Source: Paludibacteraceae bacterium (GTDB taxonomy: Bacteria; Bacteroidota; Bacteroidia; Bacteroidales; Paludibacteraceae). Taken from it: 64,000 nucleotides of DNA. Of this stretch, positions 1-64,000 are shown in pieces. The notes under the pieces were generated by a model. That model made no database searches. It saw only the letters and a program-made list of their open reading frames with translations, and was not told where the DNA came from. Where the stretch lies: NCBI GenBank assembly GCA_024399965.1, contig JAKSNJ010000007.1, positions 2,436 through 66,435 of the forward strand. The letters are read 5' to 3'. Each line of letters starts with the position of its first letter. The stretch's first letter is position 1. The position numbers and the translations under genes were made by a program.

Positions 1-929
1 TCCATGATGGCAAATACTTCGGCTTTCGTTTCAGCGCGAAGGAGGGCAATACGGGTTTGCTTGAAATCGTATAGTCCCTTGAAAACAGGGCTATTGGCAA
101 AGTGACGACGGGAGTGGACGATGCCTTTGCGCTCGTCGCCAATCCACTCAATCGAGCGCTCGACATGATCCTTGAGGATAGAGACGCACCACTGCATGGT
201 GCGAGGTTGCAAGTTGCAGGTTGCAGGTTGCAGGTAATTTTTAATGTCCTCGAATATCCATGGGCAGCCAAAGGTGGCACGTCCAATCATGATAGCATCA
301 ACACTGTAGCGGTCAAAACACTCTTTGGCCCGTTCGGGGGTGGTGACATCGCCGTTACCGATGATAGGAATATGCATACGTGGGTTGTTCTTGACCTCGC
401 CGATGAGGGTCCAATCGGCTTCGCCGGTGTACATCTGTGCGCGTGTACGTCCGTGAATGGCCAGTTCCTGAATACCACAATCCTGCAAGGCCTCTGCCAA
501 ATCGACGATGATGATTTCGTCACTATTCCAGCCCAAGCGCGTCTTGGCCGTGACGGGCGTATGCACAGCATTGACGACGGCGCGTGTGATGTCAAGCATA
601 CGAGGCACATCGCGCAGCAAGCCGGCTCCAGCACCCTTGCCGGCGACTTTTTTTACAGGACAGCCGAAGTTAATATCTATAAAATCCGGGCGCGCCTGCT
701 CCACTATACGCGCTGCCTCAGCCATCGACTCGGCATCGCGTCCATAGATCTGGATAGCCACCGGCCGCTCGGCATCGGAGATAGTCAGTTTGCGCGTAGC
801 AGCCGACACGTCGCGTACGAGTGCATCGGCATTGATGAACTCCGAATAGACGCGGTCAGCACCAAAGCGTTTGCACAAAAGTCGAAACGCGGGGTCGGTA
901 ACATCCTCCATGGGAGCGAGGTAGAGCAT
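1..929 (-). CDS. dus: tRNA-dihydrouridine synthase (Dus family). The 3' end runs off the left edge of the window.
   Basis: Absent from the ORF track because there is no in-window stop. Reading the reverse complement from the ATG at 929 gives MLYLAPMEDVTDPAFRLLCKRFGADRVYSEFINADAL..IQIYGRD..INFGCPVKKV..TAKTRLGW..IHGRTRAQ..IGNGD..IGRATFGCPWIF, a Dus TIM-barrel pattern. I checked the frame for stops over 780-929. The 102..1136 + ORF is its antisense shadow. Confidence 0.85.
   Translation of the reverse strand, partial: MLYLAPMEDVTDPAFRLLCKRFGADRVYSEFINADALVRDVSAATRKLTISDAERPVAIQIYGRDAESMAEAARIVEQARPDFIDINFGCPVKKVAGKGAGAGLLRDVPRMLDITRAVVNAVHTPVTAKTRLGWNSDEIIIVDLAEALQDCGIQELAIHGRTRAQMYTGEADWTLIGEVKNNPRMHIPIIGNGDVTTPERAKECFDRYSVDAIMIGRATFGCPWIFEDIKNYLQPATCNLQPRTMQWCVSILKDHVERSIEWIGDERKGIVHSRRHFANSPVFKGLYDFKQTRIALLRAETKAEVFAIM
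204..235 (-). repeat. Heptamer micro-array, about 4.5 units of AGGTTGC/AAGTTGC (GCAACCT on the coding strand), in frame inside dus
   Basis: Direct reading: aggttgc aagttgc aggttgc aggttgc aggt. It encodes YLQPATCNLQPRT in Dus. Confidence 0.9.
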
Positions 930-933
930 GGGA

Positions 934-982
934 ATTTGGAGTTTAGAGGTTGGAAGTTGGAGTTTGGAAGTTGGAAGTTAGA
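934..982 (-). repeat. Heptamer micro-array, 7 degenerate units (atttgga gtttaga ggttgga agttgga gtttgga agttgga agttaga)
   Basis: Direct reading. On the minus strand it forms the last codons of tadA (..SLTSNFQTPTSNL) and the leader immediately 5' of the dus ATG. Confidence 0.9.
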
Positions 983-1425
983 GAGGGGCGTTTGGAGGCG
1001 AAGAACGAGGTCATACGTTGGGCACAGTCGTCGGCGAGTATTCCCGATGAAACGGCGCATTTTGGATGGAGTGCCTGTGGGGCAAAAGAAGAAAAACCAC
1101 GTTTGGGGTCGGACGCACCATAGACCAATCGGCTAACCTGTGCCCACCCGATGGCACCGGCACACATGACACACGGTTCGACGGTCACGTAGAGGGTGCA
1201 ATCGGTGAGGTACTTACCGCCGAGTGTCTGCGTTGCAGCGGTGATGGCTTGCATCTCGGCATGGGCGGTAACGTCCTGCAGGGTTTCGGTAAGGTTATGT
1301 CCGCGACCGATGACTTGGTTACGGCAGACGATGACACACCCGACAGGTACTTCGTCCTGCAGAAGCGCTTTATCTGCCTCCGCAAGGGCTAAAGACATAT
1401 ATCGTTCGTCATCGGACATCGGCAT
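943..1425 (-). CDS. tadA: tRNA-specific adenosine deaminase (CDA-fold)
   Basis: HAEMQAI and TVEPCVMCAGA zinc-deaminase motifs. The ATG at 1425 shares one base with the malQ TGA. The track start at 1428 is a TTG. Confidence 0.9.
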   Translation of the reverse strand: MPMSDDERYMSLALAEADKALLQDEVPVGCVIVCRNQVIGRGHNLTETLQDVTAHAEMQAITAATQTLGGKYLTDCTLYVTVEPCVMCAGAIGWAQVSRLVYGASDPKRGFSSFAPQALHPKCAVSSGILADDCAQRMTSFFASKRPSLTSNFQTPTSNL

Positions 1426-4043
1426 CAACGTACAGAGGTCAGTTTTTGTATCTTCTCGTTCAGGGCTTTTTGCTTCATCAGGTCTTCCACCGAGATGTGC
1501 ATACGGTAGTTCCAGAAGTGACGCGGATTGCTGGGCAAGTTGATGCGCTCACCTTGCGCGTCTTTGAGTCGTACATCACCATCCACGGCGAGCCAGTCTT
1601 GCAGGGGCAGAATGACCCACATAGCAGGGCTATACATGTGTTGATTAACCACGAACTCGGCAATCTCGGGCGTCATCTGTTGAGGCGCTTCACCCCACCA
1701 GCCCATCTGCTCGTTGTAGAAACGTTGGGTGGTGTTGCGGTCCTCTTCCCACCAAGCACGCAACGGATTGGTGTCGTGTGTACCCGTGGTGCAGACGCTG
1801 AGATAAGGTGCATCGGCAGGGTGTGCAAACTTGATGGTGGGGTCCTTCGGCATACGCTGAATCTCCAAACTGAGTATCTGCAATTCGTGCATTACTTGCG
1901 GTACGCACTCAGGCACCATACCAAGGTCTTCGCCGCAGCAGAGCATACCGGTGGAGTTGATGAGCGTAGGAATCTTGCTCATGGCACTCTGACGCCAGAA
2001 CTCGGTATGACGGCGGAAGAAATAGTCGTTGTAGATACCCATGATGATATCTTTTTGGTCTTGGTACAGTTCGTTGAAACTGTGACTTTGGTAGATGCTG
2101 ATACGCGGATGCACAAGGTATTCATCTTTTTGGTCTCGCACGAAGAGCACTTCGCAATGCAGGTAGATGAGCCCGTTCATCAGGTTCAGGCGCTGCTCCT
2201 CGGGCAAGTTCTTACCCTCGCCCTGCTCAAAGTAGGTTTGTACCTTGAGTTGCGTATCAAACTCCGGACGGAAATAATAGACATAGCCATCGTTAGTGAG
2301 GAGGAAATGCTCCTTGGCATATTCGGTGTCAAAACCGAAGACATCGCCGAGGAAATTGCTACGGATATAGGGCTTGGTCATACGGTCCTCGTCCAACTTA
2401 ACGCCCATGTTCCACAGGTCTTGCATACTGTAAGGCAGGGCAGGACAGAAGTGTCCGCACAGTCCCCAGACGTCGCTCTTGCGCATCTGCCAAATACGGA
2501 ACATACCCAAGATATGGTCGATACGGTAGGCGTCAAAGTAGTCCGCCATCTTACTGAAGCGGCGTTTCCACCAGTCGTAGTTATCCTTGGCCATCACGTC
2601 CCAGTTGTAGGTGGGGAAACCCCAGTTCTGACCGCGTGCATCGAAATCATCAGGCGGCGCACCGGCACTGGCCTTGAGGTTAAACAGTTCGGGGTATTCG
2701 TACGCATCGACGCTGTCGGGGTTGATACCGATAGGTATATCTCCCTTCATCGCCACACCGATGGAATGGGCATACGCCACGGCGTCCGCCAACTGACGGT
2801 CGGCATGGAACTGCAGGAAGCAATAGAAGTCCTTGGGCTGCTTGTCGCGCTTGCTCATAAAGGCGGCGTAGGAATCCAACCAGTTCTTGCTCTTTTTGTA
2901 GAACGTTTTATATTCGGCAGAAGCCAAAACGGTATCTTTCTCGGCCTTGAAGATGGCTTTGAAATACTTCATCTTCTCATCATAAACGACCTGATAATCG
3001 GCAATGGGTTTGGCATTGAACTCCTGCTTGGTGGCCTCGTATTTCTTTTTCTGCGCAGGTGTGAGTTTGCCCATCTTCTCTATGTTAATATAGATAGGAT
3101 GCAGGGCAAAGACACTAACGGGGCTGTAGGGATAACTGTCGCGATTGGTGTGGGTGAGAGTGGTGTCGTTGATAGGCAGGGTCTGAATCATCTTCATGCC
3201 GGTCAGCACAGCCCAGTCTGCCATCTTCTTAAGGTCTTGGAACTCACCTATACCAAAGCCCTCGTCGGTGCGTAAACTGAAGACAGGTATCGCCACACCG
3301 GCTCCTTTCCAACGGGGTTGGGTACGACGGAAATTGCGGTCATTCTGCATGATAACCATACCCGACTGAACGCCCCACACGTGGCGGTTCTCGCCATATT
3401 CGATATCGACAATGCGGTTGGTCGCCTTGTCGTAGATGACATATTTATACTCAAAAATCTCATTGGCCTTGACGTGGATATTGGCACGCCAAACGGGGAA
3501 GTCGTGGTCGTCCATCACCACTTTTTTTGCCTCGTTCCAATTGCCTAATTCGGGTATATTACCCATGATAGCAACCCCTTGGCAGGGCAAAATCTGCGGC
3601 AAGTCGATACTGAAACGGACGTTGGACTTAGCCATGGCAGCAGCGGTTTTCAGTTGGCCACTCTGGGGCTCGCGATGGAACAGCGACTTGAGGAAAGCGG
3701 TGGTGTAGAAGGCCTTTTCGTAATCGACGGCTTGCCAATAGTCGTGGACGGACACCTGCTTATCGGCAGCGCGCAAGGCAATGGTACGGGGCTGACCTTC
3801 CTCGTAGATATACTGCCCATTCTCCAAACGAATGGCATAGTTGTAACAGAACTCGCCCCCCTTGGACTCGATGTCAGCAGTCCAGCAATCCTGCCCCTGA
3901 CAGGACATGTAATAAGGCGTTTGCTCGGTGAATACGGCTTTTTCTCCCTTTTGAATCAGACACAGTTGCTGACCAAAAACAGTACGATAATTAACTTGAA
4001 AATGTACGGTCATGGTATTACTCTTGTTTATTATAGTTGTCAT
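1425..4043 (-). CDS. malQ: 4-alpha-glucanotransferase (GH77 amylomaltase) with N-terminal starch-binding (CBM20-like) repeats
   Basis: 872-aa ORF. N-terminal segments TVHFQVNY.. and NVRFSIDLP..GNIPELGNWN resemble CBM20. The C-terminal part is GH77-like (GAPPDDFDARGQNWGFP, YRIDHILG, CGEDLG). An alternative ATG at 4013 would remove the overlap with the upstream gene. Confidence 0.85.
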   Translation of the reverse strand: MTTIINKSNTMTVHFQVNYRTVFGQQLCLIQKGEKAVFTEQTPYYMSCQGQDCWTADIESKGGEFCYNYAIRLENGQYIYEEGQPRTIALRAADKQVSVHDYWQAVDYEKAFYTTAFLKSLFHREPQSGQLKTAAAMAKSNVRFSIDLPQILPCQGVAIMGNIPELGNWNEAKKVVMDDHDFPVWRANIHVKANEIFEYKYVIYDKATNRIVDIEYGENRHVWGVQSGMVIMQNDRNFRRTQPRWKGAGVAIPVFSLRTDEGFGIGEFQDLKKMADWAVLTGMKMIQTLPINDTTLTHTNRDSYPYSPVSVFALHPIYINIEKMGKLTPAQKKKYEATKQEFNAKPIADYQVVYDEKMKYFKAIFKAEKDTVLASAEYKTFYKKSKNWLDSYAAFMSKRDKQPKDFYCFLQFHADRQLADAVAYAHSIGVAMKGDIPIGINPDSVDAYEYPELFNLKASAGAPPDDFDARGQNWGFPTYNWDVMAKDNYDWWKRRFSKMADYFDAYRIDHILGMFRIWQMRKSDVWGLCGHFCPALPYSMQDLWNMGVKLDEDRMTKPYIRSNFLGDVFGFDTEYAKEHFLLTNDGYVYYFRPEFDTQLKVQTYFEQGEGKNLPEEQRLNLMNGLIYLHCEVLFVRDQKDEYLVHPRISIYQSHSFNELYQDQKDIIMGIYNDYFFRRHTEFWRQSAMSKIPTLINSTGMLCCGEDLGMVPECVPQVMHELQILSLEIQRMPKDPTIKFAHPADAPYLSVCTTGTHDTNPLRAWWEEDRNTTQRFYNEQMGWWGEAPQQMTPEIAEFVVNQHMYSPAMWVILPLQDWLAVDGDVRLKDAQGERINLPSNPRHFWNYRMHISVEDLMKQKALNEKIQKLTSVR

Positions 4044-4803
4044 TCATTTTAGATGTTCCGGTTCCAAACCGGTTTTGTTTGCAAAAATACAAAATTTTTT
4101 CTAAACTTGCAAATAAAACAGGAATTATTGTATTAAAAATCCAAATTATGGACACGGCAATGGCGATGGCGGGCACGTTGGCGGTGTATTGTCCGAAAAT
4201 CAGTACCGCCCAGCCGCCTTTTATGGCTACATCTGCCACAGGCAGTGAGGGCATGATGCTCACGCACACGTAATAGACGGCTATGCTGCTAACGGCTTGC
4301 CACGGCGTGAGGGCAATGCCCACGAAGCGCAGCACCGCCCACAGTTGCACACCCCATACCAGATAGCGGACGACGGTCCAGAACAGGACGGGAAGCCATT
4401 TGCGCCAGTCACGCAACCATGCCTTGCCCTGCATTTTGAGTTGTTCACGGTCGATGTCCAGCCCTGCACTCACGAGGCGTGCCGGTATGTCTCCTGCCCG
4501 ATAGGGCGTGATGAACCCTGCCACCATACCTATCAGCACCTGATGCCAACTGTCCGAGAGCGTGATACTCTTCCACCCACGCAAGAGCCACTGCCACCGC
4601 ACGGTCTCAGCCCACAGTTGCACCGGAATGAGCAGCCCTGCCACCAGCAAGACCGTTCCTTCCCACGCACCTGCCTGACGGAAATACAGACCTATGTCGG
4701 CGTAGTGGCGATAGGTGGCAAGGCGGTAGATGAGGTAGCCAAAAGCCGCCACACTGACCAGCATACCGGCCCACTGAAGATATGTGAATTTACGGTGTGT
4801 CAC
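4018..4803 (-). CDS. Polytopic membrane protein, flippase-like / lysylphosphatidylglycerol-synthase TM-region family
   Basis: 261-aa hydrophobic ORF with several predicted TM helices. The family call is by general resemblance only. Confidence 0.5.
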   Translation of the reverse strand: MTHRKFTYLQWAGMLVSVAAFGYLIYRLATYRHYADIGLYFRQAGAWEGTVLLVAGLLIPVQLWAETVRWQWLLRGWKSITLSDSWHQVLIGMVAGFITPYRAGDIPARLVSAGLDIDREQLKMQGKAWLRDWRKWLPVLFWTVVRYLVWGVQLWAVLRFVGIALTPWQAVSSIAVYYVCVSIMPSLPVADVAIKGGWAVLIFGQYTANVPAIAIAVSIIWIFNTIIPVLFASLEKILYFCKQNRFGTGTSKMNDNYNKQE

Positions 4804-4844
4804 TATAACGCAAAAAGCAACCGCTGCGGTTGCTTTTCCAATTC

Positions 4845-5705
4845 TTAGCCAAGATACGTCTTTAAGATACGGCTCTTGGACGATGCTTTCAGTTTGCGAA
4901 TGGCTTTCTCCTTGATTTGGCGCACACGCTCCCGAGTGAGATGGAAATCATCGCCAATCTCTTCCAATGTCTTTTCCGGCATTCCTATACCGAAGAACTT
5001 ACGCAAGATGTCGGCTTCGCGTGCCGTGAGGGTGTTGAGTGCGCGGTCAATCTCGCGAGAAAGGGACTCGTTAATCAGTCCGCGGTCGGCATTGGGGCTG
5101 TCCTCGTTGGGCATGACATCAATCAGGCAGTTATCTTCGCCCTCCACAAAAGGTGCATCGACCGATACATGGCGGCCGGACATCTTGAGCGTGTCGGCAA
5201 TCTTGTCCACAGGCATGTCCAAAATCTCAGCCAGTTCCTCAGCAGACGGCTTACGCTCGTACTCCTGCTCAAAACGCTGGTAGGCCTTGTTAATCTTGTT
5301 CAACGAACCAACTTGGTTCAGGGGCAAACGCACGATACGTGACTGCTCTGCCAGCGCTTGTAAGATGGATTGACGAATCCACCACACAGCATAGGAAATA
5401 AACTTAAAACCCCTTGTTTCATCGAACTTTTCGGCGGCCTTGATAAGTCCCAGATTGCCCTCGTTAATCAGGTCGGGCAAACTTAAACCTTGGTTCTGAT
5501 ACTGCTTGGCAACCGAGACGACGAAGCGCAAGTTGGCACGAGTCAGACGCTCCAAAGCGGCACGGTCACCGTTGCGGATACGTCCTGCCAACTCAACCTC
5601 CTCCTCCACGGAGACCAAGTCCTCGCGACCTATCTCCTGAAGGTATTTATCCAAGGAGGCAGATTCACGATTGGTAATTGATTTAGTAATTTTGAGTTGT
5701 CTCAT
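4845..5705 (-). CDS. rpoD: Primary RNA polymerase sigma factor (sigma-70/SigA, short Bacteroidota type)
   Basis: Regions 2-4 are readable: [63 protein letters not shown]. Confidence 0.95.
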
Positions 5706-5723
5706 AATTATTCTTTTTTATTG

Positions 5724-5797
5724 TGATCCGGCCGGGATTCGAACCCGGGACCCACAGCTTAGAAGGCTGTTGCTCTATCCAACTGAGCTACCAGACC
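5724..5797 (-). tRNA. tRNA-Arg (anticodon UCU)
   Basis: The reverse complement GGTCTGG TA GCTC AGTTGGATA GAGC A ACAGC CTTCTAA GCTGT GGGTC CCGGG TTCGAAT CCCGG CCGGATC A folds as a 74-nt cloverleaf. The anticodon stem is perfect. GG is in the D loop and TTCGA in the T loop. CCA is not encoded. Confidence 0.92.
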
Positions 5798-5845
5798 TCG
5801 CGTCCGGCAAACGGACGCTTTTGTCAATCCCACTTTTTGGGGCTG

Positions 5846-5877
5846 CAAAGATACAAAAAAATTTTGAAATATACAAA
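5846..5877 (-). promoter_or_regulatory. Bacteroidota sigma-A promoter (TTTG-N20-TAtcTTTG) upstream of tRNA-Arg and rpoD
   Basis: Minus strand reads TTTGtatatttcaaaatttttttgTAtcTTTGcag. The -7 box is 5846..5853 and the -33 box is 5874..5877. Confidence 0.7.
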
Positions 5878-5883
5878 CTTTTT

Positions 5884-5918
5884 AAATGGAAAATGGAAAA
5901 ATGAGAATGGAGAATGGC
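5884..5918. repeat. Heptamer micro-array, 5 units (aaatgga aaatgga aaaatga gaatgga gaatggc)
   Basis: Direct reading. Intergenic. Confidence 0.85.
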
Positions 5919-5986
5919 TTTTTTTCTGAGTTATGACCGCAGGGCACAAGGCAGAACGCCGAAATATACAGAAAATACAGGTTTAG

Positions 5987-6137
5987 TCACCCCCTCATCG
6001 TTCGTGTATCTCGAGACGAACGATATACGAACGATGAACGAACGATGAACGGAGAGTGAATTTTGGGTGCAAATAGGTTCTTTAGCGGCATTGATAACCA
6101 TCGACCATGTTATGTTGATGTTATGTTGCAAACAGGG
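5987..6137 (+). repeat. Intergenic repeat family, copy A (internally deleted relative to copies B and C)
   Basis: It shares tcatcgttcgtNtatctcgagacNaacgatatacgaacgatgaacgaacgNtgaacggagagtgaattttgggtg and ..atgttatgttgatgttatgttgcaaacagg with 43480..43710 and, inverted, 53135..53360. Confidence 0.9.
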
Positions 6138-6260
6138 AGAATGAGCGCTTTACTGGTTTGCCAACTTCCGACCCTCAAGAAAAAAAAGACAAATGTGGAA
6201 CAGCAGGTATATTAAAGGTAAGCAACAGGCAATAGAAGTACTATGCTGCCAAAGTAGAGA

Positions 6261-6296
6261 TTAAAAAACTACGCTACATGTAGGTGTGGCGTAGTT
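6261..6296 (-). terminator. Rho-independent-type terminator with no assigned gene
   Basis: Minus strand reads aactacgc-(14 nt)-gcgtagtt followed by ttttttaa. There is no annotated CDS upstream of it within 180 nt. Confidence 0.5.
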
Positions 6297-6478
6297 AGTT
6301 ATGTCTTATAAAGATAATTACTCTGGTCGATTCCTTGATAGGTTCTCTGTGCTGAACATTGTATATTTAATCTTGTCTGTATTTGGATTGTACTCAAATT
6401 AATGAAAACGCAAAGAAAGGACAAATAAATAAACTTTCCCATCGGAAACAGAACAAACAAATTTTTCTGCATTTTGCA

Positions 6479-6516
6479 TAAAAAATTGCCTATCTATTTC
6501 AACGTAGATAGGCAAT
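6479..6516 (-). terminator. Rho-independent terminator downstream of trxA
   Basis: Minus strand reads attgcctatcta-cgttgaaa-tagataggcaat followed by tttttt, about 45 nt after the trxA stop. Confidence 0.8.
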
Positions 6517-6561
6517 TTCTTGGAATAAACATGCTTTGCAGGGTATGCCCTGCGGAAGTAG

Positions 6562-6876
6562 TTAAACTAACTCGTCGAACAGTTTTTGCAAGTCCGGCTT
6601 ACGAGCAGCACCCACGTGACGATCCACCAACTCACCGTTCTTGAAAATCAACATGGTGGGAATGTTCATAATACCGTACTCCTCGCACGTGTCGGGGTTG
6701 TCATCTACGTTGAGTTTACCCACACGCACTTTGCCTTCGTACTCAGCAGCCAACTCGTCAACGATTGGCAACATCATTTTGCAGGGACCACACCACGGTG
6801 CCCAGAAATCTACTACGAGGGGACTGCCCTCTGCTACCAACTCCTTAATGTTGGCATCTGTAACTTCTAATGTCAT
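6562..6876 (-). CDS. trxA: Thioredoxin
   Basis: 104 aa with the WCGPC active site (FWAPWCGPCKM). Confidence 0.95.
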   Translation of the reverse strand: MTLEVTDANIKELVAEGSPLVVDFWAPWCGPCKMMLPIVDELAAEYEGKVRVGKLNVDDNPDTCEEYGIMNIPTMLIFKNGELVDRHVGAARKPDLQKLFDELV

Positions 6877-9239
6877 AATGATTGTATTTTAATGTTTTTT
6901 TCTTCAGGATAAAGCATCATTCGGTCCGTTATCAGGTCCTCCAACCCACTTTGCACGGCACGTTTGACAGGTCTGGCACCGTTCTTGGGGTCGTAAGCAC
7001 GCTCCAACAACTGCTGCATAACGTTGGCCGACAAGGAAAGTTTATACCCCTGTGCTGCAATTCGTTTCTTGAGTTCATTGACCTCTATTTGGACAATATG
7101 CGCAATGCTCTCTTTGGACAAAGGAGCGAAGGTGATGATGTCGTCTATACGATTGACAAACTCCGGTGGAAAGGCCTTTTTTAGCGCTTTGTTCATCGTT
7201 TGCTCGGCAATCGACTGAGTTACTTCTCCGGCATCAAAACCGACTCCGGCACCAAAGTCGTTCAGCTGGCGTGTACCGATGTTGGAGGTAAGAATGATGA
7301 TGGTGTTGCGGAAATCAACGGTCTGCCCCTGCCGGTCGGTCATACGACCTTCGTCCAGCACCTGCAGCAAGATATTGAATATATCGGGGTGTGCCTTCTC
7401 TATCTCGTCAAACAGCACAATCGAATAGGGACGACGACGCACCGCCTCCGTCAGTTTACCACCCTCCTCGTGGGCAATGTATCCGGGAGGCGCTCCTACC
7501 AACAGCGATACCGTATGTTTTTCCATATATTCACTCATATCGAAACGAATGACGGCCTCCTTGCTGCCAAACATCTCTTGTGCCAAGCACTGCGCCATAT
7601 AGGTCTTACCTACACCGGTCGAGCCAAGGAAGAGGAACGTACCGATAGGACGGTGTGGGTCACGCAATCCCAAACGCGAACGACGGATAGCGCGAACCAC
7701 CTTATCCACCGCCGTATCTTGACCAATCACCTGTTTGCGCAGGGCATCGGGCAATTGCAGTAACTGCTCGTTCTCCTTTTTGGCCACACGCTGTACAGGT
7801 ACGCCCGACATTATGCTCACTACGCGGGCTACATCTTCCTCCTCGACCACCTTGCTATGCGTCCGCGCACCCGCTTCGTCCATCGCGTCAATGGCCTTGT
7901 CAGGCAGGGCACGGTCGGTGATATACCTATTAGTTAACGTAGCACATGCGCGCAAGGCGCCTTCGGTATATTGCTTGCCGTGGTGTTCACTATACTTGGG
8001 GCACAACCCTTGCAGAACGAGAATGGTCTCGTCAATGGTAGCAGGGCGCACCATCACCTTCTGGAAGCGACGCTCCAAAGCGGCATCTTTCTCGATGGAT
8101 AGGCGGTATTCGGCTGTAGTCGTAGCACCAATACACTGCACTTCTCCACGCGCCAAAGCGGGCTTTAAGATATTGGCAGCATCTAAGGCACCATGCCCGT
8201 TTCCGGCACCGATGATGGTGTGTATTTCGTCGATGAACAGGATATAATCGCGATGTTCGTCCAGTTCATAGATGATTTCTTTCATACGTTCCTCAAACTG
8301 GCCCCGATAGGTGGTGCCTGCCACAATGGAAGCCATGTCCAACGCAATGATATGCCGCCGGTTGACATACTTATTTCGGCTACGTACCCATTTCTGCGCC
8401 AATCCCTCCACAATGGCGGTCTTGCCCACACCGGCATCGCCAATCAAGATGGGATTGTTCTTTTTACGGCGATTAAGTATCTGCTCCAAACGCAAAATCT
8501 CCTCCGTTCTGCCAATCACAGGGTCTAATAAACCTTCTTGCGCCATGCGGGTCAAGTCCCGACCGAAATGGTCTAAAGCCGGCGTGTCAGACTCCGGTTC
8601 GTTGGGCTCCTGCGGAGCCATATCCTCCTCGTTGGGCTGCTCAGCAGCACCGCCTTGAGGGCGCATCGTGCGCGAATTGAGCAACACAAAACCTGCCCCT
8701 GCGATGTGCGAGAACAAGTCTTTGGCTATTTGCTCCATCTCGTTGGCTATCATCTCCTGCTCCTTCTCGGTGGGCTGGCGATGTTCCTCTTTCGGCTGCT
8801 CTACCTCGGCAGCGGAATGCGGGAAGAGACGTTCGATGGTGTCGTACGTGATATTAAACTCCTCACTGAGTAGCATAGCTGGGAAGTTAGCACGCTCATG
8901 CAGAATAGCCAACAGCAAATGAATAGAGCCGCAGCTATCCGAACCATACGACTCTGCCTCGAGCAACGCCATACGCATGATGACGGTCGTGGTGTGCGTA
9001 AACTGTATCCGAGTAGTTGGATTGGGTGTGGTCGTTTCTTTCCGTAAACGCTCATCCAAACGACGTTTGAACTCGTCCATCACCAAACCGGAACGGCAAA
9101 GCAACTCATATGCCTTGCCCTCCTGCAGACGCAAGATGCCCAACATCAGGTGATCCGGCAGAATAGTCGTGTTCTCCAACCGAGTGGCTTCCTCGGCTGC
9201 ATAATGAAGAATAGTATGTAAATGTTGTGTGTAATCCAT
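6873..9239 (-). CDS. Clp/Hsp100-family AAA+ ATPase (ClpC/ClpB-like, two nucleotide-binding domains)
   Basis: N-terminal Clp repeat. Walker A motifs [15 protein letters not shown] (D1) and [15 protein letters not shown] (D2). Walker B motifs ILFIDEIH and [11 protein letters not shown]. The stop overlaps the trxA start (ATGA). Confidence 0.88.
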
Positions 9240-9248
9240 CAGCGTAAG

Positions 9249-11222
9249 TTATTTGTAAAAATGAAAGGCCAAACCGGCTCTAAACACATCGGGATTCGTG
9301 GGATACGATGGCATCGAGAAATAATAGCGTGGCATAAAAGTAGTATTAAAGTGTTCATATTCAGCAAAGAAACGCAAATGTAAGTGGCGAACATAGAAAT
9401 TAGCATACACATTCAGCGTGGGGTAGTTGCCCACCTTTTCCTCGTTCTGCACGCAGAACATTGCCAAGGCAGGATTCCACAACGGGGCATAGTAAGCGGT
9501 GTTGTACTTCAGGTCCACACCAATCTGGGTGTCCAGTGCCTTAAACCACGTGCCGTGATAGTAAAGATTACTATAGAGCGCCACCGTAGGTACGGCTATG
9601 AGTTCGTTCGATGAATACTGGTAAATTACGTGGTTGTCCAAGTTCACCCAAGGGGTGGTAATGTCCAACTCGACATCGACCGCAAGCAGCGATATACTCC
9701 CCTGCTCCATCTGCATGGGACGGGCAGCATCTTTGGTAAAATAGATGTATTTGCTAACGTTCTCGTAGTCCACTTTGACAGCAGGTTTTATCCATTTCGT
9801 GGGATACGCCACCTGTCCACCGATGTGCATTTTATAGGTTTTCTTAAAGTTGATTTCGTCTTGTGTTTCAGGACTATAGCCCCAGCGGTAGTGGTTGCTG
9901 TTGTAGTGCAGGAGATAGTAGTTGGGGGTCTCGTTTTTGAAACTTGCCTCGGCACGCAGGGTCAGACTATCTTTGCCCAACCGGAAACTACCGTCCAAGT
10001 GACCGTAGATATTGAATTGCCCTAATTTATAACCATATAGGCACACATCACCACCGAAACCATAGAACACATATTTACCACGGTTTTTGTAGAGTTCACC
10101 GCCCACAAAGACGTTATTGGTCCAGTGATACCGATACAACGAGTCTGCCATTATATCCACATTATACTCGCCATCCAAGAAGCGTTGTGCCTCATGCGTA
10201 GCAAAGACGGTGGCACCAAACTTGAGTTTGGTATTAAACTCCTCCTCAAAGGTGGCGGAGAGGGTATTGCGAATGGTGAGCGTGGCTGCCGAATCCCGTG
10301 TGGCATCAAGGTTACGGTAGCAGTTCTCATACATGGGTTGAGGCGTTTTCTCCAAATAACGGCGTGTCTGCTCGTTGGTCTCAAACACATGACGGAAAGT
10401 CATCACGGGCACGTAGATGATTTTGGTAGAGTCCAAATCGACCCACTTGCCCCGTTCGTCTCGCTCGCGATAATGCACAGTCTGCTCCCGTTCGACACAT
10501 ATACTGTAGTAATGATTCAGATACCCCGCCAAGTAGCGATAACCGGACATGGCCTCTATGTTGGTAGATATGTCTTCCGTTTTGAGTTCGTTGTTGGTAA
10601 TCTGCGTAGGGTCTGCCAAACCGCCGTTTTCAAACGAACTCAGCCGATTGAAGGTGAAGGCAGCTTGCATACTATAGTGATTGCCGTTGTACGAGGTAAA
10701 GGCCGTGCCGTTGAAGGTCTTACCGGCTTGGGACTTGTAGTGTCCGATGGCATTGGTATAGTTGAGCGTAGTACCGAAGTTCCACTTAGGTGTGATATTG
10801 CCCGTGAACATAAACTTCAGTTCATCATCCTCGTGGTAGGTCTTAAATCCACGTTTGTAGGAGATGTACGAATAGGGCGTCGTGGTGTTGTAGAACTGCA
10901 CGTTTTGGGGCGTGGGAGTGTAGATGTCATACGGGTCACCAAACAGGAAATCGGTACGGTGAGTGCGGTTGAAATAGATGGCAGAGAGCGTGGGCGAAAC
11001 CAAATTGCCGTTGTAGATATTGCATATACTCAGGTCATACAACTCGTTTCGCATCGCAAAGTTCATAAAACTGCTATCCACGGCCACCGTATCCGCCAAA
11101 TCCAACGGATGAGGCAGTTCCCAAGCACGGATTACCGTCTTGGGTAACTTTGTCTTACCCATCATCGGTATAGCCACCAATAACAGGCACATAATCCAAC
11201 CGTATGTCAGCCCTTTACACAC
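9249..11222 (-). CDS. Putative outer-membrane beta-barrel porin
   Basis: 657 aa with a signal-like N-terminus. The body is rich in alternating aromatic/polar residues. The C-terminus ..FRAGLAFHFYK is typical of OM barrels. Confidence 0.6.
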   Translation of the reverse strand: MCKGLTYGWIMCLLLVAIPMMGKTKLPKTVIRAWELPHPLDLADTVAVDSSFMNFAMRNELYDLSICNIYNGNLVSPTLSAIYFNRTHRTDFLFGDPYDIYTPTPQNVQFYNTTTPYSYISYKRGFKTYHEDDELKFMFTGNITPKWNFGTTLNYTNAIGHYKSQAGKTFNGTAFTSYNGNHYSMQAAFTFNRLSSFENGGLADPTQITNNELKTEDISTNIEAMSGYRYLAGYLNHYYSICVEREQTVHYRERDERGKWVDLDSTKIIYVPVMTFRHVFETNEQTRRYLEKTPQPMYENCYRNLDATRDSAATLTIRNTLSATFEEEFNTKLKFGATVFATHEAQRFLDGEYNVDIMADSLYRYHWTNNVFVGGELYKNRGKYVFYGFGGDVCLYGYKLGQFNIYGHLDGSFRLGKDSLTLRAEASFKNETPNYYLLHYNSNHYRWGYSPETQDEINFKKTYKMHIGGQVAYPTKWIKPAVKVDYENVSKYIYFTKDAARPMQMEQGSISLLAVDVELDITTPWVNLDNHVIYQYSSNELIAVPTVALYSNLYYHGTWFKALDTQIGVDLKYNTAYYAPLWNPALAMFCVQNEEKVGNYPTLNVYANFYVRHLHLRFFAEYEHFNTTFMPRYYFSMPSYPTNPDVFRAGLAFHFYK

Positions 11223-12496
11223 TATTTTTTCTTCTTCAGTTTACGAATTTCGGCTTGCAAGGTCGCTATCTCCTGCTCCTGATTGGTAATCGTCTTCAAC
11301 AGCGAGTTCAGTTCTTCATTCTCAATGGTCGTGGGGTACTGCTCATCGACACGTTGTAAGAAATCACTCAATATATTCATATAGTTGATGAACGCATCGT
11401 AGGCCGATTCAAAAATCGAATTACCTTGGTCTATATGGTTCATATTGTGCAAGAAATGCACATCTTGCAGCAACATCCAGTCGCGTTTCAAGCTCTTGTC
11501 TTCGCACAAGTGTACGCGCTCGGTGACGGCATAGAACTTATTGGTGGCCTCCTGCTGCAAGTCGTTGCCGAGGAAAACACTGACATCTTTTCCTTCGCCG
11601 GTCCATGTCAACGGATAAGGCGATACGATGGGCTCGGTGGCCGTCAGTTTCTTAGCCGCTTCAGCAGGAGTGAGGAAGGTCATACCCTGCTCAATGGCAT
11701 AGTAAGGCAGGGCTTTCATAAACTCGAAGATACCCGTTTCACCACGCTGAATAACGCCAAAGGTCTCAGCTCCCATCCATATATTCACCAGTTGTTCTGA
11801 CTCAGGCAACTCAGCCACTTGCTTGATAAATTTCTCTGCATCCATCGGGTAATTATACCAATTGGGATCCGAGAAATGAAAACTGATAGCATCGCTGATG
11901 GAGGCATTGCGCAGCAATAATGCCTGCTTGGTGGCAGCCGAACTGCTATAGAGGTAGTTGGGCGACTTGTAGGACAGAATATGTTTGGCCCCTTCGGTCA
12001 TCATTGTCTTATAACCCAATTTCCACGCCTGCTCGGCTATCTCATCGGAATACAGCAATTCGGTATTCCACAACGTGGTGGAATTGACACCTAACACGTC
12101 CATCACCTTGTCGGCATGGGCTTTGAGTTGCGCTTCCAATTCGGACGGATTGCATTGACCCGCCAAGGAATACGAATAGGGAACGCGGACGAACTCCACG
12201 CACTTACTGACCGCCAATTCCTTCAGCAAATCTATCATTTCCGGCACAAACTGCTCGAATAACTCCAGCATCGTTCCTGACACAGCCAAAGCACAATGAA
12301 AACGATTCTTACTGAGGCGAATCATCTCCTTAATCGTTTGGCAAAGAGGCATATAAGAGGTTTGCGTCAGCCAAGTGATGTACTCCTCCGTAGCCATATC
12401 GTCGTAGTAATAATGGTCCTGCCCAATCTCAAAGAAACGATACCGTTTCAACCGATAAGGCGCATGCATTTGAAAGCAAAAACAGATGTTTTTCAT
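11222..12496 (-). CDS. Glycoside hydrolase family 57 alpha-amylase-like protein
   Basis: The N-terminus CFCFQMHAPYRLKRY..IGQDHYYYDD resembles GH57. The context is alpha-glucan genes. Confidence 0.75.
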   Translation of the reverse strand: MKNICFCFQMHAPYRLKRYRFFEIGQDHYYYDDMATEEYITWLTQTSYMPLCQTIKEMIRLSKNRFHCALAVSGTMLELFEQFVPEMIDLLKELAVSKCVEFVRVPYSYSLAGQCNPSELEAQLKAHADKVMDVLGVNSTTLWNTELLYSDEIAEQAWKLGYKTMMTEGAKHILSYKSPNYLYSSSAATKQALLLRNASISDAISFHFSDPNWYNYPMDAEKFIKQVAELPESEQLVNIWMGAETFGVIQRGETGIFEFMKALPYYAIEQGMTFLTPAEAAKKLTATEPIVSPYPLTWTGEGKDVSVFLGNDLQQEATNKFYAVTERVHLCEDKSLKRDWMLLQDVHFLHNMNHIDQGNSIFESAYDAFINYMNILSDFLQRVDEQYPTTIENEELNSLLKTITNQEQEIATLQAEIRKLKKKK

Positions 12497-12529
12497 ATTT
12501 CTTTTCGTTCTAAATTCATAAATTGTTAA

Positions 12530-13672
12530 TTAATGCCACCCCAGCACCTTGTCGTAGATGGCTCTCACTTTCAGTCCGGCATCGTACCAGCGGATATTAT
12601 TGACCTCTTGTCGTCCTAACTCGCTGAGCGACTTATACATAGCCGGATACTTGACAATGGCATAAATAGCGTCTGCCATCGCGTCTATGTCCCAATAGTC
12701 GGTCTTAATGGCGTGGTGCAGAATCTCGGCGCAGCCGGACTGATAACTGATGATACTGGGACAGCCCACCTGCATCGCCTCCAGAGGAGAAATACCGAAC
12801 GGCTCACTCACACTGGGCATGATATACACGTCCGAATCAGCCAAAATCTGTTGCACCTGTTTACCACGCATGAAACCGGGGAAGTGGAACTTATCGGCTA
12901 TACCGCGCTGGGCCACCAAGTCAATCATCTTGGCCATCATATCGCCACTACCGGCCATAACAAAGCGCACACCGTCTGTTTTCTCTAATACACGTGCAGC
13001 CGCCTCAACAAAGTACTCCGGCCCTTTCTGCATCGTAATACGACCCAAGAAAGTGACCAACTTATCCTTACGCGGGTGCTTGACAAACTCCTCCGGATTG
13101 GGTAAGGGTTCGACGGCATTATGCACCGTACTGACCTTATTAGGGTCCTGCCCGTATTTCTCAATCACGGTACGGCGTGTCAGTTCGCTCACGCACATGA
13201 TATGATTGGCCTCGTCCATACCTCTGCGCTCAATGGCATACACGGTGGGGTTGACATTTCCCCGACTGCGGTCAAAGTCGGTAGCATGCACGTGAATAAC
13301 CAGCGGTTTACCGGTGATATGCTTCACTGCCACACCGGCAGGATAGGTAAGCCAATCGTGGCTGTGGATAATATCAAACTGCTCTCGCCATGCCAACTGG
13401 GCGGCAACGGCTTCGTAGTTGCCTATCTCCTCCACCAAGTTGTCGGGGTATCGGCCGGAGAACTCAATACATCCTCTGCCCGGTACGTCCACGCTATTGG
13501 CACCAATGATACGCAGGAACGATTGGTCCTCGTCACCCCACGGCTTGGGTAACACGAAGGTGATTTGCAAATCTTCCTGTTGAGCCATTCCTCGCGTCAA
13601 CCCGTAACTGGCTGTACCGAGTCCGCCTAAGATATGCGGCGGGAACTCCCATCCAAACATCAATGCTCTCAT
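12530..13672 (-). CDS. Glycosyltransferase family 4 (glycogen-synthase-like)
   Basis: GWEFPPHILGGLGTA N-terminus and a C-terminal E..PFG..LEAM GT-B motif (PSVSEPFGISPLEAM). Confidence 0.8.
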   Translation of the reverse strand: MRALMFGWEFPPHILGGLGTASYGLTRGMAQQEDLQITFVLPKPWGDEDQSFLRIIGANSVDVPGRGCIEFSGRYPDNLVEEIGNYEAVAAQLAWREQFDIIHSHDWLTYPAGVAVKHITGKPLVIHVHATDFDRSRGNVNPTVYAIERRGMDEANHIMCVSELTRRTVIEKYGQDPNKVSTVHNAVEPLPNPEEFVKHPRKDKLVTFLGRITMQKGPEYFVEAAARVLEKTDGVRFVMAGSGDMMAKMIDLVAQRGIADKFHFPGFMRGKQVQQILADSDVYIMPSVSEPFGISPLEAMQVGCPSIISYQSGCAEILHHAIKTDYWDIDAMADAIYAIVKYPAMYKSLSELGRQEVNNIRWYDAGLKVRAIYDKVLGWH

Positions 13673-15621
13673 AGGTTTTGTTGTGTTTCAAAGTGATTCA
13701 TGGTATCTATTACGGATATAACGGCAGCCACACTGGGGGCATACGACATACCGCCATGCCCTTTGTAGGGAGGATTGCCATCATACAGTTCGTTCAGCGT
13801 ACCGATACATAGTTCGGACATCTCCTGCTCATATCCCACCAACAGCCGCTGCATAAAACTGATGCCGCTATGTTTATAAACATTCATATACGCCCGCGCA
13901 TAAGCCGCTATCGTATAGGGCCACACGGGACCGTTGTGGAAATTGCGGTCACGCTCCAACTGGCCGCCTATGTATTCGGGTCGGTAACTGCCACTCTTGG
14001 GAGACAAAGTGCGTAGCCCACGAGGAGTCAACAGTTCTTTGGTGCAGATATCTACCACGGCTTTTTGCTGCTTTCTGTCCAGAGGCGAATACGGAAGGGC
14101 AGCAGCCCAAATCATATTCGGACGCACCTCCTTGTCATGATAGCCATCGACCACATAATCATCTAAATAAACACCGTTCCAGAACGTGTTGGTAAACGCC
14201 TCACGCATCAATTCGGCTTGGTACTCCAGCATATCGGCCATGTTCTCACGTCCCTTGGCACGCATCATCTCCGCCGTGAAGCAAAGGGCGTTGTACCAAA
14301 GAGCATTGATCTCTACCACATAGCCCGTTCGAGGCGTGATAGGTCTGCCATCTTCCACGGCATTCATCCATGTGGCAGGACGTTCCCTACCCTCTACCCA
14401 CATCAGGCCGTTGTTGTGTACCACAGCCCGCGGATGGCACGACTTACGGTAGTAATCCACAATGGTTTTGCAGAGTTCACCGTACTTGTCGGCTGCCTCA
14501 TTGACAGTATATTTATGCGCAAATTTCTGGAACGCACGCACCAACCACAGCAAAGCATCCGGCTCATCCAATCCACTTAATTCGCCATCAACATAGCCCT
14601 GCTTCATCCACGTTTGAACCATCGGAACGGCTGTCTCATCAATGATGGCTTGCCAGTATTCGGGACGGTCGATGTCCAAAGTACAACTGGGAGTGGCAAA
14701 AAACTCGTCCCGTGCAGTGGACTTAAACCACGGATAACCGGCTAACAGATAGCACTGATTACCCACACGTTTGTAGAACTGAGCAGCGCTGTTCTTCAGG
14801 CAGGCAAACATATCTTCCCGTGCGATGCGTCGCAACATCTCTTTCTCCCAAATCGTTTTCAGTGTAGTGGGTTTGGTCTCGCTGATACCGGCACTGAAGA
14901 TGATACTCTCGCCCTTTTTCATCATCACCTCAAAATAGCCCGGCACCAATTGGTCCTCCTTGTACTCAAAACCGCGTTCCTGCTCCTTCTGATACTCAAT
15001 ATCCTTGTACCATTGGGGCTCGTGGGTGTAAGTCACTTTCTTTGAGAACTGCATATATAACTCCGGAAATCCGGCATACATACGGTTCTTGCGACCATTG
15101 CTTACCTCCGTCATGTCGGTGTTGGCTTGTCCGTTGGCGTGCGTCAGTTCGTTCACGCTGCGGAAGGCCAAGAACGGACGGAAACGCATCGTAATCGGGC
15201 TACCGGCCTCCACCATCGTGTAACGAATCAGCACACGTGGCTCAAAACTAACCAACATACGCTCCTTGGTTAGTATGACACCACCCACACGGTAGGTCGT
15301 TTTGGAAATAACTTCACAGTCAAATTCACGAATATACTTGTGCCCGTTGGGCATATACGTGTTGCCGTCGTATTTATGCAAACCGAGGTTGAAGGCAGCA
15401 CCGTGCTGTATCACCGTTTCGTCTAAACTGGACAGCAACACGTAGTTATCCGACCCCAATTCGGGCAACGGCAATACCAACTGACCGTGGTACTTACGTG
15501 TGTTGCAATCCACCAGCGTAGTTGAGTTGTAGGCACCGGCACGATTGGTGCGAATCATCTCCTTGCTCAAACTGCGCTCTAAGTTGACTAACAACGTTTT
15601 ATCAAAATTCAGATAACTCAT
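13669..15621 (-). CDS. Glycogen debranching enzyme (amylo-alpha-1,6-glucosidase family)
   Basis: 650 aa. The N-terminal segment NRAGAYNSTTLVDCNTRKYHGLL-like and the (alpha/alpha)6 C-terminal region are typical of the bacterial GDE family. Confidence 0.8.
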   Translation of the reverse strand: MSYLNFDKTLLVNLERSLSKEMIRTNRAGAYNSTTLVDCNTRKYHGQLVLPLPELGSDNYVLLSSLDETVIQHGAAFNLGLHKYDGNTYMPNGHKYIREFDCEVISKTTYRVGGVILTKERMLVSFEPRVLIRYTMVEAGSPITMRFRPFLAFRSVNELTHANGQANTDMTEVSNGRKNRMYAGFPELYMQFSKKVTYTHEPQWYKDIEYQKEQERGFEYKEDQLVPGYFEVMMKKGESIIFSAGISETKPTTLKTIWEKEMLRRIAREDMFACLKNSAAQFYKRVGNQCYLLAGYPWFKSTARDEFFATPSCTLDIDRPEYWQAIIDETAVPMVQTWMKQGYVDGELSGLDEPDALLWLVRAFQKFAHKYTVNEAADKYGELCKTIVDYYRKSCHPRAVVHNNGLMWVEGRERPATWMNAVEDGRPITPRTGYVVEINALWYNALCFTAEMMRAKGRENMADMLEYQAELMREAFTNTFWNGVYLDDYVVDGYHDKEVRPNMIWAAALPYSPLDRKQQKAVVDICTKELLTPRGLRTLSPKSGSYRPEYIGGQLERDRNFHNGPVWPYTIAAYARAYMNVYKHSGISFMQRLLVGYEQEMSELCIGTLNELYDGNPPYKGHGGMSYAPSVAAVISVIDTMNHFETQQNL

Positions 15622-15623
15622 AC

Positions 15624-16763
15624 TTAATTAAATTTGCCACCATAATTTGTTTCTGCATCTGATACGAACTGCCGTATTTGTTGCTCCTCACTCTTGGGGC
15701 AAATCAGCAGCACGCCGTCCGACTCCGCCACAATCATGTCCTGCATACCACGCAGCACTGCCAAATGGCCTTCCGGCAAGGCAACGATATTGCCCTTGCT
15801 GTCATAGTAGGCGGCATTGCATTTCAGCGTCACGTTCTGCTCGGCATCTTTTTCACTCAGGTCATACAGCGAGCCCCATGTACCCAAGTCCGACCAACCG
15901 AAATCGGCCATCATCACATGTACCGACTTGGCTTTTTCCATCACGCCGTAGTCAATACTGATATTGGGGCAAGTGGGGAACATCTGCTGAATAAAATCTT
16001 CCTCTTTCTCCGTGCCCATGCACCATTCTCCGCGTGCAAAGGCCTGTGCTATCTCCGGCAAATTACTCAGGAATTCGTGACGAATAGTCCGCAGGTTCCA
16101 AAGGAAAATACCTGAGTTCCACAAGAACTCGCCACTCTCCACAAATACTTTGGCAAGGTCGGCATTGGGTTTCTCGGTAAAGGTCTTCACCTTACGCAAA
16201 CTGCTCTCGCCCGGCATCATTTGGATATATCCGTAACCCGTTTCCGGCCGTGTGGGCTTCATGCCGAGCGTGAGAAGGGTATCGTTCTTACTCACGAAAT
16301 CCAACCCCTCACCTATCACGCGTCTAAACTCATCTTCCTGTAATATCAAGTGGTCCGACGGAGCCACCACGATGTTTGCATTCAGTTTTTCATCGTCCCA
16401 ATCCACCTGCTCTCCCTCCTGCAAATGGCGCCCGTACACCTCTTGATAAGCCAAACCTTTGATATGGGCAATGGCATAGGCGATACAAGGTGCCGTGTTA
16501 CGGCGCGCCGGCTCACATAGCACTTGCGAACCGTTCATATCCGGAATTTGCTCCAGAATCAAGTCCTTGTAAATAACGTTGGTAACTATCAGAATATGCT
16601 CAATGGGCACCAGTGGACGAAAGCGGTCCACCGTCATCTGTAACAGGGATTTACCCGTGCCAAAGAAGTCTAAAAACTGCTTGGGACGGCTGTTTCTACT
16701 AAACGGCCAAAAGCGGCTACCTATGCCACCGGCCATAATCACGCAATAATTGTTGTTCTTCAT
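15624..16763 (-). CDS. manC: Mannose-1-phosphate guanylyltransferase
   Basis: The N-terminal motif VIMAGGIGSRFWPFSR..PKQFL is a nucleotidyltransferase signature. Confidence 0.85.
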   Translation of the reverse strand: MKNNNYCVIMAGGIGSRFWPFSRNSRPKQFLDFFGTGKSLLQMTVDRFRPLVPIEHILIVTNVIYKDLILEQIPDMNGSQVLCEPARRNTAPCIAYAIAHIKGLAYQEVYGRHLQEGEQVDWDDEKLNANIVVAPSDHLILQEDEFRRVIGEGLDFVSKNDTLLTLGMKPTRPETGYGYIQMMPGESSLRKVKTFTEKPNADLAKVFVESGEFLWNSGIFLWNLRTIRHEFLSNLPEIAQAFARGEWCMGTEKEEDFIQQMFPTCPNISIDYGVMEKAKSVHVMMADFGWSDLGTWGSLYDLSEKDAEQNVTLKCNAAYYDSKGNIVALPEGHLAVLRGMQDMIVAESDGVLLICPKSEEQQIRQFVSDAETNYGGKFN

Positions 16764-16802
16764 ATCTTTTTGTGTTTTTCGGGTTTATTCCAAATTAGCG
16801 TG

Positions 16803-16834
16803 CAAATATACAACTTTTTTTTCATTTACGCAAG
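16803..16834 (-). promoter_or_regulatory. Promoter for the manC-to-trxA gene string (-7 TAtaTTTG, -33 CTTG, 20-nt spacer)
   Basis: The -7 box is 16803..16810 (caaatata on +). An imperfect -33 box is at 16831..16834. Confidence 0.5.
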
Positions 16835-16954
16835 TGCGCGCGCGTTTTTTTGATAAAAAGTGTCAAACGAGATGGTCTGTCCGTTTTTTTTTGTACCTTT
16901 GCATACCCAAATTATGCAGTGGTGAAAAAGTATTGCGTCATACAACGGTCAGTA

Positions 16955-17506
16955 ATGGGTTTGCTCTTGGTATGCCTTATGCTCGGTGCCTCCTGCTCCC
17001 GTCCTGCCACACCCAAGGAATACGGCTATTTTCGTATTGCCCTGCCGGAGCATCAGTTTGTTCCGCTTTCTCAACCGTTACCCTACGCATTTTCCTACAA
17101 TTCATCGGCACAAATCCTACCTGCCGACTCGGCACAATCGACTTGGATTAATGTGTATTATCCCACACTCGACGCCACGGTACACTGCTCCTACTTACCC
17201 GTTCGGCACAACCTGCCGCAACTATTGGCTGATGCGCAGGAATTTGTATATTCCCACTCTGTCAAGGCCTCTGCCATTCCCGAGCAGGAGTACATTGATT
17301 CTGTTCATCATGTTTTTGGCATTTTCTACGAATTAGAGGGCAACACAGCCACTCCTATGCAATTCTACCTTACCGACTCCACCACACATTTCTTCCGTGC
17401 AGCAGTCTATATCAACACCATTCCCAATCAGGATTCGCTTGCTCCCGTTATTTCCTTCCTGCACGATGACATGCGCACTTTGGTTGAGTCTTTTCGTTGG
17501 CAATGA
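16955..17506 (+). CDS. gldD: GldD-like lipoprotein (gliding motility / T9SS-associated)
   Basis: Lipobox LGASC. YFRIALPEH.., WINVYYP.. and FYLTDSTTHFFRAAVY match my recollection of Flavobacterium GldD. I chose the ATG at 16955 over the track start at 16850. Confidence 0.75.
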   Translation: MGLLLVCLMLGASCSRPATPKEYGYFRIALPEHQFVPLSQPLPYAFSYNSSAQILPADSAQSTWINVYYPTLDATVHCSYLPVRHNLPQLLADAQEFVYSHSVKASAIPEQEYIDSVHHVFGIFYELEGNTATPMQFYLTDSTTHFFRAAVYINTIPNQDSLAPVISFLHDDMRTLVESFRWQ

Positions 17507-18198
17507 ACGTGTTAGAGTATATATTGGCAAAACGGCAAATGGGCCAGCACATGTTGGCTGTTCTGCTTGATCCGGAGCACGAAATACGGTTCCGCAAGGG
17601 TGAATTAGATGCTGCCGATTTAATCTTTGTCGGGGGGAGCACAGGTGCTATTTCTCCCCTGTTCATCGATAAAATACGTGCTATCACACATCGTCCCATT
17701 GTCCTCTTTCCGGGCAATCCGTCCCAGTTCTCACCACAGGCAGATGCCCTGCTCTACTTGTCCGTGCTCTCATCGCGCAATCCGGATTTATTGGTAGGTC
17801 GCCAGATTGACTCGGCACAAGTGATTGCACAATCCGGCATAGAAGTTTTGCCTATGGGGTATATCCTGATTGACGGAGGCATACCGACCAGCGTAGTACA
17901 GACCTGCCAATCGGCTCCCATTCCACAGGACCAAATAACGCTCATTACCAGCACCGCTTTGGCAGGACAAATGATGGGCAAGCAACTCATCTATTTAGAG
18001 GCAGGAAGTGGCGCAAAAAATCCAGTATCCATCGATATAATCAATGCCGTGCGTCAGGCAATAAACATTCCTCTGATTGTGGGAGGAGGCATTACCACTC
18101 CTCAGATGATGAAAGACGCTTTCCGTGCCGGAGCCGACATCGTTGTCATTGGCAATCACTTCGAGCGCCATCCCGAAGAATTGCACCTTTTCTATTAA
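17497..18198 (+). CDS. Geranylgeranylglyceryl/heptaprenylglyceryl phosphate synthase family (PcrB/GGGPS)
   Basis: Motifs FVGGS, LFPGN, YLEAGSGA and IVGGGI are spaced as in the GGGPS TIM barrel. Confidence 0.8.
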   Translation: MAMNVLEYILAKRQMGQHMLAVLLDPEHEIRFRKGELDAADLIFVGGSTGAISPLFIDKIRAITHRPIVLFPGNPSQFSPQADALLYLSVLSSRNPDLLVGRQIDSAQVIAQSGIEVLPMGYILIDGGIPTSVVQTCQSAPIPQDQITLITSTALAGQMMGKQLIYLEAGSGAKNPVSIDIINAVRQAINIPLIVGGGITTPQMMKDAFRAGADIVVIGNHFERHPEELHLFY

Positions 18199-18212
18199 TA
18201 TTTTTTATTAAA

Positions 18213-18244
18213 TTTGCATATATGCAAAAAAATTTGTATCTTTG
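18213..18244 (+). promoter_or_regulatory. Promoter of ileS (TTTG-N20-TAtcTTTG)
   Basis: The sequence atTTGcatatatgcaaaaaaatttgTAtcTTTGcac lies about 50 nt upstream of the ileS ATG. Confidence 0.75.
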
Positions 18245-18294
18245 CACGCTTTTTTGTGGGCAAAGAGGTAACGAATTACATTAAATCATACAAT

Positions 18295-21200
18295 ATGAAC
18301 AAATTTAACGAGTACAAACAGTTGAATCTGCCGGAGATGAGCAAAACTATCTTGGCAGAATGGGAGAAAGAACATTTGGCCGAGAAGGCCGTACATGGTG
18401 AAGAACCGAAACCCAAAGGGCAATTTATCTTTTTTGAGGGTCCGCCTTCTGCCAACGGTATGCCGGGTATTCACCACGTATTGGCACGTACCATCAAAGA
18501 TACGTTCTGCCGCTTCAAGACCATGCAGGGCTATGAGGTACGCCGTAAAGCCGGTTGGGACACTCACGGACTGCCTGTCGAATTGGGCGTAGAGAAAATG
18601 CTAGGCATTACCAAAGAGGATATCGGCAAGAAAATCAGCGTGGACGAATACAATGCCGCTTGCCGTCGCGAGGTGATGAAATACACCAAAGAGTGGACCA
18701 ACCTGACCCAGCAAATGGGTTATTGGGTGGACCTCGAAAATCCGTATATCACATACGATAACAAGTATATCGAAACCCTTTGGTACCTGCTCAAAGAACT
18801 CTACAAAAAGGGCTATCTCTACAAGGGTTACACCATTCAGCCCTATTCGCCGGCTGCCGGCACGGGACTGAGTAGCCACGAGTTGAACCAACCCGGCTGC
18901 TATCGTGACGTGAAAGATACAACCTGCACGGCGCAGTTCCGCATCAAAGAGAGCAGTATCATCGTGCAAAAAGAGAACCTGCCCCTCTATGCGTTAGCGT
19001 GGACCACTACCCCGTGGACCTTGCCCAGCAACACCGCCCTTTGTGTTGGTCCCAAGATAGATTACGTCGTTGTCAAGGGCGAAAACCCCTACACCAACCA
19101 ACCCGCCCTTTACCTGTTGGCAGAGGCACGCCTGAGTGCATACGCCAAAGAATTAGGTGAGGCACCCGAAGTGCTTTACCGCTGCAAAGGTACGGAATTG
19201 GAAGGTTTGGAATATGACCAACTCATACCCTTTGCCACCCCGATGCGTGGCGAGAACGATGGCACTCCGTTCCGCATCATCTTAGGTGACTACGTTACCA
19301 CCGAAGACGGTACGGGTATCGTACATATTGCCCCCACCTTTGGTGCAGACGATGCAATGGTGGCGAAGAAAGCCGGCATTCCGGGTATGACGTTCCTCAC
19401 CAAGAAAGGCGAATTGCGTCCTATGGTCGATATGACCGGCAAGTTCTTCCTCATGGACGATTTGGACGAGACCTTTGTGGCAAAGCATATCAACCAAGAT
19501 CTCTACACTCAATGGCAGGGTCAGTGGGTAAAAAATGCCTATGATCCCCAGTTCACCATTGACGGCAAATACGATGAATCGGCAGCACAAAAAGCCGAAA
19601 ATTTGGATATTCGCCTCTGCATTATGCTCAAGCAGGACGGTCGCGCTTTCCGTATTGAGAAGCACGTACACACCTACCCTCACTGCTGGCGCACGGACAA
19701 GCCCGTCCTCTATTATCCCTTGGACAGTTGGTTTATTCGTTCCACCAAAACCCGCGAGGACATGATTCGCCTCAATAACACCATTCATTGGCAACCCGAA
19801 TCCACCGGTACAGGACGCTTCGGCAAGTGGCTCGAAAACCTCAACGACTGGAACCTGTCCCGCTCGCGTTACTGGGGTACGCCCTTGCCTATCTGGCGAA
19901 CGGAAGACGGTCAGGAGGAACTGTGTATCGGTTCCATCAAGGAACTTTTTGAGGAAATAGACAAGTCCATCGCAGCCGGTTTCATGACCGCCTATCCGTG
20001 GCCCAAACACGTGGTAGGCGACTACAGCAAGGCCAACTACGACCCGTCAGTCATCGACCTGCACCGCCCCTATGTGGACAGCATTATTCTTGTCAGTCCG
20101 TCGGGCAAACCGATGAAACGCGAACTCGACCTCATCGATGTGTGGTTTGACTCGGGTGCGATGCCCTATGCTCAGGCGCACTTGCCTTTTGAGAACATGG
20201 ACGCACCGCGCACTGCCGACTTCATCTGCGAAGGTGTGGACCAAACACGTGGCTGGTTCTTCACCTTGCACGCTATTCACACGATGTTGGAAGGCACGGT
20301 GGCATATAAAAACGTCATTTCCAACGGACTCGTTCTTGACAAGAACGGCAACAAAATGTCCAAACGTCTGGGCAATGCCGTGGACCCCTTTGAGGCGCTG
20401 AATAAATACGGTGCCGACGCTGTACGTTGGTATATGCTGACCAACTCGTCTCCGTGGGAAAATCTCAAATTCGACCCTGAAGGCGTGGACGAGATTCGCC
20501 GCAAGTTCTTTGGTACCCTTTACAATACCTACGGATTCTTTGCCCTGTACGCCAATGTAGATGGGTGGCAGCCCACTTTGTCAGACGGGGTTTTGCCGAC
20601 GGCGAACCGACGGCGAATCAACCCGTGCTACTCCCACGACACACCCACGGACACCCCATCGTTCGCACTGACAGAAATTGATAAGTGGATACTTTCCAAA
20701 CTGAATTCGCTTGTCAAGGAGGTAACAGAGGATTACGAGCAATACGAGCCCACCAAGGCAGGGCGCGCTATCTCGGACTTTGTGCAAGACGACCTCAGTA
20801 ACTGGTACGTGCGCCTTAACCGCAAACGTTTCTGGGGCGGCAAGATGGACGAGGACAAGCAAGCCGCCTACGCGACACTCTACACCTGCCTCACCACCGT
20901 AGCACAACTCATGGCACCCAACGCACCGTTCTACGCCGACCGCCTCTATCGCGACTTAACCGGCACAACCGTGCATGAGAGCGAATGGCCAACAGCCGAC
21001 ACGGCACTCATTAACAAGAATTTAGAGCACCAAATGGCACTCGCACAGCAAGCCACTTCGATGATTCTATCGCTCCGCAAACGTGCCGAGAAGAACGTGC
21101 GTCAGCCCCTGCAGAAAGCCGTTATTCCTGCTCCGGATATAGAGACGGTGGAGGCACTCAAGCATGTGGAGAACCTGATTAAGTCGGAGGTGAATATCAA

Positions 21201-21762
21201 GGAGTTACTGATTACCACCGCTGACAAGAGCGAGGTGCAACTTGTCAAGAAAATCAAGCCCCAGTTCAAAGTGTTGGGTAAGAAAGTGGGCGGACAGATG
21301 AAAGAATTGGCTGCTTTCATCAATGCCATGTCTCAAGCGGATATAGCCCAATTTGAACAACAAGGAACGATGACTTGTCAATTATCAACTATCAATTATC
21401 AACTTGTTCTTGAGGATGTAGAGATTTTGACCGAAGACATGCCGGGTTGGCTTGTGGCTACCGAAGGCACACTTACCATCGCCCTCGACATCGAACTCAC
21501 CCAAGCACTGATTGAGGAAGGTATCGCACGCGAACTGATTAACCGTATTCAGAACTTACGTAAGTCGTCCGGTTTGGAGATAACCGACCGTATCGCCATC
21601 TGTATGGAAAATCGTTCGGAGATTGCCTCTGCTGTGGCGAACTTCAAGGACTACATCGCTTCCCAAGTGCTTGCCACTTCTATCACCCTTGCCGACAACG
21701 TACAGGGTGAGGCCATCGAAATGGATGGATATAACGTAAATATCAACCTCAAAAAAGCATAA
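18295..21762 (+). CDS. ileS: Isoleucine--tRNA ligase
   Basis: HIGH-type motif (PSANGMPGIHHVL), KMSKRLGN, and class Ia editing and anticodon-binding domains. Start set at MNKFNEYKQ (18295) because the track start lies inside the promoter. Confidence 0.95.
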   Translation: MNKFNEYKQLNLPEMSKTILAEWEKEHLAEKAVHGEEPKPKGQFIFFEGPPSANGMPGIHHVLARTIKDTFCRFKTMQGYEVRRKAGWDTHGLPVELGVEKMLGITKEDIGKKISVDEYNAACRREVMKYTKEWTNLTQQMGYWVDLENPYITYDNKYIETLWYLLKELYKKGYLYKGYTIQPYSPAAGTGLSSHELNQPGCYRDVKDTTCTAQFRIKESSIIVQKENLPLYALAWTTTPWTLPSNTALCVGPKIDYVVVKGENPYTNQPALYLLAEARLSAYAKELGEAPEVLYRCKGTELEGLEYDQLIPFATPMRGENDGTPFRIILGDYVTTEDGTGIVHIAPTFGADDAMVAKKAGIPGMTFLTKKGELRPMVDMTGKFFLMDDLDETFVAKHINQDLYTQWQGQWVKNAYDPQFTIDGKYDESAAQKAENLDIRLCIMLKQDGRAFRIEKHVHTYPHCWRTDKPVLYYPLDSWFIRSTKTREDMIRLNNTIHWQPESTGTGRFGKWLENLNDWNLSRSRYWGTPLPIWRTEDGQEELCIGSIKELFEEIDKSIAAGFMTAYPWPKHVVGDYSKANYDPSVIDLHRPYVDSIILVSPSGKPMKRELDLIDVWFDSGAMPYAQAHLPFENMDAPRTADFICEGVDQTRGWFFTLHAIHTMLEGTVAYKNVISNGLVLDKNGNKMSKRLGNAVDPFEALNKYGADAVRWYMLTNSSPWENLKFDPEGVDEIRRKFFGTLYNTYGFFALYANVDGWQPTLSDGVLPTANRRRINPCYSHDTPTDTPSFALTEIDKWILSKLNSLVKEVTEDYEQYEPTKAGRAISDFVQDDLSNWYVRLNRKRFWGGKMDEDKQAAYATLYTCLTTVAQLMAPNAPFYADRLYRDLTGTTVHESEWPTADTALINKNLEHQMALAQQATSMILSLRKRAEKNVRQPLQKAVIPAPDIETVEALKHVENLIKSEVNIKELLITTADKSEVQLVKKIKPQFKVLGKKVGGQMKELAAFINAMSQADIAQFEQQGTMTCQLSTINYQLVLEDVEILTEDMPGWLVATEGTLTIALDIELTQALIEEGIARELINRIQNLRKSSGLEITDRIAICMENRSEIASAVANFKDYIASQVLATSITLADNVQGEAIEMDGYNVNINLKKA
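20596..20617 (+). repeat. Perfect 11-bp tandem duplication (ccgacggcgaa x2) inside ileS
   Basis: Direct reading. It is followed by a second near-duplicate, gacacaccca cggacacccca. Together they encode ..LPTANRRRINPCYSHDTPTDTP.. Confidence 0.9.
21374..21408 (+). repeat. Heptamer micro-array, about 5 units (cttgtca attatca actatca attatca acttgtt), in frame inside ileS
   Basis: Direct reading. It encodes TCQLSTINYQLV. Confidence 0.9.
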
Positions 21763-21764
21763 TT

Positions 21765-22205
21765 ATGAAACATGTATGTAAATTATTGACATTATGCACC
21801 GTGCTGATGTTTGTTGTCACCGGTTGTAAAGAAGGGGAAGTAGAAGACCCTGAAACAATGTTAGTTGGCTATTGGCAACGCACCAACACCAACCAGTATG
21901 TCCGTTTTATGCATGATGATGGTGAAATGAGAGATGGTTATTATTTAGGGTATGAGTGGGATGAAGATGACGAGGTGTATGAAGATGATTTGTGGAATTA
22001 TATGTATCACGGAAATAGTTGGTTTGAATGGTACACCACAGTGGACAACAAAGACAATAAGTTGACACAGATTCACTTGATGGACAATGGTGGTGCAGAT
22101 ATTCCAAGAATATACACAATCACTACATTAACCGAAACAACATTGTCATTTACGGACGGATTTGACACGCGCAATTACGTTAAAATAGCAAAACCACAAT
22201 TATGA
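21765..22205 (+). CDS. Hypothetical lipoprotein
   Basis: Signal peptide plus lipobox (VVTGC). Acidic and aromatic-rich, 146 aa. No recognizable family. Confidence 0.55.
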   Translation: MKHVCKLLTLCTVLMFVVTGCKEGEVEDPETMLVGYWQRTNTNQYVRFMHDDGEMRDGYYLGYEWDEDDEVYEDDLWNYMYHGNSWFEWYTTVDNKDNKLTQIHLMDNGGADIPRIYTITTLTETTLSFTDGFDTRNYVKIAKPQL

Positions 22206-25200
22206 AACGTTTCTTCAAAATACTGGGCATTACCCTCGGCTCACTTGTAGCACTCGTTTTGGTAGCCGTGGCGGTGGCGACGTGGTGCATTTTTACACCT
22301 AAGCGACTGACTCCTATCGTGAATCAGGTGGCTGACTCTTTGCTGACCTGTTCGCACACGCTGGACGAAGTGAATCTGACGTTCTTCCGTACCTTCCCCA
22401 ATTTTGGTGTGGAAGTGAAAGGACTATATGTCATTAACCCTATGGAGGGTGCTCAATCCGACACCGTATTGGCTGTACCCAAACTGATTGTTGGTTTGGA
22501 CATCAAGAAGGCATTGGACGGAGATATTTACATCGAAAAGTGTATTCTGAAAGACATCGAAGCCAATATCTACATAGATAGCATAGGCAACAACAATTTC
22601 ATGGTTTGGAATACAGACACCATAGAAGACGAGTTAGAAGACACTACTTCTTCGTGGCAACTGCGTTCTATCGGTTGGGAAGATGCCATTCAAATCTCGG
22701 CACGCAAACTCAGTTTTGTTGACCAACAAGATTCGTTGGTAGCCGGTTTGACGGATTGCAGCATTCGACTGGATGGCACGGAAACAGAAGACCCATCTCG
22801 TGTGCAATTGGAGTTAGATGCAAATAATGTGTCCTTCCAAATGAAGGGTGAGCAGTATGCCGACAATCTGCATCTGCGCCTCACCTTGCCTATGTCTTTC
22901 CAATCGTCCGAACAAATCACTATTGATGGCACACAATTAGCCATCAATGAATACACCATCAATTTGGATGGCTATGTAGGTTCTCCGTGCTTCGCTTCGG
23001 GTATTTACAACATGGATGTAACAGTCAAGACCAACGAATGGAAAATATCTAACGTGTGGCATTTAGTACCGCCTTCGTATCAATCTCTGTGGCCGAAAGA
23101 GGTAGATGCAGACGGTCATCTGCAACTGATAGCACATGCCACCGGTACGTATGACTCCATCTCAATGCCGTTGGTTGATGCACAAATCTTACTGACAGGA
23201 GCACAGGGGCGGTACACTCCACTGCCTTATTACTTCGATGAGGTGGAAGCTGACATTACGGCACATGCCGATTTGAACAACAAGAGCAACACTACAGCCA
23301 CCATCAATCGGCTGTTTGCTCGCACGGGCAAGACTTCGGTTACCGTCTCCGGCACGGCTACCGACATACTCAAGGACCAACCTGATTTTGAATTATCCGA
23401 CCCCTTGTGCAAACTCAAAGCGGACATGAATGTTTACTTGCCAGACGCCAATTATTGGATTCAAAACGATTCAGCACAGTCATGGGTAAAAGGAACAATG
23501 ATGGGCACCGTAACAGCCCAAACACGCCTGAATGACGTGACCAACTTCAATCTGAATAAGATGGCGATTAACGGCGACCTGACGCTAAACGATATAGATA
23601 TGATGTGGCAAGATTCCACGTTGGCTACAGCAGACAATTTGACGCTGCACATCGTAGCACCAAAAAAAAATATCTCGGACAAGAATATCTTATCGGCTGA
23701 CTGCCAAGTAGGATTGACCAACCTCCATGCCCAACTATTGGCATCTGATTTAGATGCGATTTGTCAGGGAGGTCAACTGAAAGCAGCAGTGGAAATAGAC
23801 ACCAAAGACACTACGAATATACCGACTATCACAGGTGGATTTGACTTAAAGGACCTCGTGGCAGATATGGACACTATTCATGTACATGCTGCTGCTCCAA
23901 AGGGACAGGTTACCCTAACATCTTCTCGTCGCTCTAAACAAACGCCGAAGATGATGCTCACGTTCTCTGCTTCCGAGATGCAAGCAGTAATGGGTAAGGA
24001 TATGCAAGCCAAGACAGGTGCCTTAAAACTTTCTGCCGAAGCACGATACAACAGCAAGCAGGACCAACTCCTCCTGCAATGGAATCCCAAACTGAACGTC
24101 GAACTCAAGCAAGGCGAGGTTAAACTTGCATCTTTGGAACCGGTAGTTGAGATACCGCAAATCAAGTTCGCCTATTCCAACAAAGATTTTGTCATTGACA
24201 CCAGCCGTATCGTTTTGGGTAATAGCGACTTCTGCCTAAGTGGCGAGATTCAGCATATCGGCAAGTGGTTGCAACACAAAGACACCTTAGTGGGCGTGCT
24301 CAATTTCACTTCCACACGTACCGATGCCAATCAGTTTATGGAGTGGTTCTCTGCCAAACAAGGGTCTGAGGAGCAGACCGACACCGCAGCCACAACTACG
24401 ACATCTACCACCACTTCGCCTGACGAAGCCAAACCCTTCTTGGTGCCTACCGATGTCGATTTGACGCTCAACACGCATATTGACGAAACGGTTATCTTCA
24501 ATCAGGTGGCACGCAACTTGGGCGGACAGATTTATATCCGCAACGGGCGTTTGGTGCTGGAGGAAGTCGGTTTTGTATGCCGTGCTGCCAAACTGCAACT
24601 GACCGCCATGTACCGCACACCGCGTCGTAATCACCTCTACTTGGGCTTTGATTATCACATGCTGGACGTGAATATTCAAGAACTGGTCAATATGATTCCG
24701 GGGCTCACTACTATGGTGCCCATGTTGGACGCTTTCAAAGGAAATGCCGAGTTCCACATCGCTGCCGAAACCTACCTCAAAGCCAACTACGAGCCCAAAC
24801 GCTCTACCCTACGCGGTGCATGTTCCATCTTTGGCAAGGACCTCGTCGTGATGGATACAGAGACTTTCTCCAAGATTAGTAAACTGCTGATGTTCAACAA
24901 GAAGACCGAAAACCTTGTGGATTCTATCTCGGCTGAGATGACTCTTTACAAGGACCAAATCGAGGTCTTCCCCTTCTGTGTCTCCATCGACAACTACATG
25001 GCTGCCTTGGGCGGACGCCACAACTTGGACATGTCCTTTGACTACCACGTTAACCTGCTCAAACCGCTCTACTTGGGCGTGGACGTGAGTGGTACGTTCG
25101 ACAACTTGGACATCAAACTGGCACCCTGCCGTTATGCACAGGACTTCCGTCCTCTCTTCCACGGCAAAGTAAATACCCAATCGGCGGAACTGCGTTCCGT

Positions 25201-25240
25201 CATTCGTGACTCAATGCGTAAAAACGTTAAAATACAATAA
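22202..25240 (+). CDS. AsmA/TamB-like large envelope protein
   Basis: 1012 aa with a single N-terminal TM anchor (ITLGSLVALVLVAVAVATW) followed by a long beta-rich body. ATGA overlap with the upstream gene. Confidence 0.6.
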   Translation: MKRFFKILGITLGSLVALVLVAVAVATWCIFTPKRLTPIVNQVADSLLTCSHTLDEVNLTFFRTFPNFGVEVKGLYVINPMEGAQSDTVLAVPKLIVGLDIKKALDGDIYIEKCILKDIEANIYIDSIGNNNFMVWNTDTIEDELEDTTSSWQLRSIGWEDAIQISARKLSFVDQQDSLVAGLTDCSIRLDGTETEDPSRVQLELDANNVSFQMKGEQYADNLHLRLTLPMSFQSSEQITIDGTQLAINEYTINLDGYVGSPCFASGIYNMDVTVKTNEWKISNVWHLVPPSYQSLWPKEVDADGHLQLIAHATGTYDSISMPLVDAQILLTGAQGRYTPLPYYFDEVEADITAHADLNNKSNTTATINRLFARTGKTSVTVSGTATDILKDQPDFELSDPLCKLKADMNVYLPDANYWIQNDSAQSWVKGTMMGTVTAQTRLNDVTNFNLNKMAINGDLTLNDIDMMWQDSTLATADNLTLHIVAPKKNISDKNILSADCQVGLTNLHAQLLASDLDAICQGGQLKAAVEIDTKDTTNIPTITGGFDLKDLVADMDTIHVHAAAPKGQVTLTSSRRSKQTPKMMLTFSASEMQAVMGKDMQAKTGALKLSAEARYNSKQDQLLLQWNPKLNVELKQGEVKLASLEPVVEIPQIKFAYSNKDFVIDTSRIVLGNSDFCLSGEIQHIGKWLQHKDTLVGVLNFTSTRTDANQFMEWFSAKQGSEEQTDTAATTTTSTTTSPDEAKPFLVPTDVDLTLNTHIDETVIFNQVARNLGGQIYIRNGRLVLEEVGFVCRAAKLQLTAMYRTPRRNHLYLGFDYHMLDVNIQELVNMIPGLTTMVPMLDAFKGNAEFHIAAETYLKANYEPKRSTLRGACSIFGKDLVVMDTETFSKISKLLMFNKKTENLVDSISAEMTLYKDQIEVFPFCVSIDNYMAALGGRHNLDMSFDYHVNLLKPLYLGVDVSGTFDNLDIKLAPCRYAQDFRPLFHGKVNTQSAELRSVIRDSMRKNVKIQ

Positions 25241-25241
25241 T

Positions 25242-27386
25242 ATGAAAATCAATTCATCATTCTATCAATTCATCATTTCGACCTTTATGGTCCTTTCGTT
25301 TATGGCTTGTAACAAACAAAATCCTTTCCTCACTGCACAGGACACACCATTTGGTGTACCTTGCTTTGACAAGTACGAACTCAAAGATTATGAACCGGCT
25401 TTTGACGAGGCCATTCATCAGTTCCAAACCGAGATAGACGCTATCGTGACCAACACCGAAGCGCCTACGTTTGATAACACTATCGCCGCTCTCGACCGTT
25501 GTGGCGGGCTGCTGGAATTGGTGGAAGGCGTGTTCTTTAATGTACTGGAAGCAGACGGCACACCCGAGATGGACGAGATAGCCAACCGTGTAGCACCGCG
25601 TTTGAGCGAATTGTCCGACGGTGTCTATATGAACGATGCCCTCTTCGCGCGCGTTAATAAGGTGTACGAGGACCAAGCCAATCTTGACCTCAATCCCGAG
25701 CAGAAGCGTCTTCTCGACGAGACCTACAAGGCATTTATCAACAACGGTGCCAACCTGCCCGCTGACAAGAAAGAGCGCCTCAAACAAATCAATAGCGAAC
25801 TGGCTGTTCTGTCCCTCAAATTCGGTCAGAACGTAGTGGCAGAGACCAATGCCGAGGAGGCACAAGTGCTTATCACCGACGAATCGCAATTAGTCGGACT
25901 GCCCGAATCAGCCAAAGCGGCCGCCAAGGAAGAAGCCCAAGCAGCCGGCAAAGAGGGTTGGCTCTTCTCGCCTAAACGTACGTCCTTCACACCCGTGCTG
26001 CAATACTGCGAAAACCGCGATTTGCGTCGCCAACTGCTCATGGCTTACACCACCCGTGGCAATCACGACAATGCCAACGACAACAAGGCCATCATCAATC
26101 AAACGATGCACTTGCGTATTGAGAAAGCCCAATTATTCGGTTTTACCTGCCCTGCCGATTATCTCCTTCAGGACTGCATGGCCAAGGACAGCAAGACCGT
26201 TGACGACTTCCTCGCTTCTGTTTGGGAGCCCTCGCTCGCTGCAGCCAAACGCGAAGCGGCTGCTTTGCAGGAACTGCTCAATCAGGACATTGCAAACGGC
26301 AATGTGCAGTGTGCTTCGGACGCCGACAACCGTCTGCAACCGTGGGATTGGTGGTACTATGCCGAGAAACTGCGTCAGGCCAAATATGCCCTCAACGAAG
26401 AGGAACTCAAACCCTACTTTGAACTGAGCAACGTCCGCCGTGGTGTCTTCCTCTTGGCGCACAACCTGTACGGACTCAACTTTGAGCAACTCAGCGACAT
26501 GCCCGTTTATAATCCCGATGTAGAGGTATTCAAAGTTACCGATTCCGAAGGAGCATTAGTGGGTATTCTTTATACCGACTACTTCCCCCGTGCCGGCAAA
26601 CGCCCGGGTGCATGGATGAACAATATCGCCTCGCAATACGTGGACGCTGACGGAGTGGACCATCGCCCCATTATCATCAATGTCGGCAACTTCAACAAAC
26701 CTACTGCCGGCAATCCGTCTTTGCTTTCTATGGACGATGTGGAAACGATGTTCCACGAGTTCGGACATGCGCTGCACGGCTTGATGGCAAAGGCCACTTA
26801 CAAATCCCTCTCCGGCACCAATGTACCGCGTGATTTTGTTGAACTGCCCTCGCAGTTTATGGAGAACTACTGCTACGAGCCCGAGATACTTGCCACCTAT
26901 GCTTTCCACTACCAAACAGGCGAGGTTATTCCTGATTCGTTGGTACAGAAAATCAATGCTGCCAAGAAATTCAATCAGGGCTTTGTGCAAACCGAATTGC
27001 TGTCCGCCTCTATCTTAGACATGGACTATCACGAACTCAGCACGATGGACTCCATCGACGTCAATGCGTTCGAGGCCGCCTCAATGGCAAAAATGCACAT
27101 GATAGACGAGATTATCGTTCGTTATCGTTCTACTTTCTACAACCACATCTTCACCACCGGCTACGAAGCAGGGTATTACTCCTACACGTGGGCTGCCGTG
27201 CTTGATGCAGACGCTTTTGCCGCCTTCAAGGAGACCGGCAATATCCTCAATCCCGAGGTGGCTGCACGCTTCCACCATCTCTTGGAGCAAGGTGGCACAC
27301 GCGACGCACACGACCTCTACCTTGAATTCCGTGGCAGAGAGGCAGACCCGCAATATCTGCTGCGTCGTGAGGGCTTTATCGACTAA
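25242..27386 (+). CDS. dcp: M3-family peptidyl-dipeptidase (Dcp-like), lipoprotein form
   Basis: HEFGHALHG zinc motif. Lipobox FMAC. Start set at MKINSS (25242), directly after the upstream stop. Confidence 0.85.
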   Translation: MKINSSFYQFIISTFMVLSFMACNKQNPFLTAQDTPFGVPCFDKYELKDYEPAFDEAIHQFQTEIDAIVTNTEAPTFDNTIAALDRCGGLLELVEGVFFNVLEADGTPEMDEIANRVAPRLSELSDGVYMNDALFARVNKVYEDQANLDLNPEQKRLLDETYKAFINNGANLPADKKERLKQINSELAVLSLKFGQNVVAETNAEEAQVLITDESQLVGLPESAKAAAKEEAQAAGKEGWLFSPKRTSFTPVLQYCENRDLRRQLLMAYTTRGNHDNANDNKAIINQTMHLRIEKAQLFGFTCPADYLLQDCMAKDSKTVDDFLASVWEPSLAAAKREAAALQELLNQDIANGNVQCASDADNRLQPWDWWYYAEKLRQAKYALNEEELKPYFELSNVRRGVFLLAHNLYGLNFEQLSDMPVYNPDVEVFKVTDSEGALVGILYTDYFPRAGKRPGAWMNNIASQYVDADGVDHRPIIINVGNFNKPTAGNPSLLSMDDVETMFHEFGHALHGLMAKATYKSLSGTNVPRDFVELPSQFMENYCYEPEILATYAFHYQTGEVIPDSLVQKINAAKKFNQGFVQTELLSASILDMDYHELSTMDSIDVNAFEAASMAKMHMIDEIIVRYRSTFYNHIFTTGYEAGYYSYTWAAVLDADAFAAFKETGNILNPEVAARFHHLLEQGGTRDAHDLYLEFRGREADPQYLLRREGFID

Positions 27387-27422
27387 TCATTTCTGCTTAT
27401 CGACTTCCTGTCCACATATATT

Positions 27423-27731
27423 TTGACGTGGCGTTTGCCGGTGGCGTTGGCTGTGGCAGCCCTATCCCTTATCCCTATTCGCAGAGCATATCGCAAAATG
27501 CGAATAGGTGATTTGGACGTGACTGACCACGGTGCCATGGAGCAAACTTTTTGGGCTTCGCTCTGGGTAGGTGTCGCAGCGTGCATTTATCCCTATGCAC
27601 TTGCACTTGTCGTGGGCATTTGGATTGCTTTTATCGTACGGCACATGATGTCCCTTCGTGCGTGGATGGCCACGTTCCTCGCACTGGGGATATGCGCTTT
27701 TTGGTATGCCGTTATCGTTTATTTCGTATAG
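27423..27731 (+). CDS. Small hydrophobic membrane protein (hypothetical)
   Basis: About 3 predicted TM helices. The track start is a TTG and there is an internal ATG at 27498. The 3' end overlaps convergent thiD by a few nt. Confidence 0.35.
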   Translation: MTWRLPVALAVAALSLIPIRRAYRKMRIGDLDVTDHGAMEQTFWASLWVGVAACIYPYALALVVGIWIAFIVRHMMSLRAWMATFLALGICAFWYAVIVYFV

Positions 27732-28573
27732 GCGTAAAAATGGGCAACAGGACCGTATCCGTGCCCTATTTCGTATGCTGCTCCGGCTATAATGGCCTGA
27801 TTGATATATGCTTTGGCGCTTTTGACAGCGTCGGTCATTTTCATGTCTCGTGCCAAGTAGGCAGCGATGGCGGACGATAATGTACACCCTGTTCCGTGCG
27901 TATTGCGTGTTTCTACACGCCTTGCCGGCAGTTCCACCGCACGGCATGTTTCGTGGTCAAATAATATATCCGTCAGTTGTTCCTCCTCCACGTGTCCCGC
28001 TTTCAGCAGCACGCTCACCCCGTATTGCTCACTCAAGGCCTGAGCGGCCTCTTTCAATGCCATTTTGCTGTCCTTCACCTTGTCCCACTGCCACGTGCCT
28101 TGCAGAAGCACTTCGGCCTCCGGCAGATTGGGTGTAATCAGGTGCGCCAGCGGTATTAACTCTTCTTTCAGGGCTTGTACGGCCTTTTCTTCTATTAGCC
28201 GATGACCGCTGGTGGACACCATCACAGGGTCCACCACATAGTGACATAGCCCTTCCCCTCGTTGCGTCCTCTCCTTCGTGTAACGGCACAACTCATCGGC
28301 AACGGCACACACCACTTCTTCGTTATGTAGCATACCTATCTTAATGGCATCTGCCCCTATGTCGTCCAACACGGCTTCTATCTGTTGGCGCACGATGTCG
28401 GTAGGTACGGGCATTACGTTGTGTACGCCCAAGGTGTTTTGTACCGTAACGGCGGTAATGGCACTGGCGGCATAGCACCCACATGCCGAGATTGCCTTAA
28501 TATCTGCTTGTATGCCGGCACCCCCTCCCGAGTCGCTTCCGGCAATAGTTAATACACGTTTATATGTTTGCAT
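27719..28573 (-). CDS. thiD: Hydroxymethylpyrimidine/phosphomethylpyrimidine kinase
   Basis: VLTIAGSDSGGGAGIQADIK N-terminus and GTGCTLSSAIA. Confidence 0.92.
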   Translation of the reverse strand: MQTYKRVLTIAGSDSGGGAGIQADIKAISACGCYAASAITAVTVQNTLGVHNVMPVPTDIVRQQIEAVLDDIGADAIKIGMLHNEEVVCAVADELCRYTKERTQRGEGLCHYVVDPVMVSTSGHRLIEEKAVQALKEELIPLAHLITPNLPEAEVLLQGTWQWDKVKDSKMALKEAAQALSEQYGVSVLLKAGHVEEEQLTDILFDHETCRAVELPARRVETRNTHGTGCTLSSAIAAYLARDMKMTDAVKSAKAYINQAIIAGAAYEIGHGYGPVAHFYAYTK

Positions 28574-29192
28574 ATTGGGAAATGATTGTTTTTAGTTCTT
28601 GTGCCACTTGTTTCGGACAATCGGCCGACATAATATCCGAAACGACAGCTATGCCTTTCAAACCACATTGCATCGCCTGCAATGCTGTTTGGCGATTGAT
28701 ACCACCGATGCCAATGACCGGTTTAACACTTCGCTCTACTACCGCTCTACTACCGATAAGACCAAGGGGAGTACAGGTATCTAACTTGGTGCGAGTTGGG
28801 AAAACAGGTGAAACCGCCACATAATCTATTGGCATCTGATTGGCAGCATATATTTGTTCGACTTGCTCTATGCTCAAACCGATAATGGCGTCGGGTCCCA
28901 ATAACCTGCGTGCATCAACAGGTGACATATCACTCTGCCCTAAATGCACACCGTCGGCACCTATCGCCAATGCAACATCAACACGGTCGTTAATCAGCAA
29001 CGGCACACCCGTACCATTCAGCACCTGCTGAATAGCACGTGCCTGAGCAATAAAGTCCCGTGTACAGAGGTCTTTCTCGCGCAACTGCACCATCGTGCAA
29101 CCGCCCTTCACGGCCTCTTCCACCACTTTTTCCAGTGGTCTGCCACCGCAGAGTTCCCTGTCGGTGACAAGGTATAAACGTAAATCAAGCAT
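28560..29192 (-). CDS. thiE: Thiamine-phosphate synthase
   Basis: LYLVTD.., VQLREKD, GADGVHLGQ.D, GGI. Confidence 0.92.
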   Translation of the reverse strand: MLDLRLYLVTDRELCGGRPLEKVVEEAVKGGCTMVQLREKDLCTRDFIAQARAIQQVLNGTGVPLLINDRVDVALAIGADGVHLGQSDMSPVDARRLLGPDAIIGLSIEQVEQIYAANQMPIDYVAVSPVFPTRTKLDTCTPLGLIGSRAVVERSVKPVIGIGGINRQTALQAMQCGLKGIAVVSDIMSADCPKQVAQELKTIISQYANI

Positions 29193-29838
29193 AGTGGGAT
29201 AAACAATCTATAAAATGCATTCGATAACTGCCCAAACCGTAGTCGCCCTCTGCCTCTTTGCCGGCTCTGTTCATCAGCGTCATAGCGCGAACAGATGCCT
29301 CAAAAGCATCTCTCTCCTGTGCTGCGTATGCAGCAATCAGGGCGCCTGCTACGCACCCCATCGCCGTAACACGTGTCTGCAACACGGACCCGCCGTGCAG
29401 GCACTCCTGCCGTGCCCCGTCGGTAATCAAATCCGTCTCGCCGGTCGTAACGAATACGCACGCTTTCGATGGCGCAACCATCGTCTTTACCACAGCCATC
29501 TCGGCTACATTGCCTTTTATGACGCATGGCGCACAATGGGCAATAATGTCCCTCACGGCCTGTTCGCGATAGGCAGATACCTGAATACCCACCGGGTCCA
29601 GCACCACGGGTTTGCCCAGCGCCTGCATCTGTTCACCGGCACAGATGGCAGCACGAATCAGTTCATCGTTCAGAGTACCGATATTGATGAGTAACGCGTC
29701 TGCCACACGTGCAATATCGTGCATCTCATTCGGGGCAGCAGACATCAACGGACGTACGCCAACAGCCAGCAGGGCATTGGCGGTAAACTCCATTGCAACA
29801 GAATTGGTAATACAGTGTATAATAGGTTGATGTGTCAT
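29185..29838 (-). CDS. thiM: Hydroxyethylthiazole kinase (compact form)
   Basis: IHCITNSVAMEFTANALLAVG..P.M, LLINIGTL, VLDPVG, IKGN.AE, TGETD.ITDG, and C in ..AMGC... At 217 aa it is shorter than the enterobacterial ThiM I recall. Confidence 0.85.
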   Translation of the reverse strand: MTHQPIIHCITNSVAMEFTANALLAVGVRPLMSAAPNEMHDIARVADALLINIGTLNDELIRAAICAGEQMQALGKPVVLDPVGIQVSAYREQAVRDIIAHCAPCVIKGNVAEMAVVKTMVAPSKACVFVTTGETDLITDGARQECLHGGSVLQTRVTAMGCVAGALIAAYAAQERDAFEASVRAMTLMNRAGKEAEGDYGLGSYRMHFIDCLSHYA

Positions 29839-29841
29839 AAT

Positions 29842-29918
29842 TTCTTCCTTAACAGCATGACCTGTTCAGGTTCGAAGGGTGTAATCTCAGCCCGTTGAAA
29901 GGCACCCCTGAATCATTC
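29842..29918 (-). promoter_or_regulatory. TPP (THI-box) riboswitch in the thiM-thiE-thiD leader
   Basis: Minus strand reads caGGGGTGCctttcaacggGCTGAGAttaCACCCTTcGAACCTGAacaGGtcATGCTGttaAGGAAg. This matches the conserved GGGGUGC..CUGAGA..ACCCUU.GAACCUGA..GG.UAAUGC core. Confidence 0.88.
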
Positions 29919-30677
29919 TTATTTAATCGGCAGACGGTAGGCGAAGCTCACGAACCAACTCCACTCCCACATGTGCAGCCCCTTGTCTTTGCCGTGACGT
30001 CTCTGGTTATTCAGTCCAAAGTCATATCCGGCCTGCAGGCGGTAGCAATCCCACTCAAAACCGCCACCTATGCCCAGTTGCATATTAAACGGGACCAACT
30101 CCTCCTTGAAACGGTTGTAGCGCGACAGAGGCATACCCAACTCATCTTGATAGAAAGAGGTGGCTTTGGGGGGCAACTGATTGTCGATATTGTCTATCTC
30201 CGCCAAGCCAATCATAAACTGCGGACCGCCGAAGAAGAACATATTTAACTGCTTCCACAACTTGATATTGTAATACAGCCGAACGGGAACGGTCAACCAA
30301 TGTTCCGTCACGCGGTGAATAATCGAATCCGAAGCGGCATACGACTCTTCCTCGTCCACTATACCAAACTTTTGGGACGAGCGGCCATAAGCGAGGGTGT
30401 ACATCATGCCGGTCTGCAAACTCAGATGATACGGCAGCATAAAATCAAACGTCATACCCACGCGACCACCGTGCAGATACAGACGCGACGTTTCGTCTTG
30501 GCTGTGTTGCCAATGCTGCACATACCCGCCTTCCACACGATATTCCGTATGAAATTGATATGCTTCCTCTTTGTTGGCATCGGGGTCAAAAAAGGTTTGG
30601 TCGTTGGTCTGCAAGTCTTGCGCCATCACCATTCCGCCCATCGCGCACGCGAGTAATATAATAAGGTATCGCTTCAT
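29919..30677 (-). CDS. Small outer-membrane beta-barrel protein (porin-family/OmpW-like fold)
   Basis: Signal peptide MKRYLIILLACAMGGMVMAQD. Alternating beta-strand pattern with C-terminal ..SFAYRLPIK. Start set at the ATG at 30677. Confidence 0.65.
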   Translation of the reverse strand: MKRYLIILLACAMGGMVMAQDLQTNDQTFFDPDANKEEAYQFHTEYRVEGGYVQHWQHSQDETSRLYLHGGRVGMTFDFMLPYHLSLQTGMMYTLAYGRSSQKFGIVDEEESYAASDSIIHRVTEHWLTVPVRLYYNIKLWKQLNMFFFGGPQFMIGLAEIDNIDNQLPPKATSFYQDELGMPLSRYNRFKEELVPFNMQLGIGGGFEWDCYRLQAGYDFGLNNQRRHGKDKGLHMWEWSWFVSFAYRLPIK

Positions 30678-30697
30678 TTTTGCCGTCAAAATCATTG

Positions 30698-30729
30698 CAA
30701 AGGTACACTTTTTTTCTTAAATATGCAAA
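30698..30729 (-). promoter_or_regulatory. Promoter of the OM beta-barrel gene (TTTG-N20-TAccTTTG)
   Basis: Minus strand reads TTTGcatatttaagaaaaaaagtgTAccTTTGcaa. Confidence 0.7.
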
Positions 30730-30754
30730 AAAAACGCATTTTTTTCACAAAATA

Positions 30755-30786
30755 TTTGGTCAATTCAAAATTTTGTTGTAATTTTG
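30755..30786 (+). promoter_or_regulatory. Promoter of tRNA-Glu/rpsT (TTTG-N20-TAatTTTG)
   Basis: The sequence atTTTGgtcaattcaaaattttgttgTAatTTTGcac is divergent from the previous promoter. Confidence 0.7.
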
Positions 30787-30806
30787 CACGCTTTTTCCAC
30801 GAGCAC

Positions 30807-30878
30807 GGCGGGTTCGTATATCGGTTAGTACGTCAGATTTTCATTCTAAAAAGAGGAGTTCGACTCTCCTACCCGCTA
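30807..30878 (+). tRNA. tRNA-Glu (anticodon UUC), with one C-A mismatch in the anticodon stem
   Basis: GGCGGGT TC GTAT ATCGGTTA GTAC G TCAGA TTTTCAT TCTAA AAAG AGGAG TTCGACT CTCCT ACCCGCT A. U8, A14, G18G19, A21 and the T-loop TTCGA are all present. Position 1:72 is a G-T pair. Confidence 0.7.
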
Positions 30879-30939
30879 CAAAATACCGACCTTCCTCAAA
30901 AGGTAACACATTTGTTAAATGAACAAAAACTAAACTAAG

Positions 30940-31194
30940 ATGGCAAATCACAAATCATCTTTGAAAAGAATTCGCCAAACGGCTACCCGCAAGGCACACA
31001 ATCATTATTACGCTAAGACCGCTCGCAACGCCGTTCGCGACTTGCGTGCTACTTCTGAGAAAGCTGCTGCAGCTGCTATGCTGCCCAAAGTTGCTTCTAT
31101 GTTGGACAAATTGGCTAAGCGCCACATTATTCACAAGAACAAAGCTGCTAACCTCAAATCGTCTTTGGCTATTTACATCAATAAGTTGGCTTAA
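30940..31194 (+). CDS. rpsT: 30S ribosomal protein S20
   Basis: [16 protein letters not shown]...KS. Basic, 84-aa helical protein. Confidence 0.95.
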
Positions 31195-31212
31195 TACAAC
31201 CACTTATAGGAA

Positions 31213-31242
31213 ATAAGGGGCTGCCTAACGGTAGCCCCTTAT
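31213..31242 (+). terminator. Hairpin terminator after rpsT
   Basis: ataaggggct-gcctaacggt-agccccttat. The trailing T-tract is weak. Confidence 0.55.
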
Positions 31243-31250
31243 TAAATGAT

Positions 31251-31277
31251 ACTGTCAACTATCAACTATCAATTAAT
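31251..31277 (+). repeat. Heptamer micro-array, 4 units (actgtca actatca actatca attaata), abutting the start codon at 31278
   Basis: Direct reading. Confidence 0.85.
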
Positions 31278-32783
31278 ATGTCATTACCTTTTATGTCGGC
31301 TGAAGACGCCGCTAAGTTAGTCTTCAATGGTGCCATCTGTGGTATGGGTGGTTTTACCCCTGCCGGTGCACCGAAAGATGTCCCCACCGCTATTGCCAAG
31401 AAAGCAGAAGCATTGCACGCTGAGGGCAAAGAGTTCAAGATAGGTATGTACACAGGTGCCAGTACGGGCGACAGTTGCGACGGTGCTTTGGCACGCGCAC
31501 ACGCCATCCAATTCCGTACCCCCTATCAGGGCAACAAGGACCTGCGTACCGAACTCAATGCACAAGGTGCCCATTATTTCGATATGCACCTCAGCGAGTT
31601 GGCACAGGATATTCGCTATGGGTTCCTGCCCAAACCTGATTTCGCCATTATCGAGGCGTGCGACATTGTTGAGAAAGGCGACATGGTAGAAATCGTACCT
31701 ACCGCCGGTGTGGGTAATATGCTCACTTTCTGCGAATTGGCAGACAAGATTATCGTGGAGTGGAATGCTGCTATGCCGGCTACCATGCGCGGTATGCACG
31801 ACCTGTATGAGCCCGCCGATCCTCCCCAACGCCGTGAGATTCCTGTCTATAAACCCTCTGACCGCATTGGTGTAGATTGCATTACCGTACCGGCTTCGCG
31901 TCTGGCTGCCGTAGTGCGCACCAACCGTCCCAACGAAGTAGGCAAGTTCACTCCTCTGGACGAGACGACCCAACAAATCGGTAACAACGTTGCCAAGTTC
32001 CTTGAGGCAGAGATGCAAGCCGGACGTATTCCTGCCTCTTTCCTGCCTATCCAATCGGGCGTAGGTAACGTGGCCAATGCCGTATTAGGTGCCCTTGGCG
32101 AGAACAAGAACATTCCTGCCTTTGAGATGTACACCGAGGTTATTCAGGACAGCGTAGTAGGGCTGATGAAGGAAGGTCGCATTAAGTTTGCCAGCGGTTG
32201 CTCGCTCACCATCGGTGCCGATAAACTGCAGGACATCATCGACCACATGGACTTCTTCAAGGACAAGATTGTACTTCGTCCACAAGAGATTAGCAACAAC
32301 CCCGAGTTGGCACGCCGTATGGGCTTGATTACCATCAACACCGCCCTTGAGGCAGATATTTTTGGTAATATCAACTCCACCCACGTCTGCGGTACGAAGA
32401 TGATGAACGGTATAGGCGGTAGCGGTGACTTCACACGTAACGCATACATCTCTATTTATACCACACCTTCCACAGCCAAAGGCGGTTGCATCTCTGCCTT
32501 CGTGCCGATGGTTAGCCACCTTGACCACAGCGAACACTCCGTTAAGATTATCATCACGGAGCACGGTATAGCCGACCTTCGCGGTAAGAGTCCTATCCAA
32601 CGCGCACACGAGATTATCAACAACTGTGTGGACCCTGCATATCGTCCTTTACTCAACGAGTATTTGGAAATGGCGAAGACGGCACACACGCCTCATACGT
32701 TGTCTTGCGCCCTCGCTATGCACGAGGAGTTCCTCAAGTCGGGTGACATGCGCAACACCAAGTGGGAGAACTACAAACGCTAA
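31278..32783 (+). CDS. Acetyl-CoA hydrolase/transferase family protein (succinate CoA-transferase type)
   Basis: 501 aa. GMGGFTPAGAPK.., YTGASTG.., GIGGSGDF and the length are typical of the ASCT/Cat1/ScpC family. Confidence 0.8.
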   Translation: MSLPFMSAEDAAKLVFNGAICGMGGFTPAGAPKDVPTAIAKKAEALHAEGKEFKIGMYTGASTGDSCDGALARAHAIQFRTPYQGNKDLRTELNAQGAHYFDMHLSELAQDIRYGFLPKPDFAIIEACDIVEKGDMVEIVPTAGVGNMLTFCELADKIIVEWNAAMPATMRGMHDLYEPADPPQRREIPVYKPSDRIGVDCITVPASRLAAVVRTNRPNEVGKFTPLDETTQQIGNNVAKFLEAEMQAGRIPASFLPIQSGVGNVANAVLGALGENKNIPAFEMYTEVIQDSVVGLMKEGRIKFASGCSLTIGADKLQDIIDHMDFFKDKIVLRPQEISNNPELARRMGLITINTALEADIFGNINSTHVCGTKMMNGIGGSGDFTRNAYISIYTTPSTAKGGCISAFVPMVSHLDHSEHSVKIIITEHGIADLRGKSPIQRAHEIINNCVDPAYRPLLNEYLEMAKTAHTPHTLSCALAMHEEFLKSGDMRNTKWENYKR

Positions 32784-32812
32784 TCGTATTTACAAAGTAA
32801 ATAAACTATACG

Positions 32813-32845
32813 AATCGCGAAGCACAGAGATTGTGCTTCGCGATT
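32813..32845. terminator. Bidirectional terminator hairpin between convergent genes
   Basis: 14-bp stem aatcgcgaagcaca-gagat-tgtgcttcgcgatt. Confidence 0.7.
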
Positions 32846-32861
32846 TGTATGAAACCGTGCG

Positions 32862-33359
32862 CTATTTGGAACGTTGCAATAGTTCGCGGTCAATGAGATG
32901 CAGTCCACAACCACATTCACATGTGCCTATCTTACGCAGGTCGGTCAGAATGGCACGAAGTGAATCTTCTTCCTCAACCTGCTCGGTAACAAACCATTGT
33001 AAGAAAACTTGCGTAGCAAAATCTCCTTCTGTCATGGCTTTTTGCATGAGGTTCGAGATGTTCTTTGTAATCATTTCTTCGTGCTTGGCAGCATCTAGAA
33101 AGAGGTCTATGGGACTACCCCAGTCATTAGGTACATCTGCAATAGAACGGTAGAACACTTTTCCGCCCTGACGGCGTATATAGTCCGCCAAGCGTTCTGC
33201 GTGATCCTGTTCCTCACGTGCCTGCAACCGGAACCAATGGGCAATGCCTTCGTAACCGGCATCCAGTGCCCAGTTGGACATACTACAGTAAATATATGCA
33301 GACCATAATTCGGTATTTATTTGGGCGTTTAACGCCTCAGACAGTTTCTTTGATAACAT
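32862..33359 (-). CDS. ftnA: Non-heme ferritin
   Basis: LNAQINTELWSAYIY, E.QHA.. (AREEQDHAERL) ferroxidase ligands, 165 aa. Confidence 0.9.
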   Translation of the reverse strand: MLSKKLSEALNAQINTELWSAYIYCSMSNWALDAGYEGIAHWFRLQAREEQDHAERLADYIRRQGGKVFYRSIADVPNDWGSPIDLFLDAAKHEEMITKNISNLMQKAMTEGDFATQVFLQWFVTEQVEEEDSLRAILTDLRKIGTCECGCGLHLIDRELLQRSK

Positions 33360-33362
33360 AGT

Positions 33363-33404
33363 GGTTAAAGTTTAGATTATTAAGGTTAGAGTTAGGTTTA
33401 ATGG
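33363..33404 (-). repeat. Heptamer-periodic leader, about 6 degenerate units (ggttaaa gtttaga ttattaa ggttaga gttaggt ttaatgg), directly upstream of the ferritin ATG
   Basis: Direct reading. G-poor on the coding (minus) strand. Confidence 0.7.
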
Positions 33405-33460
33405 CAACAGAGATTGGTTTCGGTAGTTCATTGGACTATGTCCATCAATCTCTATTGCGT

Positions 33461-33628
33461 CTATTTCCTACAGCAATGTTTCTTACCGGTCTTTTCGTCG
33501 GAGACGGGCGTAAAAGCGTCTTTACCAGCGCCGCATACGGGACATTTCCAGTCCTTCGGCAAATCGTTGAAACGGATGGGCTCTACAGCTTCATCATAGA
33601 TGTACCCACAAATACATTGGTACTTCAT
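33461..33628 (-). CDS. Mini-rubredoxin-like protein (55 aa), not in the ORF track
   Basis: Manual translation gives [55 protein letters not shown]. The second knuckle WxCPxCGxxK is canonical. The first knuckle is CxC instead of CxxC and the central loop is shortened. It lies next to ferritin. Confidence 0.6.
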
Positions 33629-33737
33629 AGTTGTTGTTTTGTTAAGATTAATAATTAGGTTTTAGTTGTAGTGAGCACTATTTCTCACTCATAAAAGCCA
33701 TAGCAAAAGGTGTGCCAAACTCAGTTAGGGACAATTA

Positions 33738-33770
33738 AGGGACCGAAATGCTGATGCAAATCGGTTCCCT
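33738..33770 (-). terminator. Possible terminator hairpin downstream of the 33852..34514 gene
   Basis: agggaccga-(14 nt)-tcggttccct with one bulge. No strong T-tract. Confidence 0.35.
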
Positions 33771-33851
33771 AATCCTATACTCATCGTATACTTATTGCAG
33801 TTGGCGATTGACAATCCACAATGCACGATGAGAACTGACGATTTGTAAGAT

Positions 33852-34514
33852 TTATCTCATCACTCCGCCGAGGGCGTTATAAACATGTTCGGGTGTATCA
33901 ACAAAAACATGCCCATTGCGGAGTGCCTTGCGATTAGCACGAGGAGTAGAAGAAATCACTTCGTTAATATCAGTTGTCGATTCTCCGTTTCCGGGAACGG
34001 AATAAATATCAATACTTGTGATTTTCCACACCTCATTTGCTTGGCAAACATAGAATAAATAACCTTGAGTAGTTTGTATAAGTCCAAAGTCCTCGTACCT
34101 TGAAGAAAAAGTCTGTATAACTATACCATTTTCGTCATACAAGGCTAACCCACTATTCTCTTCTTCGTCACGGGGTATTGCTAAAAAATATAGTTTATCT
34201 TCCAATGCCCACACATACTTAAAGGCACATACTATTTGAGCAATATCAGTCGAAAAAATAACCACTTTATATTCATTTAATGTAGTGGCATCGTAAAAAG
34301 TAGCAGACCTTCTATCATCCGCAATTTTGACAAAATATTGTACTGGAAGTCCGTTATCAGCATACATAGGCGAAACGGAAGTTCCTGCTTGTCGAACATT
34401 ACCATCAATAGTTTTCAGCAGTTGGAGTTGAGCACTTGCTGAAACAGTAAGAATAATGGATGCAATTAAAATAAATGTTTTTTTCATAAGATTATTTTTT
34501 AGTTTTGCCTTCAC
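33852..34514 (-). CDS. Secreted hypothetical protein with a conserved C-terminal tail
   Basis: Signal peptide MKKTFILIASIILTVSASAQ, so the likely true start is 34487. AT-rich gene. The C-terminus ..RKALRNGHVFVDTPEHVYNALGGVMR resembles the tail of the 61583..62950 product. Confidence 0.6.
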   Translation of the reverse strand: MKAKLKNNLMKKTFILIASIILTVSASAQLQLLKTIDGNVRQAGTSVSPMYADNGLPVQYFVKIADDRRSATFYDATTLNEYKVVIFSTDIAQIVCAFKYVWALEDKLYFLAIPRDEEENSGLALYDENGIVIQTFSSRYEDFGLIQTTQGYLFYVCQANEVWKITSIDIYSVPGNGESTTDINEVISSTPRANRKALRNGHVFVDTPEHVYNALGGVMR

Positions 34515-34589
34515 TTTATTATTTGGCAGAAGGCATACTCCGTTTATTCAATATTCACATATATACAACAAAAAACGTGAGGCCTGTTT

Positions 34590-34740
34590 AGCTTCAATCT
34601 GGGATTTCGAGGATTCTGGACTACCTTCTTTTACCAAATATCTACAGAACAAGACTCACGCAAAGCGTGAGCAAAGGCCTTGTTCTTGGTAAAAGAATTT
34701 TTGAAAGTGTCCAGTTTTCGAAAATCCCAAGTTCTTAGCT
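34590..34740. repeat. Long imperfect palindrome (about 150 bp) centred on ctcacgc-aaa-gcgtgag
   Basis: Arms pair as gaacaag/cttgttc, cttttaccaa/ttggtaaaag, ctggac/gtccag and gggatttcga../..ttttcgaaaatccc, with bulges. Confidence 0.75.
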
Positions 34741-34810
34741 GCTTACTTTTTACAATGTCTTTGCAGGGTCATCCCCTGCGGGAGGGGTTAATTTTCTTTT
34801 TTCCTTTATA

Positions 34811-35680
34811 TTATCTTATTTGCTTCAGTATTTCTTCGGGATTTATTCCCATTTGACTAATGGCACTCAGATGGTTGCCCATTGCATTTAACGAATGACC
34901 ACAATGATACAATGTGTCATCAATAATCAGCCAACGGTCGTGGCTCTTATTCTTCCACTGATGTACCTCAATATGCTCTTTGCCTTTTTCTGCGTCGTGG
35001 GTTGCCATTAAACGCTGCATACCGGAACCTACACTATTTGTATAAATGTCAGCAGACACACCTTTTGCCCGAACATCTAAAATATCAAATGTCTGCGCGT
35101 CCACATAACCATCTATCACAATCACTCTTTGTTTGGCTTGCTTTACCAACGATTCCAATGCTACACGCGCTTCAAAGAAATTGCCTTCAAAGAAGACTTG
35201 CTCGGCAGGAGGCAAAGCCGTCCTAACAAAGAAATCCAGTTTTTCTTCATGCTTTTGCAAGATGGATTGATGTTCTGCCAATTCGCTTTCAATATGCAGC
35301 AGCCGTTGATTAAGCGCATAACCGCGAAGCATATAGTCTTTAAGAACTTTATTCGCCCACTGGCGGAACTGAATACCGCGTATAGTGTTTACCCTAAATC
35401 CAATAGATATAATGGCATCCAAATTATAATAGGCAATCGTACGCATCACTTGTCGTTTTCCTTCTTGTTGAACTGTTCGGAAATTCCGAACTGTTGCTCC
35501 CTCTTCTAACTCATGCTGAGCATAGATATTTTTTATATGCTCACTGATATTGGCTTTACTTGAAGCAAATAATTCCACAATTTGACTTTGACTGAGCCAC
35601 ACCGTTTCATCTGCCACACGAACTTCCAACTTCGTTAATTCATTGGGTTGATACAATACTATTTCATTTTGTTCATTCAT
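34811..35680 (-). CDS. RhuM-family (virulence-protein-like) N-terminal domain fused to an uncharacterized C-terminal domain
   Basis: The N-terminus IVLYQP...LEVRV.DETVWLSQSQI.ELF......ISEHIKNI......E.ATVR.F..VQQEG.RQV.R...YYNLD.IISIGFRV....G.QFRQWA matches my recollection of RhuM. The C-terminus contains ..KSHDRWLIIDDTLYHCGHSLN.. Confidence 0.7.
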   Translation of the reverse strand: MNEQNEIVLYQPNELTKLEVRVADETVWLSQSQIVELFASSKANISEHIKNIYAQHELEEGATVRNFRTVQQEGKRQVMRTIAYYNLDAIISIGFRVNTIRGIQFRQWANKVLKDYMLRGYALNQRLLHIESELAEHQSILQKHEEKLDFFVRTALPPAEQVFFEGNFFEARVALESLVKQAKQRVIVIDGYVDAQTFDILDVRAKGVSADIYTNSVGSGMQRLMATHDAEKGKEHIEVHQWKNKSHDRWLIIDDTLYHCGHSLNAMGNHLSAISQMGINPEEILKQIR

Positions 35681-35724
35681 ATTGTTCCGTTAGAAGTAAC
35701 AACTGAGCATACATTTCTACGTTG

Positions 35725-35756
35725 CAAAGGTACAAAGAATTTTTGGAATAAACAAG
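35725..35756 (-). promoter_or_regulatory. Promoter of the RhuM-like gene (-7 TAccTTTG, -33 CTTG, 20-nt spacer)
   Basis: Minus strand reads cttgtttattccaaaaattctttgTAccTTTGcaac. The spacer is nearly identical to those of the topA and 61179..61210 promoters. Confidence 0.55.
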
Positions 35757-35794
35757 AAAATGTTATCTTTTTCAGAAAAAACGTATACATTTCA

Positions 35795-35873
35795 TCATTT
35801 AGCGACAAAGTGGCAGTTAAACACATCATTTTACAAAAGGATTTGCATATTCCAAAAATTCTTTGTATCTTTG
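35795..35873 (+). promoter_or_regulatory. topA promoter (TTTG 35842..35845, TAtcTTTG 35866..35873) with a conserved upstream module of about 50 bp
   Basis: The module catttagcgacaaagtggcagttaaacacatcattttacaaaagga precedes the -33 box. Near-identical modules are at 43717..43767 and, on the minus strand, 53078..53125. Confidence 0.7.
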
Positions 35874-35921
35874 CAGCCCGAAACGAGAAAACAGAGATAA
35901 GATAACAGATAATAAGGAGTA

Positions 35922-38225
35922 ATGAGTAAGAATTTAGTCATTGTTGAGTCACCGGAGAAAGCAAAAACAATCGAGAAATTTTTAGGGAAAGACTATCGCG
36001 TTCTTTCTTCTAAAGGCCATATACGAGATATAGAGGGTATAGGAAAACGTAGTATCGGAATTGATTTTGATAACGATTATACCCCGAACTATGTCATTGA
36101 CCCGACCAAAGAATCCCTGCTGGCTACGATGCGCAGCGAAGCTGCCAAGGCCGATACGGTTTGGCTGGCAAGTGATGAGGACCGTGAGGGTGAGGCCATC
36201 GCTTGGCACCTGCAAGAAGTGCTGCAATTAGCCCCCGAACGGACACGACGCATCGTTTTTCACGAGATTACCAAAGACGCTATTCAGGACGCTATCCAGC
36301 ATCCCCGTCAGGTGGATTATAACCTTGTTCAAGCCCAACAGGCACGCCGCGTGTTGGACCGTATCGTGGGCTTTGAGTTGTCACCTATCCTGTGGCGCAA
36401 GATTGTAACAGGACTCAGTGCCGGACGTGTACAGTCTGTGGCTGTACGCCTGATTGTGGAGCGCGAACGCGAGATAGAAGAGTTTAAGGAACAGGCCCAA
36501 TACCGCGTTGTGGCGGACTTTATGGGCACAAGCACCGAAGGCCAACCTGCCGTGCTACATACCGAACTCAATCACCGTTTCACGACCAAAGACGAGGTCA
36601 TCGATTTCCTTGACCTCTGCCAACAGACCACTTTCCGTTTGGGCAGTACACAGACCAAACCCGTACATCGTGCACCGGCTCCTCCGTTCACCACATCTTC
36701 CTTACAGCAGGAGGCAGCACGTAAACTCAAATTCACCGTCAGCAAGACCATGCGCCTCGCACAGTCCTTATATGAGGCAGGTTTGATTACCTATATGCGT
36801 ACGGACTCCGTACACCTGAGCACACTCGCATTGGGCACTGCCAAGACGGAGATTCTTGCCAACTACGGAGAGCAGTACCACAAGTTGCGCCAGTACAAGA
36901 CTTCCAGCAAGGGGGCACAGGAGGCGCATGAGGCCATTCGTCCCACCTACCTGTCCAACCACACTGCGGGACGTACTGCAGACGAGAAACGCCTGTATGA
37001 ACTGATTTGGAAACGTACCATCGCCTGCCAGATGAGCGATGCCGAGATAGAAGCCACACGCATTGAGGTGGTAAGCGACGATACCCCGTATGCCTTTGTC
37101 GCTCAAGGAGAAACGGTACTCTTTGACGGTTTTACCAAAGTGTATATCAAGTCGGTAGATGACGAGAACACCGAGCGCACGGCTATCTTGCCTAAGATGG
37201 CTTCTGGACAGACACTTACCTGCGACACCTACGTCGGGCAACAGACCTTCACCAAGGCACCTTTCCGTTACAACGAGGCCTCGCTGGTGGACAAAATGGA
37301 GGAATTGGGCATCGGTCGTCCTTCTACCTACGCCACTACGATTGAGACGATTCAGTCGCGCAAGTACGTGGCACGCGGCAACGCCGACGGACACCCCCAC
37401 AAGGTACATATCATCTCCGTCAAAAAAGGACGTTATTCCGAGAAATACGAAACAGAGATAGTCGGGCAGGAGTCCGGCAAACTGTTGCCCACCGACCTCG
37501 GACGGCTGTCCAACGATTTCTTAGTGCAGAACTTCCCCGAGATACTGTCATACGACTTCACGGCACGCGAGGAAACGAACTTTGATAAGATAGCCGCCGG
37601 TAAGACGAACTGGGTCAAGGTGGTGGACACGTTCTATCACCGGTTCCATCCGCTGATTGAGCACGTGCCCGGAGGCAAGATGGATAGTCGGCTTTTGGGT
37701 ACAGACCCCAAGACGGGCGCGCCTGTCTTTGCCAAGATAAGCAAGGTTGGACCATGTATCCAAATTGGCAACGCCGACCAAGGCAAACCTAAGTTCGCCA
37801 GCATGAAAGAGGGACAGTCGATTTACACCATCACCCTCAAGGAGGCCCTCGAACTGTTTGCTGAGGTAAAGCACAAAGCCCTCTTCCTCTTGGACGGAGA
37901 CGAGGTGCAGTACGGTGTGGGTAAATACGGACCGTATGTCAAGTACCGTGGCAACTTTATCTCTGTTTCGGAAACTGACGAACAGCAACTCACGCCTGAG
38001 CGCGTGCGCGATATTTTACAAAAGGAGAAAGCCAAGAATCAGCCCCTGCACACTTTCGGTGACATCACTGTGCATCAAGGGCGGTACGGATTGTATCTCA
38101 AGAAAGGAAAAGAGAATTACCCGCTGCCCAAATCTGTTCAATTGGACGACTTGACCGAGACCTATTGTCAAGAATTGATAACCAATCATAAACCCTCTAA
38201 AAAATATGCTCGTAAACATTCTTAA
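35922..38225 (+). CDS. topA: DNA topoisomerase I
   Basis: Toprim ([25 protein letters not shown]). Catalytic region ITYMRTDS. C-terminal basic repeats. Confidence 0.95.
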
Positions 38226-38538
38226 ATCAAAGATCCATCGCGTAACCGTTACGGAGGCGAATTTGGACTACGTAGGTTCCATCACCATTGACGAGGATTG
38301 GATGGAGCAAAGTGGTATATTAGAGGGGGAGCGTGTGCAGGTAGTGGACGTTACCAACGGTGCGCGGCTGGAGACTTATGTCATTCCCGGTAAGCGCGGT
38401 AGCCACTGCATCTGTATGAACGGTGCTGCAGCGCATCTGATTAAGGTGGGGGACACCGTCATCATCATGGCGTATGCGTGGATGACGCCGGAAGAGCAAA
38501 GCACCTTCAAGCCCACCATCGTATTCCCTAAACTCTAA
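38206..38538 (+). CDS. panD: Aspartate 1-decarboxylase
   Basis: [17 protein letters not shown] self-processing site. 110 aa. It overlaps the topA 3' end by 20 nt. Confidence 0.92.
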
Positions 38539-38565
38539 AACCTACTACCTACAACCTGCTCTCTA
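38524..38565 (+). repeat. Heptamer-periodic spacer, about 6 units (ttcccta aactcta aaaccta ctaccta caacctg ctctcta), spanning the panD stop to the tgt start
   Basis: Direct reading. G-poor on the coding strand. Confidence 0.8.
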
Positions 38566-38568
38566 ACA

Positions 38569-39702
38569 ATGCCTTTCTTTGACCTACATACCACCGACCC
38601 CCACTCCCATGCGCGTGCAGGTGTGGTTCATACGGACCATGGTGATATACTCACGCCTATTTTTATGCCGGTAGGCACGGTAGGTACGGTCAAGGGTGTG
38701 CATAAACGCGACTTAATCGACGATATACATGCCCAAATCATCTTGGGCAATACGTACCATCTTTATCTTCGTCCGGGTACGGCCATTTTGCACCAAGCCG
38801 GTGGTTTGCACCGCTTTGAGGGTTGGGATAAACCTATCTTGACGGACTCCGGCGGTTATCAGGTATTCTCGCTAACCGACATTCGCAAGATGAGCGAAGA
38901 GGGCGTACAGTTCTCCTCCCACATTGACGGACGCAAACTGATGTTCACGCCGGAGAGCGTGATGGACATCGAGCGCGAGATAGGGGCAGATATTGTTATG
39001 GCGTTTGACGAGTGCTGCCCGGGTACGGCGGACAAGCAGTATGCCGAATCCAGTATGCAACGCACGCACCGCTGGTTAGACCGTTGTATTCAGCGCTTTG
39101 ACTCCACATCTGACCTGTACGGCTATCGCCAGCACCTCTTCCCCATTGTGCAGGGTTGCGTCTATACCGACCTGAGGCAAGAAGCCGCCAAACGGCTGCG
39201 CGACTTAGACCGTGACGGCTATGCCATTGGCGGACTGGCAGTGGGCGAACCTGCCGAAAAGATGTATGAGATGATAGAGGTGGTCAATGCCATCTTGCCG
39301 GAGAATAAACCCCGTTATCTGATGGGCGTAGGCACGCCGTGGAATATATTGGAGGGCATCGAGAGAGGTGTAGATATGTTCGACTGTGTGATGCCGACGC
39401 GCAACGGACGCAACGGACAAATCTTCACCCGACAGGGTGTGATGAACATGCGCAACCAAAAGTGGGAGAACGACTTTACCGAACTGGACCCCTATGGTAC
39501 CAGTTATGTTGACCACGCTTACTCGCGTGCGTATGTGCGCCATCTTATTCATAGCGAGGAAATGCTTGGATTGGAAATCCTGTCTATTCATAACTTGGCA
39601 TTCTACCTGTGGCTGGTGGGCGAAGCCCGGCAGCATATTCTACAAGGCGACTTCAAGTCGTGGAAGGACGGCATTATGCCCACGCTTATGCAACGCTTAT
39701 GA
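38569..39702 (+). CDS. tgt: tRNA-guanine(34) transglycosylase
   Basis: TPIFMPVGT.GTVK, LGNTYHL, TDSGG.Q, AFDEC, GLAVGE, DCV.PTR. Confidence 0.95.
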   Translation: MPFFDLHTTDPHSHARAGVVHTDHGDILTPIFMPVGTVGTVKGVHKRDLIDDIHAQIILGNTYHLYLRPGTAILHQAGGLHRFEGWDKPILTDSGGYQVFSLTDIRKMSEEGVQFSSHIDGRKLMFTPESVMDIEREIGADIVMAFDECCPGTADKQYAESSMQRTHRWLDRCIQRFDSTSDLYGYRQHLFPIVQGCVYTDLRQEAAKRLRDLDRDGYAIGGLAVGEPAEKMYEMIEVVNAILPENKPRYLMGVGTPWNILEGIERGVDMFDCVMPTRNGRNGQIFTRQGVMNMRNQKWENDFTELDPYGTSYVDHAYSRAYVRHLIHSEEMLGLEILSIHNLAFYLWLVGEARQHILQGDFKSWKDGIMPTLMQRL

Positions 39703-40811
39703 CCTTCAAACAGTTGGGACATACTATCACAAACCTGTTCACCACGCTGGATTGGTATATCATTCGCAAGTTCTTGGGGACGTTCTTCTTCTCCATCATC
39801 TTGATTTTGGGTATAGGCATTGTCTTTGACATTACCGAGAAGATGGACGATTTCTACGATGCACAACTCTCTTTCTCGGAGGTCGTGTTGCAGTATTACA
39901 TCTACTTTATTCCCTACTACATGAATATGTTCAGTCCGCTGTTCATCTTCATTTCGGTTATTTTCTTTACGTCCAAACTGGCAGGTAACAGTGAGATTAT
40001 TGCCATGATGTCCACCGGTATGAGTTTTCACCGGCTGATGTGGCCCTACCTGTTCTCGTCTATACTGCTGTTTTTTATGCTCTTTTTCATGGCGGGATAT
40101 ATCATACCTCCGGCTTCGGGTAAGTTACTGGACTTCACGGATAAATATGTGGACCAATTCACGGACGATAACGTGCGTAACGTGCAGATGGAAGTTGAGC
40201 CGGGCACTATACTTTATATTGAGACCTACCGCAAGTCGTCCAATGTAGGTTATCGCACCTCCTTGGAGCACTTTGACGGCAAGACGCTCAAAATGCGTAT
40301 CACGGCTGACCGCATTGTTTATGATTCCTGCTATAACTGGCACATGGAGCACTACACCCGTCGTGATTTTGACGGTATGTACGAGTCCCTCACACGCGGA
40401 GAACGTCTTGACACTATTATACCTATGCAGCCGGAAGAACTGTTTATTACGGCAGAGATGGCACAGCAGATGACCAATCCCGAACTGCGAACCTACATGG
40501 AACGGCAACGCCAACGGGGTGCCGGCAACTTACAGGCGTTCGAGAACGAGTGGCACAAACGCTTTGCCTCACCCATTGGTGCCTTTATTATGACCTTGTT
40601 GGGAGTAACGATGTCTTGTAAAAAAGTGCGTGGTGGAATGGGAAAGAACTTAGGCATAGGCATTGCCCTATCTGCCGGATATATCCTTTTCTCAACCGTC
40701 AGCACCTCTTTCTCGGTTAGCGGTACGATGAGTCCCTTTATGGCTGCGTGGATACCCAATTTCGTCTTCCTCGCTATCGGGTCGTACCTCTATTTCAAAG
40801 TACAGAAATAA
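39699..40811 (+). CDS. LptF/LptG-family LPS export permease
   Basis: LDWYIIRKFLGTFFFSIILI.. N-terminus, a large periplasmic loop and C-terminal TM helices. The ATG overlaps the tgt stop (ATGA). Confidence 0.8.
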   Translation: MTFKQLGHTITNLFTTLDWYIIRKFLGTFFFSIILILGIGIVFDITEKMDDFYDAQLSFSEVVLQYYIYFIPYYMNMFSPLFIFISVIFFTSKLAGNSEIIAMMSTGMSFHRLMWPYLFSSILLFFMLFFMAGYIIPPASGKLLDFTDKYVDQFTDDNVRNVQMEVEPGTILYIETYRKSSNVGYRTSLEHFDGKTLKMRITADRIVYDSCYNWHMEHYTRRDFDGMYESLTRGERLDTIIPMQPEELFITAEMAQQMTNPELRTYMERQRQRGAGNLQAFENEWHKRFASPIGAFIMTLLGVTMSCKKVRGGMGKNLGIGIALSAGYILFSTVSTSFSVSGTMSPFMAAWIPNFVFLAIGSYLYFKVQK

Positions 40812-40838
40812 AAAAGGGCTGCTGATGCAACCCTTTTT
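40811..40838. terminator. Bidirectional hairpin between convergent lptF/G-like and pepD genes
   Basis: aaaaagggctgc-tgat-gcaaccctttttc. Confidence 0.6.
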
Positions 40839-40844
40839 CGTATT

Positions 40845-42290
40845 TTACAATTCCTTCAGTATCGTGGTAACGTAGTGGTAGAATTTCTGCACGGTCGCTA
40901 TGTTGACGCGCTCATCAGGGCTATGCGGGTGCTCAATGGTGGGACCAAACGAAATCATATCCAAGTTCGGATAGTTCTGCCCGATGATACCGCACTCCAA
41001 GCCGGCATGAATGGCCTTCAAACTGGGTTCGTTGCCGAACTCACGTTGATAGATTTGTTTCATGAGCGACACGATAGGACGCTTCAGCGATAAGTTCCAA
41101 CCCGGGTAATCGTTAACGAACTCGATGCTTGCACCTGCCAGCGAGAAGACGGAGTGAACAATCTCACGCAACTCTTCCTTATGGCTATCTACGTTGCTGC
41201 GCGTCAGGCAAACCACCTCAACGCAGTTACCGTCCATACGAATAACGCCCACGTTATTGGAGGTCTCTACGGAATCAGGCATCTCAATCATCATGCGATA
41301 TACGCCTTGCGGACAAATCACGATGGCGTGAATGAGGAAGTCCTGCACATCTTCAGGCATCTCTTCCTTCGGGCAAGCCACTTGTTCTGCTGCCAGATGG
41401 ATATTGTCCTCTACACCGTCATATTCTTTGATAAAGCGGTCTTCCCACTCATCTACCAGTGCCATGAACTCGTCTTTGCCTTCTTGCGGAATGGTTACTA
41501 CTGCCTCGGCGTTACGTGGAATAGCGTTACGCATATCGCCGCCTTGTGCGCTAACCAAACGGGCTTCGTATTCCGATACGGCCTCTTTGAGGAAGCGGAA
41601 GAGCAGTTTATTGGCATTTGCACGCTGCAACTGAATGTCGCAACCCGAGTGACCGCCTTTCAGACCGGACACGCTCACTTTGATGGCGATGTCGCCTTCC
41701 TCTACAGCCACCGGCGTGAAGTCAAAACGTGCTACTGTATCTACGCCACCGGCGCAACCCGTATAAAGTTCGCCCTCTATCTCGCTGTCTAAGTTGAGCA
41801 TTACTTGCCCCTTCAGCACACCGGCTTCCAAGGCGTTGGCGCCAAACATACCGGTCTCTTCATCTACAGTGAAGAAGGCCTCCAAGGGAGGATGAACGGC
41901 GTTCTTGTCTGCCAAGATAGTCATTGCGGTGGCAACGCCTATGCCGTTGTCTGCGCCCAATGTCGTGCCGTCTGCCGTTACCCACTCGCCGTTGTCCTCT
42001 ACGTAGGCGCGGATGGGGTCTTTCTCAAAGTCGTGTTGCGACTCGTCGGTTTTTTGGGGCACCATGTCCATGTGTCCCTGCAGGATAACACACGGGTGGT
42101 TCTCATAACCTGCGGAAGCCGGCTTGCGGATGAGCACATTACCTATTGCATCTTGCGTTGTTTCCAAACCTAAACTGCGGCCATAGTTGGCCATAAAGTC
42201 CGAGATTTCTTTGCGTTTGCCCGACGGACGAGGCACTTGCGTGATGTGGTAGAAATTCTCCCACAACGCCTTGGGTTCTAAATTTCTCAT
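40845..42290 (-). CDS. pepD: Aminoacyl-histidine dipeptidase (M20 family, PepD)
   Basis: LWENFYHITQVPRPSGK.., ILQGHMDMV, ADNGIG, and C-terminal EHPHSPDERV. Confidence 0.9.
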   Translation of the reverse strand: MRNLEPKALWENFYHITQVPRPSGKRKEISDFMANYGRSLGLETTQDAIGNVLIRKPASAGYENHPCVILQGHMDMVPQKTDESQHDFEKDPIRAYVEDNGEWVTADGTTLGADNGIGVATAMTILADKNAVHPPLEAFFTVDEETGMFGANALEAGVLKGQVMLNLDSEIEGELYTGCAGGVDTVARFDFTPVAVEEGDIAIKVSVSGLKGGHSGCDIQLQRANANKLLFRFLKEAVSEYEARLVSAQGGDMRNAIPRNAEAVVTIPQEGKDEFMALVDEWEDRFIKEYDGVEDNIHLAAEQVACPKEEMPEDVQDFLIHAIVICPQGVYRMMIEMPDSVETSNNVGVIRMDGNCVEVVCLTRSNVDSHKEELREIVHSVFSLAGASIEFVNDYPGWNLSLKRPIVSLMKQIYQREFGNEPSLKAIHAGLECGIIGQNYPNLDMISFGPTIEHPHSPDERVNIATVQKFYHYVTTILKEL

Positions 42291-42304
42291 TGTTATTATT
42301 TTTT

Positions 42305-42346
42305 AATTCTCAATTCTCAATTCTCCATTCTCAATTCTCAATTCAC
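42305..42346. repeat. Heptamer micro-array, 6 units (aattctc x3, cattctc, aattctc, aattcac), filling the ansA-stop to pepD-start spacer
   Basis: Direct reading. The ansA TGA (42338..42340) lies inside the array. Confidence 0.92.
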
Positions 42347-43366
42347 CACTGTCATTTCTCCGCACAACGGTGTGCAAATCAGCCGCTTCACTTCCTCCGT
42401 GTCGCTGTATTCGCCCATCAGCACCATCATCTTGGTCAGCAGCGCTTCGGTGGTGATGTCATAACCGCTCAGCACTCCGGCTTTCATCAGGTTCAGACTG
42501 ACCTGATACAGCCCCATAGCCACTGTCCCTGTGTGACATTGTGTCTTGTTCACGATGACCAAACCGCGCTGTACGGCGTCCCGCAACGCCTCATACAGCC
42601 ACTCGTACGAGGGGGCATTGCCCGAGCCAAAGGTCTCTAATACCACGCCGCGCAGACCTTCTGTCTTCAAGATGGCTTGCACCACAGGTGGGGTGATGCC
42701 CGGAAATAGTTTCAGTACCGCCACATTGCGGTCTATTTTCAGGTGCGTCTGCAACGGCATTTGCGTCGTTTCCCGATGTATCAGATTCTCACGGTACGTG
42801 ATGTGTACGCCTACTTTGGCTAAGGTGGGGTAGTTGTATGAATCAAATGCCTCAAACTGCTCGCTGTTCATCTTGGTGGTGCGGTTACCGCGGAAGAGCC
42901 GTCCCTCGAAATATACGCACACTTCCGGCACCATTGCCTCGCCTTGCTCGTTCTTGGCTGCGGCTATCTCAATGGCTGTCAGCAGGTTCTCGCGTGCGTC
43001 GGAACGTAGTACGCCTATCGGCAATTGACTACCGGTCAGCACCACCGGCTTGCGCAGGTTGGTGAGCATAAAACTGAGTGCCGAAGCCGAATAGGACATG
43101 GTATCGGTGCCGTGCAGGATAACAAAACCGTCGTAGCGGTCGTAGTTGTCGGCAACTGTCTGCGCCATCTTGACCCAGTGGTCGGGGTTCATATCCGATG
43201 AGTCGATTAGTGGTTGGAAGGGTATCATATCTACTTCCACGGACGACGATACCAATTCCGGCACCATTGCCTTAAACACCTCTTTGGAAGCCGGACACAA
43301 CGCCCCGGTCTTGTGTTCTTGCACCATCGAAATGGTTCCACCCGTTAATATCAGCAGTACACGCAT
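42338..43366 (-). CDS. ansA: L-asparaginase, type I
   Basis: MRVLLILTGGTISM catalytic Thr motif and HGTDTM. Start set at the ATG at 43366. Confidence 0.9.
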   Translation of the reverse strand: MRVLLILTGGTISMVQEHKTGALCPASKEVFKAMVPELVSSSVEVDMIPFQPLIDSSDMNPDHWVKMAQTVADNYDRYDGFVILHGTDTMSYSASALSFMLTNLRKPVVLTGSQLPIGVLRSDARENLLTAIEIAAAKNEQGEAMVPEVCVYFEGRLFRGNRTTKMNSEQFEAFDSYNYPTLAKVGVHITYRENLIHRETTQMPLQTHLKIDRNVAVLKLFPGITPPVVQAILKTEGLRGVVLETFGSGNAPSYEWLYEALRDAVQRGLVIVNKTQCHTGTVAMGLYQVSLNLMKAGVLSGYDITTEALLTKMMVLMGEYSDTEEVKRLICTPLCGEMTVVN

Positions 43367-43400
43367 CTTGCTACTTGTGTTTGGTTGTTTTTTGCGACTG

Positions 43401-43432
43401 CAAATATACACTTTTTTTTTGATATATGCAAA
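43401..43432 (-). promoter_or_regulatory. Promoter of ansA (TTTG-N20-TAtaTTTG)
   Basis: Minus strand reads TTTGcatatatcaaaaaaaaaagtgTAtaTTTGcag. Confidence 0.7.
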
Positions 43433-43452
43433 TAAATTTCAATTTATCTACC

Positions 43453-43487
43453 GTGCATTGTGCATTGTCCACTGCCAACCACCACCC
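43453..43487 (+). repeat. Heptamer micro-array (gtgcatt gtgcatt gtccact gccaacc accaccc)
   Basis: Direct reading. The first about 20 nt recur at 49661..49688 inside a CDS. Confidence 0.8.
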
Positions 43488-43710
43488 CTCTTATCGTTCG
43501 TCTATCTCGAGACCAACGATATACGAACGATGAACGAACGGTGAACGGAGAGTGAATTTTGGGTGTTTTTTGGGGGCAAAAATTTTGGTTTTGGCAGTGA
43601 TTGAGTGGTCGCGATGTGGTCACGAAATACACAGGCGCTTTACTCGCCCCTTTTTTTAGCCGTATTGCCACCCACCGACTATGTTATGTTGATGTTATGT
43701 TGCAAACAGG
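43480..43710 (+). repeat. Intergenic repeat family, copy B (full length)
   Basis: Near-identical to the reverse complement of 53135..53360 over about 230 bp. It shares both ends with copy A. Confidence 0.92.
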
Positions 43711-43716
43711 TAAACA

Positions 43717-43795
43717 TCGTTCAGCCACAAAGTGGCGGTTAAACGCATCATTTTACAGAAAGATTTGCATATATCAAAAAAAATTTGTAACTTTG
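43717..43795 (+). promoter_or_regulatory. Conserved upstream module plus promoter (TTTG 43764..43767, TAacTTTG 43788..43795) of the PCMD-like gene
   Basis: cgttcagccacaaagtggcggttaaacgcatcattttacagaaagaTTTGcatatatcaaaaaaaatttgTAacTTTGcgc. Confidence 0.7.
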
Positions 43796-43814
43796 CGCGT
43801 TATTTATAAAATAG

Positions 43815-44777
43815 ATGAGAAAAGTTTATAGTATATTGTTTGTTCTATTGGTGGGGGCGGGAATGACCGTACATGCCAAGGAACGGTTTGAGATGTTGCC
43901 CTACGGCGACATGGAATCGTGGGTAACGCGTTATATTAAGGAGTCAAAGTTCTTCAGCGGCAAAACCAAAACTATTTATGCCATTGCCTCTACCGACACA
44001 ACGTACACCACCACTCCCTTCCCGTATGGCAAAAACGGTAATCCGTGGTCTATCAGCAATGCGTACGCTTCCGTACTGGGTTGGATTAAAGTGAGTGGCA
44101 CAACGCGCCCCGAACGTCGTGGCAAGGGTTGGTGCTGCCGTATGGACTGCCGGTTGGAAGATGTGGTAGCAATGGGTATTGATCTCAAGTTGCAAATAGC
44201 CGGCACTATCTTCTTGGGCAAGACCTACGAGCCCGTGCCTCTGCGTGCTGCCAACGACCCCTACAGCGTGGTCGAAATGGGTGTGCCTTATACCCGTCGT
44301 CCCAAGGCCATTCAGTTGGATTACAAAGCCAAAGTAGAAGACTCCAATATCGTGACCTATGCCAAAGCCACTGCCCACCCCAAGAAACGCGAGGGGCGTG
44401 ACTGCGCCGAGGTATATGCTTTTCTTCAACACCGTTGGGAGGAAAACGGCAAACTCTACGCTGAGCGCATAGCCACCGCATACGAGCGCATCTGGAACGA
44501 CGTGCCTGAGTGGCAAAACGCACATCGTGTGCCCTTCCGCTACGGCGACATTTCCAAGCAGTCCAATTACCACGACTACGAGGGACTGAACTACCACGGT
44601 TTTCGTGCCAAGAACAGCAAGGGCGACATGGTGACTGTCAACGAAGTGGGGTACTCCACCACCGCCAAACCGACTCATCTGGTGCTGATGATTTCCTCCG
44701 GTTGCTACGAGGCCTTCATCGGGCATGACGGTAACATTTTCTGGGTAGATAATGTCGGACTGATTTATGATGAGTGA
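43815..44777 (+). CDS. Secreted PCMD-like (putative carbohydrate metabolism domain) protein
   Basis: Signal peptide. Motifs ..MESWVTR.., ..NPWSISNAY.. and a C-terminal ..FWVDNVGLIYD pattern as I recall them for PF13201-type Bacteroidales proteins. Confidence 0.5.
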   Translation: MRKVYSILFVLLVGAGMTVHAKERFEMLPYGDMESWVTRYIKESKFFSGKTKTIYAIASTDTTYTTTPFPYGKNGNPWSISNAYASVLGWIKVSGTTRPERRGKGWCCRMDCRLEDVVAMGIDLKLQIAGTIFLGKTYEPVPLRAANDPYSVVEMGVPYTRRPKAIQLDYKAKVEDSNIVTYAKATAHPKKREGRDCAEVYAFLQHRWEENGKLYAERIATAYERIWNDVPEWQNAHRVPFRYGDISKQSNYHDYEGLNYHGFRAKNSKGDMVTVNEVGYSTTAKPTHLVLMISSGCYEAFIGHDGNIFWVDNVGLIYDE

Positions 44778-45930
44778 GTGGCTGAACATTCCTATGTGGG
44801 AATATGTACTTGCCGGCGTGCTGGCGGTACTGTTCATTTACCAAGTGTATTTCTACGCGCGGTATATCGGCAAGGTAGGTCGGGGCAAAGGTGCCTGTGC
44901 TGCACAGCCAGAAGCCACACCTGCAACAGCGGACATGCCCGGGGTATCAGTCATCGTGTCGGCACGTAACGAAGAGGACAACCTGACCAACTACCTGCAG
45001 CAATTATTAGAGCAGGATTATCCCAAGTTTGAGGTCATTGTGGTCAATGACGGTTCGGAAGACCGCACCCAAATGGTGCTGGAGGAGTACCGCCTCAAAT
45101 ATACCAATTTACACGTCACTTTTGTGCCTACTGAGGCCCGCGTAACGTCCAGCAAGAAATTGGCACTGACGCTTGCAGTCAAGGCCGCCAATTATGAATA
45201 CCTGTTACTGACTGACGCCGACTGCGTACCCGAGTCCAATCAATGGATTAAATGCATGATGGCCCCGATAGCCGACAAGAACGAGAAGCAAATCGTATTG
45301 GGTTACAGCCCCTATTTCCCCGAAAAAACGGCCGTCAATGAGGTCATTCGGTTTGATACTTTGTTCACGGGCTTGCACTACATGGGTCGCGCCATGGCAG
45401 GACATCCATATATGGGCGTGGGGCGCAATATGCTCTACCGCCGGTCGATGTTTATGGCACAAAAGGGCTTTGCCGGACTGCTGATGATGCGTTCGGGCGA
45501 TGACGACCTGTTTGTGAACAAAGTGGCTACGCACAAAAATGTAGCAGTGTCTTGTTCGCCGGACGCATTGTGTTGGTCCGTTCCCAAACGCACCTATACG
45601 GAGTGGCTGATGCAAAAAAGAAGGCACCTGTCGGTTTCGCCCCACTATAAACAAAGTACGCGCATGATGTTGGGCATCGAACCGCTGACACGCGGGCTGT
45701 GGTATATGGCACTCATTGTATGCTTTGTTTGGGGTACGGCGTGGCTGAGTTTGGTGGCTTGGGTGCTGTTCGTGGTACGTCTGCTGATGCAAGTGGGTAT
45801 CATGAATCATACTGCCCGCAAACTCGGTGAACAGACCTTTGGCTTAGAGGTGCTGTGGTACGATATGTGTCTGCCCGTTCTGACGGCTTACCTGCTATCT
45901 ACACAACCCAAACACCCTGCAAAATGGTAA
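44767..45930 (+). CDS. Glycosyltransferase family 2, membrane-anchored
   Basis: VSVIVSARNEEDNL, IVVNDGSED, LTDADC, and C-terminal TM helices. Confidence 0.85.
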   Translation: MMSEWLNIPMWEYVLAGVLAVLFIYQVYFYARYIGKVGRGKGACAAQPEATPATADMPGVSVIVSARNEEDNLTNYLQQLLEQDYPKFEVIVVNDGSEDRTQMVLEEYRLKYTNLHVTFVPTEARVTSSKKLALTLAVKAANYEYLLLTDADCVPESNQWIKCMMAPIADKNEKQIVLGYSPYFPEKTAVNEVIRFDTLFTGLHYMGRAMAGHPYMGVGRNMLYRRSMFMAQKGFAGLLMMRSGDDDLFVNKVATHKNVAVSCSPDALCWSVPKRTYTEWLMQKRRHLSVSPHYKQSTRMMLGIEPLTRGLWYMALIVCFVWGTAWLSLVAWVLFVVRLLMQVGIMNHTARKLGEQTFGLEVLWYDMCLPVLTAYLLSTQPKHPAKW

Positions 45931-45952
45931 TACATAACGAATATAAATAACT

Positions 45953-46258
45953 ATGGAAGAACAAAAACTTAACATCAACCTGACCCCTGAAATGGCGGAA
46001 GGTGTTTATGCTAACTTGGCTATTATCTCACACTCCTCGTCGGAGTTCGTTGCCGATTTTGTGCGAATGATGCCCGGACTGAAACAGGCCAACGTCAAAT
46101 CACGTATCATTCTTACTCCCGAACACGCCAAAAAACTGCTCTTTGCCCTGCAAGACAATATAGCCAAGTACGAGCAGCAGTTTGGTAAGATACAGATATC
46201 CGGCACCCCGATGCCGGGTTCGACTATTCCCATGTCCTTCGGTGGCGGAGAAGCATAA
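45953..46258 (+). CDS. DUF3467-like small protein
   Basis: 101 aa. ..GVYANLAIISHSSSEFVADF..R.ILTPEHAKKLL.AL. Confidence 0.6.
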   Translation: MEEQKLNINLTPEMAEGVYANLAIISHSSSEFVADFVRMMPGLKQANVKSRIILTPEHAKKLLFALQDNIAKYEQQFGKIQISGTPMPGSTIPMSFGGGEA

Positions 46259-46281
46259 ATAATTAATATTACCGATTTACT

Positions 46282-47157
46282 ATGAAAACGTTTCCTACTT
46301 CACAACTCATTATCAATGAGGACGGCTCGGCGTTTCATTTGCACCTGAAGCCGGAGTTTTTAGCCGATAAGATTATTTTGGTCGGCGACCAAGACCGTGT
46401 CAATATGGTGGCTTCGTTCTTTGACGAAGGAAGCATAGAATGTGACGTTCAGTCACGTGAGTTTCACACCATAACGGGCAAGTACCACGGCAAACGTATA
46501 TCGTGTATCTCTACCGGCATAGGTACGGACAACTGCGACATCGTTATGAACGAGATAGACGCATTGGCCAATATTGATTTCGCTACGCGTACCGAGAAAG
46601 CCGTTAAACGCCAATTGGAGATTATTCGTATCGGCACCTGTGGCGGTATGCAGGAGGATATTCCTTTAGGCACGTTCCTTGTCAGCCAAAAGAGTATCGG
46701 TTTTGATGGCGTGTTAGCGTTTTATGCCAACCGTGACCAAATAGCCGATGTGGGCTTTGAAAACGCTTTGGTGGACTATATCCATTACCCCGAAAAGGCA
46801 GCGCGTCCGTACGTGGTGGCAGCCAACGAGGAACTGGTTGACCGTATTGCCCGCAACGACATGATGCGCGGTTGCACCATCGCTGCCAACGGTTTCTACG
46901 GTCCTCAGGGACGGGTGCTGCGGATTGATTTGGCTGTGCCGGACATCAACGAGCGCATCTCTGATTTCCGTTACGAAAGGCAACGTATCACCAACTACGA
47001 GATGGAAGGCAGTTGTATAGCCGGTCTGGCCCTTCACATGGGGCATAAGGCGATGACCGTATGCTGCGTGATTGCACAACGCAAGGTAGAGGCCGCCAAC
47101 ACGGATTATAAACCGAGAATAAAAGAATTAGTACAGACAGTTTTAGACCGTTTCTAA
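46282..47157 (+). CDS. Nucleoside phosphorylase (PNP/UDP family 1)
   Basis: ..ILVGD..RV.., ISC.STGIG..N..I...E, RIGTCGG, E.MEG. Confidence 0.8.
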   Translation: MKTFPTSQLIINEDGSAFHLHLKPEFLADKIILVGDQDRVNMVASFFDEGSIECDVQSREFHTITGKYHGKRISCISTGIGTDNCDIVMNEIDALANIDFATRTEKAVKRQLEIIRIGTCGGMQEDIPLGTFLVSQKSIGFDGVLAFYANRDQIADVGFENALVDYIHYPEKAARPYVVAANEELVDRIARNDMMRGCTIAANGFYGPQGRVLRIDLAVPDINERISDFRYERQRITNYEMEGSCIAGLALHMGHKAMTVCCVIAQRKVEAANTDYKPRIKELVQTVLDRF

Positions 47158-47158
47158 T

Positions 47159-49141
47159 ATGAAAAAATGCTTATTGGGCTTGTTATGCTTGCCGATGTTA
47201 ATATCTTGTCAAAAACAACAGTTTAGTTACCACGTGGATAGATTTTACGATTTAGAGTTATTGCGCTACGAAGTGCCCGGTTGGGACCAATTGAGCGTGC
47301 AGCAAAAGACATTGGTGTACTACCTGTCCGAAGCCGCCTTGCAGGGGCGCGATATATTGTACGACCAAAACGGCCGTTACAACCTCCGTATCCGTCGGAC
47401 GCTGGAGAACTTATACACGAACTACCCCTATGACAAAAACACGGAGGAGTTTGCCCTGTTTGAGAAATACCTCAAGCGCGTGTGGTTCAGCAACGGTATT
47501 CACCACCACTACAGCGAAGATAAGTTCCTGCCCGAATTTACGCAGGAGTGGTTTGTAGAGGCATGTGCCCAAGCCGGTGTGGAATACGATGCAGCCATCT
47601 TGCCCGTTATGTTTGACCCTAACGTGATGGCTAAGCGCACTAACCAAGCTGCCGGTGTGGACTTAGTGGCTTGTTCTGCCGGCAATTACTACGGCGAGGG
47701 CGTGACCCAAGCCGAAGCTGAGGCATGGTATGAACAACATAAAGACACTACCGACGAACCACTGTGGATAGGGCTGAATAGCCAATTATGCAAGGATTCC
47801 ACTGGCGCTATTTACGAGCGCACCTATCGCATAGGTGGCTTATACGGCGAGGCGTTAGAGAAAATCAATTTCTGGTTAGAGAAGGCCTTGGAGGTGGCTG
47901 AAAACGATACCCAACGGGAAGTGATTGCCCACCTGATTGAATACAACCGTTCCGGTAATCTGCGCAGTTTCAATGCCTACTGCATCGCTTGGGTCAAGGA
48001 CCTTGAGAGCCGTGTGGACTTTGTGAACGGATTTACAGAGACCTATGCCGACCCCTTAGGCATCACGGGTACGTGGGAGTCGATTGTCAACTTCAAGGAC
48101 TTGGAGGCGACGCACCGTACCGAAATCATTTCCGCCAACGCACAGTGGTTTGAGGACCACTCCACCACCGACCCTATCTATAAGAAAGAGGAGGTAAAGG
48201 GTGTTAGTGCCAAGGTGATTACGGCTGCTATCTTGGCAGGTGACTGCTATCCGGCTACGCCTATCGGTATCAACCTGCCCAACGCCAACTGGATTCGCAA
48301 GTCGTATGGCAGCAAATCCGTTACGATAGACAACCTCGTTAAAGCATATAACGAGTCCGCCAAGGGCAACGGTTTCAACGAGGAGTTTATGATAGATGAC
48401 GAGATACGTGCGTTATATGACCAATATGGTGCCGTTTGCGGTGACTTGCATACCGACTTGCACGAGTGCGTCGGTCACGGTTCCGGTAAACTCATGCCGG
48501 GTGTGAGCAAGGATGCACTGAAGGAACATGCCTCCACCATAGAGGAAACACGTGCCGACCTGTTTGCCCTCTATTTCGTGGCAGACAGTAAATTGGTTGA
48601 GTTGGGGTTATTGCCGAACAAAGAGGCCTACAAGGCAGCTTATTACCAGCAGATGATGAATGGCTTGATGACGCAGTTGGTGCGTATCGAACCGGGTAAG
48701 GACATCGAGGAGGCACACATGCGCAATCGTCAGTTGATAGCCGCTTGGGTATTTGACCACTGTGAGAAGAACGAGATGGAAATCATTGAGCGCGATGGCA
48801 AACACTACTTGCAGATTAACGACTACGAGGGTGTTCGCCGTGTAGTAGGCGATATGTTAGCAGAGATACAGCGTATTACCTCCGAAGGCGACTATGCCGC
48901 GGCGAAGACATTGGTGGAGACGTATGCCGTTAAGGTGGATCAAGACTTGCATAAAGAGATTTTGGCGCGCTATGCTAAACTGAATTTGGCACCGTATAAG
49001 GGTTTTGTTAATCCTGTTTATACACCTGTTATGAACAAGAACGGTGTGATTACCGACGTCAAAATAGATTATACCGAAGGGTATGTAGAGCAGCACTTGC
49101 GCTATAGTCGAGACTACTCCAATCTGCCCGATGTGAATTGA
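47159..49141 (+). CDS. Dipeptidyl-peptidase III family (M49) lipoprotein
   Basis: HECVGHGSG zinc motif and downstream EE.RADL. Lipobox LISC. Confidence 0.8.
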   Translation: MKKCLLGLLCLPMLISCQKQQFSYHVDRFYDLELLRYEVPGWDQLSVQQKTLVYYLSEAALQGRDILYDQNGRYNLRIRRTLENLYTNYPYDKNTEEFALFEKYLKRVWFSNGIHHHYSEDKFLPEFTQEWFVEACAQAGVEYDAAILPVMFDPNVMAKRTNQAAGVDLVACSAGNYYGEGVTQAEAEAWYEQHKDTTDEPLWIGLNSQLCKDSTGAIYERTYRIGGLYGEALEKINFWLEKALEVAENDTQREVIAHLIEYNRSGNLRSFNAYCIAWVKDLESRVDFVNGFTETYADPLGITGTWESIVNFKDLEATHRTEIISANAQWFEDHSTTDPIYKKEEVKGVSAKVITAAILAGDCYPATPIGINLPNANWIRKSYGSKSVTIDNLVKAYNESAKGNGFNEEFMIDDEIRALYDQYGAVCGDLHTDLHECVGHGSGKLMPGVSKDALKEHASTIEETRADLFALYFVADSKLVELGLLPNKEAYKAAYYQQMMNGLMTQLVRIEPGKDIEEAHMRNRQLIAAWVFDHCEKNEMEIIERDGKHYLQINDYEGVRRVVGDMLAEIQRITSEGDYAAAKTLVETYAVKVDQDLHKEILARYAKLNLAPYKGFVNPVYTPVMNKNGVITDVKIDYTEGYVEQHLRYSRDYSNLPDVN

Positions 49142-50913
49142 TGGCTATTGACCTGCCAATATCAAAAAGTATAGCGAACCGTCTATTGATGTTGCAAGCT
49201 ATTCACGGAGACCCCCTCTTGGAGGTCTCTTGTGATATGCCCGACGATGTCCGCCTCATTCATGACGTATTAAGCCACCTATCACCTACCTGCTACAACC
49301 TACCACCTACAACCTATCACCTCTCCAATTGTGGCACGGCTATGCGTTTCCTGACGGCTTATTGTGCGCAGTTAGAGGGCTGTGAAGTCGTCTTGGACGG
49401 AGATGAACGTATGCACCACCGGCCGATAGGGCAATTGGTAGATGCTCTCGTGCGCGCAGGGGCGCATATAGAATATATAGGTGAGCAGGGCTATCCGCCT
49501 TTGCGTATTATGGGGCGTGCGTTGCCTCGTACTGCGATTACATTGCTGCACCCGCAATCGTCACAATTTGTAAGCGCATTGCTCTTGATGGGCTTTCCTG
49601 TAACGACCGACTGCCGTTCACCGTATATCGCTATGACCCAACACATCATAGCCAACTACCGTGCATTGTGCATTGCCAACCGTCCATTGGAGAAGGATTG
49701 GTCAGCTGCGGCTTTTTGGTATGAGTACGTGGCGTTGCATGGTGGCGAATTGGAGTTACCGGGGTTGAGTGCGCATAGTGTACAGGGAGATAAGGTAGTG
49801 GCAGACCTGTTCCGTCCGTTGGGGGTGGCAACCACCTACACCGATACAGGTATTCGAATACGCCGAACGGGTAATGTGAATGGCTGCCCAAGAGTGGTGG
49901 ATTTTACGGACTGTCCGGACCTTTACCCGGCAGTGGCTATTACTTATAGGCAGTTGGCTAAACCGTTGATAGCACGTGGCACAGCGTCCCTGCGTATTAA
50001 GGAAAGCGACCGCATCAAGGCCGTTCAGCAGCAAACGACCTACCACGACCACCGTATAGCCATGGCCTTGCTGGCTGCCGACCTGCCTTGCGACGATAAG
50101 GAATGTGTTTCCAAGTCCTACCCTCGTTTTGTAGAACAACTGTCAACTGTCAACTCTCAATTCTCAACTGTCATTCCGCGCCGAGGAATTAACGACGAGG
50201 GCAAGGGTAAGAAATATGCCTTGCATAAACTCATTTCTGCTGCCACTACCGACTATGTGTGGCTGATGGACGATGATGTTCTCCCAGCCCCCATTCTCCA
50301 TTCTCCATTCTCCATTCTCCATTTTCCTGCCGACCTATATATTTTGCCCCTGAAGATGGTGGAGGGACGGTCTTTATTGGAGCGTTTGCAGGTGGCTGAA
50401 TATGCAGCCATTCAGGAGGTGACAATGCGTACTGCGAAGCGGGGCAAGGCAGTGATGTGCAGTGGGGCGAACTTAATTGTGCGGAGAGAAAGGTGGTTGG
50501 AGAGTTATGCTGATTTGCATACGGACATACCCAGTGGCGATGATATGTTTTTGTTGGAGTCGTTTCGCCGTCGCGGTTTGCAGATAAGTGTGATTGACCG
50601 CCCCGAATATACGGCTACGGTTACTGCTATACCTTCGTGGCGTGCGTTTTTTAGGCAACGTATGCGTTGGGCAGGCAAGGCGCCTCACTATACGGACCGT
50701 TATATCATTCGTTACGGGGCTGTTGTGCTGGGGGCTAATATGCTGCAACTGCTTTGTCCGCCGGTGTTGCTGGTGAAGTTCCCGTATGAATATCGTCTCA
50801 TCAAAAAAAGAGACCCGCAGGTCTCTTTTTGGATTGCTCTGTTGTTAGAGGTGTTATACCCCTATTACATGTTATTAGTCCTCTTGGGAGGGCTCTTCCG
50901 TCGCAGCTGGTAA
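49138..50913 (+). CDS. aroA: Single ORF joining a 3-phosphoshikimate 1-carboxyvinyltransferase-like (AroA) region (about aa 1-335) to the C-terminal two-thirds of a GT2 glycosyltransferase
   Basis: AroA-like: SKSIANRLL, NCGTAMRFL, RMHHRPIG.LVDAL, SSQFVSALLL, SPYIAMT, LRIKESDR, DHRIAMA, SKSYP.F. GT2-like: GKGKKYAL...., LMDDDV, QRMRWAGK, and TM helices. Heptamer arrays lie at 49275, 49661, 50138 (the junction) and 50292. Confidence 0.7.
   Translation: MMAIDLPISKSIANRLLMLQAIHGDPLLEVSCDMPDDVRLIHDVLSHLSPTCYNLPPTTYHLSNCGTAMRFLTAYCAQLEGCEVVLDGDERMHHRPIGQLVDALVRAGAHIEYIGEQGYPPLRIMGRALPRTAITLLHPQSSQFVSALLLMGFPVTTDCRSPYIAMTQHIIANYRALCIANRPLEKDWSAAAFWYEYVALHGGELELPGLSAHSVQGDKVVADLFRPLGVATTYTDTGIRIRRTGNVNGCPRVVDFTDCPDLYPAVAITYRQLAKPLIARGTASLRIKESDRIKAVQQQTTYHDHRIAMALLAADLPCDDKECVSKSYPRFVEQLSTVNSQFSTVIPRRGINDEGKGKKYALHKLISAATTDYVWLMDDDVLPAPILHSPFSILHFPADLYILPLKMVEGRSLLERLQVAEYAAIQEVTMRTAKRGKAVMCSGANLIVRRERWLESYADLHTDIPSGDDMFLLESFRRRGLQISVIDRPEYTATVTAIPSWRAFFRQRMRWAGKAPHYTDRYIIRYGAVVLGANMLQLLCPPVLLVKFPYEYRLIKKRDPQVSFWIALLLEVLYPYYMLLVLLGGLFRRSW
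49275..49323 (+). repeat. Heptamer micro-array, 7 units (ccaccta tcaccta cctgcta caaccta ccaccta caaccta tcacctc), in frame in the AroA-like region
   Basis: Direct reading. It encodes ..HLSPTCYNLPPTTYHLS.. immediately before the NCGTAMR motif. Confidence 0.9.
49661..49688 (+). repeat. Heptamer micro-array (gtgcatt gtgcatt gccaacc gtccatt), in frame in the AroA-like region
   Basis: Direct reading. It shares ccgtgcattgtgcattg with the intergenic array at 43451..43468. Confidence 0.8.
50138..50172 (+). repeat. Heptamer micro-array, 5 units (aactgtc aactgtc aactctc aattctc aactgtc), at the AroA/GT2 junction
   Basis: Direct reading. It encodes EQLSTVNSQFSTV. Confidence 0.9.
50292..50326 (+). repeat. 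Heptamer micro-array, 5 units (cattctc x4, cattttc), in frame in the GT2-like region
   Basis: Direct reading. It encodes PILHSPFSILHFP. Confidence 0.9.
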
Positions 50914-51219
50914 TGCCTCTTGTGCAGTAGGAAGTGCGCTGGCAGCTTGCTCTACTTGTTCGGTAATAGCACTTTCGTCAGCGGAAGCTTCTTGTTGCCC
51001 TTTGCTCATGCCAACGGCTAAAATACTCAGGAAAACAATGATAGCAGCCAATGTCCAACTGGCTTTTTCCAAAAAGTCGGCAGTCTTGGGCGCGCCCATT
51101 ACTTGGTTACCACTGGCAAAACCGGCAGCCAAACCTCCACCTTTACTGTTTTGAACCAATACCAAAAGAGTCAGCAGAATAGCTGCAATAACAATCAAAA
51201 TTGTAAAAAGAATGTACAT
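50875..51219 (-). CDS. secG: Preprotein translocase subunit SecG
   Basis: The N-terminal TM helix followed by LVQNSKGGGLAAGF is the SecG signature. The acidic C-terminal tail overlaps the convergent ORF end by 39 nt. Confidence 0.88.
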   Translation of the reverse strand: MYILFTILIVIAAILLTLLVLVQNSKGGGLAAGFASGNQVMGAPKTADFLEKASWTLAAIIVFLSILAVGMSKGQQEASADESAITEQVEQAASALPTAQEALPAATEEPSQED

Positions 51220-51260
51220 AATTGTATGTTGTTTTATTATTTATCGTACTAAACGGACTG

Positions 51261-51292
51261 CAAAGGTACTATTTTTTTTTGATATACGCAAA
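51261..51292 (-). promoter_or_regulatory. Promoter of secG (TTTG-N20-TAccTTTG)
   Basis: Minus strand reads TTTGcgtatatcaaaaaaaaatagTAccTTTGcag. Confidence 0.7.
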
Positions 51293-51307
51293 TTTTTCCG
51301 CATAAAA

Positions 51308-51811
51308 TTACCATTTTGCAACGGTATCGTTGTAAATACTCTCTGCTATTTCGGTTATCATAGTGGCACATAATTCATCTTGCACGTCCGTGAGCAACTG
51401 ATTGCTGTCGAATGTTTGGTAGGCGGTGTAGGTCTTTTCAAAACTCTCGTCGGGGTTGATGTTGTTGGTAAAGCGCACACGCACGGTGATGGTTAGTTTG
51501 GTCTCGGCTGCATAACTGTCGGCAGCAATAGACATATTCGCCAAGTCGTAGCCCGTAATCTCACCCTCCAACTCCAATTGTCCGCCTTTGCGCAGTATCT
51601 CGAGGCGTGTTTGGCGGGCAAAGAGGTCACGAATACCCTCACTTAAGTCTTGACTGAGTGGGGCATAAACGAGGGCCGCCATATTGGGAAAGTCGGCAAT
51701 AGATATGTTGTGCGTTGTGGCGTAGTCGATACTGGCACCGTTGAATTTATAACTGATGGCACAACTGCTCAGCACCATTCCCAATATACCTATAATGACT
51801 ATCTTCTTCAT
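51308..51811 (-). CDS. LptE-like LPS-assembly lipoprotein
   Basis: Lipobox VLSSC. 167 aa. The conserved Bacteroidota context is sigma-54 activator / LptE-like / SecG. Confidence 0.6.
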   Translation of the reverse strand: MKKIVIIGILGMVLSSCAISYKFNGASIDYATTHNISIADFPNMAALVYAPLSQDLSEGIRDLFARQTRLEILRKGGQLELEGEITGYDLANMSIAADSYAAETKLTITVRVRFTNNINPDESFEKTYTAYQTFDSNQLLTDVQDELCATMITEIAESIYNDTVAKW

Positions 51812-51814
51812 CTT

Positions 51815-51835
51815 CTCTAAACTCTAAACTGCAGG
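51815..51835. repeat. Short heptamer array (ctctaaa ctctaaa ctgcagg) upstream of the LptE-like start
   Basis: Direct reading. Only about 3 units. Confidence 0.55.
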
Positions 51836-51857
51836 CGACTTGTCGCCGTCCTCTAAA

Positions 51858-53021
51858 CTACAACCCGTACTCCTTTATCTTCCTGTAGAGGGTACGTTCG
51901 GACTTGCCTAACAATTTAGCGGCGTCGCGTCGGTTGCCTTTGGTTTTTTCCAGAGTCTTGCGTATCATCTCTTTCTCAACCTCTTCCATGCTACTCACTT
52001 CTTCGGCATAAACGGCTGCTTCCTCTACGTCACGAATCTCCATTTTTGGTTTGGGATTTTCTACGGTAGATTGTTGCCGTTGCATCTTGAGGGCATTGAG
52101 TTGCTGGCGCATCTCGCTCATGTCGCGTTTCATGTCAAACAGCACTTTGTAGAGCAATTCGCGCTCGTTCATAAAGTTTTCGTTACTCTGCGCATTGGCG
52201 GTGCCACCCAAAACGAGGGCGTTGGCGCGTTCGTTTTCGGGCAAGTACTTACGCAGGGTGTCCGCCATGATGTCGTGGTTTTGCTCAATGATACTGATTT
52301 GTTCGGCCACGTTCTTCAGTTGGCGCACATTGCCGTTCCAGTAGTAACTCTTGAGCAGGTTGGTCGCCTCTTCGTTGAGCCGAATGGCCGGCATACGGTA
52401 TTTCTCACTGAAATCAACGGCAAACTTGCGGAATAGCATTGGTATATCGTCTTTGCGCTCGCGCAAGGCAGGTACTTTTATTTCTACGGTATTGAGACGG
52501 TAATACAGATCTTCGCGGAAACGGCCGTTGCGAATGGCGTCCTGCATATTGAGGTTGGTGGCTGCCACTACGCGCACATTCGTTTTTTGCACTTGGCTGC
52601 TGCCCATACGAATGAACTCACCTGTTTCCAATACGCGCAACAGACGCACTTGGGTAGCGATGGGAAGTTCCCCTACTTCGTCCAAGAAGAGTGTACCGCC
52701 GTTGGCTATTTCAAAGTATCCCTTTCGCTCGGCTTTGGCGTCGGTAAAGGCGCCTTTTTCGTGGCCAAACAACTCACTATCAATGGTTCCCTCTGGGATA
52801 GCACCGCAGTTAACGGCAAAATACGGACCGTGTTTGCGTGTGCTGAAGGCGTGTATTATTTGTGGGAAGAATTCTTTTCCGACACCCGACTCACCGGTCA
52901 CTAACACGCTCAACTCGGTGGGTGCTACTTGCACTGCCACTTCAATCGCACGATTCAGATGAGCGTCCTGCCCAATGATGCCAAATCGTTGCTTAATCGC
53001 CTGTAAATCTTGTGTTGTCAT
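51858..53021 (-). CDS. Sigma-54-dependent transcriptional activator (AAA+ plus Fis-type HTH, no receiver domain)
   Basis: GESGVGKE Walker A, GAFTDA (GAFTGA-like), LFLDEVGEL, and C-terminal HTH AAKLLGKSERTLYRKIKEYG. Start set at the ATG at 53021. Confidence 0.88.
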   Translation of the reverse strand: MTTQDLQAIKQRFGIIGQDAHLNRAIEVAVQVAPTELSVLVTGESGVGKEFFPQIIHAFSTRKHGPYFAVNCGAIPEGTIDSELFGHEKGAFTDAKAERKGYFEIANGGTLFLDEVGELPIATQVRLLRVLETGEFIRMGSSQVQKTNVRVVAATNLNMQDAIRNGRFREDLYYRLNTVEIKVPALRERKDDIPMLFRKFAVDFSEKYRMPAIRLNEEATNLLKSYYWNGNVRQLKNVAEQISIIEQNHDIMADTLRKYLPENERANALVLGGTANAQSNENFMNERELLYKVLFDMKRDMSEMRQQLNALKMQRQQSTVENPKPKMEIRDVEEAAVYAEEVSSMEEVEKEMIRKTLEKTKGNRRDAAKLLGKSERTLYRKIKEYGL

Positions 53022-53045
53022 ATCTCGTCTGCCAATTTGGCAGTG

Positions 53046-53125
53046 CAAAAGTACACTTTTTTTTTGATATATGCAAATCTTTTTACAAAAAGATGGATTT
53101 AACCGCCATTTTGTGGCTAAATGTT
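53046..53125 (-). promoter_or_regulatory. Promoter (TTTG 53074..53077, TActTTTG 53046..53053) plus conserved upstream module of the sigma-54 activator gene
   Basis: Minus strand reads catttagccacaaaatggcggttaaatccatctttttgtaaaaagaTTTGcatatatcaaaaaaaaagtgTActTTTGcac. Confidence 0.7.
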
Positions 53126-53134
53126 ATGTTGCTC

Positions 53135-53360
53135 CCTGTTTGCAACATAACATCAACATAACATAGTCGATGGTTGGCAATACGGCTAAAAAGGGGCGAG
53201 TAAAGCGCGAGTGTATTTCGTGACCACATCGCGACCACTCAATCACTGCCAAAACCAAGGATTTTGCACCCCAAAAACACCCAAAATTCACCCTCCGTGT
53301 ATCGTTCGTTCATCGTTCGTATATCGTTGGTCTCGAGATAGACGAACGATGAGAGGGTGA
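53135..53360 (-). repeat. Intergenic repeat family, copy C (full length, inverted relative to A and B)
   Basis: The reverse complement aligns with 43480..43710 over about 230 bp with scattered substitutions. Confidence 0.92.
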
Positions 53361-53416
53361 TGAGCACCCCGACCTCCTCAGAAAGGAGGAGGCAGGAGAT
53401 AAAAAAATACAAATTA

Positions 53417-53448
53417 TTTGTGTATTTCAAAAATTTTTAGTAACTTTG
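53417..53448 (+). promoter_or_regulatory. Promoter of the methyltransferase island (TTTG-N20-TAacTTTG)
   Basis: atTTGtgtatttcaaaaatttttagTAacTTTGcaa. Confidence 0.65.
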
Positions 53449-53469
53449 CAACGGCAAAGATAACTATAT

Positions 53470-54297
53470 ATGCAACGAACTGCGATTTTATCCGAACAAG
53501 ATTATCTGAACAAGATTATTTGCGGTGATTCTGGAGAGATATTACCCACATTTCCTGAAAATAGTGTCGATTTGGTTGTAACATCTCCACCTTATGATGA
53601 TTTGCGTACATATAATGGTTTTCAGGTTGATTTACATGCCATCGGCAAAGAATTATACAGAGTTCTAAAACCCGGTGGAGTGGTGGTGATGGTTATTCAA
53701 GATTCAACGAAAAACTTTGCCAAGTCCTTAACATCTTTCAAAACAATCGTTGATTGGTGTGATAATATCGGTTTCAAACTATTTGAAACATGTATTTATC
53801 ACAAATATGGCACAGAAGGAGCTTGGTGGAAAAATCGTTTTAGAGTTGATCATGAATATATGCCCATCTTCTTTAAGGGTGATAGGTTGCAGTATTTTGA
53901 TAAAGAGCCACTGAAAATTCCTTCAAAACATGGAGGAAAAGTAATGACCGGCAGCGGAAATCGGCATACAGATGGTACGACATCCGAGAGAGTCACTCGT
54001 CCCATCAATTTAATGAAATGCAGAGGAACCGTTTGGGATTACTTAATGGCAGGCGATAAAAACCCATTGAAAAGAAAACACCCTGCTGTTTTCCCTGATA
54101 AAATTCCCTACGATTGCATTCGATGCTTCTGTCCTGAAGATGGTATTGTTTTAGATCCTTTTGTTGGCAGTGGAACTACCGCTGTTATCGCCAAAAAATT
54201 AGGAAGGAAATATATTGGTATCGACATTTCGCAGGAATATTGCAATTTGTCAAATGAAAGAATCCGTAAAGAAGCAACAGATTTATTCAACAATTAA
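53470..54297 (+). CDS. DNA methyltransferase, beta-class amino-MTase (N4-cytosine or N6-adenine)
   Basis: Motif IV VVTSPPY precedes motif I LDPFVGSGTTAVIAKKLGRKYIGIDI. This order defines the beta class. The gene is AT-rich. Confidence 0.88.
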   Translation: MQRTAILSEQDYLNKIICGDSGEILPTFPENSVDLVVTSPPYDDLRTYNGFQVDLHAIGKELYRVLKPGGVVVMVIQDSTKNFAKSLTSFKTIVDWCDNIGFKLFETCIYHKYGTEGAWWKNRFRVDHEYMPIFFKGDRLQYFDKEPLKIPSKHGGKVMTGSGNRHTDGTTSERVTRPINLMKCRGTVWDYLMAGDKNPLKRKHPAVFPDKIPYDCIRCFCPEDGIVLDPFVGSGTTAVIAKKLGRKYIGIDISQEYCNLSNERIRKEATDLFNN

Positions 54298-54308
54298 AAC
54301 ATCGAATT

Positions 54309-55373
54309 ATGTCTAAGATAGAAGATTTATTGCAAGCACAAAACGACAAAATAGACTATGACGCGTTAATACAAAACTATCCATGGATTGTGGAATACGA
54401 CCGAAAATGTGTTCTTAGTCCCGATAGTGACGGTTTATTGTGTGGCTTGTTTATGGCTGCTGTCAGAAATTGGAAAATAGTTGGCTTTTATGATGACAAA
54501 GTGGGCTTAATAAACAATAATTATCGAACAGATGACTTGGTATTTTTAGATGGTGAGATTTTCCGTCCAAATGCAAAAAGTATGGGGCATCACATGGTTT
54601 GCCTTAACAATAAATTGAGACATCTATTAGACAATGGTTTTCAAAATTGCATACAGCCCAATTTATTAAGGAACTACGATGGTAAAAAACATTTTCGATT
54701 AAAGTACCCATTGGCATCTATTCACATGATAGTCAGTATTTTAGCGTATGCTGATAAGAACACAGACCATCCTATAACATTAACAACCAATGCCACAGCT
54801 CCCTTGTTCTTTACTGATGGTGTTTTCAATGTGTTATTTAAATATCCTGAAAATGTATTAAATTGGTTTCAGTATCTAAGAATAAATGAGGATTGGAATC
54901 CGCTAAAAGTGGTTTTTGAAAATCAAAATTCCGTTTTTAATACGATGCAATTGATGCATACTTTTTTCCAAGAACGAGACAAACTGACATTTGGAAAAGA
55001 AAGAGGAGACCGTTTAAAAATTTCCGAGAAAACGGGTGAACCCTGTAATATTGAAGGGTCCACAATCAACGAAGAAGCCGTCCAACGAATAAAGGCATTT
55101 TGTACGATGATGGGAAACGATACTGGGTGGGCATTCGATGATGCAGACTGGGAATGTTGGGAGAATTTGAAATTCTATAAATTCTCAAAGAGTAGTTTTT
55201 CCAATGATGGGAAAACGCTTACCATTGCCCATTTTGAAGATTTTATAGTTAACAAAAATCCTTTATCGTGGGCACAAACTTCAGGACAAAACATAGAATA
55301 CACAAAAGAAGAACCAAGTAGGTTTGAGTTTCTATCTGCAAAAAAAAGCAAAAAGTATAGCAAACGAAGATGA
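54309..55373 (+). CDS. Hypothetical protein, candidate nuclease partner of the adjacent methyltransferase
   Basis: 354 aa and AT-rich. It starts 11 nt after the MTase stop. I could find no clean PD-(D/E)XK or HNH motif. The N-terminus has SPDSDG .. FLDGE .. GHH, weakly reminiscent of the DHH phosphoesterase motif order. Confidence 0.5.
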   Translation: MSKIEDLLQAQNDKIDYDALIQNYPWIVEYDRKCVLSPDSDGLLCGLFMAAVRNWKIVGFYDDKVGLINNNYRTDDLVFLDGEIFRPNAKSMGHHMVCLNNKLRHLLDNGFQNCIQPNLLRNYDGKKHFRLKYPLASIHMIVSILAYADKNTDHPITLTTNATAPLFFTDGVFNVLFKYPENVLNWFQYLRINEDWNPLKVVFENQNSVFNTMQLMHTFFQERDKLTFGKERGDRLKISEKTGEPCNIEGSTINEEAVQRIKAFCTMMGNDTGWAFDDADWECWENLKFYKFSKSSFSNDGKTLTIAHFEDFIVNKNPLSWAQTSGQNIEYTKEEPSRFEFLSAKKSKKYSKRR

Positions 55374-56029
55374 GTTCGGTGGTGAGTTCGATATTGTTGT
55401 ACGAAGAGGACAGTACATTGGCGGAGCTGATGGTGGAGGCAGCGGCTAGTCATGATTATGCCGTTACGCACGCCATAGAGGCACAACAAGCCCTGCAGAT
55501 GGCCTTGTCCGGCAATTACGACTTGTGCATCTGCGACCAGTCCTTGTTGGAAGAGATACGCGAAGCCAATCTTCAATTGCCCGTTATCATTCTTTCGTCC
55601 CACAGCGACCGCAACGACATCATTGCCGGTTACCAAGCCGGTTGCGACGACTACGTGACCAAGCCATTCTCGATGGATATTCTCTTCTGCAAGATAGGTG
55701 CCGTCTTACGTCGTAGCATAGCCGCAGCGACGGCTCCATCGACGACGGTGTTTGAGTTGGGAACACTGGTGTTTGATGCCGAACGGCAGACACTGAACGG
55801 TCAGCCCCTTCGTAGCCGAGACAACGATATACTGCACCTGCTTTGTGCCCAACAGGGGCAGGTTGTGGAGCGCAGCCGACTACTCAAAACCCTTTGGAAA
55901 CGAAACGATTACTTCGCCTCTCGTTCCTTGTCCGTATATATCAACCACCTTCGTCACCTGTTGTCGTCCGAGCCCCGTTTACGGATTGTGACGGTGCACA
56001 ACAAAGGTTATAAAATCGTACTTGACTAA
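55370..56029 (+). CDS. OmpR/PhoB-type response regulator (no adjacent histidine kinase)
   Basis: Receiver domain (ILLYEEDS, LCICD, KPF). Winged-helix output (..LLKTLW....YFASRSLSVYINHLR..L......I.TV...GY). The ATG overlaps the preceding stop (ATGA). Confidence 0.85.
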   Translation: MSSVVSSILLYEEDSTLAELMVEAAASHDYAVTHAIEAQQALQMALSGNYDLCICDQSLLEEIREANLQLPVIILSSHSDRNDIIAGYQAGCDDYVTKPFSMDILFCKIGAVLRRSIAAATAPSTTVFELGTLVFDAERQTLNGQPLRSRDNDILHLLCAQQGQVVERSRLLKTLWKRNDYFASRSLSVYINHLRHLLSSEPRLRIVTVHNKGYKIVLD

Positions 56030-56030
56030 T

Positions 56031-56669
56031 ATGGTAGCCCCCTCTGTTCTTTCTGCCGACTTTGCCCGACTGGGCGAACAAATAGATTTGATTAACCGTT
56101 CCAACGCAGATATGCTGCACGTGGACGTGATGGACGGTGTGTTTGTACCGAATATATCGTTTGGTTTTCCCGTTATGAAAGCCCTGCAGCGCTGCTGTAC
56201 CAAACCGCTGGACGTGCATCTGATGATCGTTCACCCCGAGCGCTATGTAGAGCGTTTCTGCGATGCCGGTGCTTGGAGTGTGGGTTTTCATTTGGAGGCA
56301 GTAGAAGACCCTGAGCCGGCACTGCAACTGATTCGTAATAAGGGTGTTCGCACGTGCCTGACCATCAATCCGGACATTGACGCGGAGCGATTGGTGCCCT
56401 ATTTGGACAAGGTTGATATGGTGCTGCTGATGTCTGTTTTTGCGGGCTTTGGCGGACAGGCATTTATCCCGGAAACCTTAGACAAGATACGTTTTATCCG
56501 TGAGCAAATCACCCAACGGCACCTGAACACGCTCATAGAGGTAGATGGCGGTATCAACACCGGTAATGCGTCAGCCGTGTATGCAGCCGGCGCCGATGTG
56601 CTGGTGGCAGGTAGTGCCGTCTTCCACACCAAGGACCCTATTGCAGCCATTGAGCAACTACGCGCATGA
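56031..56669 (+). CDS. rpe: Ribulose-phosphate 3-epimerase
   Basis: APSVLSADF, LHVDVMDG.FVPN, DVHLM, VDGGI. Start set at the ATG at 56031. Confidence 0.93.
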   Translation: MVAPSVLSADFARLGEQIDLINRSNADMLHVDVMDGVFVPNISFGFPVMKALQRCCTKPLDVHLMIVHPERYVERFCDAGAWSVGFHLEAVEDPEPALQLIRNKGVRTCLTINPDIDAERLVPYLDKVDMVLLMSVFAGFGGQAFIPETLDKIRFIREQITQRHLNTLIEVDGGINTGNASAVYAAGADVLVAGSAVFHTKDPIAAIEQLRA

Positions 56670-57745
56670 ACTCTCTTTCGCTCTCCGAACTCAGTCAGTA
56701 TATAGGCGATGTGCTATCGGCTGAACTGGACCCGACCTACTGGGTGCGGGCCGAGATAGCCGGTCTGTCGGTGCGCGGAGGACATGCCTACTGGGAACTG
56801 GTGGAGAAAGCCGAAACGGGACTATTTGCAGCCAAAGTGCGAGCCACCTGCTGGAGCAATATGTACCCTATGTTGTCGGCCTATTTTGAGAGCGAGACGG
56901 GTACGGCATTGCAAGTCGGTATGCAAGTGCTGTTGGAGGCGGAAGTGAGTTATCACCCCGTTTACGGGTTGTCGCTCAATATCGTTAATATCGACCCCTC
57001 GTACACCTTGGGCGACCTTGCCCAGCAACGGCAGCAGACGATAGCACGTTTGCAGAAAGAGGGTGTGTTTGATATGCAAAAGCAGTTGGCATTCCCGACG
57101 TTGATTCGGCGTTTGGCAGTGGTATCGTCCACATCGGCAGCCGGTTACGAGGACTTTATGCACCAACTGTCTCCCCTGCACTGCGCTATTACCACTTTTT
57201 CTGCCACTATGCAGGGGGCTAATGCGGCAGCCGACCTCGTACAGCAACTGCAGACCATTGCACAACGGAGCGAAGAGTTTGATGCGGTGGTTATCATTCG
57301 CGGTGGCGGTGCAGGTACTGACTTGACCTGCTTTGACGACTATAACCTATGTAATCATATCGCGCAATTCCCTTTACCTATTTTAACGGGTATCGGGCAC
57401 ACGCGTGACATCAGCATTGCCGATATGGTGGCAGCCGTGGCGCTGAAAACGCCTACCGCCGTGGCGGATTGGTTGCTGGACAGGGTACAGGTACAGCGCG
57501 AATATATCGACCGCTTGCGTCTGCGGCTGCGCCAAACGGCGGAACGGCAGGTGCTGATTCGGCGTCACCACATCGAGTTACTGCGCCAGACGTTAGCTAT
57601 GCAGTCGCCTGAACGGATTTACCAAAAAGGATACTCACTGCTCACTATTCGCGGTCAGGTTGTCCGGTCGGTCAACGATGTACATTCCGGCGATATACTC
57701 ACCAGCCATTTGGCAGACGGCACTATATCGTCCCAAGCACAATGA
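56666..57745 (+). CDS. xseA: Exodeoxyribonuclease VII large subunit
   Basis: An N-terminal OB fold (LSELS.YI..VL......WV.AEI) followed by ..IAVVSS.SAAGY.DF, IIRGGG and TGIGH..D. Confidence 0.88.
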   Translation: MNSLSLSELSQYIGDVLSAELDPTYWVRAEIAGLSVRGGHAYWELVEKAETGLFAAKVRATCWSNMYPMLSAYFESETGTALQVGMQVLLEAEVSYHPVYGLSLNIVNIDPSYTLGDLAQQRQQTIARLQKEGVFDMQKQLAFPTLIRRLAVVSSTSAAGYEDFMHQLSPLHCAITTFSATMQGANAAADLVQQLQTIAQRSEEFDAVVIIRGGGAGTDLTCFDDYNLCNHIAQFPLPILTGIGHTRDISIADMVAAVALKTPTAVADWLLDRVQVQREYIDRLRLRLRQTAERQVLIRRHHIELLRQTLAMQSPERIYQKGYSLLTIRGQVVRSVNDVHSGDILTSHLADGTISSQAQ

Positions 57746-58509
57746 ACGCTCCCTTAACACGCAACCAACTGATAGGTGCGGGACTATTGCTGGTCCTGAT
57801 TGTTGGTTTCTTTGGGGCACTGCATTTCTTTCCTGCCGTCACGGTTACGGCTGTTCCTGCCCGTGATACCACAAAGCGCTACACCAAAGCTCATTACGAC
57901 AGCATACGTGCTGTCCGACGCGCCTATTATGACAGTTTACGCCTTGTACGGCGGGACAGTATTTATCACGCTATTATCGTTCATCGTGACAGTATGCGTC
58001 GTGCAGACAGTTTATGGTGGGACAGCGTGTTTACCGCCGATTCGCTATCTCGTCCGCCTCGCATTGCCAAATACGACACGATTGTGGAACTCAACACCGC
58101 CGACACGACCGACCTACAGCATATACGCGGTATCGGTGCAAGTACGGCACGGCGTATTGTGCGGTACAGGGAACAATTAGGCGGCTATGCCGATGTGAGG
58201 CAGTTGCAGGACCCCCAACTATACATGGACGACTACGGGCACTTGCACCCCAACCACTATACCATACCCGACTCCGTGCTGGTTTTCTTCACCGTAGAGC
58301 AGGACTCGGTACACCCCATAGCGGTCAATCACGCCAGTGTGGAACGGCTGCAACGGCACCCGTATATATCGTTTACGATGGCCAAAGCCATTTATACCCT
58401 ACGGCGGAAATATCTTCGCCTCAGGTGCATAGACGAATTACGGAGCCAGCCCTTTATGACCGACTCCGTAATCAACCGGCTGACGCCGTATTTGGATTTT
58501 GCGCCTTAG
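57742..58509 (+). CDS. Helix-hairpin-helix (ComEA-like) membrane-anchored protein
   Basis: N-terminal TM helix. Two HhH units (LNTADTTDLQHIRGIGASTARRIVRYR, VNHASVERLQRHPYISFTMAKAI). It has a repetitive R-R-DS-rich linker. Confidence 0.7.
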   Translation: MNAPLTRNQLIGAGLLLVLIVGFFGALHFFPAVTVTAVPARDTTKRYTKAHYDSIRAVRRAYYDSLRLVRRDSIYHAIIVHRDSMRRADSLWWDSVFTADSLSRPPRIAKYDTIVELNTADTTDLQHIRGIGASTARRIVRYREQLGGYADVRQLQDPQLYMDDYGHLHPNHYTIPDSVLVFFTVEQDSVHPIAVNHASVERLQRHPYISFTMAKAIYTLRRKYLRLRCIDELRSQPFMTDSVINRLTPYLDFAP

Positions 58510-60278
58510 ATGCCCAGCGATGCCCTGATGGCAGGCACACGTGCTTCGGCAGCGGCGGTAGCCGCAGCGTAATCAGCAGGTGTCTTCATCGTGGCAGGTA
58601 TTTCAAAGTAGAACTTAATCTTGGGCTCCGTACCGCTGGGACGCACACTGACCTTGAGTCCGCCGGCGGTGAAGTATTGCAGCACGTTGGACTTGGCGTC
58701 CAATGCCATGTGAATAGGTTTGCTCTGCCACTGCCCGTTGACCAAGTTGCGTTCCTCAGACAGTTGGTAGTCCTTGGTGCAGATGACTTGTTCACCGGCA
58801 ATCGTTTGCGGCGGGTTCTGACGGTAATTCACCATCATTTGGGCAATTTCTTCGGCACCCGTCTTACCCGGGCGAACGATGTTGACGGTTGCCTCGCGTT
58901 GGAAACCGTATTCCATGTAGATATTCAGCAGATACTCGTAGAGCGACATGCCATTATCTTTGGCGTAAGCAGCAATCTCGCAGATGAGACAGATAGCAGA
59001 TGGCGAACATTTATCGCGCACGGCATCGTATGCCATAAAGCCAAAGGACTCCTCACCGCCACCGATGTACTTGCGGTCTTTCTCCCACATACGCACGCGG
59101 TTGGCAATCCACTTAAAGCCGGTGTATTCGTCGGTCAGCGTTACGCCCTGACGGTCGGCAATACGGCGAATGACCTCACTGGTGACGATGGTTTTGGAGA
59201 GGTACATGTCGGGGGTCATTTTGCCCAGACGCTTCATGTTGTTGATGATATAGTAGCAGTACATCATGCAGGTTTGGTTACCGTTGATGATGACCCACTC
59301 GTTCTTGTCGTTTCGGCAGACGATGGCGATACGGTCTGCGTCCGGGTCACTGGCGATAACGAGGTCAGCGTTGAGTTTGGTGCCGAGGTTCATGCCCATG
59401 GTCATGGCTTCGGAGTTCTCGGGGTTAGGCGAAACGACTGTGGGGAAGTTGCCGTCTATGACCATCTGCTCGGGCACAACGTGGATATTTTGGAAGCCCC
59501 AACTGCGCAAGCACATCGGGATAATCTGCCGTCCCGTGCCATGCAGGGGAGTATAGACGATGTTGAGGTCTTTTTGGCGGAGAATAACATCTTGGTCAAT
59601 CATGACAGACTTGACCGCCATCATATAATCATAGTCCATTTCGCCGCCGATGATCTGAATCAGGTCCTTGTCGCCACCGGTCTTGACATCTGCCATGGTG
59701 ACCTTGTTCACCTCGTCGATGATGCCCTTGTCGTGGGGTTGCAGCACTTGCGAGCCGTCCTCCCAGTAGGCCTTGTAGCCGTTGTATTCCTTGGGGTTGT
59801 GCGAGGCAGTCACGTTCACACCGCCTTGGCACTTGAGATGACGGATAGCAAAACTGACTTCGGGTGTGGGGCGCAAGCTCTCAAAGAGATAGACCTTGAT
59901 GCCGTTGGCAGCGAACACGTCAGCCACCGTTTCGGCAAAGAGGCGACCGTTGTTACGGCAGTCATGCCCCACAATGACGGACACCTGCCCACCCTTTTCG
60001 AGCGTAGCAAAACCGCCCTCACGGGCAATCTTGTTCAGGTAGTTGGCATAGCCCTGCGTGGCCTGTGCCACGATGTATTTATTCATGCGGTTGGTGCCGG
60101 GCCCCATGATGCCACGCAAGCCGCCTGTACCAAATTCGAGCGTACGGTAAAACGAGTCAATGAGTTCCGATTTATCCTCTGCTTCCATCATCTGTTTGAC
60201 TTGTGCTTTGGTTTCTGCGTCATAGTTGCCATCGAGCCACGTTTGCGCAGTCGCCATAATCTGTTTCAATTCATCCAT
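58506..60278 (-). CDS. Alpha-D-phosphohexomutase (phosphoglucomutase/phosphomannomutase family)
   Basis: Active-site loop TASHNPKEYNGYK, metal loop ASDPDADR, and GEESFG. Start set at the ATG at 60278 (MDELKQ). Confidence 0.9.
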   Translation of the reverse strand: MDELKQIMATAQTWLDGNYDAETKAQVKQMMEAEDKSELIDSFYRTLEFGTGGLRGIMGPGTNRMNKYIVAQATQGYANYLNKIAREGGFATLEKGGQVSVIVGHDCRNNGRLFAETVADVFAANGIKVYLFESLRPTPEVSFAIRHLKCQGGVNVTASHNPKEYNGYKAYWEDGSQVLQPHDKGIIDEVNKVTMADVKTGGDKDLIQIIGGEMDYDYMMAVKSVMIDQDVILRQKDLNIVYTPLHGTGRQIIPMCLRSWGFQNIHVVPEQMVIDGNFPTVVSPNPENSEAMTMGMNLGTKLNADLVIASDPDADRIAIVCRNDKNEWVIINGNQTCMMYCYYIINNMKRLGKMTPDMYLSKTIVTSEVIRRIADRQGVTLTDEYTGFKWIANRVRMWEKDRKYIGGGEESFGFMAYDAVRDKCSPSAICLICEIAAYAKDNGMSLYEYLLNIYMEYGFQREATVNIVRPGKTGAEEIAQMMVNYRQNPPQTIAGEQVICTKDYQLSEERNLVNGQWQSKPIHMALDAKSNVLQYFTAGGLKVSVRPSGTEPKIKFYFEIPATMKTPADYAAATAAAEARVPAIRASLGI

Positions 60279-60315
60279 ATTTGTATTATTTCTAAAGTTA
60301 TACGAATTTGCAGTG

Positions 60316-60347
60316 CAAAGATACAACTAATTTTTGAGATATGCAAA
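60316..60347 (-). promoter_or_regulatory. Promoter of the phosphohexomutase gene (TTTG-N20-TAtcTTTG)
   Basis: Minus strand reads TTTGcatatctcaaaaattagttgTAtcTTTGcac. Confidence 0.7.
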
Positions 60348-60369
60348 TTTATTTGCCACAGCAGACCAT

Positions 60370-61170
60370 TTATTTGTTAAAGGAGGGACGGCAGAAGGTG
60401 GAATAGACGGGGGTGGCGCCGGGTCGGTAGTTGAGGTAGCGTTTGAGCCACGGCAGGTGCTGCTGCTCCACCGTTTGTACGAATAGTTGCGCAGCCATCA
60501 GTGCGCCCTGCTCGCGGTAGTGGGTGTTGTCAATCTTGCCCTCGGGGAACTTGGTACATTCCCCTGCCGGCACGTTCATGTAGTATGGCTTGCTGGCATC
60601 GTCTCCAATGGACTGCAGCCAAGCGGCGGTGAGTTGCTCCATGTCGATGAGGGGCACGCGCATATCGTGCGCGACCTGCTTGGCAGCGGTGGGGTAATCG
60701 CCGTGGTGGAAATAGAATTCACCGTTTTTGAAGTACCGACGCGCCACGGGTGTGCAGAGAATGACGTGCAACTTTTTCTGCTGCGCTTCGCGCACCATCT
60801 TGGTCAGGTTGGCGGTGTAGTCCTCCACGGAGGCATAGCGTGTAGGGTCACTGACTTTGGCATCGTTGTGTCCGAATTGGATAACCACGATGTCGCCCTT
60901 GCGGGCACGACGCATGACCTCAGCCCAACGCCCTTCGTCCAAGAAGGACTTGGTGGAACGGCCGTTCATGGCATGGTTTTGGAGAATAATATTCCCCTTA
61001 AGGTAGGTAGGCAACAGTTGTCCCCACCCCCGTTCGGGAGAGATGTCCAACTCTGTTTTGTCCGCCATGGTGGAGTCGCCCACCATAAAGAGGGTCACGG
61101 GTCGCTTGGTAGCAGCCCCACACAGCAGCAAAGCTACTGCCATACAAACCAAATAAAAGCTCTTTCTCAT
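60370..61170 (-). CDS. SGNH/GDSL hydrolase (rhamnogalacturonan acetylesterase-like)
   Basis: Block I FMVGDSTMA, block II NHAMNGRS, block III FGHND, and block V D.TH. Signal peptide. Start set at the ATG at 61170. Confidence 0.85.
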   Translation of the reverse strand: MRKSFYLVCMAVALLLCGAATKRPVTLFMVGDSTMADKTELDISPERGWGQLLPTYLKGNIILQNHAMNGRSTKSFLDEGRWAEVMRRARKGDIVVIQFGHNDAKVSDPTRYASVEDYTANLTKMVREAQQKKLHVILCTPVARRYFKNGEFYFHHGDYPTAAKQVAHDMRVPLIDMEQLTAAWLQSIGDDASKPYYMNVPAGECTKFPEGKIDNTHYREQGALMAAQLFVQTVEQQHLPWLKRYLNYRPGATPVYSTFCRPSFNK

Positions 61171-61178
61171 AATGTGTA

Positions 61179-61210
61179 CAAAGATACAAAGAATTTTTGG
61201 AATAGGCAAA
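61179..61210 (-). promoter_or_regulatory. Promoter of the SGNH hydrolase gene (TTTG-N20-TAtcTTTG)
   Basis: Minus strand reads TTTGcctattccaaaaattctttgTAtcTTTGtac. Confidence 0.7.
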
Positions 61211-61533
61211 TTTTAGTTGGTTTTTTTAGGCAAAGTAGATATTTATCTATGTTTATGGCACTCTATCGGGCGGTTGGTGCTGGCACACAATAGACCGAGA
61301 GAGGGGCATAATAAGGGCACTGCCCTGCCTAAAAAAGTGCTTAGAGCACACCAGTATAATTTGCGTATTTTAATGAAAATATGTGTATCTTTCGGGGGAA
61401 TTGTGAAACAATTCGTGCCCTTGTGACTAAGAATTGCTTTTTCACAAGGCAGAATGCCGAAATATACAACAATCTGTCATCAGGCGGCTTGTCGAAGATA
61501 CAACAAAGAACTAACAAGGAACTAACACAAAAA

Positions 61534-61564
61534 GGGCACTGAAAAGAATTCCCTTTCAGTGCCC
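61534..61564. terminator. Strong bidirectional terminator hairpin
   Basis: gggcactgaaa-agaattccc-tttcagtgccc, an 11-bp stem flanked by A-run/T-run. It lies 19 nt after the stop of the 61583..62950 gene. Confidence 0.8.
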
Positions 61565-61582
61565 TTTTGAGTGATAGTATCC

Positions 61583-62950
61583 TTAACGGATCTTTTTACC
61601 ATTTGCATTGAAGATCATATCGTTGGCCTTCAGGAAGAGATGACCATTGATGAGCATCTTCTTAGCACTTGCTTTCAGATTTTCTACGTTCTCCAGACCG
61701 GTACCGCAACCTTCTACGATAGCTTTAGCGTTGTCTTGAGCTTTCACTACGAAGCAGTGGTCACCCGGCTCCAGATTGGTTACGTCAACTGTTTGGTTGG
61801 AGTCACCATCCCAGTTTTTACCATTGACAAAGATTACATTAATCTTCTCTGCCACAGCAGAAGCGTATGTATAGGTGAATACGCCTGTTTGCTCACCGGC
61901 ATCGTTCTTTTTTGCTGTCATCTCATAGAATGTACCACTTTCACCATCCACCCAGATATAAGCCCAAACTTTTTTCTTGGTGGTAGAAGTGGAATCATAA
62001 CCATGAGCAGCAACCGTATCGTTCATCCATTTTTCGGGCATCGTAGCGGTGATGTTGAAGTATTTAGGTTCAACCGACAAATCAGAAACCACTTCTTCAG
62101 CAGCAGGCCACAAAGTAACGTCGCTGTAATCTACCAGTCCTTCGCCAACACCCTTCGAACCTTTAGCCACAATGCTCAAGCCATTTACTTCTTCTGCAGG
62201 AATGAAAGCAAAACCGGCAGCCATCATCTTGGAACCCCAAGTACCGAATACATACGGGCTGTAGTCTTTCAGTACATCGAACATCATGAAACCGCAACCG
62301 TCTATACCATAACCGCTGTTGGCATACATAGCGGCAGGGGTACCGGGAGCCTGGTGCAATTCGCCACCTTCGTCACCCTTGAAGAATACCTCTGCCAAAC
62401 CATCGGTGCCATCCACTTTACCGAAGAATTTTCCGCTGGTGTTGTTGGACATGAAGTTGTAGCGGAATTGGATAGGAGTAGCAACATACGTGCCAACAGC
62501 ACCTGTTACATTCTCGAATACGAATTGGCTCTTGTTACGGGTAGCTTTTACGAACACGATGAATTTACCGTCTTTCGTTACGTCCAGTTCGTAGCAAGCG
62601 CCTGAACCATTAGGCATTGTTAAGCCATCTACTTTACCGGGGTTCGTTTGACCTTGTACACGATTGGTAGTGAAATCCACCTCTGTACCGTTGATGTCAA
62701 TGTGGCTATAAGCCGTATCTGCCATCACACCTACGGCTTTATATTCCACTTCATACATGTTTTTTACCGTAAAGTTGGTACCTTGTGCCATTACTTCACC
62801 GGCAGGAACTTTAACCTTATCCTCTGCACTAATTTCGGTGGTGCCGTCAGCGAGTTTGTCACCTGCTTTCAGGTTGTACTGAAAGTCCACGTCTGCCATA
62901 ACAGCCATGTTTGTTGCAATAGTAGCAACGATCAAGAATAATTTTTTCAT
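61583..62950 (-). CDS. Secreted protein with a starch-binding-module-like region and a conserved C-terminal tail (PUL accessory)
   Basis: Signal peptide. ..VWAYIWVDGESGTFYEMT...INVIFVNGKNWDGDSNQTVDV.. resembles CBM25/26-type modules. The tail is ..KKMLINGHLFLKANDMIFNANGKKIR. Confidence 0.55.
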   Translation of the reverse strand: MKKLFLIVATIATNMAVMADVDFQYNLKAGDKLADGTTEISAEDKVKVPAGEVMAQGTNFTVKNMYEVEYKAVGVMADTAYSHIDINGTEVDFTTNRVQGQTNPGKVDGLTMPNGSGACYELDVTKDGKFIVFVKATRNKSQFVFENVTGAVGTYVATPIQFRYNFMSNNTSGKFFGKVDGTDGLAEVFFKGDEGGELHQAPGTPAAMYANSGYGIDGCGFMMFDVLKDYSPYVFGTWGSKMMAAGFAFIPAEEVNGLSIVAKGSKGVGEGLVDYSDVTLWPAAEEVVSDLSVEPKYFNITATMPEKWMNDTVAAHGYDSTSTTKKKVWAYIWVDGESGTFYEMTAKKNDAGEQTGVFTYTYASAVAEKINVIFVNGKNWDGDSNQTVDVTNLEPGDHCFVVKAQDNAKAIVEGCGTGLENVENLKASAKKMLINGHLFLKANDMIFNANGKKIR

Positions 62951-63015
62951 AATAAAAATTTGTAATTGGTTAATAATTTGTGTTTATCAAGGAAGGACTA
63001 AATCCTTCTCATTGT

Positions 63016-63534
63016 TTATTTCTGTATTTCTCCTTCAAAAACGTAACTATTCACCGCGTTTTTCTTCTTCCCCGGGTGAGCAGGATCGGGTATCTTGTCC
63101 GCAAAAGCGCACGCAAAACGTACTTTTTTCTTGCCATCGAAGGTTCTGCCGGCAAAGGCGGCCCCCATGGGGTTGGTCTTCATGTCGTTGTTGAAGACGA
63201 TATCTTCACCTGCATGCACGATATTGGCAACAGATGTCTTGGTCCATGTGTCCGTAGAGCCGGGCAGTTCGCCACGATAAATAGTGATTTCCCCCATGTA
63301 GTGTGTGGAGTCATTATCTTCTATTTCGATGTCCTTTATCTGCAACGTACCCTCTACGCCATAGAGATAGCCATGTTCGCCAAAAGTAGTGTCGGACGAT
63401 GCCACAGTCCACGTCCCCACATATAGTCCGGCTGCGTCGGAAGCAGGACGATTGGGGTAAGTCACCTCATCTTGTTTGCAGCTTGCCATCATAACGATGG
63501 CTGCTGCACAAAATATATACATTAATTTCTTCAT
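63016..63534 (-). CDS. Hypothetical surface lipoprotein (PUL accessory)
   Basis: Lipobox MMASC. 172 aa. It lies directly downstream of a SusD-like gene. Confidence 0.6.
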   Translation of the reverse strand: MKKLMYIFCAAAIVMMASCKQDEVTYPNRPASDAAGLYVGTWTVASSDTTFGEHGYLYGVEGTLQIKDIEIEDNDSTHYMGEITIYRGELPGSTDTWTKTSVANIVHAGEDIVFNNDMKTNPMGAAFAGRTFDGKKKVRFACAFADKIPDPAHPGKKKNAVNSYVFEGEIQK

Positions 63535-63553
63535 AATCGTAATGGATTAAAGG

Positions 63554-64000
63554 TTATTTATTGGTCCACGTTCCACCCCACTCTTGGTTTTGCTCGTTTT
63601 CGGAGATGGCCTCATTGGCATTGATTTCTGCCTGTGGGATAGGACGATACATCTTAGGTGTTTTTCCTTTGAGCAGGTCACTGAATACTTGGTTATACTC
63701 AATCAATTTACCCGTACGGTGCAGGTCCATCCAGCGATGCCCCTCGCCAAAGAGTTCGCGAGCACGCTCGTCCAAAATCAAGTCAATGGGCGAGAGGGTA
63801 TAATTCTGATACGGCAGCAAATCTTTCCATGCCGGTTGGTACGAAGCGAAGTCGGCAATGTCTTCCACGCCGGCACGTGCGCGTACCTTATTGATAAGTG
63901 TCAGCGCGTCGCCTGTTTGCCCCGACTTAAATTGAGCTTCTGCCTCCACGAGGTATATATCACTCAGGTGCAGCAGCACGATATCGCGATAGTCGTTTGC
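63554..64000 (-). CDS. RagB/SusD-family nutrient-binding outer-membrane lipoprotein. C-terminal part only; the 5' end is beyond the window.
   Basis: ..IYLVEAEA....G....AL..IN.VR.RAG.., ..ILDERARELFGEGHRWMDL.R and ..RPIPQ.EI..N.. are typical SusD C-terminal motifs. Confidence 0.85.
   Translation of the reverse strand, partial: ANDYRDIVLLHLSDIYLVEAEAQFKSGQTGDALTLINKVRARAGVEDIADFASYQPAWKDLLPYQNYTLSPIDLILDERARELFGEGHRWMDLHRTGKLIEYNQVFSDLLKGKTPKMYRPIPQAEINANEAISENEQNQEWGGTWTNK

Follow-up and report, generated by a model that had tools for sequence, protein, structure and literature searches.

The window, by which we mean the whole 64-kb stretch of DNA that was analysed, belongs to the housekeeping chromosome of a Paludibacteraceae metagenome-assembled genome (MAG) and is not from Prevotella. 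It contains short tandem arrays of heptanucleotides between and inside its genes (Table 1), and the primary calling of these arrays was done with TRF at a score of at least 30. Thirteen of the 14 array sites cited in an earlier note on this DNA were recovered at that threshold. The remaining one, at 33363, was returned neither by TRF nor by a self-match scan at a score of at least 8, and is not confirmed as an array. The window arrays are built of nine different units, and three of them (43453, 49661 and 51815) have just 2.1-2.3 copies each and are singly not significant. Through Rfam and ARAGORN, two tRNAs and nothing else were detected in the window, and the arrays had no Rfam match.

Table 1. 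Heptanucleotide arrays and associated features of the window
Position	Strand	Unit and copies, or feature	Location	Called by
204..235	-	(GCAACCT) x4.6	in frame in tRNA-dihydrouridine synthase (Dus) gene	TRF
931..983	-	(CCAACTT-type) x7, degenerate		TRF
5723..5797	-	tRNA-Arg		
5884..5917	-	(CCATTCT/CCATTTT) x4.9	intergenic	TRF
21378..21404	+	(CAATTAT/CAACTAT) x3.9	in frame, isoleucyl-tRNA synthetase (IleRS) C-terminal domain	TRF
31251..31272	+	(CAACTAT) x3.1	5' leader	TRF
33363..33403	-	very degenerate A/T/C-rich stretch	upstream of ferritin gene start (33359)	
33799..33826	-	GTGCATT cassette, third copy (GTGCATTGTGGATTGTCAATCGCCAAC)	intergenic	
38535..38557	+	(CTACAAC) x3.3		TRF
42305..42360	+	(AATTCTC) x5.7 and variant units		TRF, score 73
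43453..43480	+	GTGCATT cassette (GTGCATTGTGCATTGTCCACTGCCAAC)	divergent intergenic region	TRF
49275..49322	+	(CMACCTA) x6.9	in frame, EPSP-synthase-like domain	TRF
49661..49688	+	GTGCATT cassette	in frame in fusion gene 49141-50913	TRF
50137..50173	+	(CAACTGT) x5.3	in frame in fusion gene 49141-50913	TRF
50291..50327	+	(CCATTCT) x5.3	in frame, GT2-domain loop	TRF, score 67
51815..51830	+	(CTCTAAA) x2.3		TRF

The arrays were said to sit at gene boundaries or in frame inside coding sequences, and coordinates and translations bear this out. Array 931 spans the last 13 codons of a TadA-like deaminase gene (PSLTSNFQTPTSNL), the stop codon and the entire 13-nt spacer to the Dus ATG (929). A 30-nt spacer separates the stop codon of aspartate decarboxylase (38538) from the start of tRNA-guanine transglycosylase (38569), and array 38535 takes up most of it. 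Array 31251, preceded by a GC-rich hairpin, stops 5 nt short of an acetyl-CoA hydrolase/transferase gene, whose ATG is at 31278. Arrays 42305 and 51815 are each antisense to two minus-strand genes: the former covers the last seven codons and the stop of asparaginase and occupies most of the 47-nt spacer ahead of the M20 peptidase start (42290), and the latter lies in the 46-nt spacer directly upstream of the LptE start (51811), where the equivalent spacer of relative L004 holds a (TCTTAAC) x6 array. Just downstream of array 5884 there is a promoter-like TTTG...TAnnTTTG for tRNA-Arg, matched by eye to what we take to be the Bacteroidetes consensus.

Related units had been noticed at unlinked loci, and local identities of 20-34 nt were indeed found between window arrays. 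Arrays 21378 and 31251 are identical at 22 of 23 nt, arrays 5884 and 50291 have 30 of 34 nt in common, and the 3' part of array 42305 resembles array 50137 at 31 of 39 nt. An identical 20-mer (CTACCGTGCATTGTGCATTG) occurs in arrays 43453 and 49661. The third GTGCATT cassette, located downstream of a minus-strand gene (33852-34514), agrees with that at 43453 at 24 of 28 nt. The cassette at 43453 also adjoins one copy of a separate dispersed element of about 250 nt.

Inside genes, array 204 encodes QPATCNLQP, the linker from the TIM barrel to the helical domain of Dus, which in an alignment differs by one residue in length from its counterpart in E. coli DusB (DTGEL-LPP). Array 21378 encodes CQLSTINYQL, placed in a loop by comparison with a solved IleRS structure; the peptide STxNYQL is conserved in relatives, and relative L085 has an orthologous DNA array. 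Splitting of the IleRS gene by arrays was rejected, the one examined case (L085) being a scaffold gap of N. Homologs found with the C-terminal IleRS fragment were partial proteins only.

The fusion gene was examined with an AF2 model and alignment A1. Its array 49275 encodes SPTCYNLPPTTYHL, a coil in the model, and the site is a variable-length hot spot of the alignment: it is occupied by a perfect TCACCTA x6 in L002 and lacks an array in L003. Cassette 49661 encodes RALCIANRP, a coil with a pLDDT dip. Array 50137 encodes QLSTVNSQFSTV, the linker between the EPSP-synthase-like and GT2 domains (a linker in the model too), and this site is occupied by CAGATGT x7, GTGCATY/GTCAACC or AATGCAC x3 in other species. 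Array 50291, with four perfect units, encodes ILHSPFSILHF, while its closest homolog P0002 has CHLQPTTCNL of equal length; the segment is the lowest-confidence part of the model (block mean pLDDT 51, residues 388-390 below 50). In the fusion-gene model the arrays within coding sequence coincide with coils or linkers where pLDDT dips, and such arrays map to variable-length columns of alignment A1, to the Dus linker and to the IleRS loop.

The self-match scan at a score of at least 10 gave nine period-7 arrays in the window versus 0.0 in 20 dinucleotide shuffles; at a score of at least 8 it gave 14 period-7 matches at 13 sites versus 1.33 ± 1.14. The only other enriched periods were 14 and 21, multiples of 7, and 11, the last because of an unrelated dispersed element present in three copies. 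No period-7 array was found in 50 kb of E. coli used as control. The arrays are far too many for chance, and the proposal of the earlier note that some process generates repeats of period 7 is supported.

A wider sample of 1.46 Mb from 80 related species contained 315 period-7 arrays; periods 2-6 gave 1-28 arrays each and periods 8-11 gave 13-94 (28 for period 6, 52 for period 8, 63 for period 9 and 94 for period 11). We found 142 distinct heptamer units with 31% GC, typically in 3-5 copies, and most arrays were degenerate. Array density was 1.65 per kb in co-directional spacers, 0.37 in divergent and 0.35 in convergent intergenic DNA, and 0.107 in coding sequence, which makes co-directional spacers about 15 times denser than coding sequence and 4.5 times denser than the other intergenic DNA. 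The intergenic 11% of the DNA held 56% of the arrays and coding sequence the other 44%. Of the co-directional spacers, 19% contained an array, and this share was 31% for spacer lengths of 31-60 nt. Many arrays terminated 0-10 nt from a start codon, so that the gene-boundary bias of the window holds across the family. When units were connected at one mismatch or less, the largest component contained 130 units; this test for a single consensus family is uninformative, because the composition-matched null gave a component nearly as large (124).

The arrays had also been described as G-poor on one strand, mostly the sense strand. The G-poverty is true of the window arrays, but in the wider sample it is mostly an arithmetic outcome of AT-rich units (31% GC): 128 of 322 units had both G and C, where 154 were expected. 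The G-poor strand was the sense strand inside coding sequence (106:36), but the rule fails in co-directional spacers (74 sense, 79 antisense). Stop codons alone predict a ratio of 2.25:1 in coding sequence, against 2.94:1 observed; G-poverty of the sense strand is mostly due to AT-rich units and stop-codon avoidance. Because spacers show no orientation bias, a strand-specific RNA motif is unlikely, and the analysis gave no evidence of strand-specific RNA function. The mean minimum free energy (MFE) of the arrays was -1.94 kcal/mol versus -1.20 for shuffles of equal composition, and half of them folded at 0. Arrays not less structured than shuffles and without spacer orientation bias give no positive support to the idea that they were co-opted as unstructured spacers. 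Selection for absent RNA structure is likewise unsupported, the arrays being slightly more structured than composition-matched shuffles.

Paludibacteraceae are represented by hundreds of MAGs from herbivore guts, across which arrays occur at orthologous positions. Between species pairs at 89-95% nucleotide identity, we found identical arrays, indels, presence or absence, or a different unit at one site. The length changes included a clean 21-nt (3-unit) indel, gaps of 9, 15, 16 and 24 nt and replacement of whole arrays; those inside coding sequence, such as the 21-nt one, were in frame. In-gene array sites recur between species. The comparison of orthologous loci that had been suggested revealed fixed sites at which arrays of close species differ by indels, by presence or absence or by their unit. 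L043 and L053 had no array in about 20 kb and their relatives L025 and L037 (78-79% nucleotide identity) had 6-9. Such array-poor sisters of array-rich lineages suggest a heritable determinant, and make a search for it at the genetic level feasible.

Unlinked arrays of one genome had identical units in 37 pairs (28 direct, 9 inverted) versus 7.4 expected, and shared units about five times as often as arrays of different genomes. Unit sharing was 8.2% at 0.5-3 kb, 3.1% beyond 8 kb and 1.2% between GC-matched genomes (p ~1e-12). Composite cassettes were also common to non-orthologous sites: the GTGCATT cassette occupies three such sites in the window, and in both L004 and L007 it is found twice within a single gene. 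A search with its pattern in the JGI metagenome collection gave one match, which is uninformative about mobility. The sharing between unlinked arrays is more than slippage alone can account for. Slippage together with gene conversion between arrays, two of the candidates of the earlier note, fits the indels, the presence and absence, the unit replacement, the roughly 5-fold unit sharing and the shared cassettes.

Considering all of this, we regard it as fairly probable that the arrays represent long simple-sequence repeats built on a unit of 7 nt, which form a genome-wide trait of Paludibacteraceae, arise by slippage and templated copying and are mostly near-neutral. AT-rich heptamers in tandem, with a wide variety of sequences, make up these arrays, which turn over fast and persist almost only where they are tolerated, namely in co-directional spacers, at gene 3' ends and in loops and linkers. 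Inside proteins, at surface loops and inter-domain linkers, only stop-free and in-frame versions persist. Replication slippage would make arrays grow, shrink and become homogeneous; short-patch templated copying from other arrays of the same genome would seed new sites and overwrite old arrays, the likely routes being template switching or gene conversion at microhomologies between repeats, which proximity would favour. Through such copying, an essential gene would be able to acquire a ready-made array in one in-frame step, whereas the addition of +7 nt would be a frameshift. Neutrality or near-neutrality is probable for most arrays, with the setting of spacer and loop length as their effect. 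The 4.5-fold excess in co-directional spacers exceeds what simple tolerance predicts and may point to a function or a transcription-linked origin, and genome-specific selection for particular heptamers could be an alternative source of unit sharing within genomes. For annotation, it matters that arrays lengthen protein loops and C-termini and blur start-codon calls in these genomes.

More tentatively, Paludibacteraceae might possess a mechanism, both active and heritable, by which ready-made heptamer cassettes are copied from locus to locus and written in frame into the loops of essential enzymes as well as into operon spacers. If so, the cassettes would in effect be tiny mobile elements without a transposase, array-rich and array-poor sister lineages would differ by a specific genetic determinant (for instance a variant of a polymerase or of a repair protein, or an enzyme dedicated to the task), and the family would lend itself well to studying the origin of heptamer repeats in bacteria, a question of long standing.

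Other readings were weighed against that of near-neutral simple-sequence repeats. It has next to no probability that the arrays merely reflect chance or faulty assembly of MAGs: three cited arrays of about two copies are individually within chance, but 14 arrays were seen where 1.3 are expected, orthologous sites carry arrays in independent MAGs from different studies, and arrays are in frame within conserved genes. Shuffle controls and the family-wide period spectrum refute this reading. It is unlikely, though far less so, that the arrays are functional elements of polycistronic mRNA in the Shine-Dalgarno-poor Bacteroidetes, serving as spacers with little structure, as landing pads for ribosomes or as sites for RNA-binding regulators, with in-gene arrays as by-products. 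Such a role has already been proposed for Beggiatoaceae (TAACTGA repeats) and Flexibacter, and it would suit the 4.5-fold density in co-directional spacers, the presence in 31% of 31-60 nt spacers, the start codons within 0-10 nt of many array ends and the weak folding (mean MFE -1.9 kcal/mol, half at 0). It sits badly with 142 different units, with spacers lacking orientation bias (74:79), with arrays absent or replaced at the same spacers in close relatives, with an MFE showing no less structure than composition-matched shuffles (-1.94 vs -1.20 kcal/mol) and with the 44% of arrays inside coding sequence.

We also consider it improbable that the arrays are footprints of a dedicated system, either tiny non-autonomous mobile cassettes, likened to cyanobacterial small dispersed repeats, or an enzyme that synthesises or inserts heptamers (reverse transcriptase, nuclease or recombinase). 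By eye, neither conserved termini nor target-site duplications nor a motif in the flanks of the arrays were seen, single genomes hold a very high diversity of units (nine in the window), the window has no candidate gene, the GTGCATT cassette pattern had one match only in the JGI metagenome collection, and the fall of unit sharing with distance is what local template switching predicts. These points stand against the units and composite cassettes common to unlinked sites in both orientations (28 direct, 9 inverted), the one cassette at two sites of a single gene in L004 and L007, the division of sister lineages into array-rich and array-poor, and the in-frame one-step origin that period-7 arrays in essential genes would need. 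Very improbable is a role as contingency loci, in which genes would be turned on and off, or promoters adjusted, by slippage of unit number (phase variation). Loci of this kind are characterised by long perfect tracts within or ahead of surface-structure or virulence genes, with out-of-frame variants in populations. Some indels between close species are whole-unit (21 nt = 3 units), and nearly perfect tracts of 4-6 units occur in the glycosyltransferase fusion gene (50291; L002 site 1), but arrays are found in essential housekeeping genes (IleRS, Dus) and ordinary metabolic operons, are mostly short (3-5 units) and degenerate, and have indels between species that, within coding sequence, preserve the reading frame; on an informal look, no enrichment near surface-structure genes was apparent.

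Among known repeat classes, CRISPR, whose repeats alternate with unique spacers, was rejected on anatomy, the units being contiguous and without spacers, and so were REP/BIME and MITE, with their palindromic units or terminal inverted repeats; the arrays fold weakly and match nothing in Rfam. Cyanobacterial small dispersed repeats, attributed to Elhai et al. in 2008 (a work cited in PMC3116915), are said to lack a transposase and to recur as identical copies, some 21-27 nt long, at numerous unrelated sites, their insertion being evident from empty sites. The GTGCATT cassette is similar in being about 20-30 nt long, transposase-free and present at unrelated sites of one genome; it differs in that it is built of heptamer units, has three copies in 64 kb and is only presumed to be mobile. 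The cyanobacterial tandem heptanucleotide repeats (STRR) have reportedly been known since 1990, from Mazel et al., and are said to consist of few specific units at high copy number, e.g. CCCCAGT, TTGGTCA and CAACAGT. Like the GGGGAYT and GGGAATC repeats, they are abundant intergenic tandem heptamers that vary extensively in length and sequence between close relatives at the same sites; in these classes the units are few, some of them G-rich and G-quadruplex-capable, whereas Paludibacteraceae units are AT-rich. Membership in STRR was rejected, as the three units above occur neither as consensus unit nor as exact dimer in 1.5 Mb. It was also rejected for the GGGGAYT and GGGAATC repeats of Nostoc and Xanthomonas (PMC4692102), neither unit forming an array in 1.5 Mb.

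TAACTGA heptamer direct repeats occur in Beggiatoaceae, Cyanobacteria and five Bacteroidetes, including Paludibacter propionicigenes of the same bacterial family (MacGregor 2015, PMC4679880). Like the arrays described here, they comprise 2-6 heptamers a few nucleotides from start codons or over upstream stops, with occasional in-frame copies at the protein periphery and strain differences in 7-nt steps (PMC4679880). TAACTGA genomes have one dominant forward unit (PMC4679880), whereas Paludibacteraceae have 142 units and spacers without orientation bias. Membership was rejected: TAACTGA is the consensus of one of 322 arrays (L078), it has no tandem in the window, and the spacer orientation is 74:79.

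The earlier note held that no known feature class explains the arrays, and this is incorrect. Heptamer direct repeats at start codons have been reported in Bacteroidetes including P. propionicigenes (PMC4679880), and long simple-sequence repeats with units of 5-11 nt, dominated by heptanucleotides as the commonest ones in prokaryotes, were already described by Mrázek, Guo & Shah (2007), as cited in PMC4679880 and PMC4692102. In those two accounts, a polymerase-contact idea is offered for the 7-nt period, and the groups named as rich are Burkholderia, Cyanobacteria, Actinobacteria and Xanthomonas, Paludibacteraceae not being among the names given there. As far as the class is portrayed there, it shares with our arrays the short head-to-tail arrangement, the dominant 7-nt unit, the additional enrichment of 8-, 9- and 11-nt units, lineage specificity, intergenic concentration and slippage as proposed origin. 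Unlike the class so portrayed, 44% of the Paludibacteraceae arrays are in coding sequence, although 7 is not a multiple of 3, and they show evidence of copying between loci. With a tandem excess over chance, 7 as the most abundant unit length and concentration outside coding sequence, the arrays belong to the known class of heptanucleotide long simple-sequence repeats. Another mark of the class is copy number that changes by whole units between close relatives; the close species pairs compared here gave a clean 21-nt indel along with gaps of other lengths and whole-array replacement. For Paludibacteraceae, the comparison reveals site hot spots at which units turn over rapidly, accounts simply for the strand bias and gives statistical evidence of inter-locus copying.

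At 13 of the 14 window sites cited in the earlier note, Tandem Repeats Finder (TRF) recovered short tandem runs of 7-nt units (period-7 arrays); at 33363, where the sequence is too degenerate, it detected none. A self-match scan with one score threshold applied equally to all periods gave 9 period-7 arrays in the window against 0.0 in 20 dinucleotide-preserving shuffles (score of at least 10); with the threshold lowered to 8 there were 14 hits, spread over 13 sites, where shuffles gave 1.33 +/- 1.14, so the unusual density noticed earlier holds against shuffled controls. No such array was present in a 50-kb E. coli K-12 stretch. Arrays 43453, 49661 and 51815 have only about 2 copies each and are unremarkable taken singly; 43453 and 49661 have an identical 20-mer in common, five of its bases being non-repeat. 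Periods 14 and 21, multiples of 7, were also enriched, and the sole other enriched period, 11, comes from a separate dispersed element in three copies which contains 11-nt tandems.

This dispersed repeat is intergenic and about 170-250 nt long. Over most of their length copies 2 and 3 hardly differ, copy 1 lacks about 80 nt internally, and the mean column identity of the three-way alignment is 71%. It holds an inverted repeat TCATCGTTCG...CGAACGATGA and the 11-nt tandems ACGAACGATGA and ATGTTATGTTG, had no Rfam match at gathering score, and could be a MITE, leader or small RNA.

The gene content of the window is ordinary housekeeping: glycogen metabolism, ClpB, RpoD, isoleucyl-tRNA synthetase (IleRS), thiamine synthesis, topoisomerase, Tgt, LptF/G, LptE, GldD and a SusD fragment. 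The initial guess of Prevotella was right in order and wrong in family, one protein being 100% identical to "MAG: Paludibacteraceae bacterium" (NCBI, GCA_024500545.1). As first described, the arrays lie at gene boundaries or in frame within coding sequences. Because a promoter-like motif stands between array 5884 and tRNA-Arg, this array occupies the place that an upstream promoter element would take. The arrays in IleRS and in tRNA-dihydrouridine synthase (Dus) align to a loop and a linker of solved homologs, and length differs by one residue. Two low-GC patches are likely acquired islands, and the methylase and 354-aa ORF of one are probably a restriction-modification pair. The 146-aa and 1012-aa ORFs downstream of IleRS had no Pfam match; the equivalent of the latter in the related locus L085 is a 944-aa gene with weak AsmA/DUF748 matches only.

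Positions of period-7 arrays and other features in the window
Feature	Position (strand)	Context
Array 204	204	In frame, Dus inter-domain linker, peptide QPATCNLQP
Array 931	931	Spans deaminase tail, stop codon and spacer as far as Dus ATG
Promoter-like motif	5798-5880 (-)	Bacteroidetes-type, TTTG ... TAnnTTTG, matched by eye
Array 5884	5884	Upstream of promoter-like motif, before tRNA-Arg
Dispersed repeat, copy 1	~5985-6160 (+)	
Array 21378	21378	In frame, IleRS C-terminal domain, peptide CQLSTINYQL
146-aa and 1012-aa ORFs	21765-25240 (+)	Downstream of IleRS
Array 31251	31251	5' leader, 5 nt between array end and ATG
GTGCATT composite	33799-33826 (-), 43453, 49661	GTGCATT-GTGCATT-GTCAAYC-GYCAAC
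Low-GC patch	34000-36000	37% GC
RhuM-family gene	34811-35680 (-)	Within low-GC patch
Array 38535	38535	Most of panD-tgt spacer
Array 42305	42305	Asparaginase tail and spacer between co-directional genes
Array 43453	43453	
Dispersed repeat, copy 2	~43480-43730 (+)	
Fusion gene	49141-50913 (+)	EPSP-synthase-like domain fused to GT2 glycosyltransferase
Arrays in fusion gene	49275, 49661, 50137, 50291	All in frame
Array 51815	51815	Directly upstream of lptE, spacer between co-directional genes
Dispersed repeat, copy 3	~53110-53360 (-)	
Low-GC patch	53470-55373	41% GC, methylase and unannotated 354-aa ORF
N6/N4 DNA methylase	53470-54297	

The fusion gene, which holds four arrays, encodes a conserved protein of 590 aa, in which the EPSP-synthase-like domain is shortened and the GT2 membrane glycosyltransferase part is without its usual N-terminal ~60 residues. 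The fusion is standard across Paludibacteraceae, and the 275 loci with relatives in the species scan were all in Paludibacteraceae-like genomes. In an AlphaFold model (mean pLDDT 79.8) the four arrays are coil or linker with local confidence dips, array 50291 lying in the lowest-confidence segment. In an alignment of 26 homologs (56-84% identity), length varies at five or six hot spots whose places in loops are constant, and these contain peptides that look like translated heptamers (YHLSPVTCHL, LQPATCNL, SPSRHLAISPSRHLAI).

A scan for fusion-gene relatives, in which each species was represented by one genome, provided 80 loci (1.46 Mb) from Paludibacteraceae and unclassified Bacteroidales MAGs of horse, ruminant, pig and human-associated samples. 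Their repeat spectrum (score of at least 10) was dominated by period 7 with 315 arrays, followed by periods 14 (202), 11 (94), 9 and 15 (63 each), 8 (52) and 6 (28), with at most 19 for each remaining period; arrays are also built of 8-, 9- and 11-nt units. Counting the window, there were 322 period-7 arrays with 142 distinct consensus units, a unit GC of 31% and typically 3-5 copies (maximum 21). About ten of the 80 loci had no period-7 array; L043, L053, L005, L006, L011, L012, L014, L020 and L072 contained none in about 20 kb, and array-free lineages compare with 6-9 arrays in their relatives L025 and L037 at 78-79% nucleotide identity. At orthologous array positions the array-poor relatives show decayed remnants or nothing. 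These contrasts suggest that lineages differ heritably in how arrays are maintained.

Comparison of orthologous loci showed that close species differ in array presence, length and unit at equal positions. Site 50137 of the fusion gene carries CAACTGT x5 in the window, CAGATGT x7 in L003, AATGCAC x3 in L002 and GTGCATY/GTCAACC in L004 and L007. L003, the closest reference relative, has no array at either 49275 or 50291; the first of these sites is occupied in L002 by a perfect TCACCTA x6 array. Species pairs of 89-95% nucleotide identity display every state at orthologous positions: arrays may be identical, may differ by 21 nt or by indels of other lengths, may be present in only one of the two species, or may be swapped for another unit at unchanged length. 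The IleRS peptide STxNYQL is kept across relatives, and the L085 DNA is still a CAATTAT/CAACTAT/CAACTGT array; the array is old, and these sequences suggest that its homogenisation continues.

The claim that related units occur at unlinked loci proved correct: 37 of 752 within-genome array pairs more than 500 nt apart had the identical unit, against 7.4 expected from between-genome pairs. Identity fell from 8.2% at 0.5-3 kb to 3.9% at 3-8 kb and 3.1% beyond 8 kb, and was 1.2% between different GC-matched genomes (p about 1e-12 for the excess); 28 identical pairs were direct and 9 inverted. Several pairs are also alike in variant-unit order or non-repeat flanks. The GTGCATT composite is found at three non-orthologous window sites, and in L004 as in L007 a single gene carries it twice. 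Single-locus slippage cannot give rise to such sharing; copying between loci can. Some relatives show a single unit spread over many neighbouring sites, in direct as well as inverted orientation (for example ACCAAGT/AAGGGAC in L032 and L066, about 1100-5900, and ATGTACA in L044 and L046). In L066 two sites separated by 780 nt carry the same composite, about 33 nt long.

We consider it fairly probable that these are mostly neutral heptanucleotide simple-sequence repeats, which slippage would maintain, short-patch templated copying would spread to other loci, and selection would filter into spacers and loops. Since a 7-nt step in IleRS or Dus is a frameshift, entry into essential genes would most simply be one-step insertion of, or conversion by, a pre-formed array. 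A dedicated mobile or enzymatic system might be invoked for cassettes shared between sites and for array-poor sister lineages; but sharing decays with distance, no conserved termini or flank motif were obvious on inspection and no candidate gene lies in the window, making such a system distinctly unlikely. Phase-variation loci are highly improbable, the hosts being essential housekeeping genes and the tracts short and degenerate, and chance or assembly artefact is a negligible prospect.

Position and strand bear on whether the arrays function in polycistronic mRNA, as spacer or protein-binding site. With gene calls made by codon-usage score, 44% of arrays were within coding sequence and 56% intergenic, although intergenic DNA is only 11%. 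The suspected bias to gene boundaries extends to the related loci: 1.65 arrays per kb in co-directional spacers, 0.37 in divergent and 0.35 in convergent intergenic regions, and 0.107 in coding sequence. Of all co-directional spacers 19% hold an array, and among spacers 31-60 nt long the share is 31%. The 4.5-fold excess in co-directional spacers over other intergenic DNA favours an mRNA function. That one strand is poor in G follows mostly from simple arithmetic, since few positions of a unit are G or C (128 units contain both, 154 expected). The G-poor strand was said to be mostly the sense strand, which is true within genes (106:36) and not in co-directional spacers (74:79). The bias within genes arises because, for units from the intergenic pool, the G-poor strand is stop-free 2.25 times as often as the other. 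The lack of any preferred orientation in spacers speaks against an RNA motif specific to one strand. Folding is weak (mean -1.9 kcal/mol) but not weaker than in same-composition shuffles (-1.2 kcal/mol); with the diversity of units and quick loss in relatives, an mRNA function is unlikely, and we retain largely neutral heptanucleotide repeats.

Among genomes rich in long simple-sequence repeats of 5-11-nt units, heptanucleotides are the commonest (Mrázek et al. 2007, as summarized in PMC4679880 and PMC4692102), and heptamer direct repeats are described beside start codons in five Bacteroidetes including Paludibacter propionicigenes (PMC4679880). The earlier opinion that no known feature class fits has to be abandoned: the Paludibacteraceae profile matches the class as summarized there in three of four features (excess over chance, 7-nt dominance and intergenic concentration), and the fourth, whole-unit copy-number change between relatives, is shown only in part. 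The TAACTGA, STRR, GGGAATC and GGGGAYT repeats are set apart by unit sequence, and TAACTGA repeats follow a forward-orientation rule which our arrays lack. The family-wide scale in gut Paludibacteraceae, the repeated in-frame occupation of the same loops of conserved enzymes, a straightforward account of the strand bias and the statistical evidence of copying between loci go beyond the heptamer-repeat descriptions compared, the 2007 survey being represented by these summaries.

What the first reader, a model, noticed from the sequence alone, without database searches (positions are those of the whole stretch)
204..982. Heptamer arrays form a loop inside Dus, the C-terminal tail of TadA and the dus leader
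**Seen in sequence**
- The array at 204..235 is translated in frame within the Dus CDS as YLQPATCNLQPRT, directly after the conserved PWIF..IK.YL segment.
- The array at 934..982 supplies the last roughly 13 codons of tadA (SLTSNFQTPTSNL) and all but 4 nt of the spacer before the dus ATG.

**Established knowledge**
- In Dus enzymes this position is the linker between the TIM barrel and the helical tRNA-binding domain.
- TadA proteins normally end shortly after the ..FF..R helix.

**Inference**
- Array sequence has been absorbed into two housekeeping proteins without breaking the frame.
- For a 7-bp unit this needs either whole multiples of three units or compensating partial units.
Basis: partly seen in the sequence, partly recalled or inferred. 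Interest (0 to 1): 0.6.

Follow-up and report, generated by a model that had tools for sequence, protein, structure and literature searches.

The report
Heptamer repeats written into Dus and TadA
Two short 7-base tandem repeats in an uncultured gut Paludibacteraceae bacterium are translated, one as the hinge of the tRNA enzyme Dus and one as a 14-residue tail of TadA that also spaces the two genes; they are two of about 200 such repeats in this genome, an already known but unexplained kind of bacterial repeat.

Summary

**The two arrays**
- **Array 204-235.** It has 4.6 copies of CTGCAAC on the coding strand and lies in frame in dusB. It did not add a loop. It overwrote the canonical 8-residue hinge (xTGELLPx) with 9 array-coded residues (QPATCNLQP), a net gain of one codon. 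An AlphaFold model puts it in the coil between the barrel and the helical domain.
- **Array 931-983.** It has about 7 G-free units. It starts right after TadA's last conserved codon (KR) and supplies a 14-residue tail, the TAA stop and the 13-nt spacer up to the dus ATG.

**Local context**
- In 57 of 60 same-genus genomes a 636-aa HD-domain gene is present, normally between tadA and dus. It is missing here.
- It is also missing in G044, which may be the closest relative. There tadA and dus are 5 nt apart with no array.

**Genome-wide picture**
- The genome has 206 heptamer arrays, against 0-5 in shuffles.
- 143 of them are G-free on one strand, drawn from 27 related units.
- 32 fill whole operon spacers, and 44 lie deep inside predicted genes, including IleS, RecQ, MutS2, UvrA and FolC. 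In the seven checked against relatives, the site varies in length.

**Verdict**
This is a new member of the known heptamer-repeat class (STRR, long simple sequence repeats, TAACTGA type). The scan has already reported the same phenomenon in at least eight other Bacteroidales genomes.

The parts
204..235 (-). In-frame heptamer array in dus: CTGCAAC x4.6 on the coding strand. It encodes (L)QPATCNLQP, which replaces the canonical xTGELLPx inter-domain hinge.
   Evidence: TRF; translation; codon alignment with 17 relatives; linker column frequencies in 196 Dus sequences; coil 234-244 in the AlphaFold model.
1..929 (-). dusB coding sequence (tRNA dihydrouridine synthase B). The full protein is 321 aa. 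The gene runs off the window start and ends 36 nt beyond it on the contig.
   Evidence: TIGR00737 at 296.5 bits, cut-off 293.3; full length read from the contig; best solved relative 6EI9 DusB, E 3.9e-53.
927..929 (-). dus start codon ATG. It is the first possible start after the G-free array, which cannot contain ATG, GTG or TTG. Dus begins M-LYLAPMED, whereas relatives have 3-5 more N-terminal residues.
   Evidence: Sequence; alignment; G044 has MTKYPIYLAPMED.
930..942 (-). 13-nt untranslated spacer between the tadA stop and the dus start (ACTCCAAATTCCC). All but its last base (930) lies inside the TRF-called array.
   Evidence: The 86-nt junction RNA is essentially unstructured, minimum free energy -0.6 kcal/mol.
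931..983 (-). G-free heptamer array of about 7 units on the coding strand: ACTTCCA ACTTCCA AACTCCA ACTTCCA ACCTCTA AACTCCA AATTCC.
   Evidence: TRF. Its necklace AACTTCC belongs to the single 1-mismatch network that holds 139 of 143 strongly skewed arrays.
943..987 (-). Array-encoded C-terminal tail of TadA (PSLTSNFQTPTSNL, codons 946-987) and its TAA stop (943-945, from the unit junction ACCTC-TAA-ACTCC).
   Evidence: Same-genus TadA proteins end at the basic pair after FF or at most 6 residues later. TadA matches in 60 genus genomes end at query residues about 147-160, most at 148-153.
943..1419 (-). tadA coding sequence (tRNA adenosine-34 deaminase), 158 aa from the ATG at 1419. An upstream TTG at 1428 is also possible.
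   Evidence: NF008113 at 126.3 bits, below its 150-bit equivalog cut-off. Best solved relatives are TadA structures: 2B3J at 1.1e-35 and 1Z3A. The 158-aa form is the one on record.

Best explanation
**What they are.** The two arrays are local members of a genome-wide family of dispersed heptanucleotide tandem repeats. This is the same kind as the long simple sequence repeats of Mrazek et al. (2007), cyanobacterial STRRs and the TAACTGA repeats of Beggiatoaceae. Here nearly all units use only A, C and T on one strand.

**How they most likely arise (inferred).**
- Arrays arise and change length by replication slippage in 7-nt steps.
- They draw on a lineage-specific vocabulary of related units.
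- Through repeated expansion and imprecise deletion they overwrite neighbouring DNA until purifying selection stops them.
- They therefore persist only where sequence is free to vary: operon spacers, protein termini, and indel-tolerant loops or linkers. Inside genes only frame-preserving versions survive.

**What is shown at this locus.**
- Inside dus the array replaced the 8-residue hinge between the TIM barrel and the helical domain with 9 array-coded residues. The net change is +3 nt, so the frame is kept.
- At the tadA-dus junction the gene that normally lies between the two is gone.
- The array there spans exactly from TadA's last conserved codon to the dus ATG.
- It replaces the old stop codon and gives TadA a 14-residue tail and a new TAA.
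- It overwrites the first few codons of dus and serves as an unstructured 13-nt leader.

**Function.** No function of the arrays themselves is needed to explain the data.
For: **Family membership**
- There are 206 merged arrays with at least 3 copies in 1.66 Mb, against 0-5 per class of period 5-9 in Markov shuffles.
- 143 arrays have at most one G (or C) on one strand. They use 27 of about 312 possible G-free necklaces, and 139 of them form one 1-mismatch network.
- The dus unit CTGCAAC is one change from CTACAAC. That unit encodes LQPTTYN in FeoB and other proteins.
- The same unit occurs at 7.7 copies in G044, the relative most similar to G000 in MutS2, UvrA and FolC.

**Placement set by tolerance**
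- 41% of arrays lie inside predicted genes although 87% of the genome is coding.
- 45 arrays end within -9 to +20 nt of a start codon; 4.7 are expected by chance.
- 74 arrays carry or adjoin a stop codon; 11.8 are expected.
- 32 arrays do both, like tadA-dus; 2 are expected.

**In-gene arrays sit at length-variable sites**
- In Dus, RecQ, an ABC ATPase, MutS2, UvrA, IleS and FolC the array lies where relatives vary in length.
- In Dus (+1 aa), the ABC ATPase (+4), RecQ (+31) and MutS2 (+17) the net gain is smaller than the array, so ancestral residues were replaced. In UvrA the array replaces a linker that differs in every relative.

**Youth and turnover**
- G044 lacks the arrays at the MutS2 (residues 335-355), IleS, FolC and tadA-dus sites.
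- By my coordinate estimate, G044 has a different unit at a site near residue 640 of MutS2, where G000 also has an array. This correspondence was not aligned.

**Structure**
- The array-coded Dus residues fall within coil 234-244, and the mean pLDDT of residues 231-240 is 70 against about 90 on either side.

**Reality of the junction**
- G044 is 98% complete and its contig is 183 kb. It has tadA and dus 5 nt apart and no HD gene.
Against: **The generating mechanism is inferred, not shown.**
- No strain or read data could be obtained.
- Pure local slippage does not by itself explain why 140 loci share one small unit vocabulary.
- Evidence for copying between loci is weak. 35 array pairs share an impure 28-mer, against a null mean of 19.5 and a null maximum of 31. 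At 35 nt there is no excess.

**Limits of the counts.**
- My gene calls are a home-made hexamer model, so the inside, edge and intergenic counts are approximate.
- The genome is an 83%-complete metagenome bin, so absence of the HD gene is 'not found', not proven.

**A leader role is not excluded.** The tenfold enrichment next to start codons could also reflect a function in translation.
Confidence: 0.7

Rival explanations
1. The arrays are functional cis-elements. They would be binding sites for a single-strand nucleic-acid-binding protein (S1, Csp or KH type) or unstructured translation leaders, kept by selection next to start codons, as MacGregor (2015) proposed for TAACTGA repeats. On this reading the dus leader array tunes dus translation, and the coding copies are by-products.
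For: - 45 arrays end within -9 to +20 nt of a predicted start codon, against 4.7 expected. Most lie 0-5 nt from it.
- The junction RNA is unstructured, with a minimum free energy of -0.6 kcal/mol over 86 nt. From general knowledge, that suits Shine-Dalgarno-independent initiation in Bacteroidota.
- The shared unit vocabulary would fit recognition by one factor.
- PMC4679880 makes the same proposal for Beggiatoaceae.
Against: - Start-adjacent arrays face either way: the G-poor strand is sense in 16 and antisense in 19. An RNA-level signal should be oriented.
- 84 arrays lie inside predicted genes, and 44 of the strongly skewed ones lie at least 30 codons deep.
- G044 lacks the arrays at the tadA-dus junction and at the MutS2 (335-355), IleS and FolC sites, so those genes do not need them.
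- Units differ between species at the same gene boundaries.
Confidence: 0.12
2. The arrays are written by an active, sequence-specific process. This could be templated patch repair at DNA breaks or frequent ectopic conversion from a pool of arrays. It would replace whatever lay at the lesion, so each array marks a past repair or recombination event.
For: - Where it could be measured (Dus, ABC ATPase, RecQ, MutS2), the arrays replace ancestral sequence rather than simply adding to it.
- One small vocabulary of units is used at about 140 loci and is shared with G044 but not with more distant genus members.
- There is a slight excess of array pairs sharing impure 28-mers: 35 against a null maximum of 31.
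Against: - No reverse transcriptase domain was found in the assembled genome (the genome is 83% complete).
- There are no conserved flanking motifs or target-site duplications.
- Long shared unit orders are not in excess at 35 nt.
- The ancestral-type spacer CCAAC in G044 and local CAACC strings could have seeded the units in place.
- If the HD loss is shared with G044, which carries no array at that junction, the loss predates the array.
Confidence: 0.13
3. Assembly artefact. The metagenome assembler collapsed or mis-joined sequence through shared low-complexity repeats. This would create the tadA-dus junction, and perhaps the in-frame arrays, in silico.
For: - The genome is a 44-contig bin at 83% completeness.
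- Long arrays sit at or near several contig ends, for example C41 76343-76432 and C17 20058-20272.
- The HD gene, if flanked by arrays, would give a contig of about 1.9 kb. That is shorter than the shortest contig in this bin, 2,591 bases.
Against: - The junction array is only 58 nt and imperfect, so ordinary final k-mers and reads span it with unique flanks (inference).
- Both flanks of the Dus array are colinear Dus sequence of the right length.
- Dozens of arrays keep frame in conserved genes.
- Similar arrays occur in many independent assemblies, including complete isolate genomes such as Segatella copri.
- G044 independently shows tadA directly followed by dus, with no HD gene in a 98%-complete genome.
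Confidence: 0.05

Closest known systems
TAACTGA heptamer direct repeats of marine Beggiatoaceae, some cyanobacteria and five Bacteroidetes (MacGregor 2015, PMC4679880)
   Same: - The unit is 7 nt, with 2 to dozens of tandem copies at more than 100 dispersed loci.
- Most arrays lie directly upstream of start codons with no Shine-Dalgarno sequence.
- Some overlap the stop codon of the upstream gene, and a few are translated inside ORFs.
- The mechanism is unknown.
   Different: - The units differ. Here they form an A/C/T-only family (TCTCAAY, TCTAAAC, CCTACAA, among others) instead of a single TAACTGA.
- Arrays occur in both orientations relative to genes.
- In Beggiatoaceae the in-ORF copies are peripheral and mostly in hypothetical proteins. 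Here at least 44 lie deep inside predicted genes. All ten read in full are conserved housekeeping proteins: IleS, RecQ, MutS2, UvrA, FolC, FeoB, a topoisomerase, an ABC ATPase, a sulfatase-like protein and a glycosyltransferase. Dus carries a further, less strongly skewed array.
Long simple sequence repeats with 5-11-nt units in prokaryotes (Mrazek et al. 2007, as summarised in PMC4679880) and cyanobacterial STRR heptamers
   Same: - Heptanucleotide units are the dominant class.
- Their distribution across bacterial groups is sporadic.
- Polymerase slippage is the proposed source.
- Units whose length is not a multiple of three are disfavoured in coding DNA.
   Different: - The host lineage is uncultured gut or rumen Paludibacteraceae. 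I found no paper in the held library describing such repeats there.
- Composition is strictly three-letter.
- Many frame-preserving coding copies exist despite the 7-nt unit.
Tandem repeats of Borg elements that create disordered regions in proteins (PMC9879509)
   Same: Rapidly evolving tandem repeats arise independently at many sites and are tolerated in frame. They add low-complexity segments to proteins.
   Different: - From my own knowledge of that paper, which I did not open, Borg coding repeats have unit lengths divisible by three and lie on an archaeal extrachromosomal element.
- Here the unit is 7 nt and the host is a bacterial chromosome.
- The inserts replace existing loops.
Rickettsia palindromic elements (in-frame mobile insertions; from my own knowledge, not checked in a paper here)
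   Same: A dispersed repeat family is found in frame inside many unrelated housekeeping genes, at surface positions.
   Different: - Those elements are 100-150-bp palindromic units of fixed length.
- The arrays here are non-palindromic, cannot fold, vary in length, and have no conserved ends.

Membership tests
Dispersed heptanucleotide tandem repeats (long simple sequence repeats / STRR-like / TAACTGA-like) | Head-to-tail copies of a 7-nt unit | tested here: met
   TRF: 204-235 has period 7 and 4.6 copies; 931-983 has period 7 and 7 copies.
Dispersed heptanucleotide tandem repeats (long simple sequence repeats / STRR-like / TAACTGA-like) | Many dispersed arrays per genome, far above chance, with period 7 dominant | tested here: met
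   344 of 1288 TRF rows have period 7. 220 rows have at least 3 copies, against 0-3 in three Markov shuffles.
Dispersed heptanucleotide tandem repeats (long simple sequence repeats / STRR-like / TAACTGA-like) | A small set of related units recurs at unrelated loci | tested here: met
   143 strongly skewed arrays use 27 necklaces. 139 of them form one 1-mismatch network. In necklace terms the largest component holds 23 necklaces, against a random mean of 10 and a maximum of 22.
Dispersed heptanucleotide tandem repeats (long simple sequence repeats / STRR-like / TAACTGA-like) | Enriched between genes, often directly before start codons or over stop codons | tested here: met
   59% of arrays lie outside genes or on gene edges in an 87%-coding genome. 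45 are start-adjacent (4.7 expected) and 74 stop-adjacent (11.8 expected). The gene calls are my own crude model.
TAACTGA repeats / cyanobacterial STRR in the strict sense | The specific unit sequence (TAACTGA; STRR units, from my own knowledge CCCCAGT, TTGGTCA, CAACAGT) | tested here: not met
   The units here are AATTCTC, AAACTCT, ATTCTCC, AACTATC, AACTCTC, ACCACCT and others. The dus unit is CTGCAAC and the junction unit is ACTTCCA.
Phase-variable contingency locus (simple sequence repeat switch) | The repeat lies in the promoter or 5' coding region of a surface, restriction-modification or other dispensable gene, so that unit changes switch it on or off | tested here: not met
   The arrays sit in the hinge of DusB, the C-terminus of TadA, and in IleS, RecQ, MutS2 and UvrA. 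The repeats are imperfect (78-92% matches).
Phase-variable contingency locus (simple sequence repeat switch) | Copy number varies between strains or within a population | not testable with these tools
The best metagenome relative is 84% identical.
tRNA dihydrouridine synthase B (TIGR00737) | Score above the curated equivalog cut-off, with the residues that are invariant across the aligned orthologues kept | tested here: met
   296.5 bits against a cut-off of 293.3. The invariant columns of the 45-sequence alignment include C90, K129, R131, H159 and R161.
tRNA adenosine(34) deaminase TadA (NF008113) | Score above the curated equivalog cut-off | tested here: not met
   126.3 bits against a cut-off of 150. 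The protein still has the HAE and PCVMC zinc motifs. Its best solved relatives are TadA structures (2B3J, 1.1e-35). It also matches the tadA position next to the HD gene in most genus genomes.
In-frame palindromic mobile elements (Rickettsia palindromic element type) | Fixed-length palindromic element with conserved ends | tested here: not met
   No secondary structure: -0.6 kcal/mol, z-score -0.03. No conserved flanks. Array lengths range from about 21 to 215 nt.

The most novel reading that the evidence does not exclude
A lineage-specific, sequence-directed process actively writes a small vocabulary of G-free heptamers over any unconstrained DNA. The process could be templated repair or frequent ectopic conversion among arrays, rather than passive slippage. 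If so, protein hinges, loops, termini and operon spacers in these gut Bacteroidales are continually re-drafted by one mutational engine, and array positions map where essential proteins tolerate change.
Probability: 0.15. Interest if true: 0.7.

Novelty: new member of a known kind. Interest (0 to 1): 0.35.

Why it matters
- **Non-triplet repeats can remodel proteins.** A 7-nt repeat can become a permanent, translated part of conserved enzymes. Here it replaces a moderately conserved inter-domain hinge of DusB, which is YLxTGELLP in E. coli DusB as well as in most Bacteroidales, and it extends TadA.
- **A natural tolerance map.** Across the genome the arrays show where essential proteins (IleS, RecQ, MutS2, UvrA, FolC) accept arbitrary low-complexity sequence.
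- **Annotation hazards.** Stop and start codons at operon junctions in this lineage can be supplied or erased by repeats. This creates tails, shortens N-termini and may fuse genes, all of which are hazards for metagenome bins.
- **Limits.** The kind of repeat is already known, and the scan has met it repeatedly in Bacteroidales. This locus is a clear worked example, not a discovery of a new system.

Tried and rejected
**Strain comparison**
- The exact-sequence cluster look-up found only singletons.
- The metagenome and genome scans found nothing closer than 84-87% Dus identity.

**Array as the scar of the HD-gene deletion**
- I first read the junction array this way.
- I weakened that reading when G044 showed the same tadA-dus adjacency with a 5-nt spacer and no array. 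G044 is the most similar relative in MutS2, UvrA and FolC, although not in Dus or TadA. If the loss is shared by descent, it predates the array.

**Replication-strand or transcription-strand bias**
- The G-poor strand shows no link with local GC skew (Fisher p 0.62).
- It shows only a weak link with gene strand: 83 same, 60 opposite, p 0.065.

**Other tests**
- Reverse-transcriptase generator: no RVT_1 domain in the assembly.
- Conserved flanks or target-site duplications: none.
- Recent copy-and-paste between arrays: only a slight excess of shared impure 28-mers, and none at 35 nt.
- Known RNA family in 1-6500: only a tRNA at 5724-5797.

**Errors corrected along the way**
- My first crude gene finder missed tadA and was replaced by a hexamer model.
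- A first regular expression excluded all 'LYLAPMED' Dus sequences and was corrected.
Full report
**1. The observation**

Tandem Repeats Finder on the window calls two arrays at the stated places.
- 204-235: period 7, 4.6 copies, 92% matches.
- 931-983: period 7, 7 copies, 78% matches.

On the coding (-) strand the first reads CTGCAAC CTGCAAC CTGCAAC TTGCAAC CT. The second reads ACTTCCA ACTTCCA AACTCCA ACTTCCA ACCTCTA AACTCCA AATTCC.

The - strand carries two genes.
- **dus.** It starts at the ATG at 929 and is 321 aa long once read on into the contig. It matches TIGR00737 DusB at 296.5 bits against a cut-off of 293.3.
- **tadA.** It spans 1419/1428 to 943. It matches NF008113 at 126.3 bits, below that model's 150-bit cut-off. 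It has the HAE and PCVMC motifs, and its best solved relatives are TadA structures.

The first array is translated in frame as ...PWIFEDIKNYL-QPATCNLQP-RTMQWCV.... The second begins directly after the TadA codons ...FFASKR. It encodes PSLTSNFQTPTSNL, supplies the TAA stop (943-945), and fills all but the last base of the 13-nt spacer before the dus ATG (927-929).

Chance is excluded. The genome has 220 period-7 rows with at least three copies, and three third-order Markov shuffles gave 0-3.

**2. The organism and the wider phenomenon**

The window lies on contig C42 of a 1.66-Mb, 44-contig, 83%-complete genome with 47% G+C. Its nearest relatives are metagenome-assembled 'Paludibacteraceae bacterium' and uncultured Bacteroidales genomes from horse faeces, ruminants and human gut.

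Period 7 is the dominant tandem-repeat class, with 344 of 1288 rows. After merging there are 206 arrays with at least 3 copies.
- 143 have at most one G (or one C) on one strand.
- Those 143 use only 27 of roughly 312 possible G-free necklaces.
- 139 of them form a single one-mismatch network. The commonest units are AATTCTC (32 arrays), AAACTCT (27), ATTCTCC (14), AACTATC (11) and AACTCTC (10).

The junction unit (necklace AACTTCC) belongs to that network. The dus unit CTGCAAC is one change from CTACAAC, which elsewhere encodes LQPTTYN. It also occurs at 7.7 copies in G044.

Similar arrays with other units are common around dus in many Bacteroidales assemblies. These include complete isolate genomes, at 7-37 arrays per 100 kb of sampled loci.

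**3. Where arrays sit**

I used my own hexamer gene model (1220 genes, 87% coding). Its counts are approximate.
- 84 arrays lie inside predicted genes, 53 on gene edges and 69 between genes.
- 45 end within -9 to +20 nt of a start codon, against 4.7 expected.
- 74 contain or adjoin a stop codon, against 11.8 expected.
- 32 do both and so fill an entire spacer between co-directional genes, against 2 expected. The tadA-dus junction is one of these 32.

Orientation does not point to a strand-specific cause.
- It is not tied to the downstream gene: the G-poor strand is sense in 16 start-adjacent arrays and antisense in 19.
- It is not tied to GC skew.
- Inside genes the G-poor strand is sense in 60 and antisense in 20. 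I read this as selection against stop codons.

44 strongly skewed arrays lie at least 30 codons inside genes. The ten I read in full are IleS, RecQ, FolC, FeoB, MutS2, UvrA, a topoisomerase, an ABC ATPase, a sulfatase-like protein and a glycosyltransferase. They carry peptides such as LNSQFSTLNSQLST, LQPTTYNLQPTTY and NGEWRMENGEWRM.

**4. The Dus array is a replacement, not an added loop**

In 196 aligned Dus sequences the segment after PWIF..YL is normally x-T-G-E-x-L-P-P. The frequencies are T 56%, G 67%, E 55% and each P 55%. E. coli DusB (6EI9) has YLDTGELLPP there. The 30-residue window around it has its modal length of 29 in 137 of 195 sequences; here it is 30.

Codon alignment shows 8 canonical codons replaced by 9 array codons, from the conserved YL to the conserved R(T/S)M. 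The frame is therefore kept through a net change of +3 nt, although the array is 32 nt long.

An AlphaFold model built on a 45-sequence alignment (mean pLDDT 86.6) gives helix 225-233, coil 234-244 and helix 245-263. The mean pLDDT of residues 231-240 is 70, against about 90 on either side. This confirms a linker between the barrel and the helical domain.

In the family this linker and a loop after residue 137 are the two insertion hot spots, with 20 and 21 of the 196 sequences respectively. Same-genus species carry other repeat-derived inserts at these spots.

**5. Other coding arrays behave the same way**

I compared each protein with five relatives.
- **RecQ:** about +31 aa for a 35-aa array.
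- **ABC ATPase:** +4 aa for a 15-aa array. G022 has a different 7-aa-periodic insert, SDTLYPISDTPFN, at the same spot.
- **MutS2:** +17 aa for about 20.
- **UvrA:** the array replaces a linker that differs in every species.
- **IleS:** +4 aa. G009 has its own +5 insert there.
- **FolC:** +10 to +12 aa in a loop of variable length.

Arrays therefore occupy indel-tolerant sites. In Dus, the ABC ATPase, RecQ and MutS2, where the net change could be measured, they also overwrite some ancestral residues.

G044 is more similar to G000 than the other four genomes compared in MutS2 (76%), UvrA (84%) and FolC (73%). In IleS it ties with G013 at 73%, and in Dus (81%) and TadA (73%) other genomes are closer. 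It shares the unit vocabulary but lacks the arrays at the MutS2 (335-355), IleS and FolC sites. If G044 is the nearest relative, those arrays are young.

**6. The tadA-dus junction**

In the closest relative by Dus identity (G009, 86%) the order is pcrB-like, tadA (146 aa, ending FFEEKR-stop), a 636-aa 7TM-HD gene, dus, then miaB. That locus has no tandem repeats.

The HD gene is present in 57 of 60 same-genus genomes, nearly always directly after tadA. It was not found anywhere in this genome.

G044 (98% complete) also lacks it. There the order is metG, tadA, dus, with TadA ending ...FFQSKR-TAA, then CCAAC, then ATG ACG AAA TAT CCG ATT TAT CTT.... The adjacency is therefore real and probably older than the array.

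Relative to G044, the array in this genome replaced four things: the stop codon, the 5-nt spacer, the first codons of dus (MTKYPI becomes ML), and nothing of conserved TadA.

Of the 34 same-genus loci read, 20 TadA proteins end exactly at the basic pair after FF and none runs more than 6 residues beyond it. The 14-residue tail here is the longest seen.

The junction RNA cannot fold: its minimum free energy is -0.6 kcal/mol over 86 nt. A G-free array cannot contain ATG, GTG or TTG, so the ATG at 929 is the first available start.

**7. Mechanism**

What is shown:
- Membership of a dispersed family.
- Placement limited by constraint.
- Replacement of ancestral sequence.
- Frame preservation.
- Absence of these arrays at the checked sites in G044.

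What is inferred: arrays are generated and resized by replication slippage, as proposed for heptamer long simple sequence repeats (summarised in PMC4679880), with gradual overwriting of flanks.

The shared vocabulary is not explained by slippage alone. I tested copying between loci and found only a small excess of shared impure 28-mers: 35 pairs against a null mean of 19.5 and a maximum of 31. There was none at 35 nt. There are no conserved flanks and no reverse transcriptase domain.

Local seeds are plausible. CCAAC in the G044 spacer is contained in the unit TTCCAAC. CAACC strings occur in the Dus linkers of relatives.

A leader function is possible, but it is weakened by the lack of orientation preference and by the absence of the arrays at the same sites in G044.

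**8. Comparison with what is known**

The closest described systems are these.
- TAACTGA heptamer repeats (PMC4679880). These also abut start codons, overlap upstream stop codons and occasionally lie in ORFs.
- Heptamer long simple sequence repeats and cyanobacterial STRRs.

Five literature searches found no paper in the held library on such repeats in gut Bacteroidales.

The scan itself has already reported the same phenomenon in at least eight other Bacteroidales genomes, including in-frame copies in enzymes.

**9. Verdict**

This is a new member of a known kind. Interest is moderate to low. It is a clean, well-documented example of a 7-nt repeat overwriting a conserved enzyme hinge and building a gene junction. 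It is neither a new system nor new to this scan.

**Limits.** The gene model is my own. The genome is an incomplete bin.

Noticed in passing
window 6016-6051, 20596-20617, 43515-43547, 53301-53328; genome contig C44:41697-43166: Period-11 tandem repeats are the second most enriched class in this genome, with 232 TRF rows. FolC carries a roughly 40-aa insert specific to this genome, GEPTANRRRTDSEPTVDRQSTDGRPTVEAY..., with an 11-aa period. This suggests that a second repeat family also enters coding DNA.
   Followed up: partly
L031, L032, L074, L076, L079 (dus of same-genus relatives): At both Dus hot spots (after residue 137 and in the hinge) relatives carry in-frame tandem units of about 16-18 nt. 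The core is CGGTCTTACAG or CGGTCTGTCAG, and the peptides are SYSVSGLTAER and GLTGEAG. This is a different repeat family using the same tolerant sites.
   Followed up: partly
window 930-987 compared with L067 (G009) and L262 (G044): The 636-aa 7TM-HD (PgpH-like) gene that follows tadA in 57 of 60 genus genomes was not found in this genome or in G044, G012 and G047. In G044, which is 98% complete, tadA and dus are 5 nt apart.
   Followed up: yes
window 43453-43468, 49661-49675 and 56 other places in the genome: GTGCATT GTGCATT doublets (necklace AATGCAC) make up 58 TRF rows. They are not G-free and look like a separate short motif.
   Followed up: no
genome contig C3:44360-44445 (uvrA), C12:39592-39668, C1:41305-41375: Two arrays of different unit families, or of opposite skew, sit back to back. 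In UvrA the peptide NGEWRMENGERRMEKGEC is followed by SQFSTFNSQL, which is an inverted pair of arrays read in one frame.
   Followed up: no
window 49189-50913: A 574-aa predicted ORF contains three heptamer arrays (49275-49322, 50137-50173, 50291-50327). I did not test whether it is one protein or two.
   Followed up: no
window 102-1136 (+): A 344-aa open frame runs antisense to dus and tadA. It stays open partly because the arrays carry no stop codon on that strand. My coding model ranks it below the two real genes, so it is probably spurious.
   Followed up: partly
window 1425-4043 compared with L067 and L262: The upstream neighbour of tadA differs in each genome: a 4-alpha-glucanotransferase-like gene (named from its sequence by eye, not tested) here, a pcrB-like gene in G009 and metG in G044. 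The locus is rearranged often in this genus.
   Followed up: partly

Follow-up and report, generated by a model that had tools for sequence, protein, structure and literature searches.

An intergenic repeat of about 230 bp, present as copies A, B and C in a 64,000-nucleotide stretch of DNA (hereafter the window), raises the question of whether the element is a structured RNA gene, a mobile element, a vehicle for promoters, or some other kind of repeat DNA. The first three of these possibilities were put forward in an initial annotation of the same sequence. The window, which is our contig C42, is from an uncultured Paludibacteraceae bacterium (Bacteroidales) found in the horse gut. Its draft assembly comprises 1.66 Mb in 44 contigs with 47% G+C and is estimated to be 83% complete. 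There are 267 species genomes from the genus of this host in the comparison set used below.

Copies of the element in the window

The full-length element of about 230 bp is composed of three blocks, named L, M and R, which have discrete edges and are arranged in a limited set of orders (Table 1). Copies B and C carry all three blocks and match one another in inverted orientation, with 93% identity over 170 nt and 97% over a further 58 nt, in agreement with the near-identity originally described. Copy A likewise retains both ends (94% and 86% identity) and lacks about 90 bp from the middle. The hairpin reported in L is present, but its stable stem is formed by ATCGTTCGT-TATC with GATA-ACGAACGAT, wherein the first acgaacg is skipped. 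Similarly, the reported run of seven T residues is true of copy B, whereas copy C has only five. The predicted pairing of an R end with an adjoining gcaacataac encompasses 10 bp and is possible in copy C only.

Table 1. Positions of the L-M-R copies, their blocks and associated features within the window.
Feature	Position	Strand	Content or basis
Copy A, L+R form without M	5987-6139 (5987-6069 plus 6078-6139)	+	Repeat finder; one of about 10 L+R copies
Copy B, L+M+R	43486-43710	+	Window reading and repeat finder
Copy B, block L	43486-43565	+	Hairpin ATCGTTCGT..ACGAACGAT, then 11-bp tandem units ACGAACGATGA; Tandem Repeats Finder (TRF) period 11; 33 genome copies
Copy B, block M	43566-43655	+	45-bp core GGTTTTGGCAGTGATTGAGTGGTCGCGATGTGGTCACGAAATACAC including GTGGTC-N5-GTGGTC, then GGCGCTTTACTCGCCCC and T run; 21 genome copies
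Copy B, block R	43656-43710	+	Core of 2 x ATGTTATGTTG (43681-43702), then CAAACAGG; 40 genome copies
Copy C, full L+M+R, inverted relative to B	53135-53357	-	93% identity over 225 nt (BLAST)
L-side outward promoter of copy A; drives tRNA gene 5724-5797	5846-5877	-	Promoter pattern
L-side outward promoter of copy B; drives asparaginase gene	43401-43432	-	TTTG-N20-TAnnTTTG
L-side outward promoter of copy C; drives DNA methyltransferase gene	53417-53448	+	Promoter pattern
Module (TTAGCCACAAAGTGGCGGTTAAA...) and promoter of PCMD-like gene, joined to R end of copy B	43715-43796	+	Repeat finder, BLAST
Module and promoter of sigma-54 activator gene, joined to R end of copy C	53045-53121	-	Repeat finder
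Module and promoter alone, without L-M-R	35793-35874	+	84% identity to 43715-43796
Element X	61222-61461	-	Covariance model

A conserved module of about 50 bp followed by a promoter is indeed located beyond the R ends of copies B and C (77 nt at 84% identity). There are about 12 copies of this combination in the genome as judged by BLAST, and one of them stands alone in the window. Thus, the module and its promoter represent a separate cassette that is not part of the element. At the R ends of B and C this is an independent module, and the arrangement is unusual for the family. The module carries a GCCAC-AAA-GTGGC dyad directly 5′ of the -33 box (43715-43762, 53078-53121 and 35793-35840). It can be found on either side of L-M-R, and its orientation relative to its own promoter is constant.

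Copy B is flanked by genes for an asparaginase and a PCMD-domain protein, copy C by genes for a sigma-54 activator and a DNA methyltransferase, and copy A by a tRNA gene. Copies B and C, as 93% identical inverted repeats, bracket a 9.4-kb segment that extends from the PCMD-like gene through the sigma-54 activator gene, and both their R ends and their R-end promoters face into this segment. Recombination between B and C would invert the segment, and every gene would keep its own promoter.

Abundance and composition of the L-M-R family

There are 49 places in the draft genome that match copy B when it is used as a BLAST query, and about 66 clusters are found genome-wide when the query is widened to the flanks of this copy. 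A block-wise search recovers 33 L, 21 M and 40 R pieces. The initial annotation had counted three copies and had named the existence of only these three as grounds for refutation, but these searches place the family at more than 50 loci and therefore bear out the description of a dispersed, multi-copy, non-coding element. The R core is present as 37 exact 21-mers and as 39 copies when at most one mismatch is allowed, compared with none for a control pattern. Because 13 clusters are located within 300 bp of a contig end, the real number of clusters is expected to be higher.

All clusters are intergenic according to a crude map of open reading frames. About five have the L+M+R architecture, about 10 are L+R and about seven are M+R, and single blocks are also found. 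The M+R copies carry alternative left blocks that bear hairpins. Subfamilies have exact breakpoints in common. For example, about eight copies begin at one identical point inside L, and the three of these that are shown in full have an identical foreign left flank. The blocks are joined at short common words, such as TTTGCA and CAATAC(C/G)G, and the composites of 110-230 bp that result have been copied whole into dozens of unrelated gene gaps. The use of a few block types in mosaic combinations over so many intergenic clusters is a trait of REP/BIME elements.

Sub-repeats of 11 bp are found in L, M and R alike. The number of ACGAACGATGA units in L ranges from one to four among the copies, M contains units of the form GTGGTCGCGAT or GTGGTCACGAA, and R contains two units of ATGTTATGTTG. 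The 45-bp core of M is nearly invariant in an alignment of 19 copies, and the flanks of this core are variable. Hairpins are confined to L and one linker block, and the bricks from which the family is built are 11-bp direct repeats and unique sequence. No palindromic REP unit was found as the basic brick in the L-M-R copies. The succession of a leader, a tandem repeat and a tail, always in an intergenic location, is a trait of BrickBuilt-type elements.

With low-complexity filtering on, 33% of the intergenic DNA has a counterpart in one or more other intergenic loci, and for 20% there are three or more such loci. The spacer around copy B contains repeated blocks throughout its length. L-M-R is one abundant family in a genome-wide kit of non-coding mosaic intergenic blocks.

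Evaluation of L-M-R as an RNA

The proposal of a structured noncoding RNA gene is unsupported by each of the analyses conducted. Folding of the 233-nt element is no better than that of shuffled sequences on either of the two strands (z = +0.31 and -1.12). The covariance check that had been recommended was run on L and M and gave no compensatory pairs, with 0 of 22 in L (15-copy alignment) and 0 of 15 in M (16-copy alignment), and the consensus fold of M reaches only -8 kcal/mol. The recommended search for known RNA families was made with Rfam 15, wherein the window gave just two tRNAs at the gathering score and the element locus gave no match at E values up to 5. The linker hairpin, GGAACCGA..TCGGTTCC, exhibits one C-G to T-A double change between copies. 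Thus, L-M-R is neither an RNA gene nor protein-coding, and it works, if at all, at the DNA level.

There is one more specific possibility, which is that block M encodes a small RNA of about 70 nt in the + orientation, with a weak promoter-like start at the L/M junction and a predicted end at a GGCG..CGCC hairpin and T run. A TTTG box in copy B is located 18 nt 5′ of AAATTTTG at this junction, but no other part of M varies as much among the copies as the corresponding -7-like box. A hairpin and a T7 run follow the M core, but the stem of this candidate terminator has only 4 bp, and in several copies T7 gives way to T5 or to other sequence. Although the M core shows high conservation, this is accompanied by neither covariation nor a stable consensus fold nor a match in Rfam. 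We therefore regard a small RNA gene in block M as very improbable.

Element X and its covariation

In several copies of the repeat, the L end is followed, in the sense of the gene, by a promoter-like box, a unit of about 195 nt that we call element X, and a second, near-identical promoter that leads into the gene. The promoter after X is directed outward and has the sequence TTTGCGTATGCCAAATTTTTGTTGTATATTTGCA. There are about 25 full-length representatives of X in the genome as identified by a covariance model (for example G000:C44:70520-70714 and C1:51265-51458), and when 61 genomes of the genus were sampled, 18 gave matches to the model.

Element X is predicted to form multiple hairpins in which G-U pairs are rare (about 1%). 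An alignment of 27 copies drawn from five species has 93.5% of its cells paired, with double changes at 35 of the 39 pairs. The covariation score is 0.531, compared with 0.151 for shuffled and at most 0.113 for slid alignments, for an alignment that was fitted to its own model and thus favours structure. An Rfam search with ten X-holding loci gave no match. Given its strong covariation, X is also a positive control against which the lack of compensatory changes in L-M-R can be read. Element X could be a structured RNA, or it could be a promoter-carrying hairpin element that functions at the level of DNA. It is more intriguing than L-M-R and merits a separate study.

Distribution among species

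There are only 14 genomes with any match to the element among the 267 in the genus. A copy that includes both L and M is found beyond the host in only one of the 266 other genus genomes (G156). This copy is 95.7% identical to copy C, and its flanks have no counterpart in the host genome. Genes common to the host and G156 are 69-79% identical. As judged from these sequence identities, the high similarity of the two copies would mean either recent transfer or strong constraint.

The exact 22-mer of the R core is restricted to metagenome-assembled genomes (MAGs) of Paludibacteraceae and Bacteroidales from horse faeces and rumen, with the exception of one MAG of Eubacteriales. In these MAGs, it forms arrays of 2-5 units whose flanks are species-specific. 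At one orthologous junction, a unit of about 56 bp with the R core is present in G156 (L148, G156:C23) and is missing from the host (G000:C1:59820-60020). The genes on either side resemble a SpoU-type methyltransferase and a U32 peptidase, as read from their translations, and they overlap in the host. The asparaginase and PCMD-like genes that border copy B are not neighbours in G156, G186 or G044. An exact-protein look-up of the flanking proteins returned only the assembly itself and a single Logan contig of 2.9 kb, which breaks off within R.

Marks of mobility and mobilising enzymes

[quoted passage not shown] In favour of this view, L-M-R is a short non-coding element with many copies, its subfamilies recur with common breakpoints, it has a 96% identical copy in another species, contigs break at it, and MITE-like elements with internal tandem repeats have been described in Porphyromonas (PMC4596501). 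However, the L and R ends are not mutual inverted repeats, as no inverted similarity between them was detected by a repeat finder or in copy alignments, and there is no consistent target-site duplication among 11 complete composites. Two composites (G000:C20:5770-6000 and C23:40440-40740) are bordered by direct repeats, of 17 bp in one case (GTAAAATGATGTATTTA) and 12 bp in the other (TTTTTTCAGTTT), which lie at a distance of 10-24 bp from the element ends and may have been left by a copying process other than classical transposition.

Searches for Y1 transposase (PF01797), TnpB (PF07282), reverse transcriptase (PF00078) and rve integrase (PF00665) gave no matches in five genomes, all but one of which are drafts that are 83-90% complete, whereas control genomes were matched. 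These five are the host, three genomes in which the R core or the element is present (G156, G009 and G021), and one that has neither (G044). RAYT, which belongs to PF01797, is accordingly absent from the draft genome of the host. Because this draft is only an estimated 83% complete, a mobilising enzyme may be unassembled. Plasmid and phage collections searched by BLAST contain no match to L-M-R, a scan of a viral collection with the 22-mer returned one unrelated giant-virus contig only, and a metagenome scan with the M core returned 0 matches. Thus, the dispersed, multi-copy part of the earlier proposal stands, but it is accompanied by neither inverted ends nor target duplications nor an enzyme of these four families, and we consider a classical MITE to be distinctly unlikely.

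Position and orientation relative to promoters

Promoters near the element were sought with a relaxed Bacteroidota pattern, [TA]TTG-N18-21-TAnnTT[TG]G, within 160 bp of each side. An outward-facing promoter was identified at the L side in 35 of 51 clusters, whereas the R side has one in 4 of 48 (copies B and C included); the value for random intergenic points is 10.5%. Inward-facing promoters number one on the L side (51 clusters) and one on the R side (48 clusters). The idea of a promoter-delivering cassette is therefore partly right in that promoters adjoin the element, but no promoter was recognised within L-M-R itself, and the R-end promoter that is found with copies B and C is an exception to the L-side rule.

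In 41 of 51 clusters, transcription of the L-side gene leads away from the element. The copies occupy the gap from the stop codon of one gene to the promoter of the next, and the L end nearly always lies toward the promoter. In co-directional gaps, the R core is located on the sense strand in 20 of 22 cases when read as the CAACATAACAT strand, which is the reverse complement of the + orientation. About 10 copies are found between divergent genes and two between convergent genes. The 20-nt spacers of the L-side promoters are 65.6% alike, compared with 48.2 +/- 3.4% for other promoters, and 0 of 500 random sets reach this value. The 30 nucleotides 5′ of the L-side -33 boxes fall into about six recurring classes. 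Among copies that have an L-side spacer in common, identity falls at the -33 box, which speaks against the promoter being merely one portion of what is copied. It is nevertheless plausible that modules close to the promoter have spread to some extent together with the element.

Several simple causes for this arrangement were considered and rejected. A regulon is not a suitable explanation because the downstream genes, identified by reading their N-termini, are unrelated housekeeping genes that include pgk, proS, pheT, dnaA, greA, rpoD and ppdK. A replication-strand cause of the orientation bias was rejected because copies B and C have opposite orientations at a separation of only 9.5 kb. A location behind an upstream terminator was rejected as a general rule, given that a hairpin and T run precede the element in only seven of 27 co-directional gaps. 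By a simple criterion, no terminator of this type is recognisable in 16 of the 27 co-directional gaps that hold the element, and no canonical hairpin and T run was found inside the element in these gaps.

The exact 21-mer of the R core is also present, in frame, within what we read as the coding sequence of a MurF-type ligase (G000:C15:7580-7600), where it encodes ..QEHNINIT... This spot is kept in at least four species (L077, L095, L105 and L147), and its flanks are only about 79% identical.

The association with promoters raises the possibility that L-M-R is functional upstream regulatory DNA that is kept by selection, wherein the 11-bp repeats modulate the adjacent promoter. The repeats could be putative arrays for DNA-binding proteins, such as winged-helix regulators or nucleoid proteins, or they could be phased bendable DNA. 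The presence of direct repeats one helical turn apart in every block is consistent with such a role, as is the fixed position and orientation relative to promoters, but the distance from the L edge to the -33 box ranges from 6 to 125 bp, and the downstream genes have no function in common. Likewise, the 45-bp M core remains almost unchanged over 19 copies while its flanks vary, yet whole blocks are freely dropped at equivalent positions to leave L+R, M+R or R alone. The exact R core is present in several species amid differing flanks, and the identity of the element across species exceeds that of genes. However, most species of the genus are without the element, and the R core also resides in operon junctions and in the murF-like frame, where a promoter role is impossible. 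For these reasons we judge a selected regulatory function to be rather unlikely.

Genome-wide tandem arrays

Analysis of the whole genome with TRF reveals a strong excess of arrays with periods of 7 and 11, and also of 14, 21 and 22, whereas a locally shuffled genome gives a flat period spectrum. There are 67 heptamer and 25 undecamer arrays with at least 3.8 copies and a score of at least 50, and periods of 8, 9 and 10 are represented by at most three arrays each. Identical units of 7 or 11 nt recur over many loci, such as AGTTTAG, ATTCTCA, ACAATGC, CCGACGGCGAA and TCGACACTCAT. Some of these arrays fall inside long reading frames, and examples in the window are located at 42292-42360, 50139-50326 and 5884-5917. 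No strand bias relative to genes was found for the general 7- and 11-nt arrays. Thus, the orientation rule described above is specific to the L-M-R family.

Proposed nature and spread of L-M-R

We consider it likely that L-M-R is a mosaic repeat similar to REP/BIME, BOX or BrickBuilt elements, which exists at the level of DNA, is selfish or near-neutral, and is copied in the form of composites into the gaps between genes. It is best read as a new sequence family within a general class, bacterial repeat DNA, that is already familiar. Its most probable route of spread would be recombination or template switching anchored on the common words and on very uniform promoters. Mobilisation by an enzyme that is missing from the assembly would be an alternative route, and classical cut-and-paste transposition seems less likely. 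The main consequence of such copying would be to place DNA directly 5′ of many housekeeping promoters and to supply homology for rearrangement. The invariance of the M core, the cross-species exactness of the R core and the strict orientation could be caused equally by function or by recent copying.

A more ambitious proposal is that L-M-R, the GCCAC-N3-GTGGC module and element X are parts of one promoter-anchored copying system. Perhaps, in such a system, a common kit of cassettes would serve to build and replace the 5′ control regions of housekeeping genes, and the cassettes would terminate in the uniform Bacteroidota -33/-7 promoter or be directed to it. An arrangement of this kind would account for the fixed orientation, for the likeness of the promoters, and for 96% identity between element copies compared with about 75% between genes. 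We regard a unified system of this kind as unlikely.

L-M-R is also of practical importance. Together with its sister blocks, it constitutes a sizeable share of the intergenic DNA in a small gut-symbiont genome and breaks the assembly. The repeat therefore bears on draft quality and on rearrangement in a very species-rich genus from the herbivore gut. If it is true that the promoter-side rule reflects targeting or co-copying, then L-M-R would reveal a mechanism for the wholesale turnover of 5′ control regions in Bacteroidales. Otherwise, it would be another lineage-specific selfish repeat.

Comparison with known repeat systems

The STRR sequences of cyanobacteria were reportedly described by Mazel in 1990. 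Our host is likewise rich in recurrent 7- and 11-nt arrays, and the sub-repeats of the three blocks are of the 11-nt kind. Unlike STRR and other simple-repeat arrays, L-M-R is a composite of unique sequence and very short arrays, and it is orientation-biased. Genomes rich in heptanucleotide long simple-sequence repeats are already known (Mrazek 2007, as summarised in PMC4679880), and the present host, with its many 7- and 11-nt arrays, resembles them.

The BIME and REP elements of enterobacteria resemble L-M-R in that they are intergenic and non-coding, occur in tens of copies, form mosaics of blocks, contain hairpins and carry no internal transposase. However, L-M-R is without the palindromic REP unit of about 35 bp, RAYT was not found in the host draft, and 11-bp direct repeats serve as its bricks. 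We know of no rule for BIMEs that governs their position and orientation relative to promoters.

The BOX element of Streptococcus pneumoniae (boxA-boxB(n)-boxC) can be likened to L-M-R by design alone, because both consist of three blocks of which the middle one is optional or variable. Both are also intergenic and are without inverted ends of the transposon type or a known mobilising enzyme. BOX elements are predicted to form stable RNA structures, whereas L-M-R is not.

The Correia elements of Neisseria end in inverted repeats and are flanked by a TA target duplication, whereas L-M-R shows neither feature. The two are alike as small dispersed repeats that influence or create promoters adjacent to genes, and this effect is putative for L-M-R.

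In Porphyromonas gingivalis, the BrickBuilt MITE is bounded by small inverted repeats and contains a long minisatellite whose unit is 23 nt (PMC4596501). L-M-R lacks inverted ends and has only 2-4 units per sub-repeat. The two families also have several features in common. Both are found in Bacteroidales, are always intergenic at a distance of tens to hundreds of nucleotides from coding sequences, and occur in about 20 or more copies. Both have an internal tandem repeat (23 nt in BrickBuilt and 11 nt in L-M-R) that is located between a leader and a tail. Finally, both are associated with promoter activity, which in the case of L-M-R is suggested by the predicted adjacent promoters.
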